Source: Dehalococcoidia bacterium
Lineage (GTDB): Bacteria > Chloroflexota > Dehalococcoidia > Bin125
Reading direction: 5' to 3'
Length of the DNA: 64,000 bases
Assembly: GCA_022828105.1 (NCBI GenBank)
Contig: JAJEJC010000007.1
Location: 204,885 to 268,884, forward strand
Positions 1 through 64,000 of the stretch are shown here, in pieces; the first letter of the stretch is position 1; each line of letters begins with the position of its first letter. The notes under the pieces were generated by a model. The model made no database searches and had not been told where the DNA came from. It worked only from the letters and a program-made list of their open reading frames with translations. A program made the translations under genes and the position numbers.

Positions 1-963
1 GTAGGTCGGGACTCCGACGTCGTCGAAGATCTGGTTGACGCTGCTGCGGATTTCCTCGGTCAGCTTCCAGTCGGTGGCCGCGACGTTCTCCTCGAGCTCG
101 CGCTCGTTGCGCATGCCGACCAGGGCGCAACTGACGCCGGGGTGGTCGAGCACCCAGGCGATGCCGAGCTGAGCGCAGGTCTTGCCGTAGCCGTCGGCGA
201 GTTCGGCCAGGCGGTTGGCGATCTCGACTTCCTGCTTGAAGCGCTCGCCCTCGAAGAGGGGCAGGTTGAAGGCGGTGCCGTTGGCGCGCCAGTCGCCCTC
301 GTCGAACTGGTGATCGGGCTGGAAGGCGGCGGTGAGCAGGCCGAAGGCGAGCGATCCGTAGGACATGAAGCCGACGCCGTTGGCCATGCACCAGGGCAGC
401 ACGCGCGATTCCATGCGCCGGTCGAACATGTGGTAGCCGACCTGGTTGGCGACGATCGTGCCGTGGCGCTGGCACTCCTCCATCATGTCGATGTTGAAGT
501 TGGAAACGCCGTAGTGGCGAATCTTGCCGGCTTGCTTGAGTTCTTCCAGACCCTCCATCGTCTCGTCGAACGGGGTGTCGTGGTCGGGCCAGTGGATCAG
601 CATCAGGTCGACGTAGTCGGTCTGGAGCCGGCGCAGGCAGCCCTCGGTGTGCTCGATGATGTGGTCCCTCTTCGAGTTCAGACCGATCACCTGGGGCACG
701 TCGTTGTAGTCGAAGCCGACCTTGGTGACAAGGACGACCTCGTTGCGGCGGCTGCCCAGCCCCTCAGCGAGCAATTCCTCGGAGTGGTTGGGGCCGTAGA
801 CCTCGGCTGTGTCGAACAGGGTGATGCCGCGATCGATGGCCATGTTCACGGCTCGGGCGGCCTCGGTACGGTCGATGTGACCGTACATGTTGCCGCTCAT
901 CTCCCAGGTGCCGAAGCCCACCGCCGAGGCGACCAGGTCGCTGTTGCCGAATCGTCGCTGTTC
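1..963 (-). CDS. Aldo/keto reductase family oxidoreductase (partial; C-terminus runs off window start)
   Basis: Reverse-strand translation from ATG at 963-961 reads MEQRRFGNSDLVASAVGFGTWEM...VGYHMFDRRME...ELEENVAATDWKLTEEIRSSVNQIFDDVGVPTY, typical AKR fold. Absent from ORF track because no stop lies in the window. SD-like AGGAA upstream. Confidence 0.8.
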
Positions 964-1061
964 CATCGTCAGGGTTCCTGTCTAGTCGGCGTGAGCCGAT
1001 TCGCGTCGTTCTGCAGGGATCAAGCTACCGCCTTCTCGTCGAACGGCACTATAGTGACGTT

Positions 1062-2471
1062 ATGTTCCGACGCAGCCGAGGATCGGATCTGCCCGCAGTC
1101 GCACCCAACGACGACGGCTCGCGACCCAACCGGCAACTGCGCAAGTGGCTTGCGCCCGGGATCGGGGTCAAGCGCTGGTTCGTGCTCCTGCTGCTGGGCA
1201 TGGGCCTGCTCGGTCTGGGCGTATCGTTCCTGGCCCGCGAGCTGTATCTGACGGTCACGCTGCCCGACGCGTTCTACTACATCACGCTGCAGTTCCTGCC
1301 CTACGCGATTCGAGGCGCGGTCCTGATCGGGCTGGCGGTCCTCTGCGTGGGAGTCGGGATCGTCAGGTTGACGTCCGGACTGGTCGTCGCGGCCCGATCC
1401 TCGGACAGCCGCGCGGGAGTCGAGGAGCCGCTGGTCGAGCTGCTGCATCGGCAGCGATTCGCCGGACGCGGCATTCGGATCGTTTGCATCGGCGGTGGTA
1501 CCGGACTTTCGGTCCTGCTGCGCGGACTGAAGGCCTACACCGACAATCTCTCGGCCGTGGTCAGCGTCGCCGACGACGGTGGATCGTCGGGGCGGCTGAG
1601 GCGCGACATGGGGATCATTCCGCCCGGCGACTTGCGCAACTGCATCGCCGCCCTGGCCGACGCCGAGCCGCTGATGACCCGGCTTTTCCAGTACCGCTTC
1701 CCCGAGGGCTCGGGCAACGGCCTCGAGGGGCACTCGTTTGGCAACCTGTTCATCGTCGCCATGTCGGACGTGGCGGGGTCGATGGAGGAAGCGATCCACG
1801 AAACAGGACGAGTCCTCGCGGTGCGAGGCAAGATTCTGCCCTCAACGCTGGAGAACATCCGCCTGGCCGCGACGACCGCCGACGGCGAGCGAATCCGCGG
1901 GGAGTCATCGATCACCGAAGCCGGGCAGCGCATCGCGAACCTCAACCTGGAGCCGCAACATCCGGCCGCGTATCCCGAGACGCTGAACGCGATCCGCAAC
2001 GCAGACCTGATCGTGGTCGGTCCCGGTTCGTTGTTCACTTCGGTCCTGCCGAATCTGCTCGTGCCAGACCTGAGGCTGGCATTCCAGGAGTCGGACGCGA
2101 TGAAGCTGTACGTCTCCAATGTGGCGACACAACACGGCGAGACCGACCACTTCTCCGTCCAGGACCACGTGCGCGCGATCGCCGAGCACATCGGCGGCTT
2201 GCCGTTCGACGCGGTCGTGGCCAACAGCAACAGCCGGACACGACTGCCACGCGGCTGGAGGTCGGAGCCGGTGCGGATCGCCCGCGACGGCGAGGCGTCG
2301 CGGCTGCCCGACTCCTTGCGGATGATCGAGGCGGACATCGTGGACACGGGCAACCGTTACCGACACGACAGCGCAAAGCTCGCCGACGCCATCATGACGG
2401 CATACCATGAGGGACGCGAAGCCGGCGTGCGCCCGCGCAGGCCACAGCGAGTCGGCGCCGCAGGGCGGTAG
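1062..2471 (+). CDS. yvcK: YvcK/CofD-like gluconeogenesis factor family protein (UPF0052) with N-terminal membrane-anchor extension
   Basis: IVCIGGGTGLSVLLRGLK...VADDGGSSGRLRRDMGIIPPGDLRNC...LIVVGPGSLFTSVLPNLLV motifs of the YvcK/2-phospho-L-lactate-transferase-like family. About 110 aa of N-terminal hydrophobic segments (WFVLLLLGMGLLGLGVSFLA). Confidence 0.8.
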   Translation: MFRRSRGSDLPAVAPNDDGSRPNRQLRKWLAPGIGVKRWFVLLLLGMGLLGLGVSFLARELYLTVTLPDAFYYITLQFLPYAIRGAVLIGLAVLCVGVGIVRLTSGLVVAARSSDSRAGVEEPLVELLHRQRFAGRGIRIVCIGGGTGLSVLLRGLKAYTDNLSAVVSVADDGGSSGRLRRDMGIIPPGDLRNCIAALADAEPLMTRLFQYRFPEGSGNGLEGHSFGNLFIVAMSDVAGSMEEAIHETGRVLAVRGKILPSTLENIRLAATTADGERIRGESSITEAGQRIANLNLEPQHPAAYPETLNAIRNADLIVVGPGSLFTSVLPNLLVPDLRLAFQESDAMKLYVSNVATQHGETDHFSVQDHVRAIAEHIGGLPFDAVVANSNSRTRLPRGWRSEPVRIARDGEASRLPDSLRMIEADIVDTGNRYRHDSAKLADAIMTAYHEGREAGVRPRRPQRVGAAGR

Positions 2472-2530
2472 GCTCTGAGGCAGCGCGGGAAGACCGGCAG
2501 ATTCGACAGAGGCGGAGAGACGGCAGTTTC

Positions 2531-2755
2531 GTGGGCACATCCGACATCCTCAACGTCTTTCAGATCCTGATTGCGCTGGTCGTGATCGGGGCCGTGGTGT
2601 TGCAGGCCAAGGGCGCGGGGCTGGGCAACATCTTTGGCGGCGCGGGCGGCGATTCCTATCGCACCCGACGCGGCATCGAGCGCACGTTGTTTCGCGGCAC
2701 GATCGTGCTGATGCTGGTTTTCGTCGGCCTGAGCATCGCGGCTACCCAGGTCTGA
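2531..2755 (+). CDS. secG: Preprotein translocase subunit SecG
   Basis: 74 aa with two TM segments and the SecG-like pattern ILIALVVIGAVVLQAKGAGLGNIFGGAGG; GTG start. Confidence 0.75.
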   Translation: MGTSDILNVFQILIALVVIGAVVLQAKGAGLGNIFGGAGGDSYRTRRGIERTLFRGTIVLMLVFVGLSIAATQV

Positions 2756-2783
2756 CCCGGCCTGTTCAACATCCGGCCTGACC

Positions 2784-3734
2784 ATGTCCGATGCACCGCG
2801 AGTCCTCTTCTATGGATCGCCCGACTTCGCCGTGCCGACCCTTCAGGCGCTAATCGACAGCCCCTGGCGGCCCGTTGCGGTCGTGACCCAGCCGGACGCC
2901 CGCGCCGGACGCGGCCAGAGTCTGCGACCGCCGCCTGTCAAAGAGCTTGCCGAGGCGTACGGCATCCCGGCAATTCAGCCGTCCAGGCTTCGTGAGCGCG
3001 CAGCCGTGGCACAGATCACGAGCCTGCGGCCCGATCTGCAGATCGTTGCCGCCTACGGGCAGATCATCCCCAGGAGCCTGCTCGACCTTCCGCGAATCGG
3101 TTCGCTGAACGTGCACGCGTCGCTGCTGCCGCGCTGGCGCGGCGCGTCGCCGATCTCCGCCGCGATCCTGCACGGTGACGCCGAGACCGGTGTGACGATC
3201 ATGCTGGTCGACGAGCACGAGGACACCGGCGGCATCGTGCGTCAGCGCGCGACGCCGATTGGCGAGTCCGAGCAGGCCGGCGGACTGAGCGAGCGGCTGG
3301 CCGAGATTGGCGCGACGTTGCTGATCGAGACGATTCCCGACTGGCTCGAGGGCAAGATCACGGTCAAGCCGCAGGACGACAGCCTGGCAACGCGCGCGCG
3401 TCGGGTGAAAAAGGTGCAGGGCAGGATTGACTGGTCGCAGTCCGCCGAGCAGATCGCCAGGCATGTGCGCGCGTTCACGCCTTGGCCGGCGGCCAGCACC
3501 GCGTTGGACCAGCAGACGATTCGAGTGACTGCCGCGCGCGCCGGCGCGCCATCCGGCACCGAACCGCCGGGCACGATCGTCGAGCTTGGACCCGCCATCG
3601 TGGTCGCCACTGGCTCAGGCAGGCTCGATGTTCATCGATTGCAGCGGGCGGGCAAGCGCGAGATGAGCGCAGAGGAGTTTGCCAGGGGCGCCAGGGATCT
3701 GGTCGGACGGAAATTCGGCTCCGGCGATGACTGA
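2784..3734 (+). CDS. fmt: Methionyl-tRNA formyltransferase
   Basis: RVLFYGSPDFAVPTLQAL...NVHASLLPRWRGASPI formyltransferase motifs; 316 aa. Confidence 0.9.
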   Translation: MSDAPRVLFYGSPDFAVPTLQALIDSPWRPVAVVTQPDARAGRGQSLRPPPVKELAEAYGIPAIQPSRLRERAAVAQITSLRPDLQIVAAYGQIIPRSLLDLPRIGSLNVHASLLPRWRGASPISAAILHGDAETGVTIMLVDEHEDTGGIVRQRATPIGESEQAGGLSERLAEIGATLLIETIPDWLEGKITVKPQDDSLATRARRVKKVQGRIDWSQSAEQIARHVRAFTPWPAASTALDQQTIRVTAARAGAPSGTEPPGTIVELGPAIVVATGSGRLDVHRLQRAGKREMSAEEFARGARDLVGRKFGSGDD

Positions 3735-4773
3735 GACGCGCGACCTGCTCCATTACGACGCGGCGGGACTCAGGCAACTCGTTGAGTCACTGGGACAGCC
3801 GGCCTACCGGAGCAGACAGATCTGGCGGCAGCTGTACCAGCGCGGACAACTCGACCCGATGGCGATGTCCGACTTGCCGAGCGAGTTTCGGCAGCAACTT
3901 GCCGAGGCAGCGCCGCCGCCGGCGGATGCGCTCGAAGTACAAACTTCGGATGACAGCTCGACGACCAAGGCTTTGATTCCACTCGGCGACGGCGAGTTGA
4001 TCGAGACGGTGCTGATTCGCTCCGCACCGCGAGACACGGTCTGCCTCTCGTCGCAGGCTGGGTGTGCGATGGGCTGTGTGTTCTGCGCGACGGGACTGCA
4101 AGGCTTGCGGCGTCAGCTCACGACGGGGGAAATCGTGCGTCAGGCCGTGCTGGCGCGCGGCTGGTCTCGGGCGGAGGGGCGAGAACTCACCCACGTCGTC
4201 TTCATGGGTATGGGCGAACCGTTGGCCAACTATGCAAACGTCAGCGAAGCAATCACCCGGCTCACCGCTGAGGATGGGTTCGGGATCTCGCCGCGACGGC
4301 TTACGGTCTCGACTGTGGGCGTGCCGCCCGGCATTCGCCGCCTGGCTGCTGAGCATCCTCGTGTCAACCTTGCGGTCTCGCTGCACGCACCGGACACCAA
4401 GCTGCGCAGGGACCTGGTCCCCGTACCCGGGGCTTCGATCGATGACATTCTGTCCGCCGTCCGCGAGCACAGCCGGGAGACCGGCGGCCGGGTGACGTTT
4501 GAGTACGTGCTGCTGCAAGGTGTCAATGACAGTCGGGCGCAGGCTCTTCGGCTGGCAGATCGGATCAAGGGCTTGCGCGCTCACGTCAACCTGATTCCAT
4601 TGAATCCGTCGCCGGGCGTCGTAGGCGAACGCCCGTCGCGGCGAGCGACGCTGCGATTCCAACAGGCCTTGCAGGAGTCCGGGATTCCGGCCACCGTACG
4701 GGTCGAGCAGGGCCGCGACATCGCCGCAGCCTGCGGGCAGCTTCGCGGCGACCGACTGCGACGAGTTGAGTAG
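3727..4773 (+). CDS. rlmN: 23S rRNA (adenine2503-C2)-methyltransferase RlmN (radical SAM)
   Basis: CxxxCxxC radical-SAM cluster GCAMGCVFCATG, TVGVPPGIRRLA, and RlmN-like C-terminus. ATG at 3727 (MTETRDL) overlaps the fmt stop by 8 nt; the longer ORF-track start is unlikely. Confidence 0.9.
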   Translation: MTETRDLLHYDAAGLRQLVESLGQPAYRSRQIWRQLYQRGQLDPMAMSDLPSEFRQQLAEAAPPPADALEVQTSDDSSTTKALIPLGDGELIETVLIRSAPRDTVCLSSQAGCAMGCVFCATGLQGLRRQLTTGEIVRQAVLARGWSRAEGRELTHVVFMGMGEPLANYANVSEAITRLTAEDGFGISPRRLTVSTVGVPPGIRRLAAEHPRVNLAVSLHAPDTKLRRDLVPVPGASIDDILSAVREHSRETGGRVTFEYVLLQGVNDSRAQALRLADRIKGLRAHVNLIPLNPSPGVVGERPSRRATLRFQQALQESGIPATVRVEQGRDIAAACGQLRGDRLRRVE

Positions 4774-4800
4774 TCCGAGTCGGGCTCGTCGGGCGAGCGA

Positions 4801-5451
4801 CTACTCCTCGGTCTCCTCTTCCTCTTCGACCTCGCCCTCTTCGCCCTCGACCAGCTCCTCTTCCTCGACTTCGTCTTCTTCGGCGACACGCGGCGCCAGC
4901 ACGGTGGCGACGGCGACGGTATCGTCGGTCAACGAGACAACGCCCTCGGGAAGGGTGAGCTCGCGAACCAAGACGGACTGACCGAAGTCGTCAAGTCCTG
5001 AGATATCCACTTCGATGACCGACGGCATTTCGGTGGGAAGCGCTTCCAGCATGATGTGCTCAAGCGACTGCACGACCGTGCCGCCTTGAGCCTCCGCCTC
5101 GGAGCTGCCGATCAGGACGAGCCTCGCTTCCGAGTGGATGCTGCGCTCCAGGTCCACTTCGTAGAAGTCGAGATGCAGGATGCGCCGGCTGACGGGGTGT
5201 CGCTGCACTTCCCGCAAGACCACGGGGATCGTCTCGCTCGCGCCGTCAATCGAGATGGGCACGACGGCATTGCGATCGACCGCCGAAAAGATGCGCCGGA
5301 CCTCTATGTCGGAGGTCTGGATTGAGGTCGACTCGCGTCCGCGGCCGTAGAGGTTGCCGGGAACCAGTCCCTCTCGCCGCAGTTTCTTGACCCGCTTGCC
5401 CAACACGCTGCGGGTCTCCACCTGCAAGATCAGTTCCGCAGCATCAGCCAT
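4801..5451 (-). CDS. rplY: 50S ribosomal protein L25 / general stress protein Ctc, with poly-acidic C-terminal tail
   Basis: ELILQVETRSVLGKRVKKLRREGLVPGNLYG L25/Ctc N-terminus; C-terminus EEDEVEEEELVEGEEGEVEEEEETEE. Confidence 0.85.
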   Translation of the reverse strand: MADAAELILQVETRSVLGKRVKKLRREGLVPGNLYGRGRESTSIQTSDIEVRRIFSAVDRNAVVPISIDGASETIPVVLREVQRHPVSRRILHLDFYEVDLERSIHSEARLVLIGSSEAEAQGGTVVQSLEHIMLEALPTEMPSVIEVDISGLDDFGQSVLVRELTLPEGVVSLTDDTVAVATVLAPRVAEEDEVEEEELVEGEEGEVEEEEETEE

Positions 5452-5486
5452 TGCAAGCCATCCGTCTCAACCCCGGCAGGGTGTAG

Positions 5487-7664
5487 GTGTCGCAACTCAG
5501 CGAGAGCTTATCAACCGACGCTATGAGTCGTGTGCAGGACGGTCAAGGGACGCTGGGGCTCACCAGAGTTTCGCCGTACACTGTCGCCACCATGCCCAGC
5601 GCCGAATCGAACGCCACGTCGGACAGCGGGTCGCCCGCGGGTTCCGAGGACGCGCCGCGTGAGCAGCCACGAGAGCAACTGTTGGGCGTTGATGTCGGCG
5701 GCACGTTTACCGACTTCGTCTTCGTCCGCGACGGACAAGTCCAGATCGCCAAGCGGCCCTCCACTCCGGCGGATCCCGGCCGCGCCATCGCCGATGCCCT
5801 GATCGAGTTCGCCTGGTCTCCGGATGAGGTCATTCATGGTTCCACCGTGGCGACCAATACGCTGCTCACGCGCACCGGCGCGGATGTTGCGCTAATCACG
5901 ACCAAGGGATTTCGCGACACACTGGCGATTGGTAGACAGGCGCGTCCTGATCTGTATGCGCTGCACCCGCAGCGCCGCGAGCCGCTGACGCCTCGGGCGC
6001 GGCGTTTCGAGGTCGAAGAGCGAATCGCGGCAGACGGCTCGATCGTCACGCCGATCTCGGTCGAAGAGATCGATCGGGTGCTGGATCGGATCGAGCGAAG
6101 CGGCGCGCAGAGCGTGGCGATCTGTTTCCTGTTCAGCTTCATCAATCCCGAACATGAAGCGCTCGCTGCCGAACGCGCGAGGGCGCGCGGCTTCGCCGTG
6201 TCCGCGTCGTACGAGGTGCTGCCCCAGCATCGCGAGTTCGAGCGGATGAGTACGACCACCGCCAACGCCTATGTCGCGCCGGTGATGACCTCGTATCTCG
6301 ACGCCCTCGAATCGCGATTGGACGAAATCTGCGCGCGAGGGGTACGGCTACGAATCATGCAGTCCAACGGCGGGTCGCTCTCGGCGGGGTCAGCCGGACG
6401 CAATGCCGTCCGTACCGTGCTCTCGGGACCCGCCGGCGGCGTCGCCGGCGCATTCGCTGCGGCCAAGGTCGATGGATACGCCAACGCAATCACGTTCGAT
6501 ATGGGCGGCACCTCGGCCGACGTGGCGCTTTGCCCGGGGCGGCTGCTTGAACGCACCGACCTGCTCGTCGACGACATGCCAATCCGCACGCCGGCGGTCG
6601 ACTTGCACACGGTTGGCGCGGGCGGCGGTTCAATCGCCTGGTTCGACGCCGGCGGGGCGCTGCGCATCGGACCGCAATCGGCCGGGGCGGATCCCGGTCC
6701 CGCAGCCTATGGCCGCGGCCGCTTGCCTACCGTGACCGACGCCCACGTGGTGCTGGGCCGGCTCCGACCGGAACAGCAGCTCGGCGGGACCGTCTCATTA
6801 GATGTCGCCCGGGCGCGCGACGCCATCGCCACGATCGCGGAGCCGTTCGGTTCCACGGAGGCGGCCGCGCAGGCGGTCATCGATGTGGTCAATGCCAATA
6901 TGGCGCGCGCGTTGCGCGTGATCTCCGTAGAGCGGGGCTACGACCCCGCGCGCTTCAGTCTGGTCGCATTCGGCGGAGCCGGACCGCTCCACGCGTCCGA
7001 CCTTGCCGAGGCCGTCGGGATTCCACGCGTGCTGATTCCGTCTTCGCCAGGCGTGCTCTCTGCAGAGGGGATGCTGATCGCGGATATCACCCGCGACGCC
7101 GAACAGGGGCTGCACCTGGCCATCGAGCCGTCCGACACGGGCCGAGTGTCGCAGCTGGACGAGGCGTTCGATGCGGTCGCCCGGCAAGCCGCCACTGCAA
7201 TGGCAGACGACGGCTATCGCGACGGCGTGACAACTGAATTTGCGGCCGACTTGCGGTATCGCGGCCAGTCTCACGAACTGACGGTACGTCTGCCGGGACC
7301 CTGGGATGCCGCATCAGTCCGAGACGCGTTCCACGCCGCGCACGAGGAACGCTTTGGCTTCTCATCAGCCGAGACTGCGGTTGAAGTCGTCATCGCGCGG
7401 GCAAAGGCTCGCCACCCAGGATTCGAGGGTGGGATCAGCGCCTCGCACGAGTTGGGCGCCACAGCGTCGAGGACGGAGGAGGTGATCTGGGATCAGACGC
7501 GTGCGACCACGGTGCTGCCTCGTGGATCGATCTCGGGCGTCATTGCCGGACCGGCAATTCTCACGCAACTCGACACGACGGTCACCGTGCCGCCCGATTG
7601 GTCGGCCGAGTCACTCGACAGCGGCAGTCTGTTGTTGCAACGGTCCGACCAAGGGAGCACGTAA
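5487..7664 (+). CDS. hyuA: Hydantoinase/oxoprolinase A family protein (HyuA / N-methylhydantoinase A-like)
   Basis: LGVDVGGTFTDFVFV...GGTSADVAL...VGAGGGSIAW motifs. GTG at 5487 is preceded by AGGG; internal ATGs at 5523 and 5592 are alternative starts. Confidence 0.85.
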   Translation: MSQLSESLSTDAMSRVQDGQGTLGLTRVSPYTVATMPSAESNATSDSGSPAGSEDAPREQPREQLLGVDVGGTFTDFVFVRDGQVQIAKRPSTPADPGRAIADALIEFAWSPDEVIHGSTVATNTLLTRTGADVALITTKGFRDTLAIGRQARPDLYALHPQRREPLTPRARRFEVEERIAADGSIVTPISVEEIDRVLDRIERSGAQSVAICFLFSFINPEHEALAAERARARGFAVSASYEVLPQHREFERMSTTTANAYVAPVMTSYLDALESRLDEICARGVRLRIMQSNGGSLSAGSAGRNAVRTVLSGPAGGVAGAFAAAKVDGYANAITFDMGGTSADVALCPGRLLERTDLLVDDMPIRTPAVDLHTVGAGGGSIAWFDAGGALRIGPQSAGADPGPAAYGRGRLPTVTDAHVVLGRLRPEQQLGGTVSLDVARARDAIATIAEPFGSTEAAAQAVIDVVNANMARALRVISVERGYDPARFSLVAFGGAGPLHASDLAEAVGIPRVLIPSSPGVLSAEGMLIADITRDAEQGLHLAIEPSDTGRVSQLDEAFDAVARQAATAMADDGYRDGVTTEFAADLRYRGQSHELTVRLPGPWDAASVRDAFHAAHEERFGFSSAETAVEVVIARAKARHPGFEGGISASHELGATASRTEEVIWDQTRATTVLPRGSISGVIAGPAILTQLDTTVTVPPDWSAESLDSGSLLLQRSDQGST

Positions 7665-9271
7665 TGCCATCGACCGGCGTCGATCCGGCGCGTCTCGCCA
7701 TCTTCGACTCGCTGGTCAGCTCGATCGCCGAGGAGATGGGCGCTGCGCTGAGACATACCGCGCTCTCGCCGAACATCAAGGAGCGCGCCGACTTCTCCTG
7801 CGCCGTGTTCGATCACGACGGGCAGTTGCTCGCCCAGGCGGCGCACATCCCGGTTCACCTGGGCGCGATGCCGGAGTCGGTGCGCGCCGTGGAGCGGCTC
7901 GCACCGTGGCGGCCTGGCGACCTGGCGATTCTCAACGATCCGTTCCTGGGCGGAACGCACCTGCCCGATGTGACGATGGTGTCGCCAGTGTTTGCGCACG
8001 ACGCGGCGGAGGGCAGTGAGCCGATGGGCTACGTCGCGAGTCGCGCGCACCAGGCGGATATCGGCGGCATGGCTCCGGGCTCGATGCCAGTCGCCCGCGA
8101 GCTGATCCAGGAAGGTCTGGTGATCCCGCCGATCCGGCTGTATCGCGGCGGCGAACTGGTTGAGGAAGCGATGTCGCTGATCCTCCGCAACGTGCGCACC
8201 CCGGACGAACGGAGAGGTGACTTCAACGCCCAGATCGCGGCGCAACGACTTGGCGCGCGTCGCCTGGCCGACCTGCAGGCGGAGTACGGGGCGGACCGAT
8301 ACCGAGAGACGACCAACGCCTTGCTCGACTACGGCGAACGCCTGACGCGCGCGTACCTGCAGGATCTCCCGCAGGGCTCCTGGACCTTTGAAGACGCGCT
8401 CGACGACGACGGTCATGAGCCGGATCCCGTGCCGATCAAGCTGTCGCTGACGCTGTCGGGGGATCGAGCACACTTCGACTTCAGCGGCAGCGCGCCTCAG
8501 CGGGCCGCCTCGATCAATGCCGTCGCGCCGGTCACGCGCTCGGCCTGCTACTACGTCATTTGCTGTCTGTTGCCGCCGGACACGCCGATGAACTCGGGAC
8601 TCTTCCGTCCGATCACGTTCAACTTGCCGGAACGCTCGGTCGTCGCCGCACAGTCGCCGGTGGCCGTCGCCGCCGGCAACGTTGAGACCTCGCAACGGAT
8701 TGTCGACACGGTCTGGGGCGCGTTTGCGAAGGTCCTGCCCGAGCAGATGCCAGCGGCGTCGTCGGGCACGATGAACAATCTGACGGCCGGCGGCGTGGAT
8801 CCGCGCAACGGTCAACCGTGGGCCTACTACGAGACGTCGGGAGGCGGACTCGGTGGGGGTCCGACGGGCGCAGGCCTTGATGCGGCGCACTCGCACATGA
8901 CGAACACGCTGAACACGCCCGCCGAAGCACTCGAGCTCGCGTATCCGCTGCGCGTGATCGAGAACAGCATTCGACCTCGTTCGTCGGGGGGCGGCGTCCA
9001 TCGCGGCGGTCATGGCCTTACCCGGCGCACGCAGTTTCTCGGACCGGCGCAGGTCACGATCATCAGCGAGCGGCGGCAGCAGCAACCCTGGGGCGCAAAT
9101 GGCGGCCTGCCTGGCAAGGAAGGCCGAAACAGCCTGGAGCGCCCCGCCGAGGGAAGCCGTCGCTCGCGTCGCACCTTGCCCGGCAAGGTGACGATCGACG
9201 TGCACGCGGGAGAGATCATTCGCCTCGACACTCCCGGCGGCGGCGGATGGGGCGCGCCTGAATCACGCTAG
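7664..9271 (+). CDS. hyuB: Hydantoinase B/oxoprolinase family protein (HyuB)
   Basis: DPARLAIFDSLVSSIAEEMGAALRHTALSPNIKERADFSCAVFDHDGQLLAQAAHIPVHLGAM typical HyuB N-terminus. ATG at 7664 overlaps the hyuA TAA by 1 nt (TAATG). Confidence 0.85.
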   Translation: MPSTGVDPARLAIFDSLVSSIAEEMGAALRHTALSPNIKERADFSCAVFDHDGQLLAQAAHIPVHLGAMPESVRAVERLAPWRPGDLAILNDPFLGGTHLPDVTMVSPVFAHDAAEGSEPMGYVASRAHQADIGGMAPGSMPVARELIQEGLVIPPIRLYRGGELVEEAMSLILRNVRTPDERRGDFNAQIAAQRLGARRLADLQAEYGADRYRETTNALLDYGERLTRAYLQDLPQGSWTFEDALDDDGHEPDPVPIKLSLTLSGDRAHFDFSGSAPQRAASINAVAPVTRSACYYVICCLLPPDTPMNSGLFRPITFNLPERSVVAAQSPVAVAAGNVETSQRIVDTVWGAFAKVLPEQMPAASSGTMNNLTAGGVDPRNGQPWAYYETSGGGLGGGPTGAGLDAAHSHMTNTLNTPAEALELAYPLRVIENSIRPRSSGGGVHRGGHGLTRRTQFLGPAQVTIISERRQQQPWGANGGLPGKEGRNSLERPAEGSRRSRRTLPGKVTIDVHAGEIIRLDTPGGGGWGAPESR

Positions 9272-9302
9272 AATTGCACGCACGGGAAGTGCAGGAGCGA
9301 CC

Positions 9303-9704
9303 ATGCCGGAAGGCTCAGACCGACTCGAACGCGATGTCGAGGAAGTGCTCTCCAACATCGAGGACTTCGACTGGCGGCGGAGACAATCCAGGCGTCCCGG
9401 GCCGATCCGTCTCGCCGTTCAGCGGTTCGGCGCCGGAATCGTCAATCGTGCGACGGCACTGACGGCGAATCATCTCCTGTTGGTCGGCGCGCTGTTTCTG
9501 ATTGTCGGCCTGGTCCTGCGCGGCGGCGGGATGTGGCTCGCCGTGGCCGGCATTGTCGTGTTCGTGATTGGCCTGTTCTGGGCGTCGCGGGGCGGTGGGA
9601 GAGGAAATGGTCAGCCAAGGGGCGGCTACTGGCGAGATCGGTACATCAGCTACGAATCGCAGTCAGGAAACCCGTTGAAACGCTGGTTCCGACGAAACCG
9701 CTGA
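9303..9704 (+). CDS. Hypothetical membrane protein (two predicted TM helices, Gly/Arg-rich C-terminal tail)
   Basis: ORF directly downstream of hyuB; hydrophobic stretches LLLVGALFLIVGLVL and LAVAGIVVFVIGLFW. No family recognised. Confidence 0.4.
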   Translation: MPEGSDRLERDVEEVLSNIEDFDWRRRQSRRPGPIRLAVQRFGAGIVNRATALTANHLLLVGALFLIVGLVLRGGGMWLAVAGIVVFVIGLFWASRGGGRGNGQPRGGYWRDRYISYESQSGNPLKRWFRRNR

Positions 9705-9720
9705 TCTGTTCGACCGCGTC

Positions 9721-11196
9721 GTGCTGATCCGACTTCTGCTCACCGTGTTTCTGGGATCGGCATTGGTCGCAGCGTGCGGCGGCGATAAGCCGCCGTCTCC
9801 AGCGGCCGTTGAGACGACATCGCAATCCGAACAGACGCAACCGGCACAATCAGCAAGATCGGCAACCAGTGAAGCCCGGGCTGAAGCTGAACAGTCGCAA
9901 GGCACTGAGCAATCCGAATCCGCGCATCAACAGCAGTCTTCGCCCCAATTGGTAGAGGAGTCAGACCAATCGACCGCCGAAGCCGATGCAGACGCTGACC
10001 GGTTCCTGGCGTCGCCTCCGACGTTGGATCGCGGCCATGCGGCGAACGCGGTGATTGCGCTTGCCGAAACGTTGGGGCCGCGACCGTCCGGGACGGCCGA
10101 AGAGGTCGCGGCCGCCGCACACATCGCGGACCTGCTCGAATCGTATGGATACGAGGTGCGGATTGAGCCGTTTGAGTACAGCGTGGAGCAGCCTATCGTT
10201 CAAATCTTTCTGAGCGACGCGGAAGACATAGCCGCTTCCCGGTTCCGGGGTTCGGATCTTGGCGCAGTTGAAGGGCGCTTGCAGCCAATCGAAGGTGAAG
10301 GCAACCCAGCCGACTATGAAGGGGTAGACGTAGCAGGAGCGATCGTGCTCGTCGACCGCGGCCTCATCACGTTCGCAGAGAAGGCGCAACACGCCGCGGA
10401 AGCTGGTGCGGCAGCACTCATCATCGTCAACAACGACAACTTCTGGCTGCTCGGAGACTTGGCTGAGTATCGCAGCCCGATACCCGTCTTCGGCGTCACT
10501 CGCATACTGGGACGCAACCTGAAGTCTCGTTCTCCCCAGGTCGTGACTATCTCCCCATCTTCGGGAGACGTGAGTCGCTCTCAGAATATCGTCGCGCTTC
10601 GTCCGGACGCGATCTGCAGCGTCATCGTGGGAGCTCACTACGACACCGTTTACCGAACTGCCGGCTACAACGACAACAGTTCGGGGACGGCCTTGATGAT
10701 GGAGTTTGCCAGGATTTACGCCGAACACGCTGCCTCCGAACATCTGTGTTTCGTGGGTTTCGGCGCTGAGGAGGTTGGCATCTACGGATCGAGAGAATAC
10801 GTTCGCCGACTGAAGGAGACAGGACAGCTCGCCGATGTTCGCTACTTGCTCAACCTCGATGCCATCGGCTCCGGTTCCTTGCATCTCTCCCTCTCGGTCA
10901 ACGGAGCTGACCTTCGCCTCCTGACCGCTCGGCTGGTTGAGCAACTCGGCATACCCGGCCCTTACATTGAGCAGGGCGGATGGGCCGATGCCTACCCATT
11001 TGCGCAAGCGGGGGTCGAGACGTTTTTCCCGTTGCCCGCCGGAGGTGTGATGAACACGATCGCCGATGACTCGAGCAACTTCGATGCCGCAGTCTTTCAG
11101 GAAGTGGCCCGACTCGCCGAGCATGTTCTGCAATGCATGCTGGAGCGTTCCGGCGCCTCAATCCGTCCGGTGTTCGATTGCGGCGATCCGAGTTAG
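9721..11196 (+). CDS. M28 family peptidase (aminopeptidase) lipoprotein with PA domain
   Basis: Lipoprotein signal LGSALVAACGG; PA-domain-like VAGAIVLVDRGLITFAEKAQHA; M28 catalytic motifs GAHYDTVYRTAGYNDNSSGTALMMEFARIY and GFGAEEVGIYGSREY. Confidence 0.8.
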   Translation: MLIRLLLTVFLGSALVAACGGDKPPSPAAVETTSQSEQTQPAQSARSATSEARAEAEQSQGTEQSESAHQQQSSPQLVEESDQSTAEADADADRFLASPPTLDRGHAANAVIALAETLGPRPSGTAEEVAAAAHIADLLESYGYEVRIEPFEYSVEQPIVQIFLSDAEDIAASRFRGSDLGAVEGRLQPIEGEGNPADYEGVDVAGAIVLVDRGLITFAEKAQHAAEAGAAALIIVNNDNFWLLGDLAEYRSPIPVFGVTRILGRNLKSRSPQVVTISPSSGDVSRSQNIVALRPDAICSVIVGAHYDTVYRTAGYNDNSSGTALMMEFARIYAEHAASEHLCFVGFGAEEVGIYGSREYVRRLKETGQLADVRYLLNLDAIGSGSLHLSLSVNGADLRLLTARLVEQLGIPGPYIEQGGWADAYPFAQAGVETFFPLPAGGVMNTIADDSSNFDAAVFQEVARLAEHVLQCMLERSGASIRPVFDCGDPS

Positions 11197-11243
11197 CAAC
11201 CACGTGCGACACTAGAAGGGTGAAGTCCCCGCGCCGCATTGGC

Positions 11244-11885
11244 ATGTCCCTCCTCGTTCTGGTCGTTCTGGCCACTCTGGTCACGGTCGCCTGCGGCAGC
11301 GAGGCATCCGCGCCGACCCCGATCGATCCTGCCGCCGCATCGCAGACCGCCGTTGTTGACGAGGACATCCCGGTCGAAGCGCTGCCCGATCCGCTGCCGG
11401 CGCCCTACCTGATCGAGGACGACGTCACCGTCGAACAGGCCCCAATCACTGAGACGACCTATGTCGTCCAACCGGGCGACAGCCTCGCCGCGATCGCTGG
11501 TCGTTTCTGCATCACCGTGGAGGAGATCCAGCGACTCAACACGATCGTAGACATCGATTCGCTCGATGTTGGCGATGAGCTCAGGATTCCAATTCGCGAG
11601 GGAGGCTGCGGCGCGGCTGCGCCCCAGAGCGCGCAGTCGGAGGAGACGGCCGTAGAGGAGCCGACGCGGCCGCCCGGCGAAATCTACATCGTCGAGGCCG
11701 GAGACACGCTGGCCGATATCGGCTTCGCGTTCGGGTTTACCTGGGTCGAGCTAATGAACTACAACGGATTGACCGAGTCACAGGCGGCCAACCTGCAAAT
11801 CGGTCAGGCGCTGATCATCCCGCCGCAACCGGACGAGGTCGAGCAAGAGGCGGAGCAGGCTGGCTCCTCCGAACCGCCCGGCTAA
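11244..11885 (+). CDS. LysM-domain lipoprotein (two LysM repeats)
   Basis: Start at ATG 11244 (MSLLVLVVLATLVTVACGSE lipobox) rather than the ORF-track 11133, which would overlap the peptidase. LysM repeats YVVQPGDSLAAIAGRF...LRIP and YIVEAGDTLADIGFAF...LIIP. Confidence 0.75.
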   Translation: MSLLVLVVLATLVTVACGSEASAPTPIDPAAASQTAVVDEDIPVEALPDPLPAPYLIEDDVTVEQAPITETTYVVQPGDSLAAIAGRFCITVEEIQRLNTIVDIDSLDVGDELRIPIREGGCGAAAPQSAQSEETAVEEPTRPPGEIYIVEAGDTLADIGFAFGFTWVELMNYNGLTESQAANLQIGQALIIPPQPDEVEQEAEQAGSSEPPG

Positions 11886-11995
11886 CCTGCCCTCCGCCGT
11901 TCTGGTTTGATTGTCCCCTCGATACCCCTGTAGTAGCCTCACTTCCTGCGTAGCGGCGACCGGGTGGGTGCCGCTGGAGGGGCAACGGGTGTGTC

Positions 11996-13594
11996 ATGGT
12001 CTCTGAACCTGCGCAGCAAACGTCGCAGCAATCTTCGCAGCGGGGGATTGATTTTCTGCTTGAAGAGGTCGCGCAGCGCAGGCTCAACGGCAACGCCCAA
12101 TCGACCCGCGCAGCCGCACTCGAACGGCAGCACGGCCGCGGCAAACTGAGCGCGCGCGAGCGGCTCGACATCCTCTTCGACGCCGGTTCATTCACCGAGA
12201 TCGACCCATTCGTCAAGCATCGCGGTTCCGGTTTTGGGCTGGAAAACAACCGACCCGAGGGCGATTCGGTCGTCGTTGGACACGGCACGGTCGATGGCCG
12301 CACGGTCTTTGCCTACGCCCAGGACTTCACCCTGTTCGGCGGTTCGGTCTCCGAGGCCGCTGCTGAGAAGATCGCCAAGATCCAGGACTTGTCGATGAAA
12401 GTCGGCGCGCCGATCGTGGCGATCAACGACGGCGGCGGCGCGCGCATCCAGGAGGGCGTCACCTCGCTGCGCGGCTACGGCGAGATCTTCCTGCGCAACA
12501 CCCTTTCCTCAGGCGTCGTGCCGCAGATCGCAGTCTGTGCCGGACCGGCGGCCGGCGGCGGCGTGTATTCGCCCGCGATCATGGACTTCATCTTCATGGT
12601 CCAGGGCACCGGCCAGATGTACATCACCGGACCGGATGTGATTCGCGCAGTCTCCGGCGAGGAAGTCAGCCACGAAGAACTCGGCGGCGCGATGACCCAC
12701 GCGACCAAGACCGGCGTCGCGCACTTCTGCATCCCCGGCGAAGAAGCGACCCTCAACACTGTCCGCCAGCTGCTCACGTTCCTGCCCCAGAACAACATGG
12801 AGGAACCGCGCTGGACCGATACGGGCGACTCGCCCGAGCGCAAGCTCGACAGTCTCGTTGACATCGTGCCGGCCGACTCCACCCGCCCCTACGACATCCG
12901 CCGCGTGATCCGCGAGATCGTCGACAACGGGCAGTTCATGGAGATCCAGGCCCAGTGGGCGCGCAATGTCGCCGTGGGCTTCGCCCATATGGGCGGCTAC
13001 GGCGTCGGCATCGTCGCCAACGACCCTGATTCGCTCGCCGGCGTGCTCGACATCGACGCCTCGCGCAAGGCGGCGCGATTCGTTCGCTTCTGCGACTGCT
13101 TCAACATCCCGATTGTGACGCTCGTCGATGTGCCCGGATTCCTGCCCGGCACCCAGCAGGAGTACGGCGGGATCATTGCGCACGGCGCAAAGCTGCTCTA
13201 CGCCTACGCCGAGGCGACTGTGCCCAAAGTGGCAGTCACGCTGCGCAAGTCGATCGGCGGCGCATACGTCGTGATGAGCAGCAAGCACCTGCGCTCCGAC
13301 GTCAACCTCGCCTGGCCCACGGCGCAGATCGCCGTAACCGGCTCCGACGGGGCGGTCAATATCATCCACCGCCGCCGGATCGCCGCCGCCGAGGACCCAG
13401 TCGCCGAGCGGGCCAAGCTGATCGCCGAATACGAAGCCGAGTTCTACCGCCCCTACCAGGCCGCCGAGCTGGGCTTTGTCGACGACGTGATTCACCCGCG
13501 CGAGACCCGCACCGCCATCTTCCGCGCGCTCGATATGCTCGCGGACAAGGTGGACACGTCACCGCCCAAGAAACACGGCAACATCCCACTCTGA
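11996..13594 (+). CDS. pccB: Acyl-CoA (propionyl-/methylmalonyl-CoA) carboxylase carboxyltransferase beta subunit
   Basis: GKLSARERLDILFDAGSF...VVGHGTVDGRTVFAYAQDFTLFGGS...AINDGGGARIQEGV...VCAGPAAGGGVYSPA carboxyltransferase motifs; 532 aa. Confidence 0.9.
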   Translation: MVSEPAQQTSQQSSQRGIDFLLEEVAQRRLNGNAQSTRAAALERQHGRGKLSARERLDILFDAGSFTEIDPFVKHRGSGFGLENNRPEGDSVVVGHGTVDGRTVFAYAQDFTLFGGSVSEAAAEKIAKIQDLSMKVGAPIVAINDGGGARIQEGVTSLRGYGEIFLRNTLSSGVVPQIAVCAGPAAGGGVYSPAIMDFIFMVQGTGQMYITGPDVIRAVSGEEVSHEELGGAMTHATKTGVAHFCIPGEEATLNTVRQLLTFLPQNNMEEPRWTDTGDSPERKLDSLVDIVPADSTRPYDIRRVIREIVDNGQFMEIQAQWARNVAVGFAHMGGYGVGIVANDPDSLAGVLDIDASRKAARFVRFCDCFNIPIVTLVDVPGFLPGTQQEYGGIIAHGAKLLYAYAEATVPKVAVTLRKSIGGAYVVMSSKHLRSDVNLAWPTAQIAVTGSDGAVNIIHRRRIAAAEDPVAERAKLIAEYEAEFYRPYQAAELGFVDDVIHPRETRTAIFRALDMLADKVDTSPPKKHGNIPL

Positions 13595-13652
13595 CGCGCC
13601 CCGACATCAGCCGACCGAGCCGGAGCGGGTCGGCAGCGAACTGGACCCGACC

Positions 13653-15920
13653 ATGGCATACGAATCCGACGCCCTTCAGCGGATTGACGCCGCGTACTCC
13701 AAGCTGCGCGACGGCATCGATGCCGCGCGTCAGCGCATCGACCGGCCGCTGACCCTGGCCGAGAAGATCCTATTCGGGCACTTCGTCGATCCGGCCAACC
13801 AGCCGCTCGGGCGCGGCTCGGACCATGCCTCGCTCCAGCCTGACCGCGTCGCTCTGCAGGACGCCACGGCGCAGATGGCCCTGCTGCAGTTCGAACTTGC
13901 CGGACTCCAGCGCGTCGTTGTCCCGACCACTGTCCACTGCGACCACCTGATCCAGGCCCGCGTCGGCGCGGACACCGACCTCCAGGTCGCGGTCACCGAG
14001 AACGAAGAGGTCTACGAGTTCCTGCGCACCGCCGCGGCTCGCTACGGGGCGGGCTTCTGGAAGCCCGGCTCGGGCATCATCCACCAGGTCGTCTTCGAGA
14101 ACTACGCCTTCCCCGGCGGCATGATGATCGGCACCGACTCGCACACGCCCAACGCCGGAGGCATGGGCATGATCGCGATCGGCGTCGGCGGCGCCGACGC
14201 GGTGGATGTGATGGCCGGTCTCGGCTGGGGCGTGACGATGCCCAGGCTGATCGGCGTCCACCTGACCGGCGCGCTCGACGGCTGGACCTCGCCCAAGGAT
14301 GTCATCCTGCGCGTCGCCGACGAACTCACCGTCAAGGGCGGCACCGGCGCGATCGTCGAGTACTTCGGCCCCGGACTCGCCTCGATGAGCGCTACCGGGC
14401 GCGGCACCGTGACCAATATGGGCGCCGAGATCGGCGCGACCACCTCGCTCTTCCCCTTCGACGAGCGCACCGGGGACTACTTGCGCAGCACCGGACGCGC
14501 AGACATCGCCGAACTGGCCGAGGCCAACGCCGAGCACCTGCGCGCCGACGACGGCGTCGCCGCCGCGCGAGGCGAGATCTTCGACCGAGTGATCGAGATC
14601 GATCTCAGCGATCTGGAACCCGCATGGGTCGGGCCGCACACACCCGACCTGCGCAACACCGTCGCCGAGGTGCGCGGATTCATGGAGTCCGAGGACTACC
14701 CGCTCAACGTGACCAACGCACTGATCGGCTCCTGCACCAACTCGTCTTACGAGGACATGAGCCGAGCCGCGCACATCGCGCGCCAGGCGGCGGAGGCCGG
14801 TCTCGAACTCCGCGCGCCCTTGCTGGTCACGCCCGGATCCGAGCAGATCCGCGCCACGATCCAGCGCGACGGACAGATCGAGGCCTTCGAGTCGGCCGGC
14901 GCAACCGTACTGGCCAACGCCTGCGGGCCCTGCATCGGTCAGTGGATGCGTGAAGACCTCGAAGGCGACGAGCAGAACACGATCGTCACCTCCTTCAACC
15001 GCAACTTCCCCGGACGCAACGACGCCAACCGCAACACGCTCGCCTTCATCGGCTCGCCCGAACTCGTCGTCGCCACCGCCTTCGCCGGCGAGATGGGCTT
15101 CGACCCGCGCTCGGACGCCATTGCGACGGACGACGGTGAGTTTCGCTTCAGCGCGCCCACCGGCGACGAGCTGCCCCCGACCGGCTTCGATACCGGCGAC
15201 GAGGGCTACATCGCGCCGCCCGACGACGGCAGCGGCGTCGACGTGATCGTCAGCCCCGAGAGCAACCGCCTCCAGCGACTGACGCCGTTCCCGGCCTGGG
15301 ACGGCGACGACTACCGCTTCCTCTCGGTCCTGATCAAGACGCAGGGCAAGACGACCACCGACCACATCTCGCCCGCCGGCTCCTGGCTCCGCTTCCGCGG
15401 TCATCTCGAGAACATCTCCGGCAACCTGTTCAGCGGCGGGGTCAACGCCTTCACCGACGACACCGGCACGACCCTCAACCAGATCAGTGGACAGGCCGGC
15501 CAGCCGATCAACGAGGTCGCGTGCGCTTACAAGGACGCCGGCATCCGCTGGGTCGCGGTGGGCGACGAGAACTACGGCGAGGGCTCCAGCCGCGAGCACG
15601 CCTCGATGGAGATTCGCTGGAGCGGCGGCTACGTCGTGGTCGCGCGTTCCTTTGCCCGCATCGCCGAGACCAATCTCAAGAAGCAGGGCATCCTCGCGCT
15701 CACCTTCGGCGATCCCGCCCACTACGACCTGGTCGGCGAGCGCGACCGACTTAGCGTGCTCGGCCTCGACCGGTTCGCCCCCGGCCAACCGCTCACCCTG
15801 CGCATTGACCACGAGGACGGCTCCAGCGACGACGTCCCCGTCAACCACACCTTCACCGAGGAACAGATCACCTGGTTCCAGGCCGGCAGCGCCCTCAACA
15901 AGATCGCCGCTTCGCAGTAG
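13653..15920 (+). CDS. acn: Aconitate hydratase (aconitase family, ~755 aa type)
   Basis: RPLTLAEKILFGH, HCDHLIQA, GTDSHTPNAGG, NACGPCIGQW and SR-containing C-terminal swivel domain: diagnostic aconitase motifs. Confidence 0.9.
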   Translation: MAYESDALQRIDAAYSKLRDGIDAARQRIDRPLTLAEKILFGHFVDPANQPLGRGSDHASLQPDRVALQDATAQMALLQFELAGLQRVVVPTTVHCDHLIQARVGADTDLQVAVTENEEVYEFLRTAAARYGAGFWKPGSGIIHQVVFENYAFPGGMMIGTDSHTPNAGGMGMIAIGVGGADAVDVMAGLGWGVTMPRLIGVHLTGALDGWTSPKDVILRVADELTVKGGTGAIVEYFGPGLASMSATGRGTVTNMGAEIGATTSLFPFDERTGDYLRSTGRADIAELAEANAEHLRADDGVAAARGEIFDRVIEIDLSDLEPAWVGPHTPDLRNTVAEVRGFMESEDYPLNVTNALIGSCTNSSYEDMSRAAHIARQAAEAGLELRAPLLVTPGSEQIRATIQRDGQIEAFESAGATVLANACGPCIGQWMREDLEGDEQNTIVTSFNRNFPGRNDANRNTLAFIGSPELVVATAFAGEMGFDPRSDAIATDDGEFRFSAPTGDELPPTGFDTGDEGYIAPPDDGSGVDVIVSPESNRLQRLTPFPAWDGDDYRFLSVLIKTQGKTTTDHISPAGSWLRFRGHLENISGNLFSGGVNAFTDDTGTTLNQISGQAGQPINEVACAYKDAGIRWVAVGDENYGEGSSREHASMEIRWSGGYVVVARSFARIAETNLKKQGILALTFGDPAHYDLVGERDRLSVLGLDRFAPGQPLTLRIDHEDGSSDDVPVNHTFTEEQITWFQAGSALNKIAASQ

Positions 15921-16041
15921 GCGCGAGCGCCGGTCAGCCACGCACGTAGCAGACTCAAGGCCGAGCATCGGATAACAATTGGACAAGCCCCGTCACTTCC
16001 CCCACGGGTGTGTCTGCCCGTGCCCAGAAAGGTCCAGTCCC

Positions 16042-16977
16042 ATGCGAACGAAGGTGACCGTCATTGGAGCCGGCAACGTCGGCGCGACCACCGCTCAGCG
16101 GCTCGCCGAGCGCGGCTACGCCGATGTCGTGCTCGTCGACATCGTCGACGGCCTGCCGCAGGGCAAGGCGCTCGACATGTATGAGGCGTCTCCCGTGATT
16201 GGCGTCGATTCCTGCATCACCGGCGCGACCGACTACGGCCCGACCGCCGGCTCCGACATCGTCGTGATCACCTCCGGCGTCGCCCGCAAGCCGGGCATGT
16301 CGCGCGACGACCTGCTGCAGATCAACATGGGCATCGTCGATTCGGTCACTCGAGCCGCAATCGCCGAGTCGCCCGACGCGACCATCGTCGTCGTCTCCAA
16401 CCCGCTCGACGCGATGTGCCACGTCGCCTACGACGCGGCCGGCATTCCCAGCTCGCGCGTCGTCGGCATGGCCGGCATCCTCGACACGGCCCGCTACCGC
16501 TCCTTCCTCTCCGAGGCGATCAACATCTCGGTCGAGGACATCAACGCCTTCGTGCTCGGCGGCCACGGCGACACGATGGTCCCGCTCGCTTCCTACACCA
16601 CCGCCGCCGGCATCCCGATCACCAAGCTGCTGCCCCAGGACCAGCTCGACACCATCATCCAGCGCACACGCGACGGCGGCGCGGAGATTGTCGACCTGCT
16701 CAAGACCGGTTCCGCCTTCTACGCCCCCTCCGCGGCGGTCGCGCAGATGGTCGACGCGATCTCGCTCGACAAGCGCCGCATCCTCCCCTGCGCCGCGCTG
16801 CTCGAGGGTCAGTACGGCGTTGACGGCCTCTTCATCGGCGTACCTGTCGTGCTGGGCAAGAACGGCATCGAGCAGATCCTGGAGATTGACCTCACGAACG
16901 AGGAACAAGCTCAGCTCAAGCATTCCGCCGACGCCGTCCAGGGCCTCGTCGACGACATGGCCCGACTGAGCAGCTAA
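16042..16977 (+). CDS. mdh: Malate dehydrogenase (LDH-like MDH family)
   Basis: [19 protein letters not shown] Rossmann N-terminus, [27 protein letters not shown]. Start ATG 16042 with AAAGG SD; the ORF-track start at 15979 is an N-terminal over-extension. Confidence 0.9.
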
Positions 16978-16980
16978 TCT

Positions 16981-17034
16981 CCCTCTTCCCCCGCTCCGCG
17001 GGCGGAGGTGTCCCGCAGGGACGGAGGGGGCGCC
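16981..17034 (+). repeat. GC-rich multi-hairpin intergenic repeat, copy 1 (degenerate), 4 nt after mdh stop
   Basis: CCCTCTTCCCCCGCTCCGCGGGCGGAGGTGTCCCGCAGGGACGGAGGGGGCGCC; shares arm, loop and central GTCCC-N3-GGGAC hairpin with copies at 18456, 20896, 51289(rc) and 58651. Confidence 0.7.
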
Positions 17035-17063
17035 GACGACCGGCAAGAACCAAGGACCGAACA

Positions 17064-18452
17064 ATGACCGAGACCCGAGTCGAATCCGACACCATGGGAA
17101 CGATCGAGGTTCCCGCCGACCGCTACTGGGGCGCGCAGACGCAACGCTCGCTGGAGAACTTCAAGATCGGCGGTGAGCGCATGCCCCGCTCGATCCTGCG
17201 AGCGATGGGCATCGTCAAGCACGCCTCGGCCAGCGCCAACCAGAAGCTGGGCCGCCTCGACGCCGAAGTGGCCGACGCGATCCGCTCAGCCGGACAGCAG
17301 GTGATCGACGGCGAACTGGACGATCACTTCCCCCTCGTCGTCTGGCAGACCGGCTCCGGCACGCAGTCCAACATGAACGCCAACGAGGTCATCTCGAACC
17401 GCGCGATCGAACTGCTCGGCGGCGAGATCGGCTCCAAGGCGCCGGTCCATCCCAACGACCACGTCAACATGTCGCAGTCGTCCAACGATGTCTTCCCCGG
17501 CGCGATGGCGATCGCCACCGCCGAGCAAACCGTCCAGCACCTGATTCCCAGCCTGCACTACCTGCACGACGCGCTCCAGGCCAAGGCCGAGGAATGGACC
17601 AACATCGTCAAGATTGGCCGCACCCATTTCATGGACGCCGTCCCGCTCACGTTGGGCCAGGAGTTCAGCGGCTACGTCCAGCAGGTCGCCTACGGCATCC
17701 AGCGGGCCGAGCAGACGCTGCCGCGCCTCTACGAACTCGCCCTGGGCGGCACCGCCGTCGGGACCGGCATCAACTCGCACCCCGACTACGCGGTCAAGGT
17801 CGCCGAGGAAATCTCTGACTTGACCGGCCTGCCGTTCGTCACCGCGCCCAACAAGTTCGAGGCGCTGGCGGCGCACGACGCGCAGGTCGAGCTGGCCGGC
17901 GTGCTCAACACCATCGCCGTCTCGCTGATGAAGATCGCCAACGACGTGCGCATGCTCGGCTCCGGTCCTCGCGCCGGCCTGGGCGAACTGGTCCTGCCGG
18001 CCAACGAGCCCGGCTCGTCGATCATGCCGGGCAAAGTCAACCCGACCCAGTCCGAGGCGCTGACCATGGTCTGCGCGCAGGTCATGGGCAACGCCGTCGC
18101 CGTCTCGGTCGGCGGCTCCAACGGACACTTCGAGCTCAACGTCTTCAAACCGGTGATGGCCTTCAACAACCTGCAGAGCATCAAGCTGCTCGGCGACGCC
18201 GCCGTCTCCTTCACCGACAACTGCGTCGTCGGCATCGAGCCCAACTACGGCCGGATCGACGAGCTGATGCGCTCCTCGTTGATGCTGGTCACGGCGCTCA
18301 ACCCGCACATCGGCTACGACAACGCCGCAGCGATTGCCAAGAAGGCCCATGCCGACAACGGCACCCTGTTGTCCGCCGGCCTCGAGCTCGGGCTGCTGAC
18401 CGAGGAGCAGTTCGCCGAGTGGGTCAAGCCCGAAGAGATGACCCGCCCCTAG
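17064..18452 (+). CDS. fumC: Fumarate hydratase class II
   Basis: [55 protein letters not shown] (fumarate-lyase signature), 462 aa. Confidence 0.95.
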
Positions 18453-18455
18453 AAT

Positions 18456-18514
18456 CCCCTCTCCCCCCGCGGAGCGGGGGGAGATGTCCCGTCGGGACAG
18501 AGGGGGGCTCTCCG
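18456..18514 (+). repeat. GC-rich multi-hairpin intergenic repeat, copy 2, 4 nt after fumC stop
   Basis: CCCCTCTCCCCCCGC-GGA-GCGGGGGGAG (perfect 10-bp stem) ATG GTCCC-GTC-GGGAC AGAGGGGGGCTCTCC. Confidence 0.8.
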
Positions 18515-18563
18515 CTTCGCCTCTACACTGCCATCGTCACCACATCGAGATTGGAGCCCCGCG

Positions 18564-19043
18564 ATGCCCAGCCGACGCAACATGATCGCCATGACCGACG
18601 AGGAAGCCAAAGAGTTCATCGAGACCGGCTGGACCCTGCAGGTCGCCTCGAACGGCAACAACGGGTTCCCCCACCTCGTCGCCATGTGGTACGGCGTGAT
18701 CGACGACAAGATCCACTTCACCACTTATGCCAAGGCGCAGAAGGTGCTCAATCTCAAGCGCGATCCGCGGATCACGGTGATGCTGGAATCGGGCGTCGAG
18801 TACTCGAAGATCAAGGGTCTCGTAATCGAAGGCGAGGCAGACGTGATCGAGAACGACCCACAGCTCGTGATGGCCGTTCAGGACGCCACCGGCGAGAAGC
18901 GAAACCCTAACGCCCAGGGCCGCTCGTCCACCCCGATGGACGACGAACAGCGCGTGCGCCAGGCCTCGAAGCGCGCGGTGGTGCGCATCAACCCCACCCG
19001 CGTCTACAGCTGGGACCACAACAAGCTCGGCGGCGTGTACTAG
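18564..19043 (+). CDS. PPOX-class (pyridoxamine 5'-phosphate oxidase-like) probable F420-dependent enzyme
   Basis: 159 aa FMN-binding split-barrel pattern MTDEEAKEFIETGWTLQVASNGNNGFPHLVAMWYGVIDDKIHFTT...RDPRITVMLESG...KGLVIEGEADVIEND. Confidence 0.75.
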   Translation: MPSRRNMIAMTDEEAKEFIETGWTLQVASNGNNGFPHLVAMWYGVIDDKIHFTTYAKAQKVLNLKRDPRITVMLESGVEYSKIKGLVIEGEADVIENDPQLVMAVQDATGEKRNPNAQGRSSTPMDDEQRVRQASKRAVVRINPTRVYSWDHNKLGGVY

Positions 19044-19052
19044 CCCGAGCGT

Positions 19053-19358
19053 TCACCCGGCTCCGGCGCCGTGCTCGCCGCCTGATGGTCCGTAGAACAC
19101 CACCCAAACAGCCAGACTGTCGCTGAACTCCTCGAACCGATGCCTGACGCCGGCGCCGACGAAGAACGCGTCGCCCGGTCCAATCTCCATCCGCTCGCTG
19201 CCCAGCGCGAAGACCCCGTTGCCCGACGCGACGATGTAGACCTCGTCCTGATCGTGTGGCGACTGCTTGTCGATCTCCTTGGGCGTGTACAGGCCCACCG
19301 ACATCGTCCCGTGCCGCAGCAATTCCCGGTACTCGTCGGCTCCGACTCGCTCTGCCAT
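19053..19358 (-). CDS. Cupin domain protein
   Basis: About 100 aa cupin pattern HDQDEVYIVASGNGVFALGSERMEIGPGDAFFVGAGVRHRFEEFSD. Start taken at internal ATG (MAERVGAD). Confidence 0.6.
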   Translation of the reverse strand: MAERVGADEYRELLRHGTMSVGLYTPKEIDKQSPHDQDEVYIVASGNGVFALGSERMEIGPGDAFFVGAGVRHRFEEFSDSLAVWVVFYGPSGGEHGAGAG

Positions 19359-19432
19359 GTTCGACTCCTCGCTCCGAACGCAGGATATGATCGGCCCGGC
19401 GCCCGGATTCCCCCTACGTGAGGACAACCCCC

Positions 19433-19960
19433 ATGAACCTGACCCAGCTCGAAGTGATCCAGGAAGGCCTCGACGGTATGCACGGGATGCTCGATCGAGC
19501 CGTGCCCGACATGACTGCCGGGCAGTGGAACGCGCGACCCGCCGGCGACGGCGTCAGCGCCTTCTTCTCGCTCTGGCATTACGTTCGGACGGAGGACAAC
19601 ATCGTCAACTGGGTCGTCCACCGCCGGCCGACCGTCTGGATCGATGGGAAGTGGGACGAGCATTTCGGATTGCACCGGACATCGCAGGGCACGGGCATGA
19701 CCAAGGACGAAGCCGACGCCGTGCTGCTCAACGATGTCGACGCTTGGCTCACGTATCAGCAACAGGTCTGGGTAGCGACACGCGAGTGGGTCGCCACGCT
19801 CGGCCCGGACGATCTGGACGGCGAGATCGTGATCCGGCCAACGCCACCGATGACCGTCTGGCAGGCCTTGACCGGCATGCTGCTGTTCCACGGCTATCGA
19901 CACGTCGGCGAGGTCGAACATGCGCGAGGTCTGCTCGGGCTCGGCGGTCTCACCATCTGA
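19433..19960 (+). CDS. DinB_2/DUF664-like four-helix-bundle protein
   Basis: ATG 19433 (MNLTQLEV) preceded by GAGGA SD 7 nt upstream; DinB-like pattern with conserved His residues (LWHYVRTEDN...HGYRHVGEVEHARGLLG). Confidence 0.65.
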   Translation: MNLTQLEVIQEGLDGMHGMLDRAVPDMTAGQWNARPAGDGVSAFFSLWHYVRTEDNIVNWVVHRRPTVWIDGKWDEHFGLHRTSQGTGMTKDEADAVLLNDVDAWLTYQQQVWVATREWVATLGPDDLDGEIVIRPTPPMTVWQALTGMLLFHGYRHVGEVEHARGLLGLGGLTI

Positions 19961-20030
19961 TTACCGAGTAGCGGTTGGCAGGCGATATCCTCAGTCGCGA
20001 ACTACCGGACATGTACAGACAGGATGAGCA

Positions 20031-20879
20031 ATGACCGACTTCGGCGTATCGATGTTCCCAACCGACTACGCGATCCAGCCGCCAGAGCTGGGTCGAGAGG
20101 TCGAAGCGCGCGGCTTCGAGTCGCTCTGGTTTCCCGAGCACACGCACATTCCGACTTCCCGCCAATCGCCCTGGCCGGGCGGCGGCGATCTGCCACAGGA
20201 ATACTGGCACACGCACGACCCATTCGTCTCGCTGATGGCAGCCGCCGCCGCGACGGAGACACTCAAGGTCGGCACCGGCATCCTGTTGGTACCGGAACAC
20301 GATGTGCTCGTATCGGCCAAGTCGGCCGCCTCGTTGGACATGATCTCCGGCGGCCGCCTGATTCTCGGCATCGGCGCGGGCTGGAATGCCGAAGAGCTGG
20401 AGAATCACGGCTGGAATTTCAAAGACCGTTGGAAGGTCACCCGTGAAATCGTCCTCGCGTGGCGAGAACTGTGGTCGCAGGACGAACCTGAATTCCACGG
20501 CGAATTCGTCGACTTCGACCCGGTTTGGAGCTACCCCAAGCCGGTCGACGGCGATGTCCCGATTCTGCTGGGAGCGCAGTCAAAGTGGTCGTTCGACCGG
20601 GTGGTCGACTACTGCGACGGCTGGCTGCCGATCAACGGGCGCGGCGACCTTCGGTCCGACATGGAGCAGCTCCGCGCCGCCGCCGACCGTGGAGAACGCG
20701 ACTTCGAGACGATCCAGCGCAGCGTGTTCGGCGTCGGACCGGACCCGAAGCTGGTCCAGGACCTGATTGACATGGGCTTCCAGCGGATCATCTTCGGTCT
20801 GCCGCCGGCCGAATCAGGCACGGTGATTCCGTTGCTCGACCGCTACTCGGAGGTCAAGGCCGAGTTCAACGGCGGCTAG
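20031..20879 (+). CDS. LLM-class F420-dependent oxidoreductase (luciferase-like monooxygenase family)
   Basis: MTDFGVSMFPTDYAI...GFESLWFPEHTHIP...LKVGTGILLVPEHDV...GRLILGIGAGWNAEE...ILLGAQSKW. AGGATGAG SD before ATG 20031. Confidence 0.85.
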   Translation: MTDFGVSMFPTDYAIQPPELGREVEARGFESLWFPEHTHIPTSRQSPWPGGGDLPQEYWHTHDPFVSLMAAAAATETLKVGTGILLVPEHDVLVSAKSAASLDMISGGRLILGIGAGWNAEELENHGWNFKDRWKVTREIVLAWRELWSQDEPEFHGEFVDFDPVWSYPKPVDGDVPILLGAQSKWSFDRVVDYCDGWLPINGRGDLRSDMEQLRAAADRGERDFETIQRSVFGVGPDPKLVQDLIDMGFQRIIFGLPPAESGTVIPLLDRYSEVKAEFNGG

Positions 20880-20895
20880 TCCCAGGTTGCACCGT

Positions 20896-20950
20896 CCCCT
20901 CTCCCCCCGCTGTTGGCGGGGGGAGATGCCGCAGGCAGAAGGGGGCTCCC
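20896..20950 (+). repeat. GC-rich multi-hairpin intergenic repeat, copy 3, after LLM stop and abutting/overlapping the next gene start
   Basis: CCCCTCTCCCCCCGC-TGTTG-GCGGGGGGAGATG-CCGCAGGCAG-AAGGGGGCTCCC; ends 1 nt before GTG 20951. Confidence 0.8.
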
Positions 20951-21730
20951 GTGAGCGGAGAGATCCCAGACCAGCGGCTCACCCGTGCCCGCCTGCGACG
21001 GCTCCGGCAACTGCGCAGCGCCAAGGGGCGGCGCGAACAGCGCGCATTCCTGATCGACGGCCTCAAGCTCGTTCGAGACGCCATTGACGCGGCCGCGCCG
21101 ATTACAGAAGTGCTCAGCGTTTCGCCCCAGGAATGGGCCGACGTTTCATTGCCCCTGACAACGATCAGCCAGGCGGACTCCGAGCGGCTCTCCGATACGC
21201 GAACGCCGCAGGGTCACTTCGCAGTCGTCGAGGATCGCGTTGGTGGACTGGATACGCCTTCGGGCGAGTCCTGGCAGGTCGTGGCGTTGAACGCGATCCA
21301 GGACGCGGGCAATGTCGGCGGGATGATCCGCTCCGCCGCCGCATTCAAAGCCGACGCGGTGATCGTGGGACCCGACAGCGCCGATCCGACGCATCCACGC
21401 GTCACGCGGGCTGCGACGGGCGCATGGTTTCGAGTTCCCATCGCTCGCTCCAGCGACTTGCGCTCGGATCTCGGAAGGCTTCGCGATGCAGGCGCATCGG
21501 TCGTGGCTGCAGAAGCGTCGGGCGAACCGCTGGAGGGCATCGAAGTCCCCCATCGAGTTGTCTGGCTGTTCGGCAATGAGGGATCGGGAGTTAGCACGGA
21601 ACTGCAACCCCTGGTCGATCAGCGCGTCTCCGTCCCCATCGCCGATGCCGTGGACTCGCTCAACGTCAACGTGGCGGCCGGCATCATCCTGCATCATGGC
21701 CGGAACGTGGCCCGCGAGAGGAGCAATTGA
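20951..21730 (+). CDS. TrmH/SpoU-family RNA 2'-O-methyltransferase (RlmB-like, with N-terminal substrate-binding domain)
   Basis: RLRRLRQLRSAKGRREQRAFLIDGLKLVRDAI N-terminus; SPOUT motifs ALNAIQDAGNVGGMIRSAAAF, LFGNEGSGVS, DSLNVNVAAGIILH. The GTG start is immediately adjacent to repeat copy 3, so the start is uncertain. Confidence 0.8.
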   Translation: MSGEIPDQRLTRARLRRLRQLRSAKGRREQRAFLIDGLKLVRDAIDAAAPITEVLSVSPQEWADVSLPLTTISQADSERLSDTRTPQGHFAVVEDRVGGLDTPSGESWQVVALNAIQDAGNVGGMIRSAAAFKADAVIVGPDSADPTHPRVTRAATGAWFRVPIARSSDLRSDLGRLRDAGASVVAAEASGEPLEGIEVPHRVVWLFGNEGSGVSTELQPLVDQRVSVPIADAVDSLNVNVAAGIILHHGRNVARERSN

Positions 21731-22506
21731 TGAGGATTACGACTTGGAACGTCAACTCGATCCGGGCGCGCGAGGATCGGGTGCTCAACTGGCTCGACCA
21801 GAACCAGCCCGACGTGCTCTGTCTGCAGGAACTCAAGTGCACCGAAGAGCAGTTTCCCTTCGACGGGTTCGACGACCTGGGCTACCACGTCGTGCTGCAC
21901 GGCCAGAAGTCCTACAACGGCGTGGCCATCCTCTCGCTCGATTACCCGGATTGGGTCGAGGAAGCCGTCCCCTGGCCCGACGACGATCAGTCACGCGGCA
22001 TCGCCGCCGAAGTCAATGGCGTCCGCGTCGTCAGCCTCTATTGCCCGAATGGCCGCGAAGTCGGACACGAGATGTACCGCTACAAGCTGGAGTGGTTCGA
22101 CCGGCTGCGCGCCTGGCTGGATGGCCAGGACCCGTCAAGCAATCTCGTCCTGACTGGCGACTTCAACGTCACATTCGACGACCGAGACGTCAACGATCCC
22201 GAGTTCTGGCACGAGCGCAACCTCTGCTCGACGCCCGAGCGGGAGCGGCTCAACGCACTGATCGACTGGGGCCTGACCGACGCGCTGCGCCTGTTCGATG
22301 AATCGGCGGGGGTCTACACGTGGTGGGACTACCGTACCGGCGGCGTCATGCAGGGGGAAGGTCTGCGCATCGATCATCACCTAATCAGCGCCCCGCTGGT
22401 CGAGCGTGCGGCGGCGGTCGAGATCGACATCGAGGAACGGCGCAGGGAGGGCGACGGCGACAAGCCGTCGGACCACGCGCCGGTCACACTGGTGTTGGAG
22501 GACTAG
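21727..22506 (+). CDS. xthA: Exodeoxyribonuclease III (AP endonuclease)
   Basis: MRITTWNVNSIRAR...LCLQELK...LTGDFNV...DHAPV hallmark Xth motifs; 259 aa. Confidence 0.9.
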   Translation: MMRITTWNVNSIRAREDRVLNWLDQNQPDVLCLQELKCTEEQFPFDGFDDLGYHVVLHGQKSYNGVAILSLDYPDWVEEAVPWPDDDQSRGIAAEVNGVRVVSLYCPNGREVGHEMYRYKLEWFDRLRAWLDGQDPSSNLVLTGDFNVTFDDRDVNDPEFWHERNLCSTPERERLNALIDWGLTDALRLFDESAGVYTWWDYRTGGVMQGEGLRIDHHLISAPLVERAAAVEIDIEERRREGDGDKPSDHAPVTLVLED

Positions 22507-23899
22507 CGCGGAAGCCAGCCTCTTCGAGCATCGCTGCGCATCGAATCGCTATGGCGTCATTGCCCTCACGGGCCACAATCTGCACCGAGAGAGGCAACCC
22601 GTCGCTGCCCGGACCAGCCGGCATCGCAATGGCCGGCGCCTGGATCAGATTGGCCAGCGGCGTGTAGAGGATCGACGTGGTCCAGGGGCTCACGGACACG
22701 CCGGCAATCTTCTCGATTCGCTCTCCGTGTCCAGGCGCGGCGATCGCGCTGGTCGGGATAAGCAACACATCGAAATCGTCGAACCAGGCGTCCATCTGCC
22801 GCTTCAGGCGATCCTGAGCCGCGTAGGCGTCCGCGACCTTCACGCCGCTCAGACCGCTGCCTCGCCTCAGGCTTCCTTGCGTGTAGTCGCTGAGCTCATC
22901 GTCGCGACCGATACACATTCGTCCGTAGTTCGCCGCTGCGCCGACGGCGGAGAGCGTGGGAAACACCTCGTTCGGGTCGCTGATCGGCGGCGATGCTTCT
23001 TCGACGGTCGCTCCCGCCGCGCGCAGTGCGTCAGCCGCATCGGCGACGCGCTGGGCGATCTCCGGCTCGCACGGCGTTGGCCAACCCAGGTGGGTCGTCC
23101 GCGCCACGCGCACGCCGTCTAGCGACCCTGGCACGGCGAACGACGTGAAATCGACCGGTCCCGAACGGTGCCCCGCCGGATCTCTCGAGTCCTCACCCGC
23201 GATCACGCTGAACATCAGCGCGGCGTCCTGTAGCGTCCGGGCGAGGACTCCGTCGGTGGAGATTTGCGACATGCCTGCCCCGCGCACTCGGCGCGGTATC
23301 CGCCTGCCGCTTGGCTTAATCCCGACCACACCGCAGTAGGCCGCGGGCACGCGGACCGAACCGCCGCCGTCAGTGCCGTGATGCAGCGGGCCGTATCCCG
23401 CCGCGCAGGCCGCAGCCGCGCCGCCGCTCGAGCCGCCGGCGGTACGTTCCAGGTTCCACGGATTCGCCGTTGGCGCTCCGATGCGATTCATCGTCTGCGC
23501 TGCCAGACCGAACTCCGAAGTGTTGGTCTTGCCCAGGAAGACGGCGCCTGCCGCACGCAGACGCTCGACGAACAACTCGTCACGCGCCGCCGGCCGGCGC
23601 GAGGTGACCAGCGAACCCATCGTCGTTGGCGCGCCCTGCACGTCGACCAGGTCCTTGATCGTGACCGGGATGCCCAACAGCGGCGGCGGCTCCTCCGACT
23701 CACGGAGTCGCCACTCGCGGGCGGCAACTCGGGCATGCGACAGCGCCGAGTCGCGGGTCTGGGTGATGAACGCGTGCAGGGACGGCTCCAGGCGGTCGAT
23801 GCGATCGCCGAGCGCTTCAACGACTTCGATCGGCGAGAGACTGCGCGAGTCGTAGGCGGCGCGCAGTTCCAGCGCCGAGAGTTCGTGTATCTGGGGCAT
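22484..23899 (-). CDS. Amidase signature (AS) family amidase
   Basis: GIPVTIKDLVDVQGAPTTMGS...GGSSGGAAAACAAGYGPLHHGTDGGGSVRVPAAYCGVVGIKPS: Gly/Ser-rich AS signature with Ser-cisSer-Lys triad context. Start ATG overlaps the upstream peptidase stop (TGATG). Confidence 0.85.
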   Translation of the reverse strand: MPQIHELSALELRAAYDSRSLSPIEVVEALGDRIDRLEPSLHAFITQTRDSALSHARVAAREWRLRESEEPPPLLGIPVTIKDLVDVQGAPTTMGSLVTSRRPAARDELFVERLRAAGAVFLGKTNTSEFGLAAQTMNRIGAPTANPWNLERTAGGSSGGAAAACAAGYGPLHHGTDGGGSVRVPAAYCGVVGIKPSGRRIPRRVRGAGMSQISTDGVLARTLQDAALMFSVIAGEDSRDPAGHRSGPVDFTSFAVPGSLDGVRVARTTHLGWPTPCEPEIAQRVADAADALRAAGATVEEASPPISDPNEVFPTLSAVGAAANYGRMCIGRDDELSDYTQGSLRRGSGLSGVKVADAYAAQDRLKRQMDAWFDDFDVLLIPTSAIAAPGHGERIEKIAGVSVSPWTTSILYTPLANLIQAPAIAMPAGPGSDGLPLSVQIVAREGNDAIAIRCAAMLEEAGFRASPPTPV

Positions 23900-25869
23900 C
23901 AGAGATTCTCGATCTCGACCGACTCAATCTCCCCGGCCGGGCTGAATCCGAAGATGCGCCCGTAGAAGTCAAGCTCGGCCTCGATTGCGCGCTGAATGTT
24001 GGCAGCCTGACGGAAGCCATGCTGTTCGCCCTCGAAGGCGATGTAGGCGACGGGCAGGCCCTTGTCGCGCAGGGCCTCGACCATCCGCTCGGCCTGGTTG
24101 GGAGGAACGATTTTGTCCTCAAGACCCTGGAGGAAGATGAGCGGGCATGAGAGTCGATCGACCGCGTGAATCGGCGAGCGCTGTTCATACAACTCGGCTC
24201 GCTCGGGATACGGTCCGATTAGCGAGTCGAGGTAGCGGGACTCGAACTTGTGCGTGTCCTCGGCCAGCGCCGCCGCATCCGAAACGCCGTAGTAGGACGC
24301 GCCGGCGGTGAACACGTCGCCGAACGTGAGCGCGCAGAGCGTCGTATAGCCGCCCGCCGAGCCGCCTCGGATGGCCAGCCGGCTCGGGTCGACATCGCCG
24401 CGCTCGACCAGGTAGCGCGCCGCCGCTTCGCAGTCTTCGCGATCGGCGACGCCCCAGTTTCCGTTCAGTTGCCGCCGGTACTCGGTGCCGTAGCCGGTTG
24501 AGCCTCGGTAGTTGACGTCGACCACGGCGAAGCCGCGCGTGGTCCAGTACTGGATCGCGAGGGCGAAGCCGGGATTGGTCGCGCTCGTCGGTCCGCCGTG
24601 AATGAACGTCACCAAGGGCGGCCGTTCAGCGTCGGGACCGGCGAAGTCGGGGTTGGTCGGGGCGTAGTAGTAGGCGTGCGAGACCAGACCGTCGGCGGTG
24701 GGGTAAGTGATTGCTTCGGCCCGCGAGAAGTAGGCGGGGTCGATGTCGGGAGCGGGCGACGCGCGCAATGTCTCAATCTCGCCGCTGTCGACGTCAATGG
24801 CCACAATCGCCGCTCCGACATCAGGTCCCGCCGCGGCTGCGATGGCGCGCGGGCCAACAGCAGCAGTGAAGAAGCCAAACGTGTTGAAGGGCGTCTCCAA
24901 CTCCCTCAGATCGCCGGTCTCTACGTCGATCACGCCGAGACGCCGACCGTCGGCATTGCCGTATTGCGCGACGATGCAGCACTCATCCATCACCGCGTAG
25001 CTTGACATCGAGAACTCCCATTGGGGTTGCCCGAACTCGGCGTCCATTGCCAGCACGGGGACAAGCTCCGTGCCGGTCCAGCGCTGGATGTTCCACCAGC
25101 CCGACGCGTCCGAGACGCAGTACAGCGTCCCGTCAGGGCCCCATTGCGGTTCAATGATCGAGACGGTGCCGCGGGCGTCGCCGGCGATTCGGCGCGGCGC
25201 GAGCAGCGAACCGTTGGCCGCGACCTCGGCCAGCCACAGCTCGGTCGCGTCCCAGGGCATGTTGGGATGATTCCAGCAGATCCAGGCCAGCCGGCGCCCG
25301 TCGGGGCTCAGCCGGGGCGACGAGCAAAAGTCGAAGCCCTCGTGCAACCGTTCAATCTCGGTCCCATCCGCCGCGCTGCCGTCGGTCGGGATCGAGGCGA
25401 GATAATTCTTCGCCTCCAATCCCTCGCGGCGGTGATCCTCGGCCACGCAGATCAATCGGCCCCGTTCGTCGTCGACCGCCGCGTCTGCGTAGCGAACGGC
25501 AATCTCGGGGGTCAGCGGCTCCGGTTCGCCCGAACCGTCGACCGGGCGTCGATACAGGCGTTGGTTGCTGAAGTTCGAGAAGTAGGCGACGCCATTCGAC
25601 ACCGCGAGCGACCCTCCTCCGTACTCATGGACGAGCGTGCGGGCACTGAATTCGGCGGTGGTGACCTCGCTCAGTTCACCGGACGCTGAGTACCGCATCG
25701 CTGCGTAGCGGCCGCGCTCGTCGGGCCGCGACTCGACCCAGTAGAGATCGTCGCCGTCGACATCGAGCTCGTCGAAGCGCAGCGCGCCCTGGGTGAGCAT
25801 TTCGGTCGCGACTGGAGACGTCCAGGAGCCGTACGGCGCGACTGTTGGATTGCCCGAATGTTCACTCAT
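23899..25869 (-). CDS. S9 family serine peptidase (prolyl oligopeptidase/acylaminoacyl-peptidase-like; beta-propeller + alpha/beta hydrolase)
   Basis: C-terminal peptidase domain with GGSAGGY nucleophile elbow plus Asp/His downstream; N-terminal propeller-like WD-ish repeats. Start at ATG 25869 (MSEHSGNP), not the longer ORF-track start at 25989. Confidence 0.8.
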   Translation of the reverse strand: MSEHSGNPTVAPYGSWTSPVATEMLTQGALRFDELDVDGDDLYWVESRPDERGRYAAMRYSASGELSEVTTAEFSARTLVHEYGGGSLAVSNGVAYFSNFSNQRLYRRPVDGSGEPEPLTPEIAVRYADAAVDDERGRLICVAEDHRREGLEAKNYLASIPTDGSAADGTEIERLHEGFDFCSSPRLSPDGRRLAWICWNHPNMPWDATELWLAEVAANGSLLAPRRIAGDARGTVSIIEPQWGPDGTLYCVSDASGWWNIQRWTGTELVPVLAMDAEFGQPQWEFSMSSYAVMDECCIVAQYGNADGRRLGVIDVETGDLRELETPFNTFGFFTAAVGPRAIAAAAGPDVGAAIVAIDVDSGEIETLRASPAPDIDPAYFSRAEAITYPTADGLVSHAYYYAPTNPDFAGPDAERPPLVTFIHGGPTSATNPGFALAIQYWTTRGFAVVDVNYRGSTGYGTEYRRQLNGNWGVADREDCEAAARYLVERGDVDPSRLAIRGGSAGGYTTLCALTFGDVFTAGASYYGVSDAAALAEDTHKFESRYLDSLIGPYPERAELYEQRSPIHAVDRLSCPLIFLQGLEDKIVPPNQAERMVEALRDKGLPVAYIAFEGEQHGFRQAANIQRAIEAELDFYGRIFGFSPAGEIESVEIENL

Positions 25870-25957
25870 CGTTGCCCCATCTCTCCAGAAACCTGCAATC
25901 ATCGTAGGCGAGGATTTGAGAACGGCTTGCGTAATCATCCTGCGAGAGGGACGTGAC

Positions 25958-28840
25958 GTGGCCTCACAGCGACCGGCAAGCGCACGCACGACGATTGAGG
26001 CGGCGGCTCAAGCCAATCATGATCGCCGCTTGGTCGACGCTCCGCTGGCGGCCGACGTGCGGCTGCTCAGCAGCATGCTCGGCAACACGATTCGGCGCGT
26101 GGACGGCGATGACGTGTTCAATGCGGTCGAACAGTTGCGCGGCCTCACGCAACGCCGGCGCGGTGTCCGCCAGGACCCCGAGCCGCAACTCACCGCCGAG
26201 ATTGTGCAACTGGTGCACGGCTGGCCGCTCTGGCTGGCGGCCGAGGTCGGCAACGCGTTTCTGACCTACTTCCTGCTGACAAACACTGCGGAGGAAGCTC
26301 ACCGAATTCGGCGTCGACGCTTGCGTTCGAGCAACAATCATGCCGCACCGCGTTCGCTGCCGGCGGTGGTCGAGCAACTCTTGTCCGGCGGCTTCGACGA
26401 CACGGCGATTCGCACACAGGCGGCCGGCATCCACCTGCAACCCGTGTTCACCGCGCATCCGACGGAATCTCAGCGGCTGACCATGCTGGGCACGCTGCAG
26501 GACGTGCACCAGTTGTTGCTTGACCGGGAACATGCGATTCCTGCCGAGCTCGAAGAGATTGACGCCGCGCTGCGCACCCATATCGAGGGGCTCTGGCAGG
26601 CTGATCACCTGCGTCATCGCCGCCCGACCGTGTTGGAAGAGTCGAGGCTGCTGCTGAGGACGTTTGAGACTACGCTGTGGGACGCGGTGCCTGACGTGAC
26701 CGCGCGATTCCGTCGCGCGACCGGCGTCACCGCTGCGGAATCGCCTGCGCCCGTCGTGCTCGGCTCGTGGATGGGCGGCGACGCCGATGGCAATCCGAAC
26801 GTGACGCCGGACTTGACCTGGCAGACCGCGCTGACCATGCGCGCGCGGGTGCTGCGATTGCATGTCCAGGCCGTGCGGGCGATGGACACGATGCTGCCCC
26901 ACTCCGCACGCCGTGTGTCGTCGTCGCCCGGTCTGGAAGAGTCGCTCAAGCGCGACGAGCGGCGCATGCCGAGGATTGAGGACCGGCTCAAGCACCGCAA
27001 CCAGGCCGAACGGTATCGGCACAAGACTCGCTACATGACGGCGAGGCTTCAGGCGACGCTTGAGGCCGACTACGCACTGCTCGACACACGGGCCGCCAAC
27101 ATCCACGACGCGCGGCTGAGCACCGACGAGCCCGACGGCGTGCCCTACGACTCGGCGCAGGAGTTCGTCGACGACCTTGAGTCGATCTCGGAGAGTCTGC
27201 GGCTGCATGGCGCGGACGCCGCCGCGGACACCGTGGTCCAGCCGTTGATCGACCGCGCCCGCGCGTTTGGCTTTCACCTGGCCGCGCTCGACATCCGCGA
27301 ACATGCGGACAGCTTCCATGCGGCCGCCAATGCGGTCCTCGAAGGACTCGACATTCAGCCGCCAGGGGGCAGCTACCTCGACCTGACCAAGCCGCAGCGC
27401 GAGGAGTTCCTGGCCAGGGAGCTGGATCGGGATTACTTCCCAGTCGGCCACGCGATGTCGACGCATGACGACGAAACACTGCGCAGATTCCGCACTGCAC
27501 GCCGCATCCAGCGCATCTGCGGACCCGAAGCGATGCAGACCTGCATCGTCTCGATGAGCGAGACCGCTGCCGACGTGCTCGCGCCGGTACTCGTCGCGCG
27601 GCAGGCGGGACTCAATGACGTCGATCACCGCGCGCCAGGCGGGCAGATTCGCATTGCTCCCCTGTTCGAGCGTGTCGCCGACCTCGATCGGGCGCCGGCC
27701 GCGCTGCGCTCGCTGTTCTCATACGACGCCTACCGTCGCCATCTCAACGCGCATGACGACCTGCAAGAGGTGATGGTCGGCTACTCCGACTCGGCCAAGG
27801 ACGCCGGTGTGCTGCCCTCGCTCTGGGGCCTGTACCGCGCCCAGGAAGCGATGCACGAGGTGGCGCGCGACGCGGGCGTCAAGTTGATGTTCTTCCACGG
27901 CCGCGGCGGCACAGTGAGCCGCGGCGGCGGGCCGTCGCACGACGCAATTCTCGCGCTGCCGCCGCACACCACCGAAGGCGGGATCAAGTTCACCGAGCAG
28001 GGCGAGATGATCCAGTTCACCTACGGGATGCTCGGACTGGCCAAGTGGAATCTCGAGCAGACCCTGGCCGCGTCGTTGGTCAAGCGCTTCGATCGCGATC
28101 ATGACGACACACCGGACGCGGAGCGGGAACGCTATCACGCCGCGATGGACGAACTCTCGGAGATCGCCGAACTCGCCTATCGGTCGAACGTCGTCGAGAA
28201 CCAGGATCTTCACGCCTACTTCCAGCGCGTCACACCGATCGGCATGCTCGGCAATCTCGCGATCGGCTCGCGCCCGACCTTCCGTCCCGGCTCGGACGCC
28301 TCGCTCACATCACTGCGTGCGATTCCCTGGGTCTTTGCCTGGATGCAGACCCGGCACGTGATCACCGGGTGGATGGGCGTCGGCACCGCGCTCGACGAGT
28401 TCTTCAATCGTCACGGCAGCTCCGGCGAAGCCTTGCTCAGGGACATGCGAGACCGCTGGCCGTTTTTCGCCACGCTGCTCTCCAACGTCGAGATGGTGCT
28501 GGCCAAGGCGGATTTCGATGTTGCCGAGCACTATGCGCGGACGCTGGGCGACGGCGACCAGGACCTGCGCACCTTCGGTCGCCTGCGCGACGAATTCGTT
28601 CGCACGGTCAGGATGGTCAATCGGCTGTCGGACCAGGACCGGCTGCTGGACGAGTCGCCCGTCCTGCAACGCTCAATCGCGCTGCGCAATCCTTATGTCG
28701 ACGCGCTGAGCTTCCTGCAAGTCGACCTGCTCAGCCGTATCCGCGACCTGCCCGAGAGTGATCCCGAGTACGCGGACACGCTGGAGGCCATCCTGCGCAG
28801 CGTCAACGGCGTCGCCGCCGGCCTGCGCAACACCGGCTAG
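25958..28840 (+). CDS. ppc: Phosphoenolpyruvate carboxylase (bacterial type)
   Basis: Diagnostic FTAHPTE motif, GYSDSAKDAG, FHGRGGTVSRGGGP, C-terminal ...GLRNTG. GTG 25958 with GAGAGGGA SD upstream; the ORF-track ATG at 25793 would overlap the divergent peptidase gene and adds non-PEPC sequence. Confidence 0.9.
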   Translation: MASQRPASARTTIEAAAQANHDRRLVDAPLAADVRLLSSMLGNTIRRVDGDDVFNAVEQLRGLTQRRRGVRQDPEPQLTAEIVQLVHGWPLWLAAEVGNAFLTYFLLTNTAEEAHRIRRRRLRSSNNHAAPRSLPAVVEQLLSGGFDDTAIRTQAAGIHLQPVFTAHPTESQRLTMLGTLQDVHQLLLDREHAIPAELEEIDAALRTHIEGLWQADHLRHRRPTVLEESRLLLRTFETTLWDAVPDVTARFRRATGVTAAESPAPVVLGSWMGGDADGNPNVTPDLTWQTALTMRARVLRLHVQAVRAMDTMLPHSARRVSSSPGLEESLKRDERRMPRIEDRLKHRNQAERYRHKTRYMTARLQATLEADYALLDTRAANIHDARLSTDEPDGVPYDSAQEFVDDLESISESLRLHGADAAADTVVQPLIDRARAFGFHLAALDIREHADSFHAAANAVLEGLDIQPPGGSYLDLTKPQREEFLARELDRDYFPVGHAMSTHDDETLRRFRTARRIQRICGPEAMQTCIVSMSETAADVLAPVLVARQAGLNDVDHRAPGGQIRIAPLFERVADLDRAPAALRSLFSYDAYRRHLNAHDDLQEVMVGYSDSAKDAGVLPSLWGLYRAQEAMHEVARDAGVKLMFFHGRGGTVSRGGGPSHDAILALPPHTTEGGIKFTEQGEMIQFTYGMLGLAKWNLEQTLAASLVKRFDRDHDDTPDAERERYHAAMDELSEIAELAYRSNVVENQDLHAYFQRVTPIGMLGNLAIGSRPTFRPGSDASLTSLRAIPWVFAWMQTRHVITGWMGVGTALDEFFNRHGSSGEALLRDMRDRWPFFATLLSNVEMVLAKADFDVAEHYARTLGDGDQDLRTFGRLRDEFVRTVRMVNRLSDQDRLLDESPVLQRSIALRNPYVDALSFLQVDLLSRIRDLPESDPEYADTLEAILRSVNGVAAGLRNTG

Positions 28841-28857
28841 TCCCGCTAGCGGGTTCG

Positions 28858-29316
28858 CTACGCAACCACTTCCCAATGGACCAGGGTGAACGGCTCGGTC
28901 TCGTCGCTGCCCTCGTGGTCTTCGAAGACGGGGCGCACTTCCGCGCCGATCTCGACCGTCTGCATCGGGTCGCCGACGAGGTTGCCGACCATCCGCACGT
29001 TTTCGTGGTTGGGCAGCTCAACCAACACGACGAGATACGGGCACGAGTCCTGCAGTGCCGGATGGACCGGATGCCAGACGCGCTCCCACGAGTAGATTCG
29101 GCCGTTGCCCTCAACCGGCTTCCAACCGAGGTCGAAGGAGTGACAGCGGTGGCAGACCCACTCGGGCCCGAACTGGGGCCGGTCGCACGTGTGGCAGTTC
29201 TGGACGAGTAACTCGTGGCGCTTGACGCCCTCCCAGTACTCGGTGTCGAGCCCGTCAATGGCCGGCGCAGGCGCGGGCATACCCTCGCCCAGGTAGTACC
29301 TTCCTGGATTCGCCAT
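28858..29316 (-). CDS. Zn-ribbon OB-fold protein (DUF35 family), partner of SCP-x-type thiolase
   Basis: CxxC...CxxC rubredoxin-like zinc ribbon (CHTCDRPQFGPEWVCHRC) followed by OB-fold; shares its ATG/stop (ATGA) with the downstream thiolase gene. Confidence 0.8.
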   Translation of the reverse strand: MANPGRYYLGEGMPAPAPAIDGLDTEYWEGVKRHELLVQNCHTCDRPQFGPEWVCHRCHSFDLGWKPVEGNGRIYSWERVWHPVHPALQDSCPYLVVLVELPNHENVRMVGNLVGDPMQTVEIGAEVRPVFEDHEGSDETEPFTLVHWEVVA

Positions 29317-30497
29317 TAGAGCACCGCCTCTGAACCGACGATCATGTCGGACACCGGGGTCACCATCGGACCCGAGGCAACCAGCGATACATTCACGTCG
29401 TCAACCTGGTTGCAGGACTCCCCGCGTACCTGGCGCACGGCCTCGATGTTCAGTTCCAGGCCGTGCATGTAGCACTCGGCCAGGTTGCCGCCGCTGGTGT
29501 TGATCGGCATCTTGCCGCTCGGCGCGATCAGGTTTTCGAACGTGATGAAGTCGTTGGCCTCTTCGTAAGAGGTCAGGCCGTGCTCGATGATGCTCATCAC
29601 GACGCCGCCGGTGAAGTTCTCGTAGACCTGCGCGACATCGACCTCTTCCGGCTTGACCTGCGCCATGTCGTACATGCGCGGCGCGACGGTCTTGAAGTTC
29701 GAGGTCGCGTAATCGGTCGCGTTGTGCGAGCCCGATCCGGCCCGGTTGCCCGAGCCGACCGCGCCGCCGAGGAAGTAGACCGGCGTCTTGGCGAAATCCT
29801 TGGCCCGCTCGGCGGAGACGAAGATCATCGCCGCGCCGCCGTCGTTCTCCTGGCAGCAGTCGAACAGGTGGAACGGTTCGACAATCCAGCGCGAGGCGTC
29901 GTAGTCCTCGGGCGTGAGCGGTCGGCCGTACATGACCGCACGCGGGTTGTTCTGCGCGTGGTGATACGAGGCAAGGGAGCAGGCCTTGAGCGCGTCCTGG
30001 GTGATCCCGTGGTCGTCGAACAGCTTGTGGACGCGCATCGCGAAGGACTGCGCCGGCGACATCAATCCGTACGGCGCGGTGTAGGCCTGGTCGCCGCGCA
30101 CGTGCGGGACCCGAGCGCCCTGACCGAAGCGTCCGAACTGCCCCTGCGCGAGACCGCGGAAGACCACGACCGTATCGGCAAGACCGGTTGCCACCGCGGC
30201 CGCCGCATGCGCGCAGGCCGCAGATCCGCCGCCGCCGCCGCCGCCCCACTCCATGTTGGAGAAGCGCAGGTCCTTGATGTCCAGCGCCGCCGCGATCCGC
30301 GACGGATCGTTGCGGTCGTTGGAGTAGGACGCGAAGCCGTCGATCTCGCGCGGGTCGATCCCGGCGTCGGCGCTGGCCTTGAGAATCGCCTCGATCACAA
30401 GCTTGAACTCGGCGTCCGGGGAACGGCCGCGCTTGTAGTAGGTCGTCTCGCCGACACCGATAATGGCGGATTCGCCGCGCATCGTGCGGTTGCCCAT
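29316..30497 (-). CDS. Thiolase-fold lipid-transfer-protein/SCP-x-type thiolase
   Basis: AIIGVGETTYYKRG N-terminus, thiolase fold without classic Cys-His-Cys spacing of biosynthetic thiolases; Gly-rich GGGGGGGS segment. Start chosen at MGNRTMRGE (strong GGAAGGA SD) rather than the TTG at 30518. Confidence 0.8.
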   Translation of the reverse strand: MGNRTMRGESAIIGVGETTYYKRGRSPDAEFKLVIEAILKASADAGIDPREIDGFASYSNDRNDPSRIAAALDIKDLRFSNMEWGGGGGGGSAACAHAAAAVATGLADTVVVFRGLAQGQFGRFGQGARVPHVRGDQAYTAPYGLMSPAQSFAMRVHKLFDDHGITQDALKACSLASYHHAQNNPRAVMYGRPLTPEDYDASRWIVEPFHLFDCCQENDGGAAMIFVSAERAKDFAKTPVYFLGGAVGSGNRAGSGSHNATDYATSNFKTVAPRMYDMAQVKPEEVDVAQVYENFTGGVVMSIIEHGLTSYEEANDFITFENLIAPSGKMPINTSGGNLAECYMHGLELNIEAVRQVRGESCNQVDDVNVSLVASGPMVTPVSDMIVGSEAVL

Positions 30498-30558
30498 CTC
30501 TCTAGTCCTTCCCTGCAAATCGTTGCTGGCAGTTTAGGGGATGCCGGGAAATCGGCGG

Positions 30559-33045
30559 TTACTGGAGCACGCCGGCAACCAGTGACTCCGTGATCTCCTC
30601 GTCAGTGGCCGAGAGAATCTCCGACAGCACGTAGTGCGTGTGCTCACCGATTGCCGGTGCGGCGCGGCGCAGCTTCGCGGTGCCGCCCGAGAACTTGGTC
30701 ACCAGGCCGTCGTACGGTGTCGGCCCCATCACCGAGTGATTGAGCGTGACAAAGAAGTTGCGATGCGTGAGCTGCGCATCTTCATAGAGGTCGGAGGGCC
30801 ATTCGACCATCGACGCCGGCACGCCGGCCGCGGTCAGACAGTCGACGACCGCATCCGCTGTCTGCGGCGCGCACCATTCGGCGAGCGCCGTCTCAATCTC
30901 TGCCTTGGCGGCAATCCGAGCCGACAGGTCGTCGTAGTCGGCGCTTGACCAGCGCTCCAGTCCCGCCGCATCGCGGAGGGATTGCCATTGCGCGGCGGTC
31001 TCCGTCGCGATCGCCACGTAGCGTTCACCCTCGCCGACACGGAACACGCCATTGGGCGCCGCATACATCGAGCCATGGCCAACCGCTTGCGCGATACGGC
31101 CGTTCTCGATGTAGTCAAGCAACAGCGGCGCGGCGAAGTGAACTCCCGCCTCACTCTGCGCCAGGTCGATGTACTGCCCTCTGCCGGTCAGGTCCCGATG
31201 TCGAATCGCCGCAGCCAAGACGCCCGAACCGAAACGCGGATTGATGAAGTCGGTGTACGCGCCCCAGGTGCCCGACGGCTGACGGTCGGGCCAGCCGGTG
31301 ATCCGATGCAGACCCGACAGGCAGGCGCCCTGCAAGCCGAAACCGGGATAGGTCGACTCCGGACCGGACTGGCCGCGCAGGCAGGTGCTGAGCATGATCA
31401 GTTCTGGTCGGTCTTGGCTGAGCGTGGCATAGTCGAAGCCGAATTGCTTCATCGTGCCCGGGGTGAACGACTCGACCACCACGTCAGCCCAGTCGATGAG
31501 CTGACGGGCGTAGTCGCGACCTTGTTCGGTGTCGAGTCGGAGCGCCACGCCGATCTTGGAAGAGTTGAAGTTGGCCATGAACTGCGCGCGGTCCATGCCC
31601 GGTTCGTTGTCCTTGAACGGTGGAGCAAGACGCAACACGTCCGGCCGCGTTGCCGACTCGATGTGCACGACGGTCGCGCCATGGTCGGCCATCGACTTGG
31701 AGATCAGCGGACCGACGCCGACCCATGCGAAGTCGGCGATCTTGACGCCCGACAGCGCGCCGCCGTCCTCGCCGCGCACGCCGTTGGACGAGATCGAAGC
31801 CCGCGCCGCCCGCTTGGGCGCGCGGCCAACTTCGGCCAGCAGATGTTGGTCCTGGCCCAGCGTCGGCGCAGGTCGCGTGAGTTGCAGCGGCGTCCTGGAG
31901 AGCTTGGCGAACGGTCCCGGATAACGGTGTCCGTCGAGATCGACCCAGAAGCCGCGGGCGGCGAGGTGCGTGTCGTTGGCGATGTCTTCCATCGTGTAGA
32001 GCGGAGCCATCATGAAGCTGTCGCGGACCGCGCGCTCGAAGCACTCGGCCATCGTCTTCTTGGCCACAAAGTGATGCAGATTCTCGGTCGCGATCGCGAC
32101 TTGTCTTCCGACTTCCGCAGGATCTTCGGTGACCAGGCGGGCGACGTCGGCCGCCCACTCGTCGATGTTTGCGCCTTCCATTTCGCCGATCAGCTCGCCC
32201 TCTTCCTCGATCCATTTCAGGACCAGCGTCGAGTGACGCAGTCCCAGTCCACCCGGCACAATGCTGAACACGACGTAGCCGTCGAGGCAAGGATGCACGC
32301 CCATTACGGCGCCGCCGAGATTGTCGCCGCCGACGTTGCGTTGCGCGCAGGTACCTGGCGGATCGCCGCCGGTGTTGGGCGGGAATCCGGTTGCATGCAT
32401 CAATGTCCAGACGACTGCGGCCTGCATCGAAACATCAAGGTGCTGACCCAGCCCCGACAGTTCGCGCTCACGCAACGCAATCGACGTATCGGCGGCGGCC
32501 TGCACGCCGGAATGAATCGATGCCTGCGGCAATCCCACCGGAACCGGTGGTCGGTCGCCGTCTCCTTGCAGGCCAACCAGGCCACCCGCGGCCTCAAGCG
32601 TCAGATCGGTCGCCGGTCGGTCGGCATGGGGTCCGTCCTGGCCGTATGGCGTCACCGACACGTAGATCAGGTCGGGCAACTCGCCCTTGACATCGTCGTA
32701 GCCCAGTCCCCACTGCGACATCGTGCCGGGATCGAACGACTCGATCAGCACATCTGCGGTCGCAAGCAGAGCGCGGAAGTCCTCGCGTCCCTGCGAAGAT
32801 TCCAGGTCGATCACGACGCTGCGCTTGCCCAACCCCATCTGCGCCCAATAGAGCGAACGGCCTGGCTCCGCGTCGCTGAACGGAGGCATCCGGCGGGCGG
32901 CGGCGCCTGTCGGCGGTTCGACCTTGATTACTTCCGCTCCCATGTCGGCGAGTACTCGTCCGGCCATCTCCGCTCGAGGCGTCGCCAGATCGAGCACTCG
33001 CACGCCGTCCAGCAGCGTGTCCGACCCTGCAGTCGTCATCCTCAT
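30559..33045 (-). CDS. Tandem-fused double family-III CoA-transferase (two CaiB/BaiF domains in one 828-aa polypeptide)
   Basis: Two complete CaiB/BaiF-like units: (1) GVRVLDLATPRAEMAGRVLADMGAEVIKVEPP...DVLIESFDPGTMSQWGLGYDDV and (2) GVKIADFAWVGVGPLISKSMADHGATVVHIES...DVVVESFTPGTMKQFGFDYATL. Confidence 0.8.
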   Translation of the reverse strand: MRMTTAGSDTLLDGVRVLDLATPRAEMAGRVLADMGAEVIKVEPPTGAAARRMPPFSDAEPGRSLYWAQMGLGKRSVVIDLESSQGREDFRALLATADVLIESFDPGTMSQWGLGYDDVKGELPDLIYVSVTPYGQDGPHADRPATDLTLEAAGGLVGLQGDGDRPPVPVGLPQASIHSGVQAAADTSIALRERELSGLGQHLDVSMQAAVVWTLMHATGFPPNTGGDPPGTCAQRNVGGDNLGGAVMGVHPCLDGYVVFSIVPGGLGLRHSTLVLKWIEEEGELIGEMEGANIDEWAADVARLVTEDPAEVGRQVAIATENLHHFVAKKTMAECFERAVRDSFMMAPLYTMEDIANDTHLAARGFWVDLDGHRYPGPFAKLSRTPLQLTRPAPTLGQDQHLLAEVGRAPKRAARASISSNGVRGEDGGALSGVKIADFAWVGVGPLISKSMADHGATVVHIESATRPDVLRLAPPFKDNEPGMDRAQFMANFNSSKIGVALRLDTEQGRDYARQLIDWADVVVESFTPGTMKQFGFDYATLSQDRPELIMLSTCLRGQSGPESTYPGFGLQGACLSGLHRITGWPDRQPSGTWGAYTDFINPRFGSGVLAAAIRHRDLTGRGQYIDLAQSEAGVHFAAPLLLDYIENGRIAQAVGHGSMYAAPNGVFRVGEGERYVAIATETAAQWQSLRDAAGLERWSSADYDDLSARIAAKAEIETALAEWCAPQTADAVVDCLTAAGVPASMVEWPSDLYEDAQLTHRNFFVTLNHSVMGPTPYDGLVTKFSGGTAKLRRAAPAIGEHTHYVLSEILSATDEEITESLVAGVLQ

Positions 33046-33106
33046 ACTCCCATCCGATGTCTGGCACAGATCGCGTTCAAGATACCGAAGCGTCCCCGTT
33101 AAGTGA

Positions 33107-33337
33107 CTACGTGACCAGGAACACGCGAATCAGCACGGAGAAGACGCCGAAGAGCAGCAGCGCGCCCAGGATCCACCAGAGCAGCTTCGGCGCCTCTTCG
33201 CGCGGCTCGTCGGCGCGATTGCCGGGATCAATCCAGCGGGCGTGGCGTTCAGGTGGCGGACGACGGCGTCTGGCACGTGGTGAATCGGGCGCTGGCGGCG
33301 GCCACAATTCGCGGTCTGAGTCTGCTTGATTTGCCAT
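33107..33337 (-). CDS. Hypothetical small tail-anchored membrane protein (76 aa)
   Basis: Arg/Pro-rich N-terminus and single C-terminal TM (LLWWILGALLLFGVFSVLIRVFLV); lies directly upstream of the fused CoA-transferase gene on the same strand. Weak support. Confidence 0.3.
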   Translation of the reverse strand: MANQADSDRELWPPPAPDSPRARRRRPPPERHARWIDPGNRADEPREEAPKLLWWILGALLLFGVFSVLIRVFLVT

Positions 33338-33448
33338 CTGACCATCTCGCCGACGCGCGCTTAGCTGTAGGCGCGGTCAGTTCAGCCAGTCTAACCACGC
33401 GCCGGCTCGCAATGGCAGGCACGAAACCGCCTCTGCGCATAGCGGCGC

Positions 33449-34396
33449 TTGCCTCTACCCTCTGTCCTGAAGCCCCAGCGGGCCATGTGCGCAATCGGAG
33501 ATGCGGAGCCTCACGTGTCCAGGATTCTCGTCACTTCCACGCTGTCTGGCGACGGCAAGTCAGTCGTCGCGGCCGGAATCGCTTCGGCGTTGCGTTCGAG
33601 CGGGTCCACGGTGCGGCTCGAACGGATCGACGACTCGGAGTCCGCCGTCGCCGACGCAGCGCAGTTGTCGCAACTCAACGGCGTGCGAAGCAGCGGACGG
33701 CCGGTTGCAGCGTCGGACATCGAGTTCGACACCGACCACACGGTGATTGAGGCTGACGCCGCAGAGCGCATCGACCGTGACCGTACCGTGCTCGTGGTTC
33801 GACACGGTGAGGCCGACGACGACACGGTCGCCCGGGCGTTGGAGTCGCTCGCGCCGGACCTGGTGGTCGTCAATGCGGTGCCGCAACAGGGAGACCAAGC
33901 CGCGGTCGCGCGGATCAGTGGCCTCGGCGGAAGCGTGGTCTGCGCGTTGCCGCAGGACCGCCACCTCGCCGCGCCGACCGTCAAGGACATCGCGCCCGCC
34001 ATCGACGGCGCGCTCTCCGGCGACGAAGCGTTGTTTAAGGAGGCTTCTCGCGACCTCGTGATCGGGCCGGTCAGCGCGCACGAGGGCATGGACTACTTCC
34101 GCAAGTATCCCGACAAGACGCTGATTACCCGCCACGATCGGATCGATATCGCCCTGGGCGCGCTCGACTACGAGCCGCTCTGCCTGATCCTGGCCGGCGG
34201 CGAGCCGACGCTGCCCTACGTTGCGCAACGCGCCGAGCGGGAGTCGTTCGCCCTGATTACCACCGCAATGACGACGCTGGAGGCGGTTGAGGCAGTCGGC
34301 GAGCTGTACGGACGCGCGGCGTTCGTGGGGCAACGCAAGCTGGACACCGCTATTGAGCTGGTCGGCAGCGCCGTGGCCGTCGACTCGCTGCTCTAG
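33449..34396 (+). CDS. DRTGG / phosphotransacetylase-N-terminal-like (AAA_26-type P-loop-like) domain protein
   Basis: ILVTSTLSGDGKSVVAAGIASAL resembles the N-terminal domain of Pta/CobQ-type proteins, followed by a DRTGG-like region (LITRHDRIDIALGAL, LILAGGE). Start uncertain; GTG near 33515 possible. Confidence 0.45.
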   Translation: MPLPSVLKPQRAMCAIGDAEPHVSRILVTSTLSGDGKSVVAAGIASALRSSGSTVRLERIDDSESAVADAAQLSQLNGVRSSGRPVAASDIEFDTDHTVIEADAAERIDRDRTVLVVRHGEADDDTVARALESLAPDLVVVNAVPQQGDQAAVARISGLGGSVVCALPQDRHLAAPTVKDIAPAIDGALSGDEALFKEASRDLVIGPVSAHEGMDYFRKYPDKTLITRHDRIDIALGALDYEPLCLILAGGEPTLPYVAQRAERESFALITTAMTTLEAVEAVGELYGRAAFVGQRKLDTAIELVGSAVAVDSLL

Positions 34397-35055
34397 CGCT
34401 TGAGCAGCAACGTCAGCCCGTCACCGACGGTGAGCTGTACCGAATCGACACGCGGGTCATCTGTCACGCGCCGATTGAACTCGTCGATCGCCTTCGTGTC
34501 CGGATCATTCGCTGCGGGATCGGCGACCTGCCCGCCCCAGAGCGTGTTGTCGACGACAATGACTCCGCCGGGACGTAGCAGTTCGAGCGCAGCTTCGAAG
34601 TAGCTCCAGATTGGTTCCTTGTCCGCATCGATGAAGGCGAAGTCGAAGGGGCTTCCGCCTGCTCGGCGGAGAAGTGCAAGGGTGTCAAGCGCAGGGCCCA
34701 GGCGCAGTTCGATCTTGGCCGAGACTCCTGCTTCTTCCCAGTAGCGTCGCGCGATCGAGGTCCACTCTTCGCTGACATCGCAGGCGACAACCCGGCCGTC
34801 CTCGGGCAACGCCTGCGCGACGGCCAATGCCGATGCGCCGGTGAAGGTTCCGATCTCCAGGGTCTTGCGCGCGCCGATCAGGCGGACCAGCCAGCCGAGC
34901 AGGCGCGCCTGGTCGGCGCCGATCTGCATCCCACCTGCGGGCAGCACCGACGTTTCCGCTCGAAGCCGGCGCCAGGTGCCGTCCTCCCGCGTCGAGGCTT
35001 CCTCCATGTATGCCGCGAGTTCTGCGGTCACCGTGATGGAACGAATCGAGCTCAT
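34393..35055 (-). CDS. Class I SAM-dependent O-methyltransferase (caffeoyl-CoA OMT-like, family 3)
   Basis: KTLEIGTFTGASALAVAQAL...DFAFIDADK...GGVIVVDNTLWGG typical of cation-dependent O-methyltransferases. Start at MSSIRSITVT (220 aa) rather than the ORF-track start at 35163. Confidence 0.75.
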   Translation of the reverse strand: MSSIRSITVTAELAAYMEEASTREDGTWRRLRAETSVLPAGGMQIGADQARLLGWLVRLIGARKTLEIGTFTGASALAVAQALPEDGRVVACDVSEEWTSIARRYWEEAGVSAKIELRLGPALDTLALLRRAGGSPFDFAFIDADKEPIWSYFEAALELLRPGGVIVVDNTLWGGQVADPAANDPDTKAIDEFNRRVTDDPRVDSVQLTVGDGLTLLLKR

Positions 35056-35070
35056 CGTTCGCACACTATC

Positions 35071-35100
35071 GCAAGCGCCAAACGTTTCCCTTGCGCTTGC
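35071..35100. promoter_or_regulatory. Inverted repeat in divergent promoter region between O-methyltransferase and HU genes
   Basis: GCAAGCGC-caaacgtttccctt-GCGCTTGC: 8-bp perfect arms with 14-nt spacer. Both flanking genes diverge from here, so it is not a terminator. Confidence 0.3.
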
Positions 35101-35192
35101 GCGGTTGATCAAACCCGATAACACTGCGAACTTAGTCAAAGCTTCAATGCACTGACCCGACACGGATCGAGTTCAGAGGAGAGCGCAGAGAC

Positions 35193-35510
35193 ATGGCCAA
35201 CGACAAGCCGAAGACGAAGGTCCAGATCGCGAAGGCGATCGAAGAGAAGACGGGAATCGCCAGTCGCGACGTCAACGAAGTGCTGGACGGACTGGCCGAT
35301 GTCGTGCTGGAGGACCTGTCAAGCGGAGGCCCGGGCTCCGTGACGGTTGCCGGGCTGATCAAGGTGGACATCGTCGCGCAGACGGCGCGTCCGGAGCGGC
35401 AGGGCCGCAATCCGGCCACCGGCGAGTCGATCACGATCGCTGCCCGTCCGGCCCTCGATCGCGGCAAGGTTCGCGTGCGAGCGCTGAAGCGCCTGCGCGA
35501 CGTGCTCTAG
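35193..35510 (+). CDS. hup: HU family nucleoid DNA-binding protein
   Basis: 105 aa; IAKAIEEKTGIASRDVNEVLDGLADVV...RPERQGRNPATGESITIAARPA beta-arm motif of HU/IHF. Confidence 0.85.
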   Translation: MANDKPKTKVQIAKAIEEKTGIASRDVNEVLDGLADVVLEDLSSGGPGSVTVAGLIKVDIVAQTARPERQGRNPATGESITIAARPALDRGKVRVRALKRLRDVL

Positions 35511-35532
35511 CTCAACACCAACTGCTACGCCG

Positions 35533-36726
35533 ATGTCGCCCCTTCCCGCCACGAGTGACGCCGGAAGGGAACTGATCGAGCGCCTGGCTCCGCATCGGGA
35601 AAGACTGGCGGATCTCGCGATCACGCATGATCGCGAGGCCTCGTTTCCGTTTGCGTCCTTCGAGTTGCTGCGCGAAATCGGCTGGTTCTCCGCGCCGATC
35701 CCGCTCGAGTACGGCGGTGCCGAGTGTTCGCTGACCGATCTCGTCGCCGCGCAAACCGCGCTGGCCAGGGTCGACATGGCGCTCGCCTTCTCCTGCGGCA
35801 TGCACCTCATGTCGGTCGGTTCGGAGCGCTCCAATCGCAACTGGCCGGACCAGTTGCGCGAGCGCATTTTTCGCTCGGTGGTCGAGGATGGCGCGCTCTG
35901 CAACCAGGTCGCCACGGAGCCCGATCTCGGATCGCCCCAGGGCGGCGGACGCCCGCAGACTGCGCTCACGCCTGACGGTCCGGGACGCTGGCGTATCAAC
36001 GGACGCAAGTCGTTCACCACGCTCGCGCCGGCCCTGACCTGGTTCCTGACCTACTGCGCGATTGAAGATGGATCCGGAATGCTGGCGCGGGTGGCCGTAC
36101 ATCGCGACTCGCCCGGCTTGCGGATTGAGGAGACCTGGGATGTCGTCGGCTTGCGGGCGACGGGATCGCACGACGTCTGGTACGAGAACGTCGCGGTCAC
36201 GGACGACGAGTTCCTGGTTCGTCAGGATCCCTCCCAGACAGGACAGCGTCACGGCGACTTCGCCTGGTTCGCGCTGCTCGTCGCTGCGGCTTCGTTGGGC
36301 GTCGCAGAGGCGGCGCGCGAGTACACCGTCGATTTCGCCCGTCATCGGCGACCTTCTGGCGCGCCCGGTCCGATCGGCAGCATTCCGACAGTGCGCGCCC
36401 AGGTTGGCGAGATCGATCTGCGCCTGATGTCGGCTCGGGCGTTGCTGCACGAGACCGCATCGGCATGGGATCGGCTTGAGAACGATCAGCGCTTCAGGCT
36501 CGGACCGCGCGTCGCCGCGGCGAAGCTCCATGCCGGCGATATCGCCGTCGATGTGGTCGACCGCTGCATGAGGCTGGTTGGCGGCGTGTCATTGCATCGC
36601 TCGCAACCATTGGAGCGCTTCTACCGGGACGTACGAGGACCGCTCCACAACCCACCGATTGCCCCGCGAGGTCTGGAACTGATCGCGGCGGACGCCCTCG
36701 ACCCGCTGCCCGACCTCGACTCGTAG
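35533..36726 (+). CDS. Acyl-CoA dehydrogenase family protein
   Basis: ACAD three-domain architecture; catalytic-region motifs LTYCAIEDGSG, C-terminal DRCMRLVGGVSLHRSQPLERFYRDVRG. Confidence 0.85.
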   Translation: MSPLPATSDAGRELIERLAPHRERLADLAITHDREASFPFASFELLREIGWFSAPIPLEYGGAECSLTDLVAAQTALARVDMALAFSCGMHLMSVGSERSNRNWPDQLRERIFRSVVEDGALCNQVATEPDLGSPQGGGRPQTALTPDGPGRWRINGRKSFTTLAPALTWFLTYCAIEDGSGMLARVAVHRDSPGLRIEETWDVVGLRATGSHDVWYENVAVTDDEFLVRQDPSQTGQRHGDFAWFALLVAAASLGVAEAAREYTVDFARHRRPSGAPGPIGSIPTVRAQVGEIDLRLMSARALLHETASAWDRLENDQRFRLGPRVAAAKLHAGDIAVDVVDRCMRLVGGVSLHRSQPLERFYRDVRGPLHNPPIAPRGLELIAADALDPLPDLDS

Positions 36727-37875
36727 CTACTTCTTGAACGTTGACGTGAGGCGTTGAGCAAGTCCCATTCGATGCTGAACTGCCCCGCCGCCGCTCAGCG
36801 ACATCCAACGAAGCTCTCGCAACCATCGCTCCAGGGGCAAGTCCGCTGATCCGCCGGCTGGACCGTGCAGGTCCATTGCGCGCTCCACGACTGAGCATGC
36901 CGCATCCAGCGCGAAGGCCAGCGATGCGAGGCCCAGTTCCTCAATCCGGTCCGCCGCGGACAGATAGAGCGTGCGCGACGCGGAGACGGTAATCTCGTTG
37001 TCGGCGAGCGCCAGCCTGGCCCATTCACCCTGCGCGAGCGGCGCGCCGTGCTCGCGACGCGACCAGACCACGCCGCGGCACATGTCCTGGGCGGCCGACG
37101 CGATGCCCGTCAGATGGGCCGATGTGAACGTCCTCCGGCGCAGCACAAGGCTGTTGGCGAACGACGGTCCGGCGTCAATCTCGCCGATCATGTTTGACTC
37201 CGGCAACTTGACCGCCGAGAGATTGAGTTCCATCGTGTCGCGGCCCGCCGCGATCGTCGGCCATGACCTCCAGCGCTGGAAGCCAACTCGATCAGTCTCG
37301 ACAACGATTGCCGAGATGCCGGTTCTCTCACCCGGCGCTGTTTCCGTGTTGCAATAGACGATGCCGAAGTCGGCGTTGACGGCGTCGGCGACGAACAGCT
37401 TGGTCCCGTCCAGCATCCAGCCGAGGGGGTGCTTCCGGGCCCTAATGCGGACGCCGTCGGTGGGCAGGAACGACAGGTCAGGATCGTCCAGGCCGCGAAA
37501 ACAGGCGGCTTCGCGCCGCAGCAGCGGCTCCAGGAATCGCTCACGCTGTTCGTCGCTGCCGGCGTAGAGCTGCTGCGGCGGGTCGGGATCGAAGAGGCCG
37601 TAGGCGGGATTGAGCGCGCCGGCTCGATGCTGGGAGAGCTCTTCGGCGATCCGGAGACGGTCGGCGTCGGGGAGGTCGACCTGCGGATCCGTCGAGGCGT
37701 CGCGCGGAGCCATCAGGTGGTCGATGCCGAGCTTCGCGGCGCGGTCGAGCAGCGCTGTGAACACGTCATCCGGCAATCGGTGGGCGTTCGGCTCGAGCCG
37801 GCGTTCCTGCAGCCAGATCTCGTTGCGGACGAACCGGCGGACGGCCTGAACGAACAGATCGAGTGCTTCGTTCAC
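36727..37875 (-). CDS. Acyl-CoA dehydrogenase family protein
   Basis: ACAD-like N-terminal helical domain, middle beta-barrel (FVADAVNADFGIVYCNTE) and C-terminal helical domain (ERAMDLHGPAGG...RWLRELRWMSLSGGGAVQHRMGLAQRL). Convergent with, and abutting, the other ACAD. Confidence 0.85.
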   Translation of the reverse strand: MNEALDLFVQAVRRFVRNEIWLQERRLEPNAHRLPDDVFTALLDRAAKLGIDHLMAPRDASTDPQVDLPDADRLRIAEELSQHRAGALNPAYGLFDPDPPQQLYAGSDEQRERFLEPLLRREAACFRGLDDPDLSFLPTDGVRIRARKHPLGWMLDGTKLFVADAVNADFGIVYCNTETAPGERTGISAIVVETDRVGFQRWRSWPTIAAGRDTMELNLSAVKLPESNMIGEIDAGPSFANSLVLRRRTFTSAHLTGIASAAQDMCRGVVWSRREHGAPLAQGEWARLALADNEITVSASRTLYLSAADRIEELGLASLAFALDAACSVVERAMDLHGPAGGSADLPLERWLRELRWMSLSGGGAVQHRMGLAQRLTSTFKK

Positions 37876-37893
37876 GTTCCACTCACCAACCTA

Positions 37894-39108
37894 TTACCCG
37901 AGTGCGCCGCTCTCGGCCAGCGCCGCGATCTCGTCGTCCGACAGGCCGGTCTCGCGCAGTACGTCGTGGGTGTGCTGTCCGGTCTTCGGCGCCGGACCGC
38001 GCGGTCCGATCTCAGCCCCTTCGATCTCGAACGGTGTGTTCAACGTGCGGAACGGACCTTCGGGCCCGTCAATCACGCTCCAGGCGTTCATCTCCTCCAT
38101 CTGCGGATCGTGAATCAGCTCCGGAAGCTCGGCAACCGGCGCCCAGGTCAACGCCTCGGCGTCGAGACGCGGAACCCACTCGGCGAGCTGCTTCGAGCGG
38201 AACGTGGCAACGATCTCGGAAGTGAGTTCGCGACTGTGTTCCGCCCGTCCAAGCAAGGTCGAGAAACGCTCATCTCCGGCCAGATCCTCGCGGCCCAGCG
38301 CCCTGCAGGTCGGTTGCCAGTAACGATCGCCGGTCGGCATGACCAACATCAGCCAGCGACCGTCGGCGGTCTCGTAGGAGTTGAACAGCGGATTGCCCGG
38401 CTGCACGCGGTCGATTCGTTGCGGCTGCTGCTCGGTGATCAACGCCGCCGAGACATCCGCCCCGATCGTCCACGCGCCGGTCCGTTGCAGCGTGACCTCG
38501 ACGTACTGGCCCTCGTCGGTCAGATCGCGCAGACGCAGCGCCGCAAGCGTGCCCGAAAGCAGATTGAGCGCCGTCGCATGATCGCCTTGTCCAGGACGGC
38601 AGGGCATCGGCGGACCGCCCGGCTCGCCGATCAGACTCATGATCCCCGATCGCGACCAGAACGCCGAGTAGTCGAAGGCTGTCTTGGCGTTGTCGGGCCC
38701 GCGCGTTCCGTAGCCGGTGAGCACCACGTAGATCAGACCCGGATTGACATCCTGCAATGACTCGCGGGTCAGGTCGTAGCGGGCGATACGCGGGGCGGTC
38801 AGGTTGGTGATGAAGATGTCGGCGCCGGCGACCATCCGCTTGACGACCTCGCTCGCGCCCGGACGCTCCAGCGAGAGCGCGACCCCGCGCTTGCCGCGGT
38901 TGTCCAGCTCGAACGCGGCATCCACGTCTGTCTCAGGGTCGAAGTCTGACTTCTGGCCGCGCATCAGCGTGGTGCGCCAGGCGTCGCCCACGGGATTCTC
39001 GATTTTGACCACGTCGGCGCCCAGATCGGCCATCAAGGCCGCCGCCGATGGCGCCGCCAACCAGTTCGCAACCTCGACAACCCGAATTCCCTCGAGCGGC
39101 GCAACCAT
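37894..39108 (-). CDS. Family-III CoA-transferase (CaiB/BaiF)
   Basis: GIRVVEVANWLAAPSAAALMADLGADVVKIENP...DIFITNLTAPRIARYDL. Start ATG 39108 (MVAPLEG) with GAAGGG SD; the longer ORF-track start is unlikely. Confidence 0.85.
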   Translation of the reverse strand: MVAPLEGIRVVEVANWLAAPSAAALMADLGADVVKIENPVGDAWRTTLMRGQKSDFDPETDVDAAFELDNRGKRGVALSLERPGASEVVKRMVAGADIFITNLTAPRIARYDLTRESLQDVNPGLIYVVLTGYGTRGPDNAKTAFDYSAFWSRSGIMSLIGEPGGPPMPCRPGQGDHATALNLLSGTLAALRLRDLTDEGQYVEVTLQRTGAWTIGADVSAALITEQQPQRIDRVQPGNPLFNSYETADGRWLMLVMPTGDRYWQPTCRALGREDLAGDERFSTLLGRAEHSRELTSEIVATFRSKQLAEWVPRLDAEALTWAPVAELPELIHDPQMEEMNAWSVIDGPEGPFRTLNTPFEIEGAEIGPRGPAPKTGQHTHDVLRETGLSDDEIAALAESGALG

Positions 39109-39182
39109 AGCCCGACCCTTCGTTAGCTTGCAGTCCGATCCTACTTGCCGCGACACCGACCCAGAATCAACAGGAGCCGATC

Positions 39183-40547
39183 ATGCAACACCGACCGACC
39201 GCCTCGCGCGTACCCAATCCCGGAATCCGCGAACTGTTCACCCGCGAAGCGCGCTGGCAGTCCTGGCTCGATGTCGAGGCCGCATTGGCTCGGGCCGAGG
39301 CCGAACTGGACATGATTCCCGCCGACGCCGCCGTGCAGATCGCCGAACACTGCCGGCTCGAATTGCTGGACATGGAGAAGATCGAAGCGATCCTGGTCGT
39401 CACCGCGCACCCGCTCGTGCCGTTGATCTGGGAGCTGGACCGCATCCTCGGCGACGAGATCGGCGGCTACGTCCACTGGGGCGCGACGACGCAGAACATC
39501 ACCCAGACCGGCGACATCCTGCAGTTGCGCCGCGCGCACGCGATCATCCTCGGCCAGATCGGCCAGCTGCTTGCTCTGCTCGCGCCGTTGGCCGAGCGTC
39601 ACGCCGATGTTCCCTGCGCCGGACGCACGCACGGTCAGCACGCGGTACCGGCCACCTTCGGCTACAAGGTCGGCGCATGGATCGATGAACTCTGCCGCCA
39701 TGTCGAGCGGCTGCGCGACGCCGAGCCGCGCGTCTTCGTGGCCATGCTCGGCGGCGCGGCCGGCACGCTCGCATCGTTCGGCGCGCCCGGTCTCGCCGTA
39801 CAGGAGGGCATGGCCCGCCACCTCGATCTGCTGCCGATGCCGGTTCCCGGACGCACCAGCCACGACCACCACGCCGAGTACGCCGCCATCCTCGCGATGC
39901 TCGCCGCCACCTGCCGCAAGATCGCCGATGAGACCTACACGCTGATGAAGCCCGAGTTCGGCGAGATCGAGGAACCCGTGCCTCCCGGCACGGTCGGCAG
40001 CAGCACCATGCCGCAGAAGCGCAATCCCAAGCTCTCGCAGGACATCCGCGCCGCAACGGCGCAGGTCACGACGCTCTTTCCGCTCGCGCTCGACGCGATG
40101 CGCACCGAGCACGAAGCCGACGGCTCGACCAGCGTCATGATCGAGCGCGTCGTCCATGGATCGATCGAACTGGTCGGCGACATCCTCGCCCGCATGATCG
40201 TGCTCTTCGACGGCATCGACGTGAAGCCGGATCGGATGAGACAGAATCTCGATCTCTCCGGCGGCCTGATCATGAGCGAGCGGATCATGCTCGCACTCGG
40301 CGAGAAGGTCGGACGACAGCGCGCCCACGACATTGTCTACGAGCACGCGCAGGACGCCGCCGTGCAGGGAGTCTCGTTCCGCGACCTGCTGGTCGGCGAC
40401 GAGGAAGTCCGCCGGCATCTGTCGGAGCGAGAACTTGACGATCTGCTCGATCCTGCCGGTTACACCGGCGCCTGCGGCGAAATCGCCCGAGCGCAGGCCC
40501 GACGAGCGCGCGAGCTCGCCGAACGCCTAGACTCGGCCCAGAACTAA
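39183..40547 (+). CDS. Class-II fumarate-lyase superfamily protein (adenylosuccinate lyase / 3-carboxy-cis,cis-muconate cycloisomerase-like)
   Basis: GRTHGQHAVPATFGYK and the family signature GSSTMPQKRNPKLSQ. Assignment to a specific member is not possible by eye. Confidence 0.75.
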   Translation: MQHRPTASRVPNPGIRELFTREARWQSWLDVEAALARAEAELDMIPADAAVQIAEHCRLELLDMEKIEAILVVTAHPLVPLIWELDRILGDEIGGYVHWGATTQNITQTGDILQLRRAHAIILGQIGQLLALLAPLAERHADVPCAGRTHGQHAVPATFGYKVGAWIDELCRHVERLRDAEPRVFVAMLGGAAGTLASFGAPGLAVQEGMARHLDLLPMPVPGRTSHDHHAEYAAILAMLAATCRKIADETYTLMKPEFGEIEEPVPPGTVGSSTMPQKRNPKLSQDIRAATAQVTTLFPLALDAMRTEHEADGSTSVMIERVVHGSIELVGDILARMIVLFDGIDVKPDRMRQNLDLSGGLIMSERIMLALGEKVGRQRAHDIVYEHAQDAAVQGVSFRDLLVGDEEVRRHLSERELDDLLDPAGYTGACGEIARAQARRARELAERLDSAQN

Positions 40548-40574
40548 GCAGCAGAACGGCAGAGGAGGCGCGCC

Positions 40575-41258
40575 ATGCTGAAGTGGGTCGTTCCGGTTAT
40601 CAAGCAGGAGGGTGTCGATCGCGAAGCCTTCTACGAATTCTGGCGCTGCGTCCACGCGCCGCACGTCGCCAATCTGGCCAAACCGGAGCGCTACTGCGTC
40701 ACGTTCTTCGAGAGCGCTGCCTCGCTGGGCGGCGCGCCGGCAGCGGACGAGATGGCCTACGACGGCCTGGCCGAGCTGTGGTTCCGCGACTTCGATCACT
40801 TCAACGACGCACTTGGCGACCACCGAGGCGCGCTGCGTACGATTGACGGCTTCAACCAGCTCACGGAGCCGCTCTCGGACTCGCTGTTCACGACCGAGAA
40901 CATCATCGTCGACTCGCATCCGCCCGCGGACGCCTGCAAATGGGTCGCGTTCGTGAAGAAGGGCGACGGAGTCAGCCGCGACGACCTGTTCGCCGCCTGG
41001 AGCGACGGCCACTCGCCGCGCGTCGCCAACACAATCGCCCGCGCCGAGGGCCGCTGCCTGCGCTACACGACTTCGCACGCCGACCAGGGTGCGGAGGGCG
41101 GTCCGTGGGACGGCATCGCCTCGCTCTGGTACGCCGACGCCGACGCCGCAGCGCGAGGCCTGCCGCCGTCCGACGAACCGGGCGACCCGTTCCCGCCGTT
41201 GATCGACGCCGCCGCCACGGTGATCCTGCAGGGACGAGAAATCGTCGTGGTCTCCTAG
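40575..41258 (+). CDS. Tandem EthD-domain protein
   Basis: Two ~100-aa halves each resembling the EthD/dimeric alpha-beta-barrel stress-responsive fold (MLKWVVPVIKQEGVDREAFYEFW... and KWVAFVKKGDGVSRDDLFAAW...). Confidence 0.55.
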   Translation: MLKWVVPVIKQEGVDREAFYEFWRCVHAPHVANLAKPERYCVTFFESAASLGGAPAADEMAYDGLAELWFRDFDHFNDALGDHRGALRTIDGFNQLTEPLSDSLFTTENIIVDSHPPADACKWVAFVKKGDGVSRDDLFAAWSDGHSPRVANTIARAEGRCLRYTTSHADQGAEGGPWDGIASLWYADADAAARGLPPSDEPGDPFPPLIDAAATVILQGREIVVVS

Positions 41259-41291
41259 ACTCAACACAGACCGACACGAACGGAGCCGCAC

Positions 41292-42629
41292 ATGAGATTC
41301 GGAATCTTCTACGAACACCAACTGCCCAAGCCCTGGAGCGAGGGTCAGGAACAGCAACTCTTCCAGGACGCCCTCGATCAGGTAGAACTGGCCGACCAGC
41401 TCGGCATCGACCACGCCTGGGAAGTCGAGCACCACTTCCTCGAGGAGTATTCCCACTCTTCCGCGCCCGAGGTGTTCCTGGCCGCCGCATCGCAGCGCAC
41501 GCAGAACATCCGCCTCGGACACGGCATTGTGCTGATGCCGCCGGGATACAACCACCCGGCGCGCGTCGCCGAGCGGATCGCGACGCTCGATCTGGTTTCC
41601 AACGGCCGGGTCGAATTCGGCACGGGCGAGTCGGCCTCGCGGGCCGAGCTTGAGGGCTACATGGTCAACCCCGAGGAACGCCGCTCGATGTGGCTTGAGA
41701 CCGTCGAGCAGGTCGCCAACATGCTGGCGATGAATCCCTACCCCGGCTACGAGGGCAAGTACTTCTCGATGCCGACCCGCAACGTGGTGCCCAAGCCGGT
41801 GCAAAAGCCCCACCCGCCGCTCTGGGTCGCCTGCTCCAACCGCGACACGATTCACCTCGCCGCCAAACTCGGCATCGGCGCGCTGACGTTCGCCTTCATC
41901 GATCCGGCCGAGGCCGAGCACTGGGTCAACGACTACTACGAGACGATCAAGACCGAATGCGTGCCGATCGGCCACACCGTGAACGCGAACATCGCCATGG
42001 TCTCCTCGTTCTCGGTGCATCCCGACGCCGACGAGGCCGAACGGCGCGGCGGCGACGGCTTCCGCTTCTTCCAGTTCGCCCTCGGCCACCACTACGCCGC
42101 CGGCATGCACAAGCCGGGCCGGACCAACATCTGGAAGGCCTGGGAGCAACTCCGCGACACCTGGCCGCGACAGGGCGGCGAGGGCGGCATCGGCACGCCC
42201 GACGAGCTGCGCGAGCACCTGCGCATCTTCTCCGACTGCGGCGTTGACCAGTCGGTCTTCATCCAGCAGGCCGGCAACAACCGTCACGAGCACATCTGCG
42301 AGTCGCTGGAGATCTTCGCCCGCGACGTGATGCCCGAATTCAAGGAGTTCGAGGCCGAGCGCGTCGCGAAGAAGGAGGAAGAACTCGCGCCGTATATCGA
42401 GGAAGCGTTCAAGCGCAAAACCGAACGCAACGAGATGATGGCCGAGCTCTCCGACGAGGACATTCCCGTCTACCCGCCCTACGGCTTCGACGTGGTCACC
42501 AGCTCCAACCGTCTCAGCGAGGAGTACCACCACGAGGAGGCCGAGAAGCGAGCCCAGGAACAGGCTGCCCGATTCGAGGAGATGAAGAAGACGGCCAACC
42601 TCGCCGTCGAACTGGGGGCGCTGGACTAG
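41292..42629 (+). CDS. LLM-class flavin/F420-dependent oxidoreductase with ~100-aa charged helical C-terminal extension
   Basis: MRFGIFYEHQLPKPWSEG...IDHAWEVEHHFLEEYSHSSAPEVFLAAASQRTQNIRLGHGIVLMPPGYNHP...TGESASRAELEG: luciferase-like TIM barrel. C-terminal 100 aa rich in E/K/R (EFEAERVAKKEEELAPYIEEAFKRKTERNEMMAEL...). Confidence 0.8.
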   Translation: MRFGIFYEHQLPKPWSEGQEQQLFQDALDQVELADQLGIDHAWEVEHHFLEEYSHSSAPEVFLAAASQRTQNIRLGHGIVLMPPGYNHPARVAERIATLDLVSNGRVEFGTGESASRAELEGYMVNPEERRSMWLETVEQVANMLAMNPYPGYEGKYFSMPTRNVVPKPVQKPHPPLWVACSNRDTIHLAAKLGIGALTFAFIDPAEAEHWVNDYYETIKTECVPIGHTVNANIAMVSSFSVHPDADEAERRGGDGFRFFQFALGHHYAAGMHKPGRTNIWKAWEQLRDTWPRQGGEGGIGTPDELREHLRIFSDCGVDQSVFIQQAGNNRHEHICESLEIFARDVMPEFKEFEAERVAKKEEELAPYIEEAFKRKTERNEMMAELSDEDIPVYPPYGFDVVTSSNRLSEEYHHEEAEKRAQEQAARFEEMKKTANLAVELGALD

Positions 42630-43468
42630 TCTCGGGAATCGACCTGCGAACGCAGGAATGCGGTCACCAACTCCGCCGTCCGCTCCGGATGCTGGACGTG
42701 GGGGAAGTGACCGCAGTCGTCCCAGACGTGGACCTCCGCGTCAGCGAAGGTCTCGCGTTGCCGTTCGGCGTAGCGCCAACTGATGAACGGGTCGTTGCTG
42801 CCGTAGATCACCAGCGCCGGCAAACTGCGGGGCGATAGCGCTTGCCGCAAGATGTGCCCTTCGTCGAAGTCGGTGTTGCGGTACAGCTCCAGCGTCACCC
42901 GGCGCGTGTCGCGGTCGTCTTCGGTGATCAGTTCGTCCAGCCACTGCGGAGGCAGCCCGCGCGGGTTGCCCCAGCGCATGAACAGTTTGAAGGCGGGTCG
43001 GGTGGTGATCAACTGCAGCACCTCGCCGGCGTATTTTGTGCGCCAGATGTTCGCGACCAGGTTGCCCGGATAGTCCTCCAGCACGCCGCCGTCGAGCAGC
43101 ATGACCGACGCGCATTTGCCGGGGTTCATCGCCGCCCACATCAGGCCCGTTTGCGTATGGAAGCTGTGCATCAGCAAGTGCACGCGTTTCAGCCCCAGCT
43201 CGTCCAGCGCGGGAGCCAACCAGGTCTGATAACCCTCGATGGAGTAAGGAAAGTCCCTGGGCTTGTCGGCCCGGCCGAAGCCCGGCAGATCGATCGCGAC
43301 GACGCGCATGATCTCGCTGATTGCAGGCATCACGAATTGGAAATCGCGGCCCGATCCCGGCACCGAGTGCAGGCAAACGACTGCCTCATCGCTGTCGGCG
43401 TCGCCCGCCTCCGTGATCAGACCGGCAACGCCGTTGATCGTCAGCCGCGACTCGCTCGGATTAGCCAT
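42626..43468 (-). CDS. Alpha/beta hydrolase fold protein
   Basis: VVCLHSVPGSGRDF...LLMHSFHTQTG (nucleophile elbow)...DCGHFPHVQHPE. Start at MANPSESRL (ATG 43468) rather than the Arg-rich ORF-track extension. Confidence 0.75.
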   Translation of the reverse strand: MANPSESRLTINGVAGLITEAGDADSDEAVVCLHSVPGSGRDFQFVMPAISEIMRVVAIDLPGFGRADKPRDFPYSIEGYQTWLAPALDELGLKRVHLLMHSFHTQTGLMWAAMNPGKCASVMLLDGGVLEDYPGNLVANIWRTKYAGEVLQLITTRPAFKLFMRWGNPRGLPPQWLDELITEDDRDTRRVTLELYRNTDFDEGHILRQALSPRSLPALVIYGSNDPFISWRYAERQRETFADAEVHVWDDCGHFPHVQHPERTAELVTAFLRSQVDSRD

Positions 43469-44009
43469 CGGTCGATCTCGGCGCCGTTGCCTGCTCCGGC
43501 GGTGCTTGTATCGGCGCCGGGCGTTCGCCGCCGTTGGCGGATACCGGCGCCTCGGCCGAAGTCGGCGCCACGCACCAGGGACAGATTTTCCAGCTTGGGT
43601 CCAGTACGCGATCGCAACCGGAACACGACATGCGCAGCGGCATGGCGCAGCGCGGGCAGGCGAGGAAGTCGGCAAGGATTTCATAGCCGCAGCGCGGACA
43701 GGGCGGATTCTGCTGCAATTCTCGCGTCAGCGCTGTTGATTCCAGACGGTGCTCCTCCGCCTCCTGCAACGTCAGCGGCGGACGAAGCACGCGATACACG
43801 ACCAGTCCCGGAAAGTTGAAGATCAGCACAATCAACGTGAACACGATCTGCGCCATCGGCTCAGTCGTGCGCTGGTGGATGTCTCGCGCCGTCCAGACGA
43901 CCGCCGAGAGCCAGAGCACGACGAAGTACGCGCCGACGATCAGCGCGAGAATCAAGCCGGTGTTTTCGGGTGATCCCCCGGGCCAGGAGACGCCGACGCC
44001 GTCGAGCAT
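43461..44009 (-). CDS. Membrane-anchored double zinc-ribbon protein
   Basis: Two N-terminal TM helices then CPRCGYEI...CPRCAMPL and CSGCDRV...CPWC zinc-ribbon knuckles; overlaps the hydrolase start by 8 nt. Confidence 0.6.
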   Translation of the reverse strand: MLDGVGVSWPGGSPENTGLILALIVGAYFVVLWLSAVVWTARDIHQRTTEPMAQIVFTLIVLIFNFPGLVVYRVLRPPLTLQEAEEHRLESTALTRELQQNPPCPRCGYEILADFLACPRCAMPLRMSCSGCDRVLDPSWKICPWCVAPTSAEAPVSANGGERPAPIQAPPEQATAPRSTDG

Positions 44010-44063
44010 GAGTCTCCTCTGCTGTCATCCCCGCTGAAGTCACTATAGGCCGACTGCCGCATT

Positions 44064-46334
44064 ATGCTCGCTGCCATGAGCGATTTCTCCGCCCCGCACA
44101 CACTCTCCGTGGACCTGGATCACCTCAATCAAGCCCAGCGGGCGGCGGTCACGCATCCTCACGGACCCCTGCTCGTCATTGCCGGCCCGGGTTCCGGCAA
44201 GACCAGGGTCATCACGCACCGGATCGGCTGGCTGATCGAGCAAGGCACGCCGCCCTGGCGCATCCTCGCGGTGACCTTCACCAACCGAGCGGCCCGGGAG
44301 ATGCGGACCCGGCTGGAATCGCTGATCGGGCAGGAGCAGGGCAGCGACGTCTGGCTTGGTACGTTCCACCGCATCTGCGTACGCATGCTGCGCGCGCACG
44401 GCCAGGAGATCGGCGTTCCCCGCAACTTCGTCATCTTCGACAGCGACGATCAGATGCAGGTCGTGCGCAGCGCGGTCAAGGAACTGCAACTCGACCCCAA
44501 GCAGTACTCGCCTCGAGCGCTGCTCAGCCGCATCTCGCGAGCCAAGTCGGAGGGGACATCGCAGCAGGACTTCCTCGCAGCCACCGGATCGTACTTCGAC
44601 GAGGTCGCCGGACGAGTTTGGGAGCGTTACGCGGTCCAACTCAGTGAGGCGTCCGCGCTCGACTTCGACGATCTGCTGCTCAAGACGCTCGATCTCTTTG
44701 ACCAGGAGACCGTGCGGCAGATATACGAGGAACGATTCGACCATGTGCTGGTCGACGAGTTCCAGGACACCTCGACGGTCCAGTACCAACTCGCACGCGC
44801 CTGGTCGGCCGGCAGCGGGAATCTGACCGTGGTCGGCGACCCCGACCAGTCGATCTATTCCTGGCGCTCGGCCGACATCCGCAACCTGAACTACTTCGTG
44901 CGCGATCACCGCGAGGCGACCGAGGTCCAACTCAACGACAACTACCGCTCGACGCAGCAGATTCTTGACGTGGCAAACGCCGTGATCGATCGCGCGGCCG
45001 ATCGAATCAAGCGAAGCCTGGTGACCGACAATCGTGACGGAGCCTTACCGCGACTTCATGAGGCCTACAGCGAGTCGGACGAGGCGGAGTACATCTCGAA
45101 CCATGTAGAACTGGGACTGCGCGACGGCTCACTGCGACCCGGCGACGCGGCAGTGCTGTATCGCACCAACGCGCAGTCGCGCGCAATCGAAGAGTCGCTG
45201 GTCCAACACGGGATTCCCTATCGGCTGGTTGGCGCGACACGCTTCTACGACCGCAGGGAGGTGCGCGATCTGCTGGCCTATCTCCGAGTGGTGCGCAACG
45301 CCGCCGATCCGGTGGCGTTCGCCCGGGTGGTCAATGTGCCGACCCGCGGCATCGGCGCGAAGACACTGGACACGCTCACCGAGTGGTCGGATCTCAACGC
45401 TCGATCCACGTTCCAGGCTGCGGCCGCGGCGGCCGGCATCGACGCCGATGCGCTGGGCGGATATCTCGTTCCCCCGCCTGTCTCGCGGCGCGCCGCGGCG
45501 TCGCTGAAAGAGTTCGTCACCCTGATCGACGACGCGCGGGAACAATCTTCGCGGGAACCACTCAGCGATGTGCTCAGGTCAATCCTGGTCAAGACCCAAT
45601 ATCGCGAGTGGTTGGTCAGGCAATCGGACACGGAGACCGAGGCGGCGACTCGTTGGGAGAACGTCCAGGAGCTGATCACGGTGACGGAGAACTACTCCGG
45701 GATCGCGCCCGGCGCTGCGCTGGACGCCTTCCTGGAGGACGTCGCCCTGGTCGCCGATGTCGATGACCTGCCCGACGGCCCGCCGGACGCGGTCACGTTG
45801 ATCACGCTGCACCAGGCCAAGGGTCTGGAGTTCCCCGTCGTCTTCATGATCGGGCTGGAGGAGTACCTGCTGCCACACCAGTTGTCGATGGACGACCCCA
45901 AGCAACTCCAGGAAGAACGCCGCCTCTGTTATGTCGGGATGACCCGCGCGATGCGCGAGCTGCACCTGCTCTACGCCTTCCGTCGCGCATACCAGGGCCG
46001 CAGCGGGCACAATCCACCGTCGCGCTTTCTCGCCGACATTCCCGAGGAATTGCTGCAGCGCCACCTGCGCCAACAGGCGCGGGTCGGCGAGGATGTGCGG
46101 CCCGCTCGCAACCGTACCGTCCGCTGGGACGACTTTGATTCCTTCGATCCCGAGCCTGTTTCGGCGCCATCGGTCGGCCTCAAGGAGGGCGACGAGGTCT
46201 CGCACGAGATCTTCGGCGACGGCGTCGTGATCGCTTTGCGCGCGATCGGCCGTGACGCCGAGGTCACGGTCCGCTTCGCCGACACCGGCGTCAAGCGGCT
46301 GCTGGCCTCGATGGCCAATCTCACGCGGGCGTAG
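44064..46334 (+). CDS. pcrA: ATP-dependent DNA helicase PcrA/UvrD family
   Basis: LNQAQRAAVTHPHGPLLVIAGPGSGKTRVITHRIGWLI (Walker A), TFTNRAAREMRTRL, VDEFQDTS, C-terminal UvrD domains; 756 aa. Confidence 0.9.
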   Translation: MLAAMSDFSAPHTLSVDLDHLNQAQRAAVTHPHGPLLVIAGPGSGKTRVITHRIGWLIEQGTPPWRILAVTFTNRAAREMRTRLESLIGQEQGSDVWLGTFHRICVRMLRAHGQEIGVPRNFVIFDSDDQMQVVRSAVKELQLDPKQYSPRALLSRISRAKSEGTSQQDFLAATGSYFDEVAGRVWERYAVQLSEASALDFDDLLLKTLDLFDQETVRQIYEERFDHVLVDEFQDTSTVQYQLARAWSAGSGNLTVVGDPDQSIYSWRSADIRNLNYFVRDHREATEVQLNDNYRSTQQILDVANAVIDRAADRIKRSLVTDNRDGALPRLHEAYSESDEAEYISNHVELGLRDGSLRPGDAAVLYRTNAQSRAIEESLVQHGIPYRLVGATRFYDRREVRDLLAYLRVVRNAADPVAFARVVNVPTRGIGAKTLDTLTEWSDLNARSTFQAAAAAAGIDADALGGYLVPPPVSRRAAASLKEFVTLIDDAREQSSREPLSDVLRSILVKTQYREWLVRQSDTETEAATRWENVQELITVTENYSGIAPGAALDAFLEDVALVADVDDLPDGPPDAVTLITLHQAKGLEFPVVFMIGLEEYLLPHQLSMDDPKQLQEERRLCYVGMTRAMRELHLLYAFRRAYQGRSGHNPPSRFLADIPEELLQRHLRQQARVGEDVRPARNRTVRWDDFDSFDPEPVSAPSVGLKEGDEVSHEIFGDGVVIALRAIGRDAEVTVRFADTGVKRLLASMANLTRA

Positions 46335-47247
46335 CGCGCTGCTCTTGCTCCTGCGCTCTGACGCCACGCTCAAACGCGCCCAGCGCATCCCGCAAGGCGT
46401 CCTCCGCCGACACGTCCAACTCCCGCGCCTCTTGCACCAGGTCGAGCAAGCGCTCACCAAGATCGGCGCTGGCGGACGCATCGCGCTCGAACCCGTTGCG
46501 CTGCGCCCGACCGAGAATCGACTGCGCCCGCGCCAGCGCCGGCAGCGTCCTGGGCACGCCGTCCAGCACCGACTCCCGATTCGGCCGCTCGCGCGCCTTG
46601 AGCCGCTCCCACGCGCCCTCGACCAGCTTCGGCGTGTCGGCCGTGCCCTCGCCGAAGACGTGCGGATGCCGGCGCACCAGCTTGGCCCGGATCCCCTCCG
46701 ACACGTCGTCGAGCGTGAACTGTCCCGCCTGCTCGGCCAACTTCGCGTGCAGGACGACCTGCATCATCAGGTCGCCCAGCTCTTCGCACAGCTCCGACGG
46801 ATCGCCTGCCGCAATCGCCTCCAGCACCTCGTACGTCTCTTCCAACAAGTGCGGCCGCAGGCTCTCATGCGTTTGCGCATTGTCCCAGGGACATCCGTCA
46901 ACCGGATCGCGCAGCCGATCCATCACGCCGCGCACGCCGTCGGGCGCGTGGCGCACATCGAACAGTGGAACCGGCTCGAGTACGAGCGCCATTGCATCGG
47001 GAGCAAGTTCTTCGCAAGTCGAGGTACGTGTGGCCTCGTAGACGCGGAAGCTCGTATCGATCACTCGCAGTGGATGCTCGTCCGGGTAGTGGCGCAGGGC
47101 CTCGGACACGCTCGACCGATCATCGATCAGCACAACCAATCTGCCGCTCGTGATCGGTTGTTGGTCGGCGCTCGCCCTCGTGACGGTCAGCGTCGGTTCG
47201 CTCTCGAGACCGGCCGCTTCGATGATCTGAGACAGGCTCACGGACAT
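46321..47247 (-). CDS. mazG: Nucleoside triphosphate pyrophosphohydrolase MazG with ~100-aa N-terminal extra domain
   Basis: MazG EExxE motifs LLEETYEVLEAI and CEELGDLMMQVVLHAKLAEQ, RRHPHVFGEG. Converges on pcrA with a 14-nt overlap. Confidence 0.8.
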   Translation of the reverse strand: MSVSLSQIIEAAGLESEPTLTVTRASADQQPITSGRLVVLIDDRSSVSEALRHYPDEHPLRVIDTSFRVYEATRTSTCEELAPDAMALVLEPVPLFDVRHAPDGVRGVMDRLRDPVDGCPWDNAQTHESLRPHLLEETYEVLEAIAAGDPSELCEELGDLMMQVVLHAKLAEQAGQFTLDDVSEGIRAKLVRRHPHVFGEGTADTPKLVEGAWERLKARERPNRESVLDGVPRTLPALARAQSILGRAQRNGFERDASASADLGERLLDLVQEARELDVSAEDALRDALGAFERGVRAQEQEQRATPA

Positions 47248-47285
47248 TGGCGCACTCCGGCTGACGATACGCTCAGGCTTGACAT

Positions 47286-47996
47286 ATGAAGACTATCGCC
47301 CGCATTTCGCCGACCCGCCTGCTCGCCGCGCTGTCGTTGGTCGCGCTCGCGCTCGCGCTGTTTACCCTGCCCGTCGCGTTCACGGTCCGCTATGCGACGA
47401 CATCCGCCTCATGGTGGGAGCGTGGATTCGAGAAGTACGACGCCACGCGGCGCACCGGTCTGCCGCAGGACGAGGTGCTCAGGATCGCGCAGGAAACCCG
47501 CGACTACCTCACCAACGACGAGGAGCGCCTGGACGTCAACGTCGACGGCGCGCCTTTCTACTCGGAGCGCGAGATCCTGCACATGATCGACGTCAAGCGC
47601 CTCATGGCCCGCACGTTCGACGCCGGCTGGGCCGCGCTGGGCTTCATCGTTGCGTTCGCCGCGCTGGTGATCTGGCGTCATCGCCGCCGCGCGGCGCCGG
47701 TCCTGGCTCGCTCAATCCTGTCCGCCTGCGGCGTAGTCGCGTTGCTCGTCGTCGTGCTGGGCATCGTCGGCATCGCCGGATTCGACGCCGCATTCCGACA
47801 GTTCCACCTGCTCTTCTTCACCAACGACCTCTGGCAGCTCAGTTCGCGCGACGGACTGATCCAGCTTTTCCCGCAAGGCTTCTTCTTCGACACCACGATG
47901 CTGATCGGCGGCGTCACGCTGGTCGTCGTCGTCACCCCGGCATTGCTGGCCGGTCTCTATGAGTGGCGTCAACGACGGAGGCTGTCGTCTCGCTAG
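47286..47996 (+). CDS. TIGR01906/DUF1461 family integral membrane protein
   Basis: N-terminal TM, conserved RxYLxNDE / DVNVDGAPFYSEREILHMxDVKRL pattern and three further TMs; family resemblance by eye. Confidence 0.55.
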   Translation: MKTIARISPTRLLAALSLVALALALFTLPVAFTVRYATTSASWWERGFEKYDATRRTGLPQDEVLRIAQETRDYLTNDEERLDVNVDGAPFYSEREILHMIDVKRLMARTFDAGWAALGFIVAFAALVIWRHRRRAAPVLARSILSACGVVALLVVVLGIVGIAGFDAAFRQFHLLFFTNDLWQLSSRDGLIQLFPQGFFFDTTMLIGGVTLVVVVTPALLAGLYEWRQRRRLSSR

Positions 47997-49501
47997 GAAT
48001 TCGGGGCGGCATTCGAAGCGCGGTAGGCTCCGGGCTCGTACCAGCCGGCGGCGAACAGCAAACCATTGTGCCGCACGACCCATGTGTGCTTCTGCTCCTG
48101 CTCGCCGCTTTCGGGATTGAGGAACACGTAACTGACCCACCCCTGATCCTCAATCGCGACGAACTCCTCTCGGAAGTTGCGCCCGGTCACATCTGGCCCG
48201 CCGTCGAGCAGGTTTCCTCCCAGCGGCAGGTAGGGGTGCGCCAGCCGAGTGCCGTCGAGTTCGTAGATGCTCACGTACCACTCGCCATCCACGCTCTCCG
48301 GAGAGTTGTGATGCTCGATTACTGCGTCGCGGCCATCGGCGTCGTAGCGGTCAATCGCGTCTTGCACCAACGCCCTGGCGTAGCCAGCCGGATCCTGCTC
48401 GGCCAGGTTGTAGTTGCGGTCGTACCAACCCGAGCCGAAGAGCAAGTCTCCTTGCCGCACGATCCAGCTGTGCTTGCGCTGGTACTGAAGCTCCGCGTCC
48501 GGGTTCGGGAACACGTACGAGACCCAATCGTTGGTATCGATCGACAGGGTGTCGTCAACGTAGTCGTATCCCGTCACGTCGACTCCAGTGCCGTGCAGAT
48601 TGCTGCCCAGCCAGCCCGGGCGGTCGGCGCGCGCGCCGTTGACAAGGCGCGTGCCGTCCGCGCTGTGGATGAACAGGTACCACTCGCCGTCGATGCTCTC
48701 CGGCGAGTTGTAGTACTCGAAGGTCGCTTCGCGGCCCAGCACGCGGTACAGCTCCAGCGCCCGCTCGACGTACGACTGCGTGTAGGCGCCCGGCGCGTGG
48801 ATCTTCGACGGGCCATCCTCATACCAGCCCGAGCCGAAGACCAGACCGTCGTGCCGCACGACCCAGGAGTGCTTGATCTGTGCCCGGCCGAGCGCCGGAT
48901 TGTTGAACTGGTAGTCGACCCAGGCGCCTTCGACAGTGGCAGCAGCCTCGGCCATCCGACCAGCCTGGAATCCATCTGGACCATTGGCATCGGCGGCCGG
49001 GAGTCCGACCAGGTCGGGGTCGCGATTGGCGACGATCATGGATTCTTCGCTGATGATAAACACGTACCACTGACCGTCCACGCTCTCGGGCGAGTTGTAG
49101 TACGCGATGGTCTCCATCAGGCCATCGCGCTCGTACCTGGCGATTGCCTGTTCGACAAACCACTGCGTGTACGCGCCGGGATCCGAGACATCTGGAACCG
49201 CTGCCGCGGCGCTGACGGCAAACGGATTGCTGGAGTACCACTCGCCAGGCTCCGCGGGGACCGGGAGGAAGCGGGCCTCGGGCGTGTGAGTCGCCCATTC
49301 ACTGCCGCCGGTCCTGCTCTGCGCGCGCACCTCGACCCGGCCAAGCTCCGTCTCCCGCGCCTGGACGCGCAGCTCGACTTCGCCTCGATGGTCGTCGGAA
49401 GCCGCGAAATCGAATCGAACGAGGCCGCTGATCGCGACGAGGCCAAGGACGGCAACGGTAAGCAGGACACCCGCAGTCAGGGCACGAGTCCAACGTGACA
49501 T
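47993..49501 (-). CDS. Signal-anchored extracytoplasmic protein with three tandem sCache_2-like domains and no output domain
   Basis: N-terminal TM/signal (LTAGVLLTVAVLGLVAI), then three ~125-aa repeats each containing YYNSPES[VI]DG[QE]WY...L(A/V)...G.N....G.DV.G...........WV.Y.F.NP.......K.SW[VI]VR..GL.F(G/A)(S/A)GWY[ED]. Confidence 0.7.
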   Translation of the reverse strand: MSRWTRALTAGVLLTVAVLGLVAISGLVRFDFAASDDHRGEVELRVQARETELGRVEVRAQSRTGGSEWATHTPEARFLPVPAEPGEWYSSNPFAVSAAAAVPDVSDPGAYTQWFVEQAIARYERDGLMETIAYYNSPESVDGQWYVFIISEESMIVANRDPDLVGLPAADANGPDGFQAGRMAEAAATVEGAWVDYQFNNPALGRAQIKHSWVVRHDGLVFGSGWYEDGPSKIHAPGAYTQSYVERALELYRVLGREATFEYYNSPESIDGEWYLFIHSADGTRLVNGARADRPGWLGSNLHGTGVDVTGYDYVDDTLSIDTNDWVSYVFPNPDAELQYQRKHSWIVRQGDLLFGSGWYDRNYNLAEQDPAGYARALVQDAIDRYDADGRDAVIEHHNSPESVDGEWYVSIYELDGTRLAHPYLPLGGNLLDGGPDVTGRNFREEFVAIEDQGWVSYVFLNPESGEQEQKHTWVVRHNGLLFAAGWYEPGAYRASNAAPNS

Positions 49502-49544
49502 GGTTCATCCAGAATCTGATGGATCCGGCGCCGCCGGGAATACC

Positions 49545-49802
49545 CTAGTTCAGCGCGCCCATGCCGCCGCCGCAGCCGCAGGAGCCCCGGCCGCAGGCAC
49601 AGCCGCCGCCGGTCGGCATCGCCTCGGCCGCTTCCACATCCGCGTACTGTCCCGCAATCGAGACCATCGCGGTCGTCAGCACCTTCTGCGCCATGCTGCC
49701 GCAGTGGCACTCGTACGGCTCGGCAGCCTGACTCATCGGTCGCAGCTTGGTGAACTTCTCGTTGCAGGGACGGCAGTAGTACTCGTACATCGGCATCGGC
49801 AT
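49545..49802 (-). CDS. FmdB-family zinc-ribbon protein (putative regulatory protein)
   Basis: YEYYCRPCNEKF...YECHCGS CxxC-(n)-CxC ribbon and Cys/Gly-rich tail GGGCACGRGSCGCGGGMG typical of FmdB family. Start could be the internal ATG at 49796 or 49790. Confidence 0.65.
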   Translation of the reverse strand: MPMPMYEYYCRPCNEKFTKLRPMSQAAEPYECHCGSMAQKVLTTAMVSIAGQYADVEAAEAMPTGGGCACGRGSCGCGGGMGALN

Positions 49803-49890
49803 GCTCCGCGGAAACGCCCGGTCTCTCCCTGCAGAATACGAGACCCATTGGCAAGATCAATCGCAGATGCGGCGAATACACTCGAACGCA

Positions 49891-49965
49891 CCCCCCGTAG
49901 CTCAGGGGATAGAGCGGCGGTTTCCTAAACCGTGCGCGGAGGTTCGAATCCTCCCGGGGGGACCA
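49891..49965 (+). tRNA. tRNA-Arg (anticodon CCT)
   Basis: Manual cloverleaf: acceptor CCCCCCG/CGGGGGG, D-arm GCTC-AGGGGATA-GAGC, anticodon stem GCGGT/ACCGT with loop TTCCTAA (U33, CCT, A37), T-arm GGAGG-TTCGAAT-CCTCC, discriminator A, encoded CCA. Confidence 0.85.
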
Positions 49966-49966
49966 C

Positions 49967-51283
49967 TCAGCCGTCGCTGCCCAGCGTCGACTCCACGATT
50001 GCGGCCTGGCCCAGGAGGGCCTCGTCGTGGCCGAAGCGGCCGACCAGCGAGAGACCGAGCGGGAGGCCGTCCACGTCGCCGAAGGGCAGATTGATCACCG
50101 GCATACCGGCGTGGGTCCAGGGCAGATTCATTGCCGGGTCTCCGGTTGCGCCGAGACCATGCGGCGCCGCTCCGACGGCGGAAGGGGCCAGCCAGACATC
50201 GATGCCGGCGCGGTCCATTCGCTCGTGCAGACGTTGTCGCAGCGCGATGCGACTTGTACGCCCCGCCACGGCGTCGGCTGACGAGACGGCCAGTCCCGTT
50301 TCGTAGAACTGGGCGCTTTGCGGACGGAACATCGATCCGTACTTGGCGTAGCGCTCGCGATGCGTCTCGGCGAACTCGTAGACGGTCAGGTTGCTGTGCC
50401 GTTTGTTGATGTCGGCGATGTCGTGCAGTGTCATCGCCTCCTCGACGGCGATGCCCGCATCCCGCAGTCGACCCACGGCGTTGTCCAGGGCGGCGCGCAT
50501 CTCTGCTCCCGCCTGGTCGAGATACGCTCCAGTGGGAATGCCGACACGCGGCGCAGCGGCATCGGAGTCCTCGCCGTCGCGCCAGCCCAGCAGCAGCGCC
50601 GACGCCACCAACGTCGCGTCGGCAACTGAGTCGACGAAGTAACCAATCGTGTCCACCGAGGGCGAGAAGTACAGCGTGCCGCTGGTCGGGATGCGATCGT
50701 ATGAGGGCTTGAATCCCACCACGCCGCAGAACGACGCCGGTCGAATCACGGAGCCAACGGTCTGCGATCCCAGCGCCAACGGCGCGATTCCGGCCGCGAC
50801 TGCCGCAGCCGACCCGCTGCTGGAGCCGCCCGGCGTGTGCTCGCGGTTGTGCGGATTGGCCGTCGCGCCCGAGGCGAAGTAGGCGAACTCGGTGGTCACC
50901 GCCTTGCCCAGCACCAGCGCGCCGGCTTCCTTGAGCAGTGCGACCACGTCGGCTTCGCGGCCGCTGAAGGACTCGGGCGGCACGGCCGACCCCGCGCGAG
51001 TCGGCATGCGGTCGACGTTGAAGATGTCCTTGACCGCCACCATCGCGCCGAAGAGCGGCGGTCGATCGTCCGGTGACGGCCAGCGCTCGATCAGCGCCGC
51101 CGCCTCCGAAGAAAGCCGTTCGCGCTGCCGCGGATCGGGCAGCATGGCTCTGACCAGCGGATTGACCTCGTCGAGCCGCTCCAGCGTCTGCGAGATCAGA
51201 TCCTGCAGCGAGAGCGCTCCTGAGCGGGTCGCAGCGACCTGACTCGAGAGGGAGATCGGCTGCACCAGTTTGGGTTGCGTCAT
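49967..51283 (-). CDS. Amidase signature (AS) family amidase
   Basis: MVAVKDIFNVDRMPTRAGS...GGSSSGSAAAVAAGIAPLALGSQTVGSVIRPASFCGVVGFKPS AS signature; 438 aa; stop 2 nt from the tRNA-Arg 3' end on the opposite strand. Confidence 0.85.
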   Translation of the reverse strand: MTQPKLVQPISLSSQVAATRSGALSLQDLISQTLERLDEVNPLVRAMLPDPRQRERLSSEAAALIERWPSPDDRPPLFGAMVAVKDIFNVDRMPTRAGSAVPPESFSGREADVVALLKEAGALVLGKAVTTEFAYFASGATANPHNREHTPGGSSSGSAAAVAAGIAPLALGSQTVGSVIRPASFCGVVGFKPSYDRIPTSGTLYFSPSVDTIGYFVDSVADATLVASALLLGWRDGEDSDAAAPRVGIPTGAYLDQAGAEMRAALDNAVGRLRDAGIAVEEAMTLHDIADINKRHSNLTVYEFAETHRERYAKYGSMFRPQSAQFYETGLAVSSADAVAGRTSRIALRQRLHERMDRAGIDVWLAPSAVGAAPHGLGATGDPAMNLPWTHAGMPVINLPFGDVDGLPLGLSLVGRFGHDEALLGQAAIVESTLGSDG

Positions 51284-51288
51284 GCGAT

Positions 51289-51334
51289 GCCCCCCTCTGC
51301 CTTCGGCATCTCCCCCCGCTACGAGGGGGGAGAG
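51289..51334 (-). repeat. GC-rich multi-hairpin intergenic repeat, copy 4 (minus orientation), after DinB stop and 5 nt upstream of the amidase ATG
   Basis: Reverse complement CTCTCCCCCCTCGTAGCGGGGGGAGATGCCGAAGGCAGAGGGGGGC; 3' 31 nt identical to copy 5. Confidence 0.8.
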
Positions 51335-51343
51335 AACAGGCGG

Positions 51344-51874
51344 CTAGAAGCCCAGACCTTCCTTGCCCTGCATCGAGCGGCCCACATTGATCTGACCCAG
51401 GTGGTTGTTCGAGTGATTGATGATCACCTGACCGATGATCTCCCACTTGGGCAGCTCGCCCTGGGGCACGATGCGCGTGATCGAGTTGAGGTACTCCGGC
51501 GTCATGTCCGCAATGCGCGGGACGATGACGTCGGCGACATCGGTCAGGTAGCCGGCCAGCGTGGCGCCGTCGGGGAAGACCCAGCTCGCCACTTCGTCGT
51601 AGCTCGTGCCCGTGCCCTGGTCGACCTTGGGCAGTCCCCACGCCTCGTGCATGTTCCTCGACATCCAGATCGGCTGCTCGCGCTCGAACGCGAAGTGGAT
51701 CAGATTGTCGGCGGTGCGGGCGATGTGCCAGGCCTCGAAGCCGATGCAGTTCTGGCCTTCGAACGTGCGGAAATGAACCTCATCCTGCGACAGGTCTTCC
51801 ATCGACTGCGCGGTCCAGCGCAGCACGCGGTCGGTGAACTTGGCCAGCGCGGCGGCCAACTCGTTGTCTGCCAT
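51344..51874 (-). CDS. DinB/DUF664 family protein
   Basis: 176 aa with DinB-like His triad context (HFRTFEG...EAWHIARTADNLIHF...NHSNNHLGQINVGRS). Confidence 0.7.
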   Translation of the reverse strand: MADNELAAALAKFTDRVLRWTAQSMEDLSQDEVHFRTFEGQNCIGFEAWHIARTADNLIHFAFEREQPIWMSRNMHEAWGLPKVDQGTGTSYDEVASWVFPDGATLAGYLTDVADVIVPRIADMTPEYLNSITRIVPQGELPKWEIIGQVIINHSNNHLGQINVGRSMQGKEGLGF

Positions 51875-51925
51875 TGTCAGTCCTCCAACCAGGTGTTTGC
51901 TTTTGCTTCGATTCCAGATTGCACG

Positions 51926-52942
51926 TTACCCGACGATCTGCGCGAGCACATCGGCCCATTCGTCATCGTCGTCGGTGTCGACCGAGACCTGGTGCAAGTC
52001 GACACCGGCCGCCGACTGTTCGTCAATGTGCCGGACGCAATCCTCGACCGAGCCGCGGCAAGAGAAGCGCGGGGCAATCTCCATCGCAATCTCAGCGGCC
52101 GCGTCGGGACCATCGTTCTGCCAGGCATCGCGCATCGCCGCCACCTCGTCGGCGAAGCCCTGCCGCTCGAACTGGCGGAAGTAGCCGGGCCCGTTGCGCA
52201 CGGCGAAGAACGATAGTCCTTGCGCGAAGCCTCGGTCCAGCTCCGCCTGCCGCTCCGGATCGAGTACGACGGTCGCCGATCCGGGCGACCGCACTTCCAC
52301 GGCGCCTGAGCTTCTGCCGGCCTCAACCGACCAACGCCGCAGCTCGGCGACCGATTCCGCCGCTCGGTCGTTGGGGATCCAGGTCGGCATCCAGCCGTCC
52401 GCGATCTCGGCCGCCATCCTGACCGAGGTCGGATTGAGCGTGGCCAGATGAATCGACGGCGTCGGCTGGGCCGGAATCATCCCGCTGACCAGCGCCCGCT
52501 CGACACGAATCGTCGGACCCTCGTAGCTAAACCGCTCGCGCGACCAGTACAGCCGGATCAGCTCCACAGCCTCTCTGATGCGTGCGAACGGCCGCTCGAA
52601 CTTGACTCCGTGAAAGCGCTCGATGGCCCCCGGCGCGCTGGCCCCGAGTCCGATCGCTACGCGGCCGCCCGAGAGCTGATCGACCGTGCCGAAGCTCTGC
52701 GCCAGCGTCGCCGGCGTGCGCGAGAACACATTGACAATCGCCGATGCGATCCGCACGCGGGACGTCTGATGCGCCAGCAGCGCCATGCCGGTGAAGGCAT
52801 CGTGGCCGTAGCCCTCGATCACGCAGATCGTGTCCACCCCAATCTCATCGGCCAGTCTTGCCCGGGAGAGGAAGGTGTCGACGAAATCGGGATTCCAGGG
52901 AAGATTGACCGAGATACGTCGCGTGTGCTTCGTCATAGCCAT
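51926..52942 (-). CDS. LLM-class F420-dependent oxidoreductase (luciferase-like monooxygenase family)
   Basis: GVDTICVIEGYGHDAF...VRIASAIVNVFSRTPATLAQSFGTVDQLSGGRVAIGLGAS. Start ATG 52942 (MAMTKHT) with GAAGGAGA SD, not the ORF-track start at 52993. Confidence 0.8.
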   Translation of the reverse strand: MAMTKHTRRISVNLPWNPDFVDTFLSRARLADEIGVDTICVIEGYGHDAFTGMALLAHQTSRVRIASAIVNVFSRTPATLAQSFGTVDQLSGGRVAIGLGASAPGAIERFHGVKFERPFARIREAVELIRLYWSRERFSYEGPTIRVERALVSGMIPAQPTPSIHLATLNPTSVRMAAEIADGWMPTWIPNDRAAESVAELRRWSVEAGRSSGAVEVRSPGSATVVLDPERQAELDRGFAQGLSFFAVRNGPGYFRQFERQGFADEVAAMRDAWQNDGPDAAAEIAMEIAPRFSCRGSVEDCVRHIDEQSAAGVDLHQVSVDTDDDDEWADVLAQIVG

Positions 52943-53751
52943 GGATCTCCTTCGCAGACCGTTGCCGAGAGCAGCCAGATCTTGACCGCGCAACGGACCT
53001 GGCCGTCAGGATCGACGACCCGCTCATCTTCCTTCAATTCCCGGGCAATCGCCTCGAGCAACCGCTCACGATCAGTTGGCAGAAAGCCGAATGCATCGAG
53101 CATTGCCCACCAGTCCGCAAAGTCTTCCCACCAGAACTCGCGCTCAATCTCCTCGATGGCGACCTCATCGAGGCGCAGGTCCTCGATTTCGCTCAGCAGG
53201 GCGAGCCGCACCGCCTCTCGCGGATCAAACTGCAGCTCGATCTCCGGCCGCGCCACGCCGCGACGCTCCATCTGACCCAGCAGCGTCATGCCGGCCGAGC
53301 CGAAGAACGGCGAGCCGATCACCGTCGCGGCGACGCGTCCGCCCAGCCTGACCAATCGGGTTGCTTCCTTGAGCAATCGCAGCGGACGATCGGGGTACGG
53401 CAGCACCAGCCCGAGCGACGCTGCGTCGGCCGAGCGGCTGCGCAGGCCGGTCGCGGCGGCGTCTTCCTGGATGAATCGCGGCTGAAGCGCGGATCGGCGG
53501 AATCGCTCTCGGGCCTGCTCCAGTTGGACTCGCGACAGGTCGACCCCGATGGCGCTTCCGCGCGTCAGGGCCGGCGCGGCGTGGGCAATCACCGAACCGG
53601 GGCCGCAACCGAGATCGACGAGGGTGTCGTTCGGTTCCAGGTTGAGACGTTGCACAAGCTCGGAAGCGGCCAGGTTGATCAGATCGCGCGCCGACGATTC
53701 ATAGCTGGCTCCGCTCCGGTTGAACGCCTCGGCGATATCCTCGTTGCGCAA
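52933..53751 (-). CDS. Class I SAM-dependent methyltransferase
   Basis: Motif I LVDLGCGPGS, motif post-I AIGVDLS, LVRLGGRV; 272 aa; overlaps the downstream LLM start by 10 nt. Confidence 0.75.
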   Translation of the reverse strand: MRNEDIAEAFNRSGASYESSARDLINLAASELVQRLNLEPNDTLVDLGCGPGSVIAHAAPALTRGSAIGVDLSRVQLEQARERFRRSALQPRFIQEDAAATGLRSRSADAASLGLVLPYPDRPLRLLKEATRLVRLGGRVAATVIGSPFFGSAGMTLLGQMERRGVARPEIELQFDPREAVRLALLSEIEDLRLDEVAIEEIEREFWWEDFADWWAMLDAFGFLPTDRERLLEAIARELKEDERVVDPDGQVRCAVKIWLLSATVCEGDPWL

Positions 53752-53791
53752 CGCCCGCCTCCATCAAACCCACTCGCTCACGAGTTCGCCG

Positions 53792-54511
53792 ATGTCTCAC
53801 GATACCCCGCTGGTCATCGCTCACCGTACGACCATGGGACACGCGCCCGAAAACACGCTGCTCGGCATCCAAACTGCGCAGGAGATGGGTTGCGACGGCG
53901 TCGAGATCGACGTGCGGCTCTGCGCCGACGGCGTGCCCGTGTTGATCCACGACGACGATCTCAGCCGCACTACCGATGCATCTGGCCGCGTCGCCGACGC
54001 CTCGCTCGACACCCTCGCAAGGGTCGATGCCGGACGCGGCCAGCTGGTTCCGACCCTGCGCGACGCTCTCGGCCTCGTTAGTGGGCAGATGCTCTGCGTC
54101 GTTGAGCTCAAGGTCAGCACCGGCGACGACGTCCCCGCCCTCTGCGACGCCGTACTTCGCGACCTCGCCGAGGTTGACGCCCTCGCCTGGACCTGGCTCT
54201 GGAGCTTCGACTCCGACACCGTGATCGAACTCGCCCGCCGCGCCCCGCACGGCCGCCGGATTGCGCACCTGTGCCTCTCGCCCACGTCCGACATCTGGCA
54301 GATCGCGGCGGAACACCGGCTCGACGGCATCTCGATGCACGGATCCGGTCTCACCGCCGAGCACGCCGCCGCCTGTCGTGCGCACGACATGGCCGCCTTT
54401 GTCTGGACAGTGAACGAGCCCTCCGACATCGAGCGCTGTATCGCGCTTGGCGCAACCGGCGTCGTTGGCGACTATCCGGAGCGCATCCAGGCGGCGATCG
54501 ACCACCGTTAG
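53792..54511 (+). CDS. Glycerophosphodiester phosphodiesterase family protein
   Basis: PLVIAHRTTMGHAPENTL...GCDGVEIDVRLCADGVPVLIHDDDLSRTTD GDPD catalytic His/Glu-Asp motifs; start at ATG 53792. Confidence 0.8.
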   Translation: MSHDTPLVIAHRTTMGHAPENTLLGIQTAQEMGCDGVEIDVRLCADGVPVLIHDDDLSRTTDASGRVADASLDTLARVDAGRGQLVPTLRDALGLVSGQMLCVVELKVSTGDDVPALCDAVLRDLAEVDALAWTWLWSFDSDTVIELARRAPHGRRIAHLCLSPTSDIWQIAAEHRLDGISMHGSGLTAEHAAACRAHDMAAFVWTVNEPSDIERCIALGATGVVGDYPERIQAAIDHR

Positions 54512-54545
54512 CGGCTCGAACACCTGCTATGCTCGGAGATCGCGA

Positions 54546-54622
54546 AGGGGTGTAGCTCAGTTTGGCAGAGCAACGGTCTCCAAAACCGTAGGTCGCGGGT
54601 TCGAGTCCTGCCACCCCTGCCA
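54546..54622 (+). tRNA. tRNA-Trp (anticodon CCA)
   Basis: Manual cloverleaf: acceptor AGGGGTG/CACCCCT, anticodon stem ACGGT/ACCGT with loop CTCCAAA, T-arm GCGGG-TTCGAGT-CCTGC, discriminator G, CCA. Confidence 0.85.
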
Positions 54623-54640
54623 GAGCAACCCAGCAGCCAT

Positions 54641-54728
54641 GCCGAGGTGGTGGAACTGGTAGACACGCAGCGTTGAGGGCGCTGTGCCCATTGCGGGCGT
54701 GGAGGTTCGAGTCCTCTCCTCGGCACCA
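54641..54728 (+). tRNA. tRNA-Leu (anticodon GAG), class II with long variable arm
   Basis: Acceptor GCCGAGG/CCTCGGC, anticodon loop TTGAGGG, long variable arm TGCCCATTGCGGGCGT, T-arm GGAGG-TTCGAGT-CCTCT, discriminator A, CCA. Confidence 0.85.
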
Positions 54729-54803
54729 ATGCAGCGGACGACGCCGTTCAGCCATCTGGCGGCTACAATGTCCTGACCGAGCGGCGTAAGGTCGTTCGGA
54801 CGA

Positions 54804-54878
54804 GCGGAAGTGGCGCAGCGGTAGCGCGTCTCCTTGCCAAGGAGAAGGTCGAGGGTTCGAATCCCTTCTTCCGCTCCA
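54804..54878 (+). tRNA. tRNA-Gly (anticodon GCC)
   Basis: Acceptor GCGGAAG/CTTCCGC, D-stem GCGC/GCGC, anticodon stem TCTCC/GGAGA with loop TTGCCAA, T-arm GAGGG-TTCGAAT-CCCTT, CCA. Confidence 0.85.
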
Positions 54879-54899
54879 GAACATCTCTCCTGTGAGCCC

Positions 54900-54973
<74 letters not shown>

Positions 54974-54996
54974 ACTTCCCTCTCTGACACAGCCCT

Positions 54997-55584
54997 GTGC
55001 CCGCCTACGATCCGCAGACCGCGCTACTCGTCGTTGACGTCCAGAACGACTTCGCGCACCCCGACGGATCGCTCTTCGTGAGCGGCGCGGCGGGCGTCAT
55101 CAGCTACGCGAACCGCGCCATCGCCGACGCCTCCCGCGCCGGAGCGCTGTTGGTCTACACGCAAGACTGGCATCCCGAGCACACCCCCCACTTCGAGCAG
55201 GACGGCGGCATCTGGCCGGTGCACTGCGTCGGCAACAGTTGGGGCGCCGAGTTTCACGCGGACCTGACGCGCGCCACAGGACCGACCGTGCGCAAGGGAG
55301 TTGACGGCAACGACGGCTACTCCGCCTTCACCACTCGCGATCCGCAGAGCGGCGCGCACCAGCAGACCGAACTCGAAGACATCCTGCTCGAAGCCGACAT
55401 CGAGCGCTGCGTCGTTGTCGGACTCGCTACCGACTACTGCGTCAAGGAGACCGTCCTCGACGCCTGCCGTCTCGGGTTCGAGGTATTGGTGCCGCGCGAG
55501 GGCGTCGCCGCCGTGAACCTTGTAGACGGCGACGGCGCCGAGGCGCTGGCGGCGATGGCTGAGTTCGGCGCGCTGATCGAATAG
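54997..55584 (+). CDS. pncA: Nicotinamidase/pyrazinamidase (isochorismatase family)
   Basis: ALLVVDVQNDFAHPDGSL...YTQDWHPEHTPHF...VVVGLATDYCVKETVLDA: catalytic Asp-Lys-Cys context. GTG start. Confidence 0.85.
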   Translation: MPAYDPQTALLVVDVQNDFAHPDGSLFVSGAAGVISYANRAIADASRAGALLVYTQDWHPEHTPHFEQDGGIWPVHCVGNSWGAEFHADLTRATGPTVRKGVDGNDGYSAFTTRDPQSGAHQQTELEDILLEADIERCVVVGLATDYCVKETVLDACRLGFEVLVPREGVAAVNLVDGDGAEALAAMAEFGALIE

Positions 55585-55594
55585 CGTTCGATCA

Positions 55595-56839
55595 GTGAAC
55601 ACCCCCTCGGCCCTCTTTGTCGACCTGTACGAACTGACCATGGCGCAGCTCTACTACGAGTGCGGCATGACGGGCGAAGCCGTCTTCGAGCTCACCGTCC
55701 GCGAACTGCCGGACAACTGGGACTACCTGATCGCGGCCGGGCTTGAGCGCGCGCTCGACTTCCTCGAATCGCTGCGGTTTGAGGAGGATGACCTGGAGTA
55801 CCTCCTCTCGCTGCCCCAGTTCGACCAACGCTTCATCGACCGACTCCGCACGCTGCGATTCACTGGCGACGTCTGGGCGCCGCCCGAGGGAACCGTCGTC
55901 TATCCCGACGAGCCTTTGATTCAGGTCGTCGCCCCCTTGCCCGAGGCGCAGATCGTTGAGACGGCGATGATCAATCAGATTGCCTATCCGACGCTTGTTG
56001 CCAGCAAAGCCGCCCGTGCCGTCGACGCCGCAGCGGGCAAACCGGTGATCGAGTTCGGCGGCAGACGAGCGCACGGTTCCGAGGCCGCAATCGAGGCCTC
56101 CCGCGCGGCCTACATCGCCGGATTCGAGGCGACCTCCTCTGTCGAGGCCGGACGCCGCTACGGCATCCCGACGACCGGCACCATGGCGCACAGCTTCGTG
56201 CTTGCCAGCGACAGCGAAGCCGACGCATTCGACGCCTTCGCCACTCGCTATCCGGCGACGACGCTGTTGGTCGATACCTATGAGACCGCCGACGGCGTCG
56301 CCAACGCGATCAGGACCGCGAAGCGGCACGGTCACGGCTCTGTTGGCGCAATCCGGATCGATTCCGGCGACCTCCTCAAGGAGTCTTGGCAGGCCCGGAT
56401 CAAGCTCGACACCGCCGGCATGTCCGACGTCCGCATCATCGTCAGCGGCGGGCTGGACGAACAACGTATCGCCGAGCTGGTCGGCTCGAATGCGCCGATC
56501 GACATCTTCGCATGCGGCACCAGCATCGTCGCCCCGCCGGATGCTGCGACATTGGACTCTGCCTACAAGATGGTCGAGTACCAGGGCAGCGCCGTCGCAA
56601 AGCGATCGCCGGGGAAGCCCAGCATCGGCCATCGCAAGCAGGTCTGGCGTCTTGCGGACCACGACCTGATCACACGCGTCGACGATCGCCCGCCCGACGC
56701 CGAACCCGTCTTGCAACACGTCATGTCGTCGGGACAACGCAGGCCAGCGGGTCTCGATTCCCTTGCCCGGATACGAGTTCGCGCGGCCGGCCCTCGAGGC
56801 CCCCGGCACGTGGAGATCGATCCCTCGCTGCTAACATGA
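55595..56839 (+). CDS. pncB: Nicotinate phosphoribosyltransferase
   Basis: LFVDLYELTMAQ...GTMAHSFV...AIRIDSGDL...IFACGTS NAPRTase motifs; forms a pncA-pncB NAD-salvage pair. Confidence 0.85.
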   Translation: MNTPSALFVDLYELTMAQLYYECGMTGEAVFELTVRELPDNWDYLIAAGLERALDFLESLRFEEDDLEYLLSLPQFDQRFIDRLRTLRFTGDVWAPPEGTVVYPDEPLIQVVAPLPEAQIVETAMINQIAYPTLVASKAARAVDAAAGKPVIEFGGRRAHGSEAAIEASRAAYIAGFEATSSVEAGRRYGIPTTGTMAHSFVLASDSEADAFDAFATRYPATTLLVDTYETADGVANAIRTAKRHGHGSVGAIRIDSGDLLKESWQARIKLDTAGMSDVRIIVSGGLDEQRIAELVGSNAPIDIFACGTSIVAPPDAATLDSAYKMVEYQGSAVAKRSPGKPSIGHRKQVWRLADHDLITRVDDRPPDAEPVLQHVMSSGQRRPAGLDSLARIRVRAAGPRGPRHVEIDPSLLT

Positions 56840-56871
56840 AATCCAGACATTTGTAGTTGGAGTACTACGGA

Positions 56872-58650
56872 ATGACCGATTCCAGAACCGACACTCCCGG
56901 CGTCGTCATCCCGATCTGGGACGACGAACTTGACGATTTCGAAACCGAAGCGACCGCCTTCCGCCAACAGCAACGCGAAGAGGTCGAGTTCATGCTCTAC
57001 CGGCTGCGGCAGGGGGTCTACGGACAGCGCCAGCCGGACGTGCATATGAACCGGATCAAGCTGCCGATGGGCGGCGTGACATCCGATCAGCTCGACGGAC
57101 TCGCAGAAGTCTGTGAGACCTTCGCCCCACTGGGCAAGGGCCACATCACTACCCGCCAGAACATCCAGGTGCACTTCGTCCCGCTCGACCAGATGCCCGA
57201 CATGCTTCGGGTGCTGGGCAAGGTCGGCCTCTCATCGCGCGAAGCCTGCGGCAACACCGTGCGCAACGTCACCGCCGACCCGTGGGCCGGCATCTCCGAG
57301 GACGAAGTCTTCGACCCGACGCCCTACGCCGGCGCGTTCGTGCGCTACTGGGTGCGCAACTCCATCACCCAGCTGCTGCCGAGAAAGTTCAAGGTCTACT
57401 TCACCGGCCGCGAGGCCGATTCGGCCATCGCCGCGATCCACGACCTCGCCTTCTTCTCCCAGGTCCGCACAATCGACGGCGAAGAGGTCCGCGGCTTCCG
57501 CGTCATGGTCGGCGGCGGACTCTCGACGATGCCCAAGGAAGCGGTCACGCTGACGGAATTCGTTCCCATGTCCGAGTTCCTCACCCTCTCCGAGGCCGTG
57601 ATCCGCATCTTCAACGCGGCCGACGAGCTGCGTAAGAACATCCTCAAGGCCCGCCTCAAGTTCCTCGTCCACCGCGTCGGCGAAGAAGCGTTCCGCGAGA
57701 TGGTCGACGAAGAACTGAAGAAGGGCTGGTCAGCCGAGACGCCGCCGCTTGAGCAACTGCTCTACATTGACGACGAGGATTCCGACGCGCGCGACATTGC
57801 GGTCGAACTTCCGTCCCCGAACGGCGACGCCGCCCGCTTCGAGCGCTTCCTTGTGGCGAACGTCCGACCGCAGGTCCAGGATGGCTACTCGGCCGTCGAG
57901 GCTTCAATCGACCAGGGCGACTTGACGCCGGAACAGTTCCGCGGCCTCGCCGAGATCCTGCGCAAGTACGGACGCGAGCGCGCCCGCACCACTCCGCAGC
58001 AGAATGTCGTGTTGCGCTGGATTCCCAACGAGGCCGTCTACGCGGTCTGGAAGGAACTCGACGAGCTGGGCATGGGCGCGCCCGATGCCCAGGAGATCGA
58101 GGATGTCGTCTCCTGCCCCGGTACCGACAGCTGCAAGCTGGGAATCACCTCCTCCATGGGCCTCAACCGCGCCGTCCAGGAGCGCGTCCGCTCGATGGCG
58201 ATTGACGACCCGCTCACGCGCAAGATGCGCATCCACATGAGCGGCTGCCCCAACAGCTGCGGCCAGCATCACATCGCCGACATCGGCTTCCACGGCGCGG
58301 CGATCAAGGTCGGCAATCGCCAGATTCCCGCCTACCACATGTTCATCGGCGGCACCTACCGCACCGAGGAAATGCGTCTCGGAACCCTGGTGCCCAAGGT
58401 CCGCATTCCTGCCAAGCGCGTCCCGGACGCCGTCGAGCGCGTGATCGACCTCTACCACGCCAACCGCGAAGACGATCAGGAACTCTTCAGCGACTGGATC
58501 GACCGCAGCGGTCTCAGCCCCATCCAGGAGAGCCTTAACGACCTCACCCTCCCGCCCGAGTTTTCGGCCGACACGCTGCCGATGTTCATCGACTGGGACC
58601 GCCAAGACATCTACATCCTCCAGCGCGGCGAAGGCGAGTGCGCGGTCTAA
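56872..58650 (+). CDS. sir: Ferredoxin-dependent sulfite/nitrite reductase hemoprotein (NirA/Sir family)
   Basis: Two nitrite/sulfite reductase ferredoxin-like half domains; siroheme/4Fe-4S ligands SCPGTDSCKLG and MSGCPNSCGQHHIADIGF. Start ATG 56872 (MTDSRTD) with GGAG SD. Confidence 0.85.
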   Translation: MTDSRTDTPGVVIPIWDDELDDFETEATAFRQQQREEVEFMLYRLRQGVYGQRQPDVHMNRIKLPMGGVTSDQLDGLAEVCETFAPLGKGHITTRQNIQVHFVPLDQMPDMLRVLGKVGLSSREACGNTVRNVTADPWAGISEDEVFDPTPYAGAFVRYWVRNSITQLLPRKFKVYFTGREADSAIAAIHDLAFFSQVRTIDGEEVRGFRVMVGGGLSTMPKEAVTLTEFVPMSEFLTLSEAVIRIFNAADELRKNILKARLKFLVHRVGEEAFREMVDEELKKGWSAETPPLEQLLYIDDEDSDARDIAVELPSPNGDAARFERFLVANVRPQVQDGYSAVEASIDQGDLTPEQFRGLAEILRKYGRERARTTPQQNVVLRWIPNEAVYAVWKELDELGMGAPDAQEIEDVVSCPGTDSCKLGITSSMGLNRAVQERVRSMAIDDPLTRKMRIHMSGCPNSCGQHHIADIGFHGAAIKVGNRQIPAYHMFIGGTYRTEEMRLGTLVPKVRIPAKRVPDAVERVIDLYHANREDDQELFSDWIDRSGLSPIQESLNDLTLPPEFSADTLPMFIDWDRQDIYILQRGEGECAV

Positions 58651-58712
58651 TCCCCCTTCCCCTCTCCCCCCGCTCCGCGGGGGGAGATGCCGAAGGCAGA
58701 GGGGGGCTGCTC
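58651..58712 (+). repeat. GC-rich multi-hairpin intergenic repeat, copy 5, immediately after the sulfite reductase stop
   Basis: TCCCCCTTCCCCTCTCCCCCCGC-TCC-GCGGGGGGAGATG-CCGAAGGCAG-AGGGGGGCTGCTC; outer arm CCCCTCT/AGAGGGG, inner arm CCCCCCGC/GCGGGGGG, central TGCC-GAA-GGCA. Confidence 0.8.
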
Positions 58713-58741
58713 GCGCCGAATCCTCGGGCAGCTAACCAAGC

Positions 58742-59323
58742 ATGATCACCGAACGCCGCCTTGCCCGGATGCGCGAAGTCCTCGAACACCGCCACGACGA
58801 TGTCGTCGTCGTCATCGAAAACGTCCACGATCCCCACAACGCCTCAGCCATCCTCAGAAGCTGCGACGCCTTCGGCGTCGGCCGCATCGCCCTCGTCTAC
58901 ACCGACCAAGTCTTTCCCGAGATCTCCGGCGGCGTCGCTGCCCAGGTCCAGAAGTGGCTCCAGATCGAGCGCTTCGACTCCGCCGAAGCCTGCGTCGCCG
59001 CCCTGCATGCCGAGGGCATCAAGGTCTACGCCACACAACTCACCGACGACGCGCAGGACTACCTCGACATCGACTTCGCCGGACCGGCCGCCATCGTTCT
59101 CGGCAACGAACACGCCGGCTGCTCCGACGAAATGACCGCCCTTGCCGACGGCGCAATCATCGTGCCCATGGTCGGATTCGCCCAGTCCCTTAACGTCTCC
59201 GTCGCCGCCGCCGTCCTGCTCGCCGAGCTCGCCCGCCAGCGCCGCGATCTGCCGCCGCCCTGGACCGAACGTAAGGCGACGCTGCAGCAAACCTGGATCG
59301 ATCGCGAATCCTCGCTCCGGTGA
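58742..59323 (+). CDS. TrmH/SpoU-family tRNA/rRNA 2'-O-methyltransferase (short, TrmH-like)
   Basis: VVVIENVHDPHNASAILRSCDAFGV, LGNEHAGCS, SLNVSVAAAVLLAEL SPOUT motifs. Confidence 0.8.
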   Translation: MITERRLARMREVLEHRHDDVVVVIENVHDPHNASAILRSCDAFGVGRIALVYTDQVFPEISGGVAAQVQKWLQIERFDSAEACVAALHAEGIKVYATQLTDDAQDYLDIDFAGPAAIVLGNEHAGCSDEMTALADGAIIVPMVGFAQSLNVSVAAAVLLAELARQRRDLPPPWTERKATLQQTWIDRESSLR

Positions 59324-59384
59324 GCGGGTCGGCGTCGTGTAGCATCGCGGTTGACAACGTGAGCAAATCGAAGAGGAGCACACA

Positions 59385-59801
59385 ATGGCCGACTACGCCG
59401 GCAGACTGCCCGTGGCGACGCCTGAGTCGAAGCCCTACTGGGACGGTCTCAAGGAACACAAGCTGATGCTGCCCACCTGCGACGACTGCGGTCCGCACTT
59501 CTACCCGCGACCGTTCTGCCCCATGCCCGATTGCTTCAACTGGGACATCAAGTGGACCCAGGCCTCAGGCAAGGGCAAGGTGCACACCTTCGTCATCTCC
59601 CACCAGCCGATTCCGCCTTACAATTCCGAGGACAACGCGCCGCCCTACGTGATCGCCGTGATCGAACTCGAAGAGGGCCCGCGCATGATGTCCAACCTGA
59701 TCATCGACGACCCCTACCAGACCACGGTCGACATGGACGTCGAGATCGTCTTCGACGACGTGACCGACGAGGTCACGCTGCCCAAGTTCAAGCCTGTCTA
59801 G
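59385..59801 (+). CDS. Zn-ribbon OB-fold protein (DUF35 family), second copy
   Basis: CDDCGPHFYPRPFCPMPDC zinc ribbon plus OB fold; directly upstream of a second SCP-x-type thiolase. Confidence 0.8.
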   Translation: MADYAGRLPVATPESKPYWDGLKEHKLMLPTCDDCGPHFYPRPFCPMPDCFNWDIKWTQASGKGKVHTFVISHQPIPPYNSEDNAPPYVIAVIELEEGPRMMSNLIIDDPYQTTVDMDVEIVFDDVTDEVTLPKFKPV

Positions 59802-59852
59802 GCGCCGATTACTTCAGCTTTCTGACAATCCTTGCGGAAACGGAGACCACTC

Positions 59853-61055
59853 ATGGATCAGATTCGACACAAGGTCGCGATCGTCGGCGCTGCTGAGACC
59901 GACGATCTGGGCCAGCTACCGCACATGTCGCGGCTCGCGCTGCACGCGCAGGCGGCCAAGAACGCGCTCGACGACGCCGGCATCTCGCTGGGTGACGTCG
60001 ACGGCCTGCTCTGCGCCGGCGCGATTCCCAACGAGGTTGCCGAGTACCTCGGCATCCAGCCCCGCTACATCGACGGCACGTCGGTCGGCGGCTGCTCGTT
60101 CATGATTCACGTCCGCCACGCCGTCGCCGCGATTATGGCCGGCTACTGCGATGTCGCACTCGTCACCCACGGAGAGAGTGGACGCTCCGGCGTCGACGCC
60201 CCGCGCGGCGGCTCGGCCTCCTCGCCGGGCGGCCAGTACGAGGCGCCGTTCGCCATCGGCGGCGCGCCGACCACCTTCTCGATTCCCGTGCTGCGGCACT
60301 TCCACGAGTACGGCACGACTAAGGAACACCTCGCCCACATCGCCGCCGCGACCCGCGCCTGGGCAAACCTCAACCCGATGGCAATGATGGGCAGTCACCG
60401 CCGCGCGCCCGAACGCGGCGGCGGACCGATCACCCCGCAGGACGTGCTCAACTCGCGGATGATCTGCTATCCCTTCAACCTGCTCGACTGCTGCGTCGTC
60501 GCCGACGGCGGCGGCGCGCTCGTGCTCGTCTCCGAGGAACGCGCCAAGGACTACGCCAAGGATCCGGTCTACGTGCTCGGCGCGGGCGAAGCCGCCGCGC
60601 ACTGGATGGTCTCGCAGATGCGCGACCACACCACGGCCGACGGCTACCGGATCGCCGGCGAAGCCGCCTACAAGAGCGCTGGCCTCGGCCCGCAGGACAT
60701 CGACCACTGCATGTTCTACGACGCCTTCACCTTCACCCCGCTGATGGCCGCCGAAGACCTGGGCTTCGTGCCCAAGGGCGAAGGCGGGCCCTTCTTCGCC
60801 GAGACCAAGACCGGACCGGACGGCGAAGTGATCTACAAGTCCGGCCCTGGCGGCGACTTCCCCATGAACACCAATGGCGGCGGACTCTCCTACTGTCACA
60901 CCGGCATGTACGGCATGTTCGCCATCATCGAGTCCGTCCGCCAGCTGCGCGGCGAATGCGGCGACCGGCAGGTCCCCGACGTCAACGTCAGCATGGCCCA
61001 CGGTCCCGGCGGCATGTTCGCCTCAGCCGGCACCCTCATCCTCGCCAACGCCTGA
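59853..61055 (+). CDS. Thiolase-fold lipid-transfer-protein/SCP-x-type thiolase, second copy
   Basis: VAIVGAAETDDLGQ N-terminus, thiolase fold (NTNGGGLSYCHTGMYG...HGPGGMFAS). Start ATG 59853 with GGAG SD; the ORF-track TTG at 59832 is less likely. Confidence 0.8.
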   Translation: MDQIRHKVAIVGAAETDDLGQLPHMSRLALHAQAAKNALDDAGISLGDVDGLLCAGAIPNEVAEYLGIQPRYIDGTSVGGCSFMIHVRHAVAAIMAGYCDVALVTHGESGRSGVDAPRGGSASSPGGQYEAPFAIGGAPTTFSIPVLRHFHEYGTTKEHLAHIAAATRAWANLNPMAMMGSHRRAPERGGGPITPQDVLNSRMICYPFNLLDCCVVADGGGALVLVSEERAKDYAKDPVYVLGAGEAAAHWMVSQMRDHTTADGYRIAGEAAYKSAGLGPQDIDHCMFYDAFTFTPLMAAEDLGFVPKGEGGPFFAETKTGPDGEVIYKSGPGGDFPMNTNGGGLSYCHTGMYGMFAIIESVRQLRGECGDRQVPDVNVSMAHGPGGMFASAGTLILANA

Positions 61056-61086
61056 CGCTATGTCTATGTCCGGTCAACCATCGCAG

Positions 61087-61120
61087 GGGCGGCCATCGCG
61101 GCCGCCCTTGCCGTTTCGCT
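61087..61120 (+). terminator. Putative intrinsic terminator between convergent thiolase and MFS genes
   Basis: GGGCGGCC-atcgc-GGCCGCCC perfect 8-bp GC stem followed by TTGCCGTTTCGCT. Confidence 0.45.
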
Positions 61121-61133
61121 CAGGACTGGGCGG

Positions 61134-62471
61134 TCACGTTCCATAGCGCAGAGGCGGGTCCGGCCGACGAGCCAGCAGCACGCTGAGCGCGGCGCAGAGC
61201 AGCAGGCCGACAAAGACGATGTAGATCAGGTCGTACGACCCTCGGTTGTCGATCACCAGACCCGACACGAATGGTCCGAAGGCGTTGAGAATCAACTGCG
61301 GCGGCGCCGTCACTGACCGGATCCGGCCGACCGAGTAGCGGCCGAAGTAATCGGGAAACGAGATCCGGTTGAGCGGTAGCTGGGCCCCGAACGAGAGCCC
61401 GTGCCAGACGGCAAAGACGAACGCCATCCAGACCGTGTCGGTGAGGATGAACCAGACGACGGCGCTGGCCGTCACGCAGACCACCAACGGCAGCGCATAG
61501 CGCACCGCCATTCGCTGGCGTAGCTCGCCACCCAGCACGCCGCCGATGATGCCCATGCCCGCCCACAGTGCGAGCGCCGAACGAGCAGTATCCGCGCTTA
61601 TGCCGTTCTCGGTCATGTGCGACACGAACGTGAAGTTGACCGACCCGCCGACCACCATCAGCATCGTCGTGCCGAAGAGCAGCAGCCAAAAGGCGCGCGT
61701 CCGGATCGCCTCGCGCACGGTCCAATCCGGATCGTCCTGCGACAAGGGTGTTGAGCCGGCATCCATGCGCTGGCCGCTTCGGCGTAAACCGTCAGGCCGC
61801 AACCCCACGTCTTCAGGGCGGCGGCGCATGATCAGCGGCGGCAGCAGCCCCACGACCGCCACGAGCAGCGCCATCAGGAGAAATGCCTCGCGCAGGCCGC
61901 CGAGCCAGAATCCTGCCGTGATCACGAGCGGGAAGATCATCATTCCGCTGCGTGTGCCAATCATCGTCAGACCCATTGCCGAGCCGCGCCGCTGGATGAA
62001 CCAGTTGGCGATCACGACGACCACCGCGATGTCGATCACGGCGACCGTCACGCCGCGGCCGACGCCCCACAGCAGTAGAAACTGCCAGAGCCGGTCGATG
62101 AATCCCAGCGCAACCATCACGCCGGCGACCAGACCGACAGAGACGAACAGCAGCATGCGCGGACCGTGACGGTCCGCGATCGGGCCGACGAACGATGCCA
62201 GGACTCCTCCCCCGATGCCGCCAATCACCATCGTCAGCGCAATCGACGCCGTGCTCCAGCCGTACTCAGCCTGCAACTCGGGCGTCAATGCGCCCAGTAC
62301 CGGATTGAAGAACGAGACGGCTGCGAACGACGACATCGACGCGGCTGCGGCGATCCACCAACCGGCAAACACCCGCCGGAATGGTCGGGCGTACAGCAGT
62401 CGCGGCAGATGTTCGCGGCGCCGCAGTTCCAGGTGACGCTGCGGGTTGGGCGGTTGGCTCATGGACGCCAC
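61134..62471 (-). CDS. MFS transporter
   Basis: 445 aa, about 12 predicted TM helices, MFS-type loop motifs (GPIADRHGPRMLL). Confidence 0.8.
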   Translation of the reverse strand: MASMSQPPNPQRHLELRRREHLPRLLYARPFRRVFAGWWIAAAASMSSFAAVSFFNPVLGALTPELQAEYGWSTASIALTMVIGGIGGGVLASFVGPIADRHGPRMLLFVSVGLVAGVMVALGFIDRLWQFLLLWGVGRGVTVAVIDIAVVVVIANWFIQRRGSAMGLTMIGTRSGMMIFPLVITAGFWLGGLREAFLLMALLVAVVGLLPPLIMRRRPEDVGLRPDGLRRSGQRMDAGSTPLSQDDPDWTVREAIRTRAFWLLLFGTTMLMVVGGSVNFTFVSHMTENGISADTARSALALWAGMGIIGGVLGGELRQRMAVRYALPLVVCVTASAVVWFILTDTVWMAFVFAVWHGLSFGAQLPLNRISFPDYFGRYSVGRIRSVTAPPQLILNAFGPFVSGLVIDNRGSYDLIYIVFVGLLLCAALSVLLARRPDPPLRYGT

Positions 62472-62527
62472 TACCCTAGCGCGAGAAGCAGATCGCCGGA
62501 GCTTGCTCCCTTGGCCGCGGAGGTGTC

Positions 62528-63529
62528 ATGTCCGAGAGTTCACTGCGCATCGGCGTGACGACGGAGCTCGACGGGCGCGCCGGCGCTCGGCTGCGGGAGA
62601 TCGCGCCCGAAGCCGAAGTCGTCCTGCTCCATCCCGACGGCTCCTGGTCCGCCAATCCAGACCACCTCGACGGCTTCTTCTTCTCCGAGGATCTCTACTA
62701 TCTGCCCGAGGCCGCCGGCGCGTTCATCGCACTCCTGGACAGGGCCCGTCCTCGATGGATGCAGACCGCCAGTACGGGGGTCGATCACGCCATCTTCGCG
62801 TACCTGATCGACTCTGGATCAATCGTCACCAACTCGCCCGGAGTCCACGGCGGACCGATCGCCGAGTATGTCTTCGCCTACATCCTCAGTCACGCCAAGC
62901 GACTCCCCCAACACGCGGAACATCACGCCGAACGCCGGTGGTCTCCGCTCGATTCGGTCGAACTGACCGGTCAGACCCTCGGTATCGTCGGCTACGGAGG
63001 GATCGGCGAGGCCTGCGCGCGGCTTGGTCGGTCATTCGGCATGCGCACGATCGGTACCAAACGCCGTCCGCCCAACGACGACATCCTCGACCAGCACCTC
63101 GCACCCGACCGGCTGCACGGGCTTCTCGCCGAGAGCGATTATGTCGTCCTGTGCTGTCCGCTCACCGACGAGACCATCAACCTCATCGACGCCGACGCCC
63201 TGTCGGCGATGCAACCACATGCCCTGCTGATCAACGTCGCCCGTGGACGAGTCATCGACCACGACGCGCTGAGCGACGCCTTGCGCGATGGCGCGATTGC
63301 CGGCGCAGTGCTCGATGTCGCGCCTGTGGAACCGCTCACACCCGACTCGCCGCTCTGGGACTTGCCCAACTGCCGGATCACGCCGCACGACTCCTGCCAT
63401 GTGGACTCCTCCTACATGCGCACGGCCGACTTCTTCTTCACCAACCTCGCCCACCTGGCCGCCGGAGAGCCGCTGGAGTGGGTCGTCACCGACATCGAGC
63501 TTTCCAACCCGAGCACTGGAGACGTCTAG
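62528..63529 (+). CDS. D-isomer-specific 2-hydroxyacid dehydrogenase family, NAD-binding
   Basis: GQTLGIVGYGGIGEACARL Rossmann motif, INVARGRVID, catalytic His context ITPHDS. Confidence 0.85.
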   Translation: MSESSLRIGVTTELDGRAGARLREIAPEAEVVLLHPDGSWSANPDHLDGFFFSEDLYYLPEAAGAFIALLDRARPRWMQTASTGVDHAIFAYLIDSGSIVTNSPGVHGGPIAEYVFAYILSHAKRLPQHAEHHAERRWSPLDSVELTGQTLGIVGYGGIGEACARLGRSFGMRTIGTKRRPPNDDILDQHLAPDRLHGLLAESDYVVLCCPLTDETINLIDADALSAMQPHALLINVARGRVIDHDALSDALRDGAIAGAVLDVAPVEPLTPDSPLWDLPNCRITPHDSCHVDSSYMRTADFFFTNLAHLAAGEPLEWVVTDIELSNPSTGDV

Positions 63530-63537
63530 GAGCCGCC

Positions 63538-64000
63538 ATGACCGACCACGTCCATCCCCCCGGACCGCTCGCCGGCATTCGCGTCCTCGACCTGACGTGG
63601 GTGCTCGCCGGACCGTACGCGGCGATGATCCTCTGCGATCTCGGCGCGGAGGTCGTCAAGGTCGAGCGACCGCCCCACGGCGACGTCGCGCGCACGACCG
63701 GGCCGTTCGTCAACAACGAGTCGATGTACTTCCAATCGGTCAATCGAGGCAAGAAGAGCATCTCAATCGATCTCCGCTCCAGCGAAGGGCGCGACCTGTT
63801 TCTGCGCCTCGCCGACGAGGCCGATGTGGTCATGGAGAACTTCACGCCGGGTGTGATGGACAAGCTCGGGATCGGTCCCGAGGCGTTGCTGGAGCGCAAT
63901 CCTCGACTGGTGTTTGCCTCGACCTCGGGATTTGGACAGACCGGACCGTGGCGCGACCGGCCGGCGCTCGACATCATCGTCCAGGGCATGGGCGGCGTGA
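63538..64000 (+). CDS. Family-III CoA-transferase (CaiB/BaiF), partial (runs off window end)
   Basis: GIRVLDLTWVLAGPYAAMILCDLGAEVVKVERP...DVVMENFTPGVMDKLGIGPEAL; ATG 63538. Confidence 0.8.
   Translation, partial: MTDHVHPPGPLAGIRVLDLTWVLAGPYAAMILCDLGAEVVKVERPPHGDVARTTGPFVNNESMYFQSVNRGKKSISIDLRSSEGRDLFLRLADEADVVMENFTPGVMDKLGIGPEALLERNPRLVFASTSGFGQTGPWRDRPALDIIVQGMGGV

Follow-up and report, generated by a model that had tools for sequence, protein, structure and literature searches.

A probable REP/BIME-like mobile palindromic repeat at gene ends in an uncultured clade of Dehalococcoidia

The window analysed here, a 64-kb stretch of Dehalococcoidia DNA, carries five copies of a repeat, each 50-57 nt long, at the places where the original prediction had put them. 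Every copy lies between two co-directional genes and in sense orientation relative to them. All are single, with no dimers in the window, and their spacing of 1.5-30 kb led us to reject a CRISPR array. The copies, with their two hairpins, G-run tail and flanking genes, are as follows.

Copy 1, 16980-17031, + strand: degenerate, L subtype (long hairpin 2), between mdh (stop 16975-16977) and fumC (ATG 17064); hairpin 1 at 16985-17007 with one mismatch, hairpin 2 at 17010-17022 (GTCCC-GCA-GGGAC), G-run tail 17023-17031.
Copy 2, 18455-18508, + strand: L subtype, between fumC (stop 18450-18452) and the PNPOx gene (ATG 18564); hairpin 1 at 18461-18483, a perfect 10 bp, hairpin 2 at 18486-18498 (GTCCC-GTC-GGGAC), tail AGAGGGGGGC 18499-18508.
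Copy 3, 20895-20946, + strand: S subtype (short hairpin 2), between a luciferase-like monooxygenase gene (stop 20877-20879) and a SpoU methylase gene (GTG 20951); hairpin 1 at 20901-20925, hairpin 2 at 20928-20936 (GCC-GCA-GGC), tail 20937-20946.
Copy 4, 51289-51338, - strand: S subtype, between DinB_2 (stop 51346-51344) and amidase (ATG 51283-51281) genes; hairpin 1 at 51332-51310 with one mismatch, hairpin 2 at 51307-51299, tail 51298-51289.
Copy 5, 58651-58707, + strand: S subtype, between a sulfite/nitrite reductase gene (stop 58648-58650, directly abutting) and a SpoU methylase gene (ATG 58742); hairpin 1 at 58664-58686, hairpin 2 at 58689-58697 (GCC-GAA-GGC), tail 58698-58707.

Gene calls and Pfam confirm the labels given earlier to all five upstream genes (Ldh/mdh, FumC, Bac_luciferase, DinB_2 and NIR_SIR). 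The elements had been said to begin 1-6 nt after the stop codon, which is the case for copies 1, 2 and 4 (2, 2 and 5 nt); copy 5 abuts its stop (0 nt) and copy 3 lies outside the range, at 15 nt. On the other side, 5 nt separate the end of the copy 3 G-run from the SpoU methylase start, a start given by an independent gene call, and 6 nt separate that of copy 4, which occupies most of the 60-nt DinB_2/amidase gap, from the ATG. The next start is 32-55 nt away from copies 1, 2 and 5, and the genes concerned have GGAG or AGGA motifs of their own.

A strict search for CTCCCCCCGC-N3-6-GCGGGGGGAG gave 3 matches in the window, against 0.00 expected from 100 shuffles. Run with filters off, a covariance model returned exactly the five full copies and no sixth in the window, at E = 5e-11 to 4e-20, scoring 45.2 bits for copy 1 (E = 5e-11), 69 for copy 2, 67.9 for copy 3, 60.3 for copy 4 and, the highest in the window, 76.2 for copy 5. 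The common skeleton described earlier is borne out by alignment of the five (A1), and the 3' half said to be shared by copies 4 and 5 is indeed identical over 31 nt when read directly (GCGGGGGGAGATGCCGAAGGCAGAGGGGGGC). Other structural details needed amending: the 10-bp perfect stem is present in copies 2, 3 and 5 and carries one mismatch each in copies 1 and 4, and the outer stem and hairpin 1 as originally written overlap by two bases (CT), so that at most one of them can have its full length.

The minimum free energy fold is Y-shaped in 4/5 copies (-31 to -41 kcal/mol), consisting of an outer pyrimidine/G-run stem, the 10-bp hairpin 1 and the small hairpin 2, while copy 3 folded with its 5' flank forms a single long extended hairpin instead (-41.5 kcal/mol). 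Copy 1 reaches -30.8 kcal/mol, copy 2 -40.8 kcal/mol (z = -3.3) and copy 5 -41 kcal/mol; across the five copies, Z-scores against shuffles were only -0.6 to -3.3, modest values because G/C-run sequences fold well regardless. RNAalifold independently gives the Y shape. Hairpin 2 covaries, with AU 29, CG 23, GC 3, UA 2 and GU 1 at column pair 45-51 and no unpaired cells, so that pairing is kept through all four Watson-Crick pair types by compensatory changes. What had been proposed, a genuine repeat family with a conserved multi-hairpin fold, is supported. At the gathering score, Rfam families matched only tRNAs in the whole window, and a relaxed scan of 16900-21000 produced no match on the elements.

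To describe the family at large, we scanned a genome collection (one genome per species) with the exact pattern; the element turned up at 110 or more additional places (at least 114 stretches). Among the matches listed, nearly all are in Dehalococcoidia/Chloroflexota MAGs, several of them complete at 3.0-3.6 Mb and with many matches each; by extrapolation, copy number is on the order of a hundred or more per genome. Viral contigs gave no matches to the element. Three loci were excluded as unrelated: one from Bryobacterales (L078), the only periodic match of the scan, is a CRISPR array whose repeat contains a similar hairpin by chance, and two from Leptospiraceae (L007, L067) are symmetric palindromes. 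A literature string search with the core sequence returned no relevant paper, and the family is apparently undescribed.

Element-bearing loci hold 176 full copies, 165 of them outside coding sequence, counts taken from 8-kb loci that were picked for a perfect hairpin 1 and are biased to intact copies, with genes called by a purpose-made codon-usage gene caller whose gene starts are approximate. The 136 distinct copies alignable across 56 columns define a unit with sharp edges, information content falling at position -7 on the 5' side and past the C after the G-run on the 3' side. This unit of about 55 nt reads, from 5' to 3', pyrimidine tract TCCCCT, hairpin 1 (CTCCCCCCGC, free loop, GCGGGGGGAG), ATG, hairpin 2 and tail CAGAGGGGGGC, its ends being (A/T)TCCCCT... 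and ...AGAGGGGGGC. The A/T preference at position -7 is the only sign of a target preference found; flank profiles and comparisons of filled with empty sites revealed neither a target-site duplication nor another target motif, and a terminal GTAG or CGTC tag is absent, these tetranucleotides occurring only within some hairpin loops. Extended homology around some copies (GGAGACCTGCGCGTAAT...) probably derives from paralogous PaREP1-family neighbour genes and not from a larger composite element. We also rejected integron attC sites, since the elements have no RYYYAAC...GTTRRRY (AAC...GTT) cores and are flanked by syntenic core-metabolism genes.

Two subtypes are distinguished by hairpin 2, a short S form (GCC-GNA-GGC) and a long L form (GTCNC-GNA-GNGAC). 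In the related genomes, where neighbouring pairs occur, 17/27 are tail-to-tail S+L heterodimers and 0/27 are S+S. The two strands are not equivalent: the hairpin 2 loop is G-N-A in 148/154 copies and T-N-C in none, and the outer stem contains 320 G-U pairs and 0 A-C pairs. The loops of hairpin 1 are freely variable, and both complementary versions occur.

The original prediction described a strict lock between the orientation of the element and that of the upstream gene. This does not extend to the family, in which co-directional gaps contain 58 sense vs 37 antisense copies, an antisense share of 39%; orientation is a bias and no rule. Among single copies in these gaps the sense:antisense ratio is 44:24; it is 32:11 for those of S type and 9:9 for those of L type. 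What did carry over is a tendency toward a sense position just past the stop codon, with 16/44 single sense copies less than 10 nt from it. A start codon lies within 6 nt of the model end in 9/44 single sense vs 1/24 antisense copies, where family start positions are partly set by a trimming rule (first start codon past the element). Selection on a transcribed RNA would also fit some of these signals: the excess of sense copies, an outer stem with G-U but no A-C pairs, and a loop specific to one strand.

Elements are present in 35/124 convergent, 80/479 co-directional and 11/109 divergent gaps, and 11/176 copies were classed within coding sequence, two of which are verified in-frame inserts. 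The insert in ValRS gives a 12-column gap in the alignment with 1gax, inside the element-encoded stretch, and the insert in TatD adds 40 residues between residues 154 and 161 of 1j6o. Copies that break the supposed orientation lock and copies within CDS, the kind of observation that the original prediction had itself named as counting against it, both occur in the wider family. This distribution also bears on the idea that the elements are transcription terminators or attenuators, that is, intrinsic hairpins at gene ends. Very stable GC-rich hairpins directly past stop codons would suit such a role, as would the enrichment in convergent gaps and the resemblance of tail-to-tail pairs to bidirectional terminators. 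However, no T-run follows the element, whose 3' flank is C-rich, and a terminator scan of 15900-21800 reports 0/3 of the elements there. Moreover, most copies, including the five in the window, sit 5-55 nt ahead of the next start in tight co-directional strings, and antisense and intragenic copies exist. We therefore regard a terminator as highly improbable.

We compared the five sites with those on the contigs of close FumC and SiR homologues, in which flanking proteins are 90-98% identical and the flanking core-metabolism genes are syntenic. None of the five sites is filled in all of these close relatives, and the pattern is patchy. At site 1 (mdh/fumC) the element is missing in 6/6 relatives, the gap being 11 nt in L203 and occupied by different repeats in the others. 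Site 2 (fumC/PNPOx) is empty in L201 and L203 and holds the S subtype in L202 and L197, where the window has L; site 3 (LLM/SpoU) is empty in L201, L203 and L197 and holds the L subtype at homologous junctions in L202 and L196, where the window has S. At site 4 (DinB/amidase) L204 has the element, and L205 and L206 have empty gaps of 23 and 37 nt, respectively; at site 5 L205 has it, L204 is empty and L206 carries a different hairpin, so that L204 and L205 are reciprocal at these two sites. Since sites are empty in relatives that keep the same operon, the element is dispensable at each locus, and the subtypes exchange at orthologous sites. Where orthologous sites are filled, conservation is higher in the copies than in the flanks (e.g. 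L202 vs L196); instead of recent insertion, the cause could be homogenisation or purifying selection. A metagenome scan for fumC yielded 80 loci at 59-75% identity, none with the element, which are too distant to be used as empty sites.

These comparisons weigh against the reading that the original prediction had preferred, on account of strict orientation coupling: a dedicated cis-acting RNA module of 3'-UTRs or intercistronic regions, selected locus by locus for mRNA stabilisation or protein binding, the family existing through usefulness and not mobility. Much of the data is what such a module would produce, namely the sense bias (58:37 overall, 32:11 for S-type singles), an outer stem that pairs on the sense strand only, the strand-specific G-N-A loop, the compensatory changes in hairpin 2 and the position of 5/5 window copies, sense and 0-15 nt past a stop. 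Yet antisense copies make up 39% in co-directional gaps, 11/176 were classed within coding sequence (with ValRS and TatD verified), all five window sites are empty in some close relatives with the same operon, one site can hold different subtypes in different genomes, and Rfam gives no match at gathering score or relaxed thresholds. A single-stranded DNA transposition intermediate, furthermore, would explain the strand-specific features equally well. We conclude that antisense copies, intragenic copies and empty sites leave the dedicated RNA element unsupported, and consider it unlikely; the earlier fallback label, 'REP/MITE-like', is the best fit.

We think it likely that an uncultured clade of Dehalococcoidia (Chloroflexota) carries a lineage-specific, high-copy interspersed palindromic repeat of REP/BIME-like (MITE-like) type, and that the five elements are copies of it. 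The data show that the element is gained and lost between close relatives and that insertion takes place mainly in gaps downstream of genes, also antisense and in frame within genes. We infer that it would spread as DNA: a trans-acting enzyme would recognise the G-rich strand in single-stranded form, and a putative RAYT- or IS200-type HUH transposase is the candidate. Conservation among copies would then represent the requirements of the mobility machinery rather than function at each locus. No IS200 TnpA or E. coli RAYT was found in ~1.1 Mb of related DNA (phmmer with approximate query sequences, motif regexes), and Pfam scans of 20 proteins, either recurrent in element-bearing loci or encoded next to elements, identified no transposase. 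RAYTs (REP-associated tyrosine transposases), whose genes the repeats flank in classical REP systems, usually occur once per genome, so this search is a weak test. Clustering of the proteins in element-bearing loci gave CoA-transferase III, luciferase-like monooxygenases, SDRs, enoyl-CoA hydratases and PaREP1 as recurrent families, and the genes that lie between two elements have ordinary metabolic roles.

In the best reading, effects on RNA are secondary to mobility and arise when a copy is co-transcribed. A co-transcribed sense copy is predicted to form a very stable Y-shaped RNA directly behind the upstream stop codon, which would probably be a barrier to 3' exonucleases, as REPs are in E. 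coli, and within ~15 nt of the stop probably also a brake on terminating ribosomes, again as in E. coli. REPs at most 15 nt from a stop are described as down-regulating translation in a passage of PMC12306157 that cites Liang 2015. In copies 3 and 4, the G-run occupies the place where empty sites have spacer, and this tail, 5-6 nt before the start codon, probably now serves as a Shine-Dalgarno sequence.

Another way to view this geometry is as a translational-coupling cassette, in which the CCCCTCT 5' tract (anti-Shine-Dalgarno-like) sequesters the 3' AGAGGGG (Shine-Dalgarno-like) until a ribosome terminating upstream opens the stem, making the G-run available to a start codon 5-7 nt downstream. 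Copies 3 and 4 fill most of their gaps in just this manner, with 15 and 5 nt between stop and 5' arm and 5-6 nt between G-run and start; filled LLM/SpoU sites and the DinB/amidase site of the window have a G-run just before the start, where empty sites have only spacer. The excess of close starts among single sense copies (9/44 vs 1/24 antisense) points the same way, although it comes from start positions partly fixed by the trimming rule. However, a minority of copies have this geometry, with window copies 1, 2 and 5 at 32-55 nt from the start, and coupling would at best be a secondary use of a mobile element; as an explanation of the family it is quite improbable. We are also doubtful of a composite proposal: a portable cassette for translational coupling and mRNA punctuation, whose switchable outer stem, formed by an anti-Shine-Dalgarno-like 5' arm and a Shine-Dalgarno-like G-run, would be opened by a ribosome terminating at the abutting stop, together with two subtypes that a templated mechanism (gene conversion or an HUH enzyme), acting on a G-rich single strand with a G-N-A triloop, would maintain and swap at fixed sites.

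The repeat family, with its model (R1) and alignment (A2), opens no new category of element, and its value is in what it provides for an abundant uncultured marine and sponge-associated lineage of Dehalococcoidia. There, gene callers can be misled by such repeats into over-extending ORFs or seemingly fusing genes, and the repeats can also fragment assemblies and pass for regulatory RNAs; polymorphic sites could be strain markers in metagenomes. The family shows BIME-style subtype alternation, in-frame insertion (in the essential ValRS) and rapid turnover at fixed sites outside Proteobacteria, and is useful for comparing how REP-like elements spread without an obvious RAYT.

Among known systems, RIMEs (Rhizobium-specific intergenic mosaic elements) are intergenic mosaic repeats of two palindromes; they share the two-palindrome build with the Dehalococcoidia element and differ in sequence, size and host. 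Rickettsia palindromic elements (RPEs), of ~100-150 bp, resemble it as in-frame palindromic inserts in genes, including essential ones, that add a short peptide, as here in ValRS and TatD. They differ in being longer, AT-rich and mostly known as intragenic, whereas intragenic copies are here a minority (11/176, two verified), and there is no sequence similarity. With MITEs and the palindrome-associated elements derived from IS200/IS605, the family shares small size, non-autonomy, short imperfect inverted termini (CCCCTCT/AGAGGGG), subterminal hairpins, strand-specific features that fit a single-stranded DNA intermediate and patchiness among relatives. Unlike MITEs, no target-site duplication, conserved target motif or cognate transposase was found; at ~55 nt the element is below typical MITE size, and the 5' arm of its MITE-type terminal repeat is merely a pyrimidine tract.

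Classical REPs are defined by a terminal GTAG (or CGTC) tetranucleotide at one end of the palindrome, lie between unidirectional and convergent ORFs, and have been described as dimers and as intragenic copies (Di Nocera 2013, PMC3733652). Unlike an E. coli REP, a single palindrome of 20-40 bp, the present element is a ~55-nt double hairpin with a pyrimidine/G-run outer stem; its host is an uncultured Dehalococcoidia, the GTAG/CGTC tag is absent and no RAYT was found in ~1.1 Mb. Like E. coli REPs and BIMEs, however, it is a short, high-copy, GC-rich extragenic palindrome of co-directional and convergent gaps, depleted in divergent ones, with many copies at most 15 nt from a stop, occasional intragenic copies and a presence that varies among relatives, and its two subtypes, like Y and Z in BIMEs, alternate as inverted dimers (17/27 S+L).

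We found all five copies of the predicted repeat at the positions claimed for them by reading the sequence, and the flanking genes had been correctly named (mdh, fumC, the luciferase-like monooxygenase LLM, DinB_2 and the sulfite/nitrite reductase SiR). The element, of ~55 nt, comprises a pyrimidine tract, hairpin 1, hairpin 2 and a G-run tail, with hairpin 2 being short in subtype S and long in subtype L.

Copies of the element in the window
16980-17031, + strand: copy 1 (L subtype), mdh/fumC gap
18455-18508, + strand: copy 2 (L subtype), fumC/PNPOx gap
20895-20946, + strand: copy 3 (S subtype), luciferase-like monooxygenase/SpoU methylase gap
51289-51338, - strand: copy 4 (S subtype), DinB_2/amidase gap
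58651-58707, + strand: copy 5 (S subtype), sulfite/nitrite reductase/SpoU methylase gap

A strict hairpin pattern gave 3 matches in the window against 0.00 expected from shuffles, and R1, a covariance model of the element applied without filters to the entire window, recovered exactly these five as full copies (45-76 bits, E = 5e-11 to 4e-20), with none besides. At 14 bits on both strands, the next-best R1 match is an isolated hairpin corresponding to the hairpin 1 part (30961-30981, TCCCGCCGC-ATC-GCGGAGGGA), which may be a decayed remnant or a chance match. All five copies, carried on a 442-kb metagenomic scaffold, lie between co-directional genes in gaps of 60-111 nt. The first pyrimidine-tract base follows the stop codon by 2, 2, 15, 5 and 0 nt in copies 1-5, so that the spacing of 1-6 nt originally proposed is approximate, copy 3 being the clear departure, and hairpin 1 begins 7-13 nt past the stop in four of the five. 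As claimed, copies 4 and 5 share an identical 31-nt 3' half.

The multi-hairpin fold first described is predicted for four of the five copies, as a Y-shaped RNA (-31 to -41 kcal/mol) in which the pyrimidine tract and the 3' G-run form an outer stem around hairpins 1 and 2, but not for copy 3, which folds with its 5' flank into a single long extended hairpin. Fold Z-scores against dinucleotide shuffles were modest (-0.6 to -3.3), because G/C-run sequences of this type fold well anyway, and the complementary strand folds nearly as well. The original prediction had proposed covariance across copies as a check, and hairpin 2, which our extraction pattern left unconstrained, does covary: across 136 distinct copies its pairing is kept by compensatory changes, with column pair 43-53 being CG in 78 and UA in 58, and column pair 45-51 being AU in 29, CG in 23, GC in 3, UA in 2, GU in 1 and unpaired in none. 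Conservation of hairpin 1 is partly built in by the search pattern. Independently, RNAalifold gave a Y-shaped consensus.

Two features distinguish the strands. The outer stem is 91% paired, its 5' arm being a mere C/T tract facing an invariant G-run, and G-U pairs number 320 in it, with A-C pairs absent. In 148 of 154 copies hairpin 2 has a G-N-A loop, N being any of the four bases, and the complement T-N-C is never seen, while hairpin 1 loops are unconstrained, with ~40 variants that include both complementary versions (TCC 22 and GGA 11, TCT 11 and AGA 7, TTT 7 and AAA 5). The strand-specific loop and the G-U-only outer stem imply that constraint acts on a single-stranded form, that of the G-rich strand, which could be either RNA or single-stranded DNA. 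As DNA, triloops of the C-GNA-G type are particularly stable, and single-stranded DNA hairpins are recognised by HUH transposases.

A search of Rfam, which had also been suggested, matched the element to no family. The sole Rfam matches in the window are tRNAs, a four-gene cluster and one apart (54546-54970 and 49891-49962). An intrinsic terminator was ruled out, there being no T-run and no flag in a terminator scan of 15900-21800, which covers three of the copies, as was an attC site, since the element has no core sites and is flanked by syntenic core genes. Neither is the element a CRISPR array, and it was not found in viral contigs.

We compared the five sites with the same operons in nine relatives that are syntenic and have a FumC or SiR 90-98% identical (two further FumC relatives, L199 and L200, were non-syntenic).

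Occupancy of the window sites in relatives (L196-L206)
mdh/fumC, copy 1 (L): present in 0 of 6; empty in L203 (11-nt gap); other repeat families in L196, L197, L198, L201, L202
fumC/PNPOx, copy 2 (L): present in L196, L197, L202; empty in L201, L203 (35-39 nt); other palindrome in L198
LLM/SpoU, copy 3 (S): present in L196, L202; empty in L197, L201, L203 (25-27 nt)
DinB/amidase, copy 4 (S): present in L204; empty in L205, L206
SiR/SpoU, copy 5 (S): present in L205; empty in L204; different hairpin in L206

Every one of the five sites lacks the element in at least one relative, and presence is discordant between sites, L204 being filled at DinB/amidase and empty at SiR/SpoU, and L205 the opposite. 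In filled LLM/SpoU alleles the G-run lies 5-6 nt upstream of the start codon, where empty alleles have only spacer; the window's DinB/amidase site shows the same geometry, and L204 has its own GGAG further downstream. One site can also hold different subtypes in different genomes, with homologous junctions. The LLM/SpoU site holds S in the window (20895-20946) and L in L202:8529-8583 and L196:9849-9902, and fumC/PNPOx holds L in the window (18455-18508) and S in L202:5438-5482 and L197:6391-6434. We cannot account for such swaps by point mutation, because going from S to L requires two paired insertions; gene conversion, re-insertion and dimer resolution are candidate mechanisms.

Other repeats occupy these gaps in relatives. 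A second palindromic family, GTC(A/G)TTCCCGCGCAGGCGGGAA(T/C), partly in inverted pairs, fills mdh/fumC or fumC/PNPOx gaps (L196:4872-5006, L202:3872-4006, L198:6375-6460) and is absent from the window. The mdh/fumC gap of the closest relative (L201:3903-4006) carries a third hairpin family, CCCTCTCC-N5-GAGAGGG and also CCCCTCTCCC-TCGG-GGAGAGGG followed by GGGTGAGGG, and motifs akin to it adjoin elements in two other loci, L073 and L082. Arrays of 3-6 CCGAACA copies with a period of ~10 nt sit upstream of fumC and of a SpoU gene (L197:4882-5006, L198:4892-5006, L205:~10060-10130); the window has a single CCGAACA at 17057, directly before the fumC ATG.

An exact-pattern scan of one genome per species matched at least 114 stretches, and among the matches listed nearly all were MAGs named 'Dehalococcoidia bacterium' or 'Chloroflexota bacterium', among them bins from sponges and complete genomes of 3.0-3.6 Mb with many matches each. 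Three loci were judged unrelated, namely two Leptospiraceae palindromes and a CRISPR-like array in Bryobacterales (OZ243965.1, L078:35-2540; 37-nt repeat ATCTCCCCCCGCTTCGGCGGGGGGAGCGGATTGAAAC, period ~73 nt), whose repeat hairpin resembles hairpin 1 and whose pattern match we take to be coincidence. More than 100 homologues match the window's FumC at 87-100% identity, several of them annotated as Chloroflexota MAGs. In the scan-derived loci an HMM of the element detected 176 full copies, and extrapolation from 5 per 64 kb, rather than a count, would put copies per genome on the order of 10^2. The edges are sharp, conservation running from the T of TCCCCT through the C past the G-run, with an A/T-enriched position on the 5' side and a C-rich 3' flank without a T-run. 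Subtype S (hairpin 2 GCC-GNA-GGC) accounts for 97 copies and L (GTCNC-GNA-GNGAC) for 65. Neighbouring copies no more than 300 nt apart form 27 pairs; 17 of these are S+L heterodimers arranged tail to tail, and S+S pairs are absent. Tandem small PaREP1 genes (PF05942) adjoin some copies (L111:2068-3479, L060:3098-3544) and probably explain the extended flank homology there.

These family statistics come from loci chosen for a perfect hairpin 1, with genes called by our own codon-usage model, which reproduced independent calls around the window, and with over-extended starts trimmed. Elements occur in 35 of 124 convergent, 80 of 479 co-directional and 11 of 109 divergent gaps. The strict orientation lock originally proposed was not borne out, since co-directional gaps hold 58 sense and 37 antisense copies (p = 0.04); the ratio is 44:24 for single copies, 32:11 for S-type singles and 9:9 for L-type singles. 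Sixteen of the 44 sense singles start less than 10 nt past the stop, and antisense copies approach it no closer than 8-11 nt, the length of the C-rich tail that accompanies the element's 3' end when filled and empty sites are compared. The sense excess and the stop-near starts indicate that the sense bias is real but moderate and that the attraction to stop codons is real. Under a 60-65% bias, five sense copies out of five, as in the window, would be expected about one time in ten.

Copies inside coding sequences had been named as evidence against the original prediction, and 11 of the 176 were classed as intragenic, with coding signal on both sides; two were checked against solved structures.

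Copies within open reading frames
L110:2085-2134, - strand: in-frame in ValRS, checked against 1gax
L106:2453-2512, - strand: in-frame in a TatD-family hydrolase, checked against 1j6o
L112:5132-5187, + strand: in-frame in a Mur-ligase-like gene, same pattern
L029:3785-3838, L038:5786-5841, L088:1790-1844, L089:920-971: in ORFs joining two CoA-transferase family III genes without a stop

The L110 ValRS aligns end to end with that of T. thermophilus (1gax), and a 12-column gap falls within the element-encoded stretch PAPPASRGEMPQAEGGS. In the L106 TatD protein a 40-residue insert between 1j6o residues 154 and 161 consists of a full copy plus a decayed one. In-frame inserts in the three genes, all from related MAGs, add 12-40 residues. 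The linkers joining tandem CoA-transferase genes resemble these inserts; such joins are genuine fusions whose linker the element encodes, or else the product of lost stops or assembly errors. S-type elements have no stop in the sense frames that we translated by hand, and a stop does occur in one sense frame of those L-type copies that carry a GTA loop or a GTGAC arm, so in-frame insertion is often tolerated.

We conclude that the element is a REP/BIME-like repeat family, mobile now or in the recent past, which is tolerant of many contexts and can be dispensed with at every locus. It would spread via a single-stranded intermediate that an enzyme acting in trans recognises, and may have secondary RNA-level effects where it is co-transcribed. 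The terminal GTAG or CGTC tag of classical REPs is absent, and no RAYT was found in ~1.1 Mb of related DNA with approximate query sequences, motif searches and Pfam scans of element-adjacent proteins. We therefore file the element as a new family of the general REP/BIME kind, which it works like, and not as a proven RAYT-mobilised REP. According to PMC12306157, which cites Liang 2015, 260 of the 496 REPs in E. coli lie within 15 nt of a stop codon, and terminating ribosomes stall at REPs no more than 15 nt from the stop, so that expression falls. REPs lie between unidirectional and convergent ORFs, form dimers, have intragenic copies and are possibly mobilised by RAYTs (PMC3733652), and the element shares this set of properties in location, dimers and intragenic copies. 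The pairing of the S and L subtypes as tail-to-tail heterodimers is the same organisation as in E. coli BIMEs, whose alternating Y and Z REPs are inverted relative to one another.

Follow-up and report, generated by a model that had tools for sequence, protein, structure and literature searches.

A two-domain CoA-transferase next to an aldolase-type thiolase-fold/DUF35 pair in a Dehalococcoidia bacterium: a candidate module for acid activation and carbon-carbon bond cleavage

Introduction

What might a tandem-fused family-III CoA-transferase, a thiolase-fold protein and a free-standing DUF35 protein do together? The question is raised by three adjacent genes in a 64,000-nucleotide stretch of DNA (the window) from a marine or sponge-associated, probably SAR202-like, Dehalococcoidia bacterium. 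Each of the proteins can be placed in a known enzyme family, while the combination of the three is previously unstudied. An earlier note, made from the sequence alone, read the trio as a variant of the benzylsuccinate (Bbs) beta-oxidation system. On balance, and with modest confidence, we favour a different reading, in which the trio gives an organic acid CoA and then splits a C-C bond.

Results

Direct reading of the sequence confirms that the trio is real, with all three open reading frames running in the same direction on the minus strand (Table 1), as the earlier note had described. GC3 lies between 0.78 and 0.89 across all three genes, supporting their coding status. Because relatives of the CoA-transferase are 826 aa long, translation may in fact begin from the second ATG, at 33039 (826 aa). 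The thiolase-fold gene most likely begins at the ATG at 30497, with GGAAGGA upstream, and not at the TTG at 30518 given in the list of open reading frames. Its stop codon shares one base with the DUF35 start in the overlap TAATG; the junction had been reported as ATGA. Translational coupling, previously proposed for the whole trio, is upheld for this pair only and does not extend to the CoA-transferase gene upstream. Simple scans of positions 28500-33600 returned no promoter-like or terminator-like sites.

Table 1. Features of the three-gene locus (coordinates refer to the window)
Feature	Position	Strand	Evidence
Two-domain (tandem) family-III CoA-transferase, 828 aa	30559..33045	-	two PF02515 matches, E 1e-165
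N-terminal half of CoA-transferase, residues 1 to about 415, BbsE-like	31801..33045	-	9fn0_A, 139 bits
C-terminal half of CoA-transferase, residues 429-828, BbsF-like, catalytic	30562..31761	-	9fn0_B, 226 bits, E 7e-66
Asp599 codon, predicted nucleophile, GAYTD599FINP	31249..31251	-	aligned with BbsF NYTD178H
61-nt spacer between CoA-transferase stop and thiolase-fold start	30498..30558	-	sequence reading
Thiolase-fold protein, Ltp2 aldolase type, 393 aa	29319..30497	-	PDB 6ok1_A; PF22691 Thiolase_C_1
Free-standing DUF35 protein, Cys4 zinc ribbon and OB fold, 152 aa	28858..29316	-	PF12172 and PF01796

The two halves of the CoA-transferase are only 29% identical, and are thus not the near-identical copies of a recent internal duplication. 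BbsE (PDB 9fn0_A) is the best full-length solved match of the N-half, and the C-half is closest to BbsF (9fn0_B), with 34% identity. In a tree of halves, all N-halves group with BbsE, apart from all C-halves, which group with BbsF. Asp599 in the C-half aligns with D178 of BbsF, which the title of PDB 9fol gives as the CoA-adduct residue, and 136 of the 137 family members have Asp at this position. The corresponding position in the N-half is occupied by Ser176, with Asp found there in only two of the 137. The nucleophile is confined to the C-half in 134 of them. An AlphaFold2 model of the protein is compact and confident (pLDDT 89.9, pTM 0.93), with BbsF (target-normalised TM 0.94) and BbsE (0.82) as its top structural matches. 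These observations support the view that the 828-aa protein would behave as a covalently linked heterodimer of diverged paralogous subunits, much as the earlier note had supposed, and no ortholog with a known substrate was found. The fusion itself is not the distinct arrangement it was taken for: among the best 150 cluster representatives from an exhaustive search, 126 are of two-domain length (760-880 aa).

A fused protein might conceivably perform both transfer and cleavage itself, as a DddD-like bifunctional CoA-transferase/lyase or a PtmU4-like non-canonical enzyme, leaving the thiolase-fold and DUF35 proteins unrelated to it. The location of the catalytic Asp in the C-terminal domain would suit this proposal; the catalytic residue of DddD is presumably Asp602. 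Furthermore, the two-domain type-III enzymes that have been characterised are DddD and PtmU4 (PMC6006322), and DddD is the best Swiss-Prot match for some SAR202 CaiB/BaiF proteins (PMC5395668). Against this, DddD does not belong to the main two-domain clade and branches as an outgroup to the remaining two-domain proteins (PMC6006322), no BCCT transporter or dddB-, dddC- or dddR-like gene was found in the window, and both halves are nearest to ordinary E/F-type dicarboxylate CoA-transferases (BbsEF and a pair from an Aromatoleum EbN1 UbiD/UbiX cluster). We consider this the least probable of the readings.

The thiolase-fold protein had been assigned to the BbsB or SCP-x type, an assignment that does not survive comparison with solved structures. 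Its best solved relative is the aldolase TcLtp2 (PDB 6ok1_A; 250 bits, E 3.5e-73, about 45% identity across its full length), whereas BbsB scores 54 bits in the same PDB search. Both catalytic cysteines of thiolases are missing in all 120 homologs compared; here, Gly stands at the nucleophile position and Asn replaces the HDCF cysteine. The motifs W84-G7-S92, Y292ENF and C342-Y343-MHG are invariant in the same 120, including Tyr292 and Tyr343, the equivalents of Tyr294 and Tyr344 of Ltp2 (catalytic residues of TcLtp2 taken from PMC12329534). Since the protein lacks both cysteines and keeps the Ltp2 tyrosines, retro-aldol cleavage is the expected chemistry, not thiolysis, although the Asn that replaces the oxyanion-hole His296 of Ltp2 counts against an aldolase. 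It falls in a separate, uncharacterised orthogroup whose members share about 60-70% identity across phyla.

The DUF35 protein points in the same direction. It carries a CxxC...CxxC zinc ribbon, matches zf-ChsH2 and OB_ChsH2_C, each above the Pfam cut-off, and finds its best solved match in PDB 9myr_B (E 1e-18), with the ChsH2 DUF35 domain 6ok1_B also recovered (E 5e-16). Of 83 homologous loci, 79 have a DUF35 gene directly downstream of the thiolase-fold gene, and the remaining four are truncated at a contig edge.

These results bear directly on the Bbs-like pathway originally suggested, in which a BbsAB-type pair cleaves a 3-oxoacyl-CoA thiolytically after BbsEF-like activation. The BbsE-like and BbsF-like halves of the CoA-transferase agree with it, as do two acyl-CoA dehydrogenase genes 2.5-5 kb upstream and weak matches of the DUF35 protein to BbsA (21.6 bits, cut-off 250) and of the thiolase-fold protein to BbsB (62.8 bits, cut-off 750). 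The absent cysteines and the far closer match to Ltp2 argue against it. The hydratase and dehydrogenase that such a pathway calls for were also sought, and neither an enoyl-CoA hydratase (BbsH type) nor a 3-hydroxyacyl-CoA dehydrogenase (BbsCD type) is encoded in the 64-kb window, an absence that also weighs against the reading favoured here. We therefore regard Bbs-like thiolysis as very unlikely.

Whether the CoA-transferase and the thiolase-fold/DUF35 pair act together was approached through their recurrence. The order CoA-transferase, thiolase-fold, DUF35 is found at 40 of 43 loci with a fused CoA-transferase of at least 69% identity; of the exceptions, L043 lacks both of the other genes, and the sequences of L013 and L032 stop short of DUF35. 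Because synteny in this clade extends over the whole region, adjacency there could be mere inheritance. Outside it, at least five other two-domain CoA-transferase lineages (L059, L061/L091, L074, L145, L150) adjoin the same thiolase-fold orthogroup, L145 with a ChsH1/ChsH2-like hydratase pair between the two genes, and a rough estimate for the 38 non-clade loci gives 0.25 co-occurrences expected by chance against three seen. Rhodococcus opacus has an unfused, overlapping set of F-type CoA-transferase, E-type CoA-transferase, Cys-less lipid-transfer protein and zinc-ribbon protein genes, with a similar set in Paraburkholderia caribensis. Variovorax, Delftia and Burkholderia have CoA-transferase/thiolase-fold/OB-fold operons with 4-8 nt overlaps, whose thiolase-fold orthologs are 59-63% identical. 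The pairing of family-III CoA-transferase with thiolase-fold and DUF35 proteins pointed out earlier thus recurs in other phyla, and its recurrence in these five genera supports a working activate-then-cleave module.

The same survey contains the best case for the genes being neighbours and not partners. Here the thiolase-fold and DUF35 genes would form a widely conserved two-gene unit of their own that serves other activating enzymes. The fused CoA-transferase would be one of many SAR202-type paralogs and belong to another pathway, in which the acyl-CoA dehydrogenases and the single-domain CoA-transferase nearby may also take part. Across phyla, 78 of the 83 loci centred on the thiolase-fold gene have no two-domain CoA-transferase within 6 kb, and the commonest extra neighbour of the pair is an Amidohydro_2 protein (27/83). 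Fused CoA-transferases at 52-61% identity are mostly without the pair, adjoining acyl-CoA dehydrogenase, enoyl-CoA hydratase, MaoC and electron-transfer flavoprotein genes instead; the thiolase-fold gene is missing from the sister clade of the fused CoA-transferase (59-61% identity) and from about 35 of 38 more distant loci. Among relatives, the spacer between the two genes can be as short as about 60 nt or as long as 2.7 kb and in several holds opposite-strand Uma2 endonuclease genes, meaning that co-transcription is not obligatory. The thiolase-fold protein also evolves much more slowly (88-99% identity among relatives, against 69-92% for the CoA-transferase), and CaiB/BaiF paralog expansion is documented for SAR202 (PMC5395668). 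Nonetheless, association of one thiolase-fold orthogroup with different CoA-transferase lineages above the chance estimate, together with the tightly overlapping operons of the five genera, leads us to judge coincidental proximity unlikely, if still a serious contender.

Discussion

We are now able to propose how an activate-then-cleave module might operate. The first enzyme is a two-domain family-III CoA-transferase, in which one chain would do the work of an E/F-type heterodimer and form one active site. Asp599 of the C-half would serve as nucleophile and the Asp-less N-half would provide the partner surface. With succinyl-CoA or acetyl-CoA as the donor thioester, the enzyme would pass CoA to a free carboxylic acid without ATP. 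Branched, alicyclic or aryl-substituted acids, as proposed for SAR202 dissolved-organic-matter catabolism, are candidate substrates; the acid would need either to carry the beta-hydroxyl from the start or to receive it from enzymes encoded elsewhere. In the second step, to judge from the conserved residues, the thiolase-fold protein, with no cysteine to form an acyl-enzyme, would split a beta-hydroxyacyl-CoA by retro-aldol chemistry, with Tyr292 acting as the base and Tyr343 as the acid. The products would be a ketone or aldehyde and acetyl- or propionyl-CoA. The DUF35 zinc-ribbon/OB partner would hold and shape the thiolase-fold protein, as in Ltp2-ChsH2(DUF35), Sal-Shy(DUF35) and IpfDE. The short acyl-CoA set free could be the next CoA donor. 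A precedent is IpfDE, which frees propionyl-CoA in ibuprofen degradation (PMC9195938).

Several known systems resemble parts of this locus. BbsEF, the succinyl-CoA:(R)-benzylsuccinate CoA-transferase (PDB 9fn0, 9fol), shares the family-III fold, a nucleophile restricted to the F-type subunit (BbsE has Tyr where Ser176 stands here) and a bbsE/bbsF gene order that corresponds to N-half/C-half. Here, however, the enzyme is one chain at 32-34% identity, outside a bbs operon context (BbsG, BbsH and BbsCD are absent) and with a thiolase-fold neighbour that is not BbsB-like. DddD and PtmU4 likewise have two CaiB-like domains in tandem, with a linker of low conservation between them (PMC6006322). In DddD, compared by description, the domains span 1-416 and 439-821 (PMC7174347). 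The CoA-transferase here is surrounded by neither DMSP-catabolism nor thioacid-biosynthesis genes. The closest unfused pair found is encoded on plasmid 2 of Aromatoleum aromaticum EbN1 by adjacent genes collinear with the N- and C-halves (38% identity for subunit 1, 37% for subunit 2) and with the same Asp-less/Asp pattern. Unlike the fused protein, this pair is linked to UbiD-family decarboxylase and UbiX genes, in a cluster that we take to serve anaerobic o-phthalate degradation (succinyl-CoA:phthalate CoA-transferase and phthaloyl-CoA decarboxylase).

For the second step, the steroid side-chain aldolase Ltp2-ChsH2(DUF35) (PDB 6ok1) shares a thiolase fold without nucleophile Cys, both tyrosines and the DUF35 zinc-ribbon/OB pairing. 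It differs in that its YDHF is YENF here, where an invariant Cys precedes the second Tyr, and its DUF35 domain is a MaoC hydratase C-terminus, not free-standing; nor do ChsH1/H2, ChsE1/E2 or steroid ring-degradation genes lie near our locus. The bile-acid aldolase Sal-Shy(DUF35) (PDB 9myr) and IpfDE similarly combine thiolase-fold and DUF35 proteins that take a short acyl-CoA side chain off a beta-hydroxyacyl-CoA after CoA activation. Sal, however, uses Tyr302 and Cys304 (YDCY) with Gln at the second tyrosine position, and the Ipf pathway, with IpfD compared by description, activates its substrate through a CoA ligase and not a CoA-transferase.

The likewise uncharacterised sets on R. opacus pRop44186_a and in P. 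caribensis MBA4 are also among the closest systems: E- and F-type CoA-transferase genes precede one for a Cys-less thiolase-fold protein (YDCF or YDSF, second Tyr kept), and a DUF35-like gene comes last. All four genes overlap in R. opacus, as does the thiolase-fold gene with the second CoA-transferase gene in P. caribensis. Their CoA-transferase subunits are separate, in F then E order in Rhodococcus, and their thiolase-fold proteins are only 34-38% identical to that of the window. Genes for P450, short-chain dehydrogenase and acyl-CoA dehydrogenase proteins surround both sets.

Organisation and surroundings of the gene trio

The earlier note had described three co-directional open reading frames at 28858-33045, and this organisation was confirmed, with all three genes on the minus strand of a window with ~66% GC. 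Translational coupling of the whole trio was also proposed. The thiolase-fold and DUF35 genes do overlap, at a TAATG sharing a single base and not at the ATGA originally reported. The stop codon of the CoA-transferase gene lies 61 nt before the thiolase-fold start, so that the claim holds only for the downstream junction. Simple scans of this region returned no promoter or terminator sites around the trio. The short ORF upstream of the CoA-transferase gene has counterparts of 74-77 aa, called at the matching position in the relatives L004-L006.

A PEP carboxylase gene converges with the DUF35 end of the trio, and a DRTGG-domain gene diverges from its upstream end. Elsewhere the window encodes the F420-biosynthesis protein CofD, three luciferase-like oxidoreductases, two acyl-CoA dehydrogenases and one single-domain family-III CoA-transferase. 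The 64-kb window contains no gene for an enoyl-CoA hydratase of the ECH or MaoC type, a 3-hydroxyacyl-CoA dehydrogenase or a short-chain dehydrogenase. The acyl-CoA dehydrogenase and single-domain CoA-transferase genes belong to a block that is kept across the clade and that may represent a second CoA-dependent catabolic unit. The nearest relatives of all three trio proteins come from Dehalococcoidia/Chloroflexota metagenome-assembled genomes, many of them presumably from sponges, to judge by isolate labels like SB0664, IRC and RHO. The gene content of the window is consistent with a SAR202-type lifestyle. Degradation of recalcitrant dissolved organic matter in the sea has been ascribed to SAR202-type Chloroflexota, which show large, unexplained expansions of CaiB/BaiF paralogs (PMC5395668, PMC6306507).

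Coordinates of the trio, of further features in the window and of homologous loci (L-numbers)
Feature	Location	Strand	Description
Fused CoA-transferase	window 30559-33045	minus	828 aa; two complete PF02515 (CoA_transf_3) matches
Thiolase-fold gene	window, start most plausibly ATG 30497	minus	393 aa; GGAAGGA upstream; PF22691 (Thiolase_C_1)
DUF35 gene	window 28858-29316	minus	152 aa; zf-ChsH2 and OB_ChsH2_C; four zinc-ribbon cysteines
Short ORF	window 33107-33337	minus	76 aa; hydrophobic C-terminal helix; no Pfam match; 61 nt upstream of fused CoA-transferase
Block kept across the clade	window 35533-42629		two tail-to-tail acyl-CoA dehydrogenases, single-domain family-III CoA-transferase, adenylosuccinate-lyase-family protein, EthD protein, luciferase-like monooxygenase
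Second DUF35 gene	window 59385-59801	plus	138 aa
SCP-x-type thiolase-fold gene	window 59832-61055	plus	407 aa; YDAF motif
Uma2-family genes (putative restriction endonucleases), one to three per locus	L004 12508-13155; L038 12484-13978; L039, L041, L042	opposite	between fused CoA-transferase and thiolase-fold gene
GNAT-like acetyltransferase ORF	L091 9056-9883; L061 5569-6421; two related contigs		between fused CoA-transferase and thiolase-fold gene
Module with hydratase pair	L145 6032-11808		metagenome contig; divergent two-domain CoA-transferase (28% identity), FAS1_DH_region hotdog protein, MaoC-like protein, thiolase-fold ortholog, DUF35
Rhodococcus opacus cluster	L175, pRop44186_a 7091-11091		F-type and E-type CoA-transferases, Cys-less lipid-transfer protein, zinc-ribbon protein; all overlapping
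Betaproteobacterial operons	L172, Variovorax paradoxus CP063167; L173, Delftia acidovorans NZ_CP065697; L174, Burkholderia plantarii NZ_CP066800		CoA-transferase, thiolase-fold gene, OB-fold gene
Unfused E/F-type CoA-transferase pair	L171, Aromatoleum aromaticum EbN1 plasmid 2, 7001-9405		beside two UbiD-family decarboxylase genes and UbiX

The thiolase-fold protein has a predicted Ltp2-like active site

Assignment of the second gene to the SCP-x/BbsB-type thiolases is not supported by our comparisons. The fold itself is that of a thiolase (PF22691 at 92 bits, and every solved relative is a thiolase-fold protein), and its top-scoring solved relative is TcLtp2, an aldolase of steroid side chains (PDB 6ok1_A; E 3.5e-73, ~45% identity over the full length), with BbsB matching at only 54 bits. 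Canonical thiolases use two cysteines; in TcLtp2, Tyr294 of the YDHF motif is the base, Tyr344 the acid and His296 the oxyanion hole (PMC12329534). Both cysteines are absent from the window protein. The nucleophile position (C-x-S/T-G), which holds Cys in the archaeal thiolase 7yvy and in the true thiolase of the Rhodococcus locus, is occupied by Gly in an invariant W-G7-S loop, and YENF stands in place of the HDCF motif with its acid/base Cys. The invariant Tyr292 and Tyr343 (C-Y343-MHG) align with the catalytic Tyr294 and Tyr344 of Ltp2. Both W-G7-S and YENF, together with the second Tyr, are unchanged in all 120 of 120 homologs; NLAECYMHGL is likewise an invariant motif of the cross-phylum group. 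Because the thiolase cysteines are missing and the Ltp2 tyrosines are kept, acyl-enzyme thiolysis is not expected; judged from these residues, the best-supported chemistry would be retro-aldol cleavage of a beta-hydroxyacyl-CoA.

Members of this strikingly conserved group, with ~60-70% identity between phyla, occur in Chloroflexota, Gammaproteobacteria, Betaproteobacteria and Acidobacteriota, those outside Chloroflexota being 59-72% identical to the window protein. Their database name, "acetyl-CoA acetyltransferase", needs correcting, since they have neither of the cysteines required for thiolase chemistry. The thiolase-fold gene is directly followed by a DUF35 gene at 79 of the 83 loci; contig ends truncate the remaining four. 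The DUF35 protein of the window matches PF12172 (25.8 bits, cut-off 23.2) and PF01796 (46.7 bits, cut-off 27.1), and the zinc-binding motif C41-x2-C44...C55-x2-C58 is seen in its translation.

The window holds a second pair of a DUF35 gene and an SCP-x-type thiolase-fold gene, with DUF35 first as in BbsAB and thus in the opposite order to the trio. Its thiolase-fold protein belongs to a different subfamily, near PDB 4u4e, with an alignment that is ambiguous at the nucleophile Cys position.

The fused CoA-transferase is a predicted single-chain heterodimer

Two tandem PF02515 domains (E 1e-165) make up the CoA-transferase, and the two halves are far from near-identical, at 29% identity. Among solved structures, the C-half matches BbsF best (9fn0_B, 226 bits, compared with 108 bits for 9fn0_A), and the N-half has its best full-length match in BbsE (9fn0_A, 139 bits, compared with 97 bits for 9fn0_B). 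The predicted nucleophile Asp in the C-half is Asp599 (GAYTDFINP), which aligns with BbsF D178, identified as CoA-adduct residue by the PDB 9fol title; in the N-half this position is Ser176, and in BbsE it is Tyr. The corresponding nucleophile of Frc is D169, in agreement with the variants named in PDB titles. An alternative, conserved site in the N-half, ATD147L, would make that half catalytic, and was ruled out because counting from Frc D169 and BbsF D178 leads to the later position. Of 137 aligned two-domain proteins, with identities as low as 31%, 136 retain the Asp of the C-half, and the N-half position holds Asp in two and mostly Tyr, Phe or Trp in the others.

In a neighbour-joining tree of the halves, all N-halves group with BbsE and subunit 1 of an unfused pair from EbN1, whereas all C-halves group with BbsF and subunit 2. 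The AlphaFold2 model, for which 58 sequences served as input, is compact and confident (pLDDT 89.9, pTM 0.93), and its halves superpose on BbsF (target-normalised TM 0.94) and BbsE (0.82). Structure matches, Asp pattern, tree and model together lead us to predict a single-chain heterodimer of a BbsE-like unit without the nucleophile Asp (E-type) and a BbsF-like unit that carries it (F-type), with one active-site Asp. The reading of the protein as a fused heterodimer was therefore sound. The fusion as such is not a new arrangement: an exhaustive search gave two-domain lengths of 760-880 aa in 126 of the best 150 cluster representatives (50% identity clusters).

Association of the CoA-transferase with the aldolase pair

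Whether the CoA-transferase works together with the thiolase-fold/DUF35 pair, or is simply its neighbour, was assessed from the gene neighbourhoods of both. Loci with fused CoA-transferases at 52-61% identity are usually without the pair, as is the sister clade in the tree. Where loci were collected around the thiolase-fold gene, 78 of 83 encode no two-domain CoA-transferase at a distance of up to 6 kb. Synteny extends over the whole region within the window's clade, which also counts against a specific link, as do identities among relatives of 88-99% for the thiolase-fold protein versus 69-92% for the CoA-transferase. Moreover, in several relatives opposite-strand Uma2 endonuclease genes separate the two genes, at a site that looks like a recurrent insertion hotspot. 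The commonest extra neighbour of the pair is instead an Amidohydro_2 protein (27 of the 83 loci).

This Amidohydro_2 gene (L101, L113, L124, L132 and 23 other loci of the metagenome scan, outside Chloroflexota) encodes ~400 aa on the same strand, directly 3' of the DUF35 gene or 5' of the thiolase-fold gene, giving an uncharacterised three-gene set. It adjoins a fused CoA-transferase in one Myxococcota locus (L067), but a three-way link through it was set aside, since this is a single, convergent locus and the window has no homolog.

Against these negatives stands the recurrence of the trio. Among 43 loci whose fused CoA-transferase is at least 69% identical, 40 preserve its gene order; of the exceptions, L043 lacks both other genes, and L013 and L032 stop short of DUF35. 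The genome scan was run with closer fused-protein sequences, as a diverse alignment had no sufficiently conserved stretch, and its sample is biased towards Chloroflexota. The thiolase-fold orthogroup adjoins at least five other scattered two-domain CoA-transferase lineages (L059, L061/L091, L074, L145, L150), and among 38 non-clade loci three co-occurrences were seen, where a rough estimate expects ~0.25 by chance. We found the module in its most complete form at L145, where the CoA-transferase and thiolase-fold genes flank a ChsH1/ChsH2-like hydratase pair. In the two related contigs L091 and L061 this interval holds a GNAT-like acetyltransferase ORF, apparently frameshifted in L061.

Most tellingly, tightly packed equivalents exist in cultured bacteria. 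In the Rhodococcus opacus cluster the Cys-less lipid-transfer protein has YDCF and keeps the second Tyr, and in Paraburkholderia caribensis the E-type and F-type genes are accompanied by thiolase-like (YDSF) and DUF35-like genes. Thiolase-fold orthologs of 59-63% identity in Variovorax paradoxus, Delftia acidovorans and Burkholderia plantarii sit in operons with a CoA-transferase and an OB-fold gene, joined by overlaps of 4-8 nt. An E/F type was rejected for the CoA-transferases of these Betaproteobacterial operons, since both kinds keep the Asp and are ordinary single-domain proteins, one of them racemase-sized. The recurrence of the trio in three phyla outweighs the negative evidence in our judgement, and on balance a functional coupling of the CoA-transferase with the aldolase pair appears more probable than not.

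The Rhodococcus cluster also includes P450, ferredoxin, short-chain dehydrogenase and acyl-CoA dehydrogenase genes, with a second OB-fold gene and true thiolase pair downstream. The Betaproteobacterial operons lie in plasmid or chromid catabolic clusters, preceded by a Rieske oxygenase, a PDR/VanB reductase and a FadR regulator, and containing a second, racemase-sized family-III protein. Variovorax and Delftia add an FAD oxidoreductase, a nitroreductase and a TTT binding protein, the last absent in Burkholderia; the Delftia cluster adjoins an IS1071 transposase. The logic of these clusters resembles ibuprofen-type side-chain removal.

Proposed function and significance

From the domain identities, residue patterns and gene neighbourhoods observed here we infer candidate activities, a coupling, a CoA donor and a substrate class. 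The transferase would move CoA from succinyl- or acetyl-CoA onto a carboxylic acid via Asp599, without ATP, and the aldolase/DUF35 complex would then split a beta-hydroxyacyl-CoA into a carbonyl compound and acetyl- or propionyl-CoA. This cleavage would be analogous to the chemistry of Ltp2, Sal and IpfDE, the last of which, as we read PMC9195938, releases propionyl-CoA from ibuprofen-derived CoA esters. As the window encodes no hydratase, the acid would already be hydroxylated, or helper enzymes would be encoded elsewhere. Extended to its full scope, the proposal is tentative and we hold it to be rather unlikely as a whole: the pair would be a widespread acyl-CoA retro-aldolase family acting on an abundant natural beta-hydroxyacyl-CoA, probably branched or ring-bound. 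In Dehalococcoidia from the sea and from sponges it would be linked with a single-chain E/F-type CoA-transferase; the two enzymes would split recalcitrant carboxylic acids without ATP, and the acyl-CoA set free would serve again as CoA donor.

If the two-step model is true, it would define an ATP-free activate-and-cleave route, and would carry the Ltp2/Sal/IpfD aldolase type beyond steroid and drug side chains. One CaiB/BaiF paralog gains a concrete candidate partner, a Cys-less thiolase-fold aldolase candidate with its DUF35 subunit, and Rhodococcus, Variovorax, Delftia and Burkholderia, which are cultivable and carry equivalent sets, could help to find the substrate. The locus is a good enzymology lead for dissolved-organic-matter catabolism, if one that will not surprise specialists.

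Comparison with known systems

The fused protein resembles BbsEF in pairing an Asp-bearing unit with a paralog that has no such Asp, and each of the two is nearest to the matching Bbs subunit. BbsE and BbsF are separate subunits within a bbs operon that also includes BbsG, BbsH, BbsCD and BbsAB, whereas the window protein is a single polypeptide. The wider Bbs-like set envisaged in the earlier note was not borne out, as the window has no ECH/MaoC hydratase or short-chain dehydrogenase and the thiolase-fold protein is not BbsB-like. The context of the ddd genes (BCCT transporter, dddB, dddC, dddR) is likewise absent among the window genes, and the NCBIfam matches listed include no DddD family. 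The closest unfused relative of the fused protein in the plasmid collection is the EbN1 pair, at 37-38% identity, whose UbiD/UbiX surroundings presumably represent the anaerobic phthalate cluster.

In the Ltp2 system the DUF35 domain is the C-terminus of the ChsH2 hydratase, with ChsH1/H2 and ChsE1/E2 adjacent, whereas the window DUF35 is a free-standing protein of 152 aa, and no MaoC hydratase is encoded in the window; in the related locus L145 a hydratase pair is present. His296 of Ltp2 is replaced by an invariant Asn294. The trio is distinct from these systems in that a fused E/F-type transferase adjoins an aldolase-type rather than a thiolase-type partner, and in that its DUF35 protein stands free. 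An Ltp2-type active site altered to YENF, with its Asn, sets apart a cross-phylum orthogroup of which no member has been characterised.

Follow-up and report, generated by a model that had tools for sequence, protein, structure and literature searches.

No family of extracellular sensor modules in prokaryotes is larger than that of the Cache domains, which are regarded, almost by definition, as signalling inputs. The 64-kb window analysed here, a stretch of 64,000 nucleotides of Dehalococcoidia DNA, encodes a 502-aa protein which had been described, from the sequence alone, as an output-less secreted protein with three Cache-like repeats. This raises the question of what such a protein might do: a ligand-binding scaffold, a co-sensor of a separately encoded transducer and a solute scavenger had been offered as options. 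The gene, the domains of its product and the adjacent genes are arranged as follows.

47286..47996, plus strand: convergent gene for a TIGR01906 / Pfam Lit-family (PF07314) membrane protein (Pfam, NCBIfam)
47993..49501, minus strand: Cache-array coding sequence, complete, ATG start, 502 aa (ORF list, Pfam)
48032..48403, minus strand: Cache repeat 3, aa 367-490 (repeat HMM envelope, pocket mapping, Pfam)
48416..48805, minus strand: Cache repeat 2, aa 233-362 (repeat HMM envelope, pocket mapping, model)
48815..49192, minus strand: Cache repeat 1, aa 104-229 (repeat HMM envelope, pocket mapping, model pLDDT >90)
49202..49384, minus strand: beta domain of ~60 aa, aa ~40-100 (conservation, beta strands in both models)
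49418..49480, minus strand: N-terminal signal anchor, aa ~8-28 (Kyte-Doolittle maximum at residues 10-28, model helix 3-24)
49545..49802, minus strand: FmdB-family zinc-ribbon gene (Pfam Zn_ribbon_8, TIGR02605)
49891..49965, plus strand: tRNA-Arg(CCT) (ARAGORN, sequence)

Architecture of the protein and fold of its repeats

The division of the 502 residues into an anchor and three repeats of ~125 aa, as originally proposed, is confirmed by the ORF, a repeat HMM and hydropathy. The repeats are 124-130 aa long and 41-45% identical in pairwise comparison, and the C-terminus lies 12 residues past repeat 3. With a third-position GC of 0.81 the gene shows the strong bias typical of real genes here. 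An identical protein (P0001) is present on public Dehalococcoidia-type contigs, and orthologues can be aligned with it from residue 1 through the C-terminus. A second Cache-array copy was not detected in the window by tblastn; the only other match (38017-38610, E=0.14) was attributed to chance.

The sole hydrophobic segment comprises residues 10-28 (mean Kyte-Doolittle value 2.48; the maximum past residue 40 is 0.72). It is preceded by Arg3 and Arg6, and the AlphaFold model shows a helix that spans residues 3-24 in protein numbering (Met1 is missing from alignment A1 and from model m8cb33d17cb9d, and the model numbering is thus one below that of the protein). The Cache-array protein is a type-II-like membrane protein with a cytoplasmic stub of about 9 residues, one N-terminal anchor helix and an ectodomain in which the beta domain is followed by three sCache_2 modules in a row, each folded independently. 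The extracytoplasmic location of the repeats is predicted from the anchor with its preceding arginines and from the lack of any other hydrophobic segment. The term “secreted” is probably wrong, as the long h-region and the absence, by eye, of a small-x-small cleavage site suggest an uncleaved signal anchor. The whole protein contains no cysteine and hence no lipobox Cys, so it is not a lipoprotein, unlike many of its paralogues, in which lipoboxes are present.

The beta domain is located between the anchor and repeat 1 and is recognizable by the motif VRVQARxT..GRVEVRAQS..W.THTP.ARFLP..EPG.WYSS, with 17 residues invariant in the 39 orthologues compared. Modelled alone by AF2 it reaches a pLDDT of only 67, with beta strands both there and in the full-length model. 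It has no Pfam match, and a Foldseek search of the PDB gave nothing below E=2. The original prediction, which allowed for an N-terminal signal or anchor, missed the membrane anchoring in calling the protein secreted; it did not mention the beta domain, the family whose members have 2-16 repeats or the tRNA gene that uncouples an upstream amidase gene (the last two described below).

The proposed likeness of the repeats to sCache_2 domains was examined by profile search and structure prediction, and it held in both. The top-scoring Pfam model is dCache_2 (PF08269) with 42.1 bits against a threshold of 26.5 (E=7.7e-11), and sCache_2 (PF17200) is matched in two stretches with 34.1 bits against a threshold of 25 (E=3.2e-8); repeat 3 provides the best Pfam match (best stretches aa 388-475 and 404-475). 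Relatives score 92-157 bits against sCache_2, with 3-6 stretches each. The repeats consequently fall to sCache_2/dCache_2 and not to another fold; the NCBIfam search of the protein assigned no family. The best dCache_2 stretch covers profile positions 91-167 of 298, that is one module and not the double domain from end to end. dCache_2 is a double Cache domain thought to stem from duplication of sCache_2, and the tandem modules described here resemble duplicated sCache_2. In contrast to the membrane-distal and membrane-proximal double module of dCache_2, however, they look like beads on a string, each modelled repeat with its own N-terminal helix pair.

The AlphaFold model has an overall pLDDT of 86, mostly >90 in the repeats, and each modelled repeat follows the order helix, helix, two strands, helix, three strands. 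Foldseek matched this arrangement to solved single-domain sCache_2 ligand-binding structures, namely 4K08 (25% identity, TM 0.63), 4EXO/2QHK, TlpB (3UB7/8) and PscD (5G4Y), with target-normalised TM values of 0.53-0.65 for 4K08, 4EXO, 3UB7/8 and 5G4Y. Sequence search of the PDB with the whole protein was uninformative, as its sole match, a MarR protein (E=1.7), is a chance hit. A repeat profile was therefore needed; built from 19 diverse repeats, it matches TlpB (E=8e-6), PscD (E=6e-3) and 4K08 (E=7e-3). With the sCache_2 domains of chemoreceptors (PscD-SD 5G4Y/5G4Z, McpP, Adeh_3718 4K08, V. parahaemolyticus 4EXO/2QHK, H. pylori TlpB 3UB6-9) the repeats share the Pfam family, the fold of N-terminal helices and a five-stranded sheet, and, by prediction, the extracytoplasmic placement, at a sequence identity of just 15-25%. 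In chemoreceptors, a single sCache_2 domain is located between two TM helices and wired to a HAMP and an MCP signalling domain, whereas the 502-aa protein strings three such domains together after a single anchor and lacks both a second TM helix and an output.

Absence of an output domain and the genomic neighbourhood

Pfam and NCBIfam searches of the protein were negative for HAMP, HisKA, HATPase, MCPsignal and GGDEF domains; it has neither a second TM helix nor a cytoplasmic transmitter domain. The earlier statement that a signalling module is lacking can be extended to 297 relatives, in which the tail past the last repeat has a median length of 3 aa. Homologues fused to output domains, for which a search had been suggested, were not found among the top 120 homologues, 80 genome loci and 17 long or tailed representatives. 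A frameshift concealing an output domain was considered and ruled out, because the coding sequence ends 12 aa past repeat 3, sharing CTAG with the well-supported, conserved convergent gene, and relatives end alike. Output-less Cache proteins are atypical, which might suggest a truncated or decayed sensor, i.e., a chemoreceptor or kinase that has lost its TM and cytoplasmic half. This explanation is effectively refuted: 33 orthologues are conserved over the full length with 58-82% identity, hundreds of relatives stop within about 3 residues of the final repeat, the third-position GC bias is that of a real gene, and the downstream DNA is filled by the conserved convergent gene.

The 4-nt overlap of the two stop codons, reported previously, is real. 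Its partner had been called a DUF1461 gene; this family (PF07314) now bears the name Lit. The neighbour passes TIGR01906, but against the true Lit equivalog, with its cutoff of 400, it reaches 35.5 bits. The 502-aa protein as a lipoprotein substrate of this neighbour was rejected, given the missing Cys and a score far below that cutoff. About 32 loci retain the two genes in convergent orientation, with a junction that varies between a gap of 3 nt and an overlap of 22 nt. The zinc-ribbon gene lies 43 nt upstream of the Cache gene on the same strand, without a terminator-like site in the intergenic gap, and holds the directly upstream position in 35 related loci, including those in which the genes beyond differ; both genes probably form a two-gene operon. 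The gene for tRNA-Arg, on the opposite strand, parts an amidase gene from this pair. An operon of amidase, FmdB and Cache genes for the sensing of amides or urea, as by TlpB, is weakened by the intervening tRNA gene and by unrelated insertions at this position in relatives.

The protein could still act on signalling as a co-sensor or auxiliary subunit, binding a ligand outside the cell and modulating a separate transducer via its anchor helix or ectodomain contacts. Over 90% of Cache domains are coupled to signalling modules (PMC12889525), and candidate partners would be a histidine kinase with no sensor domain of its own, or an ion channel, in analogy to the Cache-bearing alpha2delta of voltage-gated calcium channels, an extracellular, membrane-associated and output-less protein (PMC5092059, PMC9901441). 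Suitable genes do occur near paralogues: a multi-TM HisKA_3 kinase and a LuxR-type regulator in five loci (L050, L053, L054, L056, L032), a GAF-PAS hybrid kinase directly upstream of the paralogues in L039 and L041, and an Ion_trans channel gene (Pfam E=3e-50) directly upstream of those in L075 and L077. However, the partners change between paralogue groups, no channel gene adjoins the genes of two close relatives of the L075 protein, and a gene for a kinase, MCP, cyclase or channel is absent within 10 kb, both in the window and in about 35 syntenic orthologue loci. Moreover, the cytoplasmic stub is short, and the stalks, the 2-16 repeats and the adhesin-like or enzymatic extracellular fusions of the family would be unexpected for a dedicated co-sensor. 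We regard a co-sensor as rather improbable and, among the roles originally offered, lean towards the scaffold or scavenger.

Two known kinds of output-less Cache proteins allow a comparison. With alpha2delta the 502-aa protein shares the extracellular, membrane-tethered display of several Cache modules without enzymatic or transmitter output, and a presumed action by binding (PMC5092059, PMC9901441). alpha2delta, in contrast, is eukaryotic, consists of two dCache_1 domains and a VWA domain (PMC9901441), is not anchored by an N-terminal helix and has a dedicated channel partner. VWA and dCache_1 are below threshold or absent here, and adjacency to Ion_trans is limited to L075 and L077. Stand-alone sCache_heme proteins (Tll0287-like) are a documented rare case of Cache domains commonly without output (PMC12889525). 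They differ in having a single domain with a covalent c-type heme on CXXCH and a proposed redox role, which sets them apart from a protein free of cysteine.

The predicted ligand pocket

Propionate is contacted in PscD by Y90, W92, H103, F126, Y143, W145 and K156 (PMC5062169). The series Tyr / aromatic / His / Tyr / aromatic / Lys is the mark of sCache_2 domains for short-chain carboxylates, and the His position sets the specificity (PMC12415202). In domains of this PscD/McpP/4EXO type, whose ligands are C2-C3 carboxylates, both Tyr, the His and the Lys form hydrogen bonds with the carboxylate, and the two aromatic residues sandwich the ligand. A low-identity profile alignment (E about 0.006 to PscD) yields as putative equivalents Y146, F148, N159, G181, Y197, F199 and K210 in repeat 1, Y275, F277, N288, V315, Y329, F331 and K343 in repeat 2, and Y409, S411, H422, R444, Y458, F460 and K471 in repeat 3. 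In this putative mapping to the carboxylate pocket pattern, repeats 1 and 2 carry Asn instead of His along with both Phe, both Tyr and the Lys, and repeat 3 carries the His, both Tyr and the Lys, with Ser as first and Phe as second stacking residue. Among 296 unique family repeats these positions are occupied by Tyr (98%), Phe (91%), His (79%; Asn 12%), Tyr (98%), Phe/Tyr (83%) and Lys (98%). The position of the PscD “back wall”, Phe126, is Gly in 85% of the family repeats, which suggests a larger pocket.

From this sequence mapping we infer that the ligand pocket described for chemoreceptor sCache_2 domains has been preserved in every repeat. In every module the carboxylate of a small organic acid would be clamped by Tyr-x-Phe on strand 1, His or Asn on strand 2, Tyr-x-Phe on strand 3 and Lys on strand 4. 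As the residues at the back of the pocket differ (Gly181, Val315, Arg444), the three modules probably prefer different carboxylates.

The poly-Cache family and the proposed role of the array

The 502-aa protein belongs to a lineage-specific family in which one module was copied 2-16 times on varied anchors and stalks. About 2,200 clusters (50% identity) with 2-16 Cache repeats each were found, concentrated in uncultured Dehalococcoidia, many of which belong to presumably sponge-derived MAG series. Further members occur in Cenarchaeum MAGs, whose names are consistent with sponge-derived bins; the 502-aa protein and the Cenarchaeum protein P0236 are 27% identical over 404 aa (BLASTP, E=5e-22). 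Within the orthogroup of the 502-aa protein itself the repeat count is 2, 3, 4 or 5, and such variation suits a string of independent beads better than a fixed machine. The fusion partners are all extracellular and comprise Collagen, Laminin_G_3 with Ig, PPC, 5'-nucleotidase_C, Peptidase_S8 with RCC1 (a subtilase), Cadherin-like, DUF285/BspA-LRR and SBP_bac_3, the latter as a C-terminal fusion in two representative clusters (P0227 and P0234). Paralogues with a lipobox are mounted on collagen-like or coiled-coil stalks. One family copy lies between two IS copies, a hint of mobility. Searches of the literature on Cache domains, SAR202/Dehalococcoidia, sponge Chloroflexi and tandem or output-less Cache proteins returned no description of this family.

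Because there is nothing to signal through, a multivalent binding array on the cell surface is the most likely role. We hold with about even confidence that the protein is a surface-displayed array for carboxylate-bearing ligands, serving capture or adhesion and not acting as an autonomous sensor. It would hold carboxylate-bearing molecules, such as dissolved organic acids, amino acids or acidic groups on the host matrix, on the surface of a cell which we assume to be single-membraned, as a dehalococcoidial one. There it might capture ligands and pass them on to uptake systems nearby, or work in the manner of an adhesin. A tethered binder speeds uptake only if the ligand is handed to a transporter. 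In the orthogroup of the 502-aa protein no transporter gene was found near the Cache gene, the only constant neighbours being the zinc-ribbon and the convergent Lit-family genes. Elsewhere in the family, ABC amino-acid transporters or their binding proteins adjoin the Cache gene (L007/L040, L046, L059, L061, L071, L039, L041, L051), and a gene for a CitMHS carboxylate transporter lies directly downstream of it in L050, L053, L054 and L056. Display or adhesion accounts better than hand-off for the rigid collagen-like stalks of paralogues.

Anchored ABC solute-binding proteins (SBP_bac_3, Peripla_BP_6), attached by a lipid or a TM helix, are likewise tethered extracytoplasmic binders of small molecules, and relatives of the 502-aa protein are fused to SBP_bac_3 or encoded beside ABC amino-acid transporters. 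Their two-lobed Venus-flytrap fold is unrelated to Cache.

Several of these family traits can also be read without any ligand. In a structural surface coat or host adhesin, the Cache fold would be a repeatable scaffold for which small-molecule binding is irrelevant, for instance a symbiont “eukaryotic-like” protein which is in contact with the sponge matrix or forms a layer of the envelope. The collagen-like and coiled-coil stalks and lipid anchors of paralogues, the fusions to cadherin-like, Ig, laminin-G and BspA-LRR domains, the occurrence in Cenarchaeum MAGs, the IS-flanked copy with its hint of mobility and the unusual similarity of repeats throughout the family (mean column identity 51%) are in line with it. 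Yet the strongest conservation falls on the putative equivalents of the ligand-clamping residues, both Tyr and the Lys, which argues that the pocket is under selection, and we judge a coat indifferent to ligands to be unlikely. If adhesion took place via the pocket, e.g., to acidic sugars, it would merge with the binding array.

More tentatively, and with less than even confidence, we propose that poly-Cache arrays represent an undescribed class of surface proteins, each with 2-16 output-less sCache_2 modules, a TM or lipid anchor and a stalk of the collagen-like, coiled-coil or beta-domain type. In part by way of mobile DNA, the class would have reached sponge symbionts that are not related to each other, namely Dehalococcoidia and the archaeon Cenarchaeum. 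The arrays would act as multivalent “antennae” for carboxylate-bearing molecules, either of the host or dissolved organic ones, in adhesion or nutrient capture. Such a class would mean that the Cache sensor fold is used outside signal transduction, and its display on stalks or in fusion with adhesin-like domains, enzymes and solute-binding proteins would make it a general extracellular binding module as well. The family is a testable candidate for the binding of host-derived or dissolved organic acids by symbionts, and its conserved predicted pocket yields direct ligand hypotheses.

The Cache protein and its three modules

The Cache gene (47993..49501, minus strand) proved to be a genuine ORF of 502 amino acids, as originally predicted, with an ATG start: public contigs as long as 942 kb carry the identical protein (P0001), and the alignment with orthologues extends from end to end. 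A decayed sensor gene was ruled out by this conservation. The predicted N-terminal signal or anchor corresponds to a single hydrophobic segment (residues 10-28, mean Kyte-Doolittle 2.48; maximum past residue 40, 0.72). As this segment is preceded by Arg3 and Arg6 and no cysteine occurs among the 502 residues, the product is an N-in/C-out signal-anchored or a secreted protein; a lipoprotein was ruled out by the missing cysteine. An uncleaved anchor appears more likely, because the h-region comprises 22 residues and no small-x-small cleavage site was seen by eye.

Cache repeats of the window protein with residues equivalent to the pocket of PscD, a solved chemoreceptor-type sCache_2 domain (PscD residue in brackets; HMMER alignment at low identity)
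aa 104-229, repeat 1: Y146 (Y90), F148 (W92), N159 (H103), Y197 (Y143), F199 (W145), K210 (K156), G181 (F126)
aa 233-362, repeat 2: Y275 (Y90), F277 (W92), N288 (H103), Y329 (Y143), F331 (W145), K343 (K156), V315 (F126)
aa 367-490, repeat 3: Y409 (Y90), S411 (W92), H422 (H103), Y458 (Y143), F460 (W145), K471 (K156), R444 (F126)

The three expected repeats of about 125 residues were recovered with pairwise identities of 41-45%. In Pfam both dCache_2 (42.1 bits, threshold 26.5) and sCache_2 (34.1 bits, threshold 25) exceeded their thresholds, while all other families stayed well short of threshold and signalling domains were absent; NCBIfam contained no model for the protein. The AlphaFold2 model, based on an alignment of 33 orthologues (mean pLDDT 86, pTM 0.68), consists of an N-terminal helix with a small beta domain and, three times over, a unit in which a long and then a short helix precede two strands, a helical insert and three more strands. 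Since the dCache_2 match is confined to a single module of that profile and every repeat possesses its own helices, the repeats are three sCache_2-like modules in series, and dCache_2 in the strict sense was rejected. Foldseek searches against the PDB returned two kinds of hit: multi-PAS proteins aligned at high rmsd, and solved sCache_2 ligand-binding domains matched compactly as single domains, namely 4K08 (Adeh_3718; 25% identity, TM 0.63), 4EXO/2QHK, TlpB (3UB7/8) and PscD (5G4Y). A sequence-only profile of 19 diverse family repeats matched TlpB (E=8e-6), PscD (6e-3) and 4K08 (7e-3). Profile and fold both place the modules in sCache_2. The CDS stops 12 residues past repeat 3, in line with the proposed absence of an output domain; the protein is predicted to be membrane-tethered and extracytoplasmic, carries three sCache_2 modules and lacks a transmitter. 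Membership in the class of Cache-containing transducers was rejected for want of a signalling domain. All factual elements of the original prediction were confirmed.

In PscD, propionate is hydrogen-bonded by Tyr90, His103, Tyr143 and Lys156 and sandwiched between Trp92 and Trp145, with Phe126 as back wall (PMC5062169). In a further study of sCache_2 domains, the His position determines whether pyruvate or lactate is preferred (PMC12415202). Across 296 unique repeats of relatives, the columns of Y90, W92 and H103 hold Tyr (98%), Phe (91%) and His (79%; Asn 12%), those of Y143, W145 and K156 hold Tyr (98%), Phe/Tyr (83%) and Lys (98%), and 85% of the repeats have Gly at the back wall. Each module would accordingly be a candidate binder of a carboxylate-bearing ligand, with specificity probably differing between repeats, and membership in a carboxylate-binding sCache_2 subgroup is plausible.

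Genomic neighbourhood of the Cache gene

Genes adjoining the Cache gene in the window
47286..47996, plus strand: convergent Lit-family gene (Pfam PF07314, formerly DUF1461, now Lit; TIGR01906)
49545..49802: FmdB-family zinc-ribbon gene, 43 nt upstream of the Cache gene
49891-49965, plus strand: tRNA-Arg(CCT), separating the zinc-ribbon/Cache pair from the amidase gene

The predicted stop-codon overlap with the convergent gene was found as a CTAG common to both stops. The product of this gene is assigned to the Lit family of membrane proteins; against the NCBIfam equivalog for true Lit it scores 35.5 bits, far below the cutoff of 400. The 43-nt gap to the zinc-ribbon gene contains no terminator-like site, and some 35 loci preserve the zinc-ribbon/Cache pair along with MazG, UvrD and the convergent Lit-family gene, a synteny persisting down to about 46-52% identity. 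The amidase further upstream was rejected as part of the unit, with the opposite-strand tRNA lying between. In relatives the tRNA position is filled by different insertions (HigBA, HTH plus acetyltransferase, a TacA-like antitoxin, a transposase or transposase-sized ORFs), which suggests a tRNA-associated integration hot spot.

A lineage-specific family with extracellular partners

The window protein is one member of a large lineage-specific family. A word-indexed search yielded at least 1,776 relatives, the named ones all from Chloroflexi/Chloroflexota MAGs and annotated as "hypothetical" or "cache domain-containing". Species-representative genomes gave 492 confirmed matches, and the 80 loci kept (loci are given L numbers) are nearly all from Dehalococcoidia or Chloroflexota MAGs; many belong to the bin series SB06xx, RHO, IRC and COS, which we take to be sponge microbiome projects. 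When the three repeats of the window protein were used in an exhaustive profile search, 2,176 clusters (50% identity) came out at E<=1e-3, of which 241 reached E<=1e-30, with 2 to 16 repeats per protein. At the 80 loci three repeats predominate (51 proteins), followed by four (18), five (8), six (7), two (5) and eight (1). As 2, 3, 4 or 5 repeats occur inside one syntenic orthogroup, that of the window protein, modules are gained and lost freely.

Homologues fused to output domains were not found: HAMP, kinase, MCP and GGDEF domains were absent from the precomputed Pfam lists of the best 120 of the at least 1,776 relatives, from five re-scanned relatives and from 17 unusually long or tailed representatives, and the tail past the last repeat has a median of 3 residues (297 fetched relatives). 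Added domains in the relatives examined are extracellular throughout: collagen triple-helix repeats (among the five re-scanned); Laminin_G_3 with Ig, PPC, a 5'-nucleotidase C-terminal domain, subtilase with PPC and RCC1, and cadherin-like domains (among the long or tailed); DUF285/BspA leucine-rich repeats in members assigned by NCBI to Cenarchaeum MAGs; and a C-terminal SBP_bac_3 solute-binding domain in two clusters.

The segment between anchor and repeat 1 is of four types among paralogues: the beta domain of the window protein, apparently present in tandem copies in two giant members; a stretch resembling a coiled coil; and a lipobox leading into either a collagen-like Gly-X-Y stalk or short helical repeats. 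The beta domain (about 60 aa; window 49202-49384, minus strand; motif VRVQARxT..GRVEVRAQS..W..HTP.ARFLP..G.WYSS) matched nothing in Pfam or PDB and may represent an unrecognised extracellular family. A related motif (SRRLEDGRIELRF...PDIRYL...GVWLRS) occurs at L044:2770-2985 and L062:9944-10159, seemingly in tandem within the N-terminal part (about 800 aa) of the giant members (1217 and 1473 aa). The lipobox (e.g., LLLAAVAC|QGE) with a long Gly-X-Y stretch, some 200 nt ahead of repeat 1 in each case, was seen in many paralogues (L048, L051, L052, L057, L058, L060, L066, L067, L070, L076, L078, L080, L082, L084, L086-L089), implying putatively lipid-anchored, possibly trimeric stalked proteins.

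Among archaeal members, P0236 (NCBI MYI52124.1, Cenarchaeum sp. SB0673_bin_9), a BspA-type LRR surface protein with about five Cache repeats, aligns with the window protein at 27% identity over 404 aa (E=5e-22), and the Cenarchaeum repeats share the family's pocket pattern. In P0234 (L090:8001-10298) four repeats are fused to SBP_bac_3; their near identity points to a very recent amplification. Its transposase-rich contig also carries archaeal-looking genes for diphthamide synthase and TiaS. A four-repeat member at L092:4121-7797 has the same IS pair (DUF4096 and DDE_Tnp_1) on both sides, resembling a composite transposon, which would fit horizontal spread.

A 2026 preprint (PMC12889525) puts the share of Cache domains fused to signalling modules above 90% and calls stand-alone forms "highly unusual". 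Single heme-binding domains and SMP_2 are the exceptions on record. Our literature search found no description of tandem output-less Cache arrays or of Cache proteins from Dehalococcoidia or SAR202. The architecture is truly unusual, is widespread among uncultured organisms of ecological importance, and lends itself to direct testing with recombinant repeats.

Paralogue neighbourhoods and possible roles

The missing outputs, extracellular fusion partners, stalks and freely varying module number point to an array that would act by binding (capture or adhesion) and not by signalling, and some members may cooperate with uptake systems. Our certainty is highest for the proposed binding of carboxylates by the pockets, lower for the binding array and lowest for this cooperation. 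The paralogue neighbourhoods fall into about 18 types, whose patterns are descriptive only. Liv- or Aap-type ABC amino-acid transporters or binding proteins adjoin paralogues at L007/L040, L046, L059, L061, L071, L039, L041 and L051; a CitMHS carboxylate transporter lies downstream at L050, L053, L054 and L056, where a HisKA_3 kinase and a LuxR-type regulator are also close by; and SdhAB-like genes or a GlcD-like FAD oxidase gene precede some paralogues. Together with the SBP_bac_3 fusions, the transporter neighbours lend some support to a possible role in nutrient capture; a role in adhesion or host interaction likewise gains some support from the fusions to collagen, cadherin, Ig, laminin-G and BspA modules and from the cross-domain occurrence in Cenarchaeum.

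A GAF-PAS hybrid kinase upstream of paralogues (L039, L041) and an Ion_trans gene (voltage-gated-type cation channel, Pfam E=3e-50) directly upstream, on the same strand, of three-repeat Cache lipoproteins (L075:~9100-11404; L077:8661-11167) could instead speak for a co-sensor, in which the array binds a ligand outside the cell and modulates a separately encoded membrane transducer. We consider this unlikely for the window protein: its orthogroup has no conserved partner, and the 10 kb around the Cache gene in the window contain no genes for kinases, chemoreceptors, channels or transporters. Two proteins closely related to that of L075 (L091, L092) have no channel gene beside them. The channel/lipoprotein arrangement recalls the channel/alpha2delta pairing of animals; membership of the window protein in the alpha2delta family was rejected. 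The divergent L075 and L077 copies, too, are followed, at a distance of two to three genes, by a gene similar to 47286..47996. Directly downstream of the member at L091 lies a GPP34 (Golgi phosphoprotein 3-like) gene (L091:3729-4379), a family named as sponge-symbiosis-associated in Actinobacteriota in a 2025 paper (PMC11706023).
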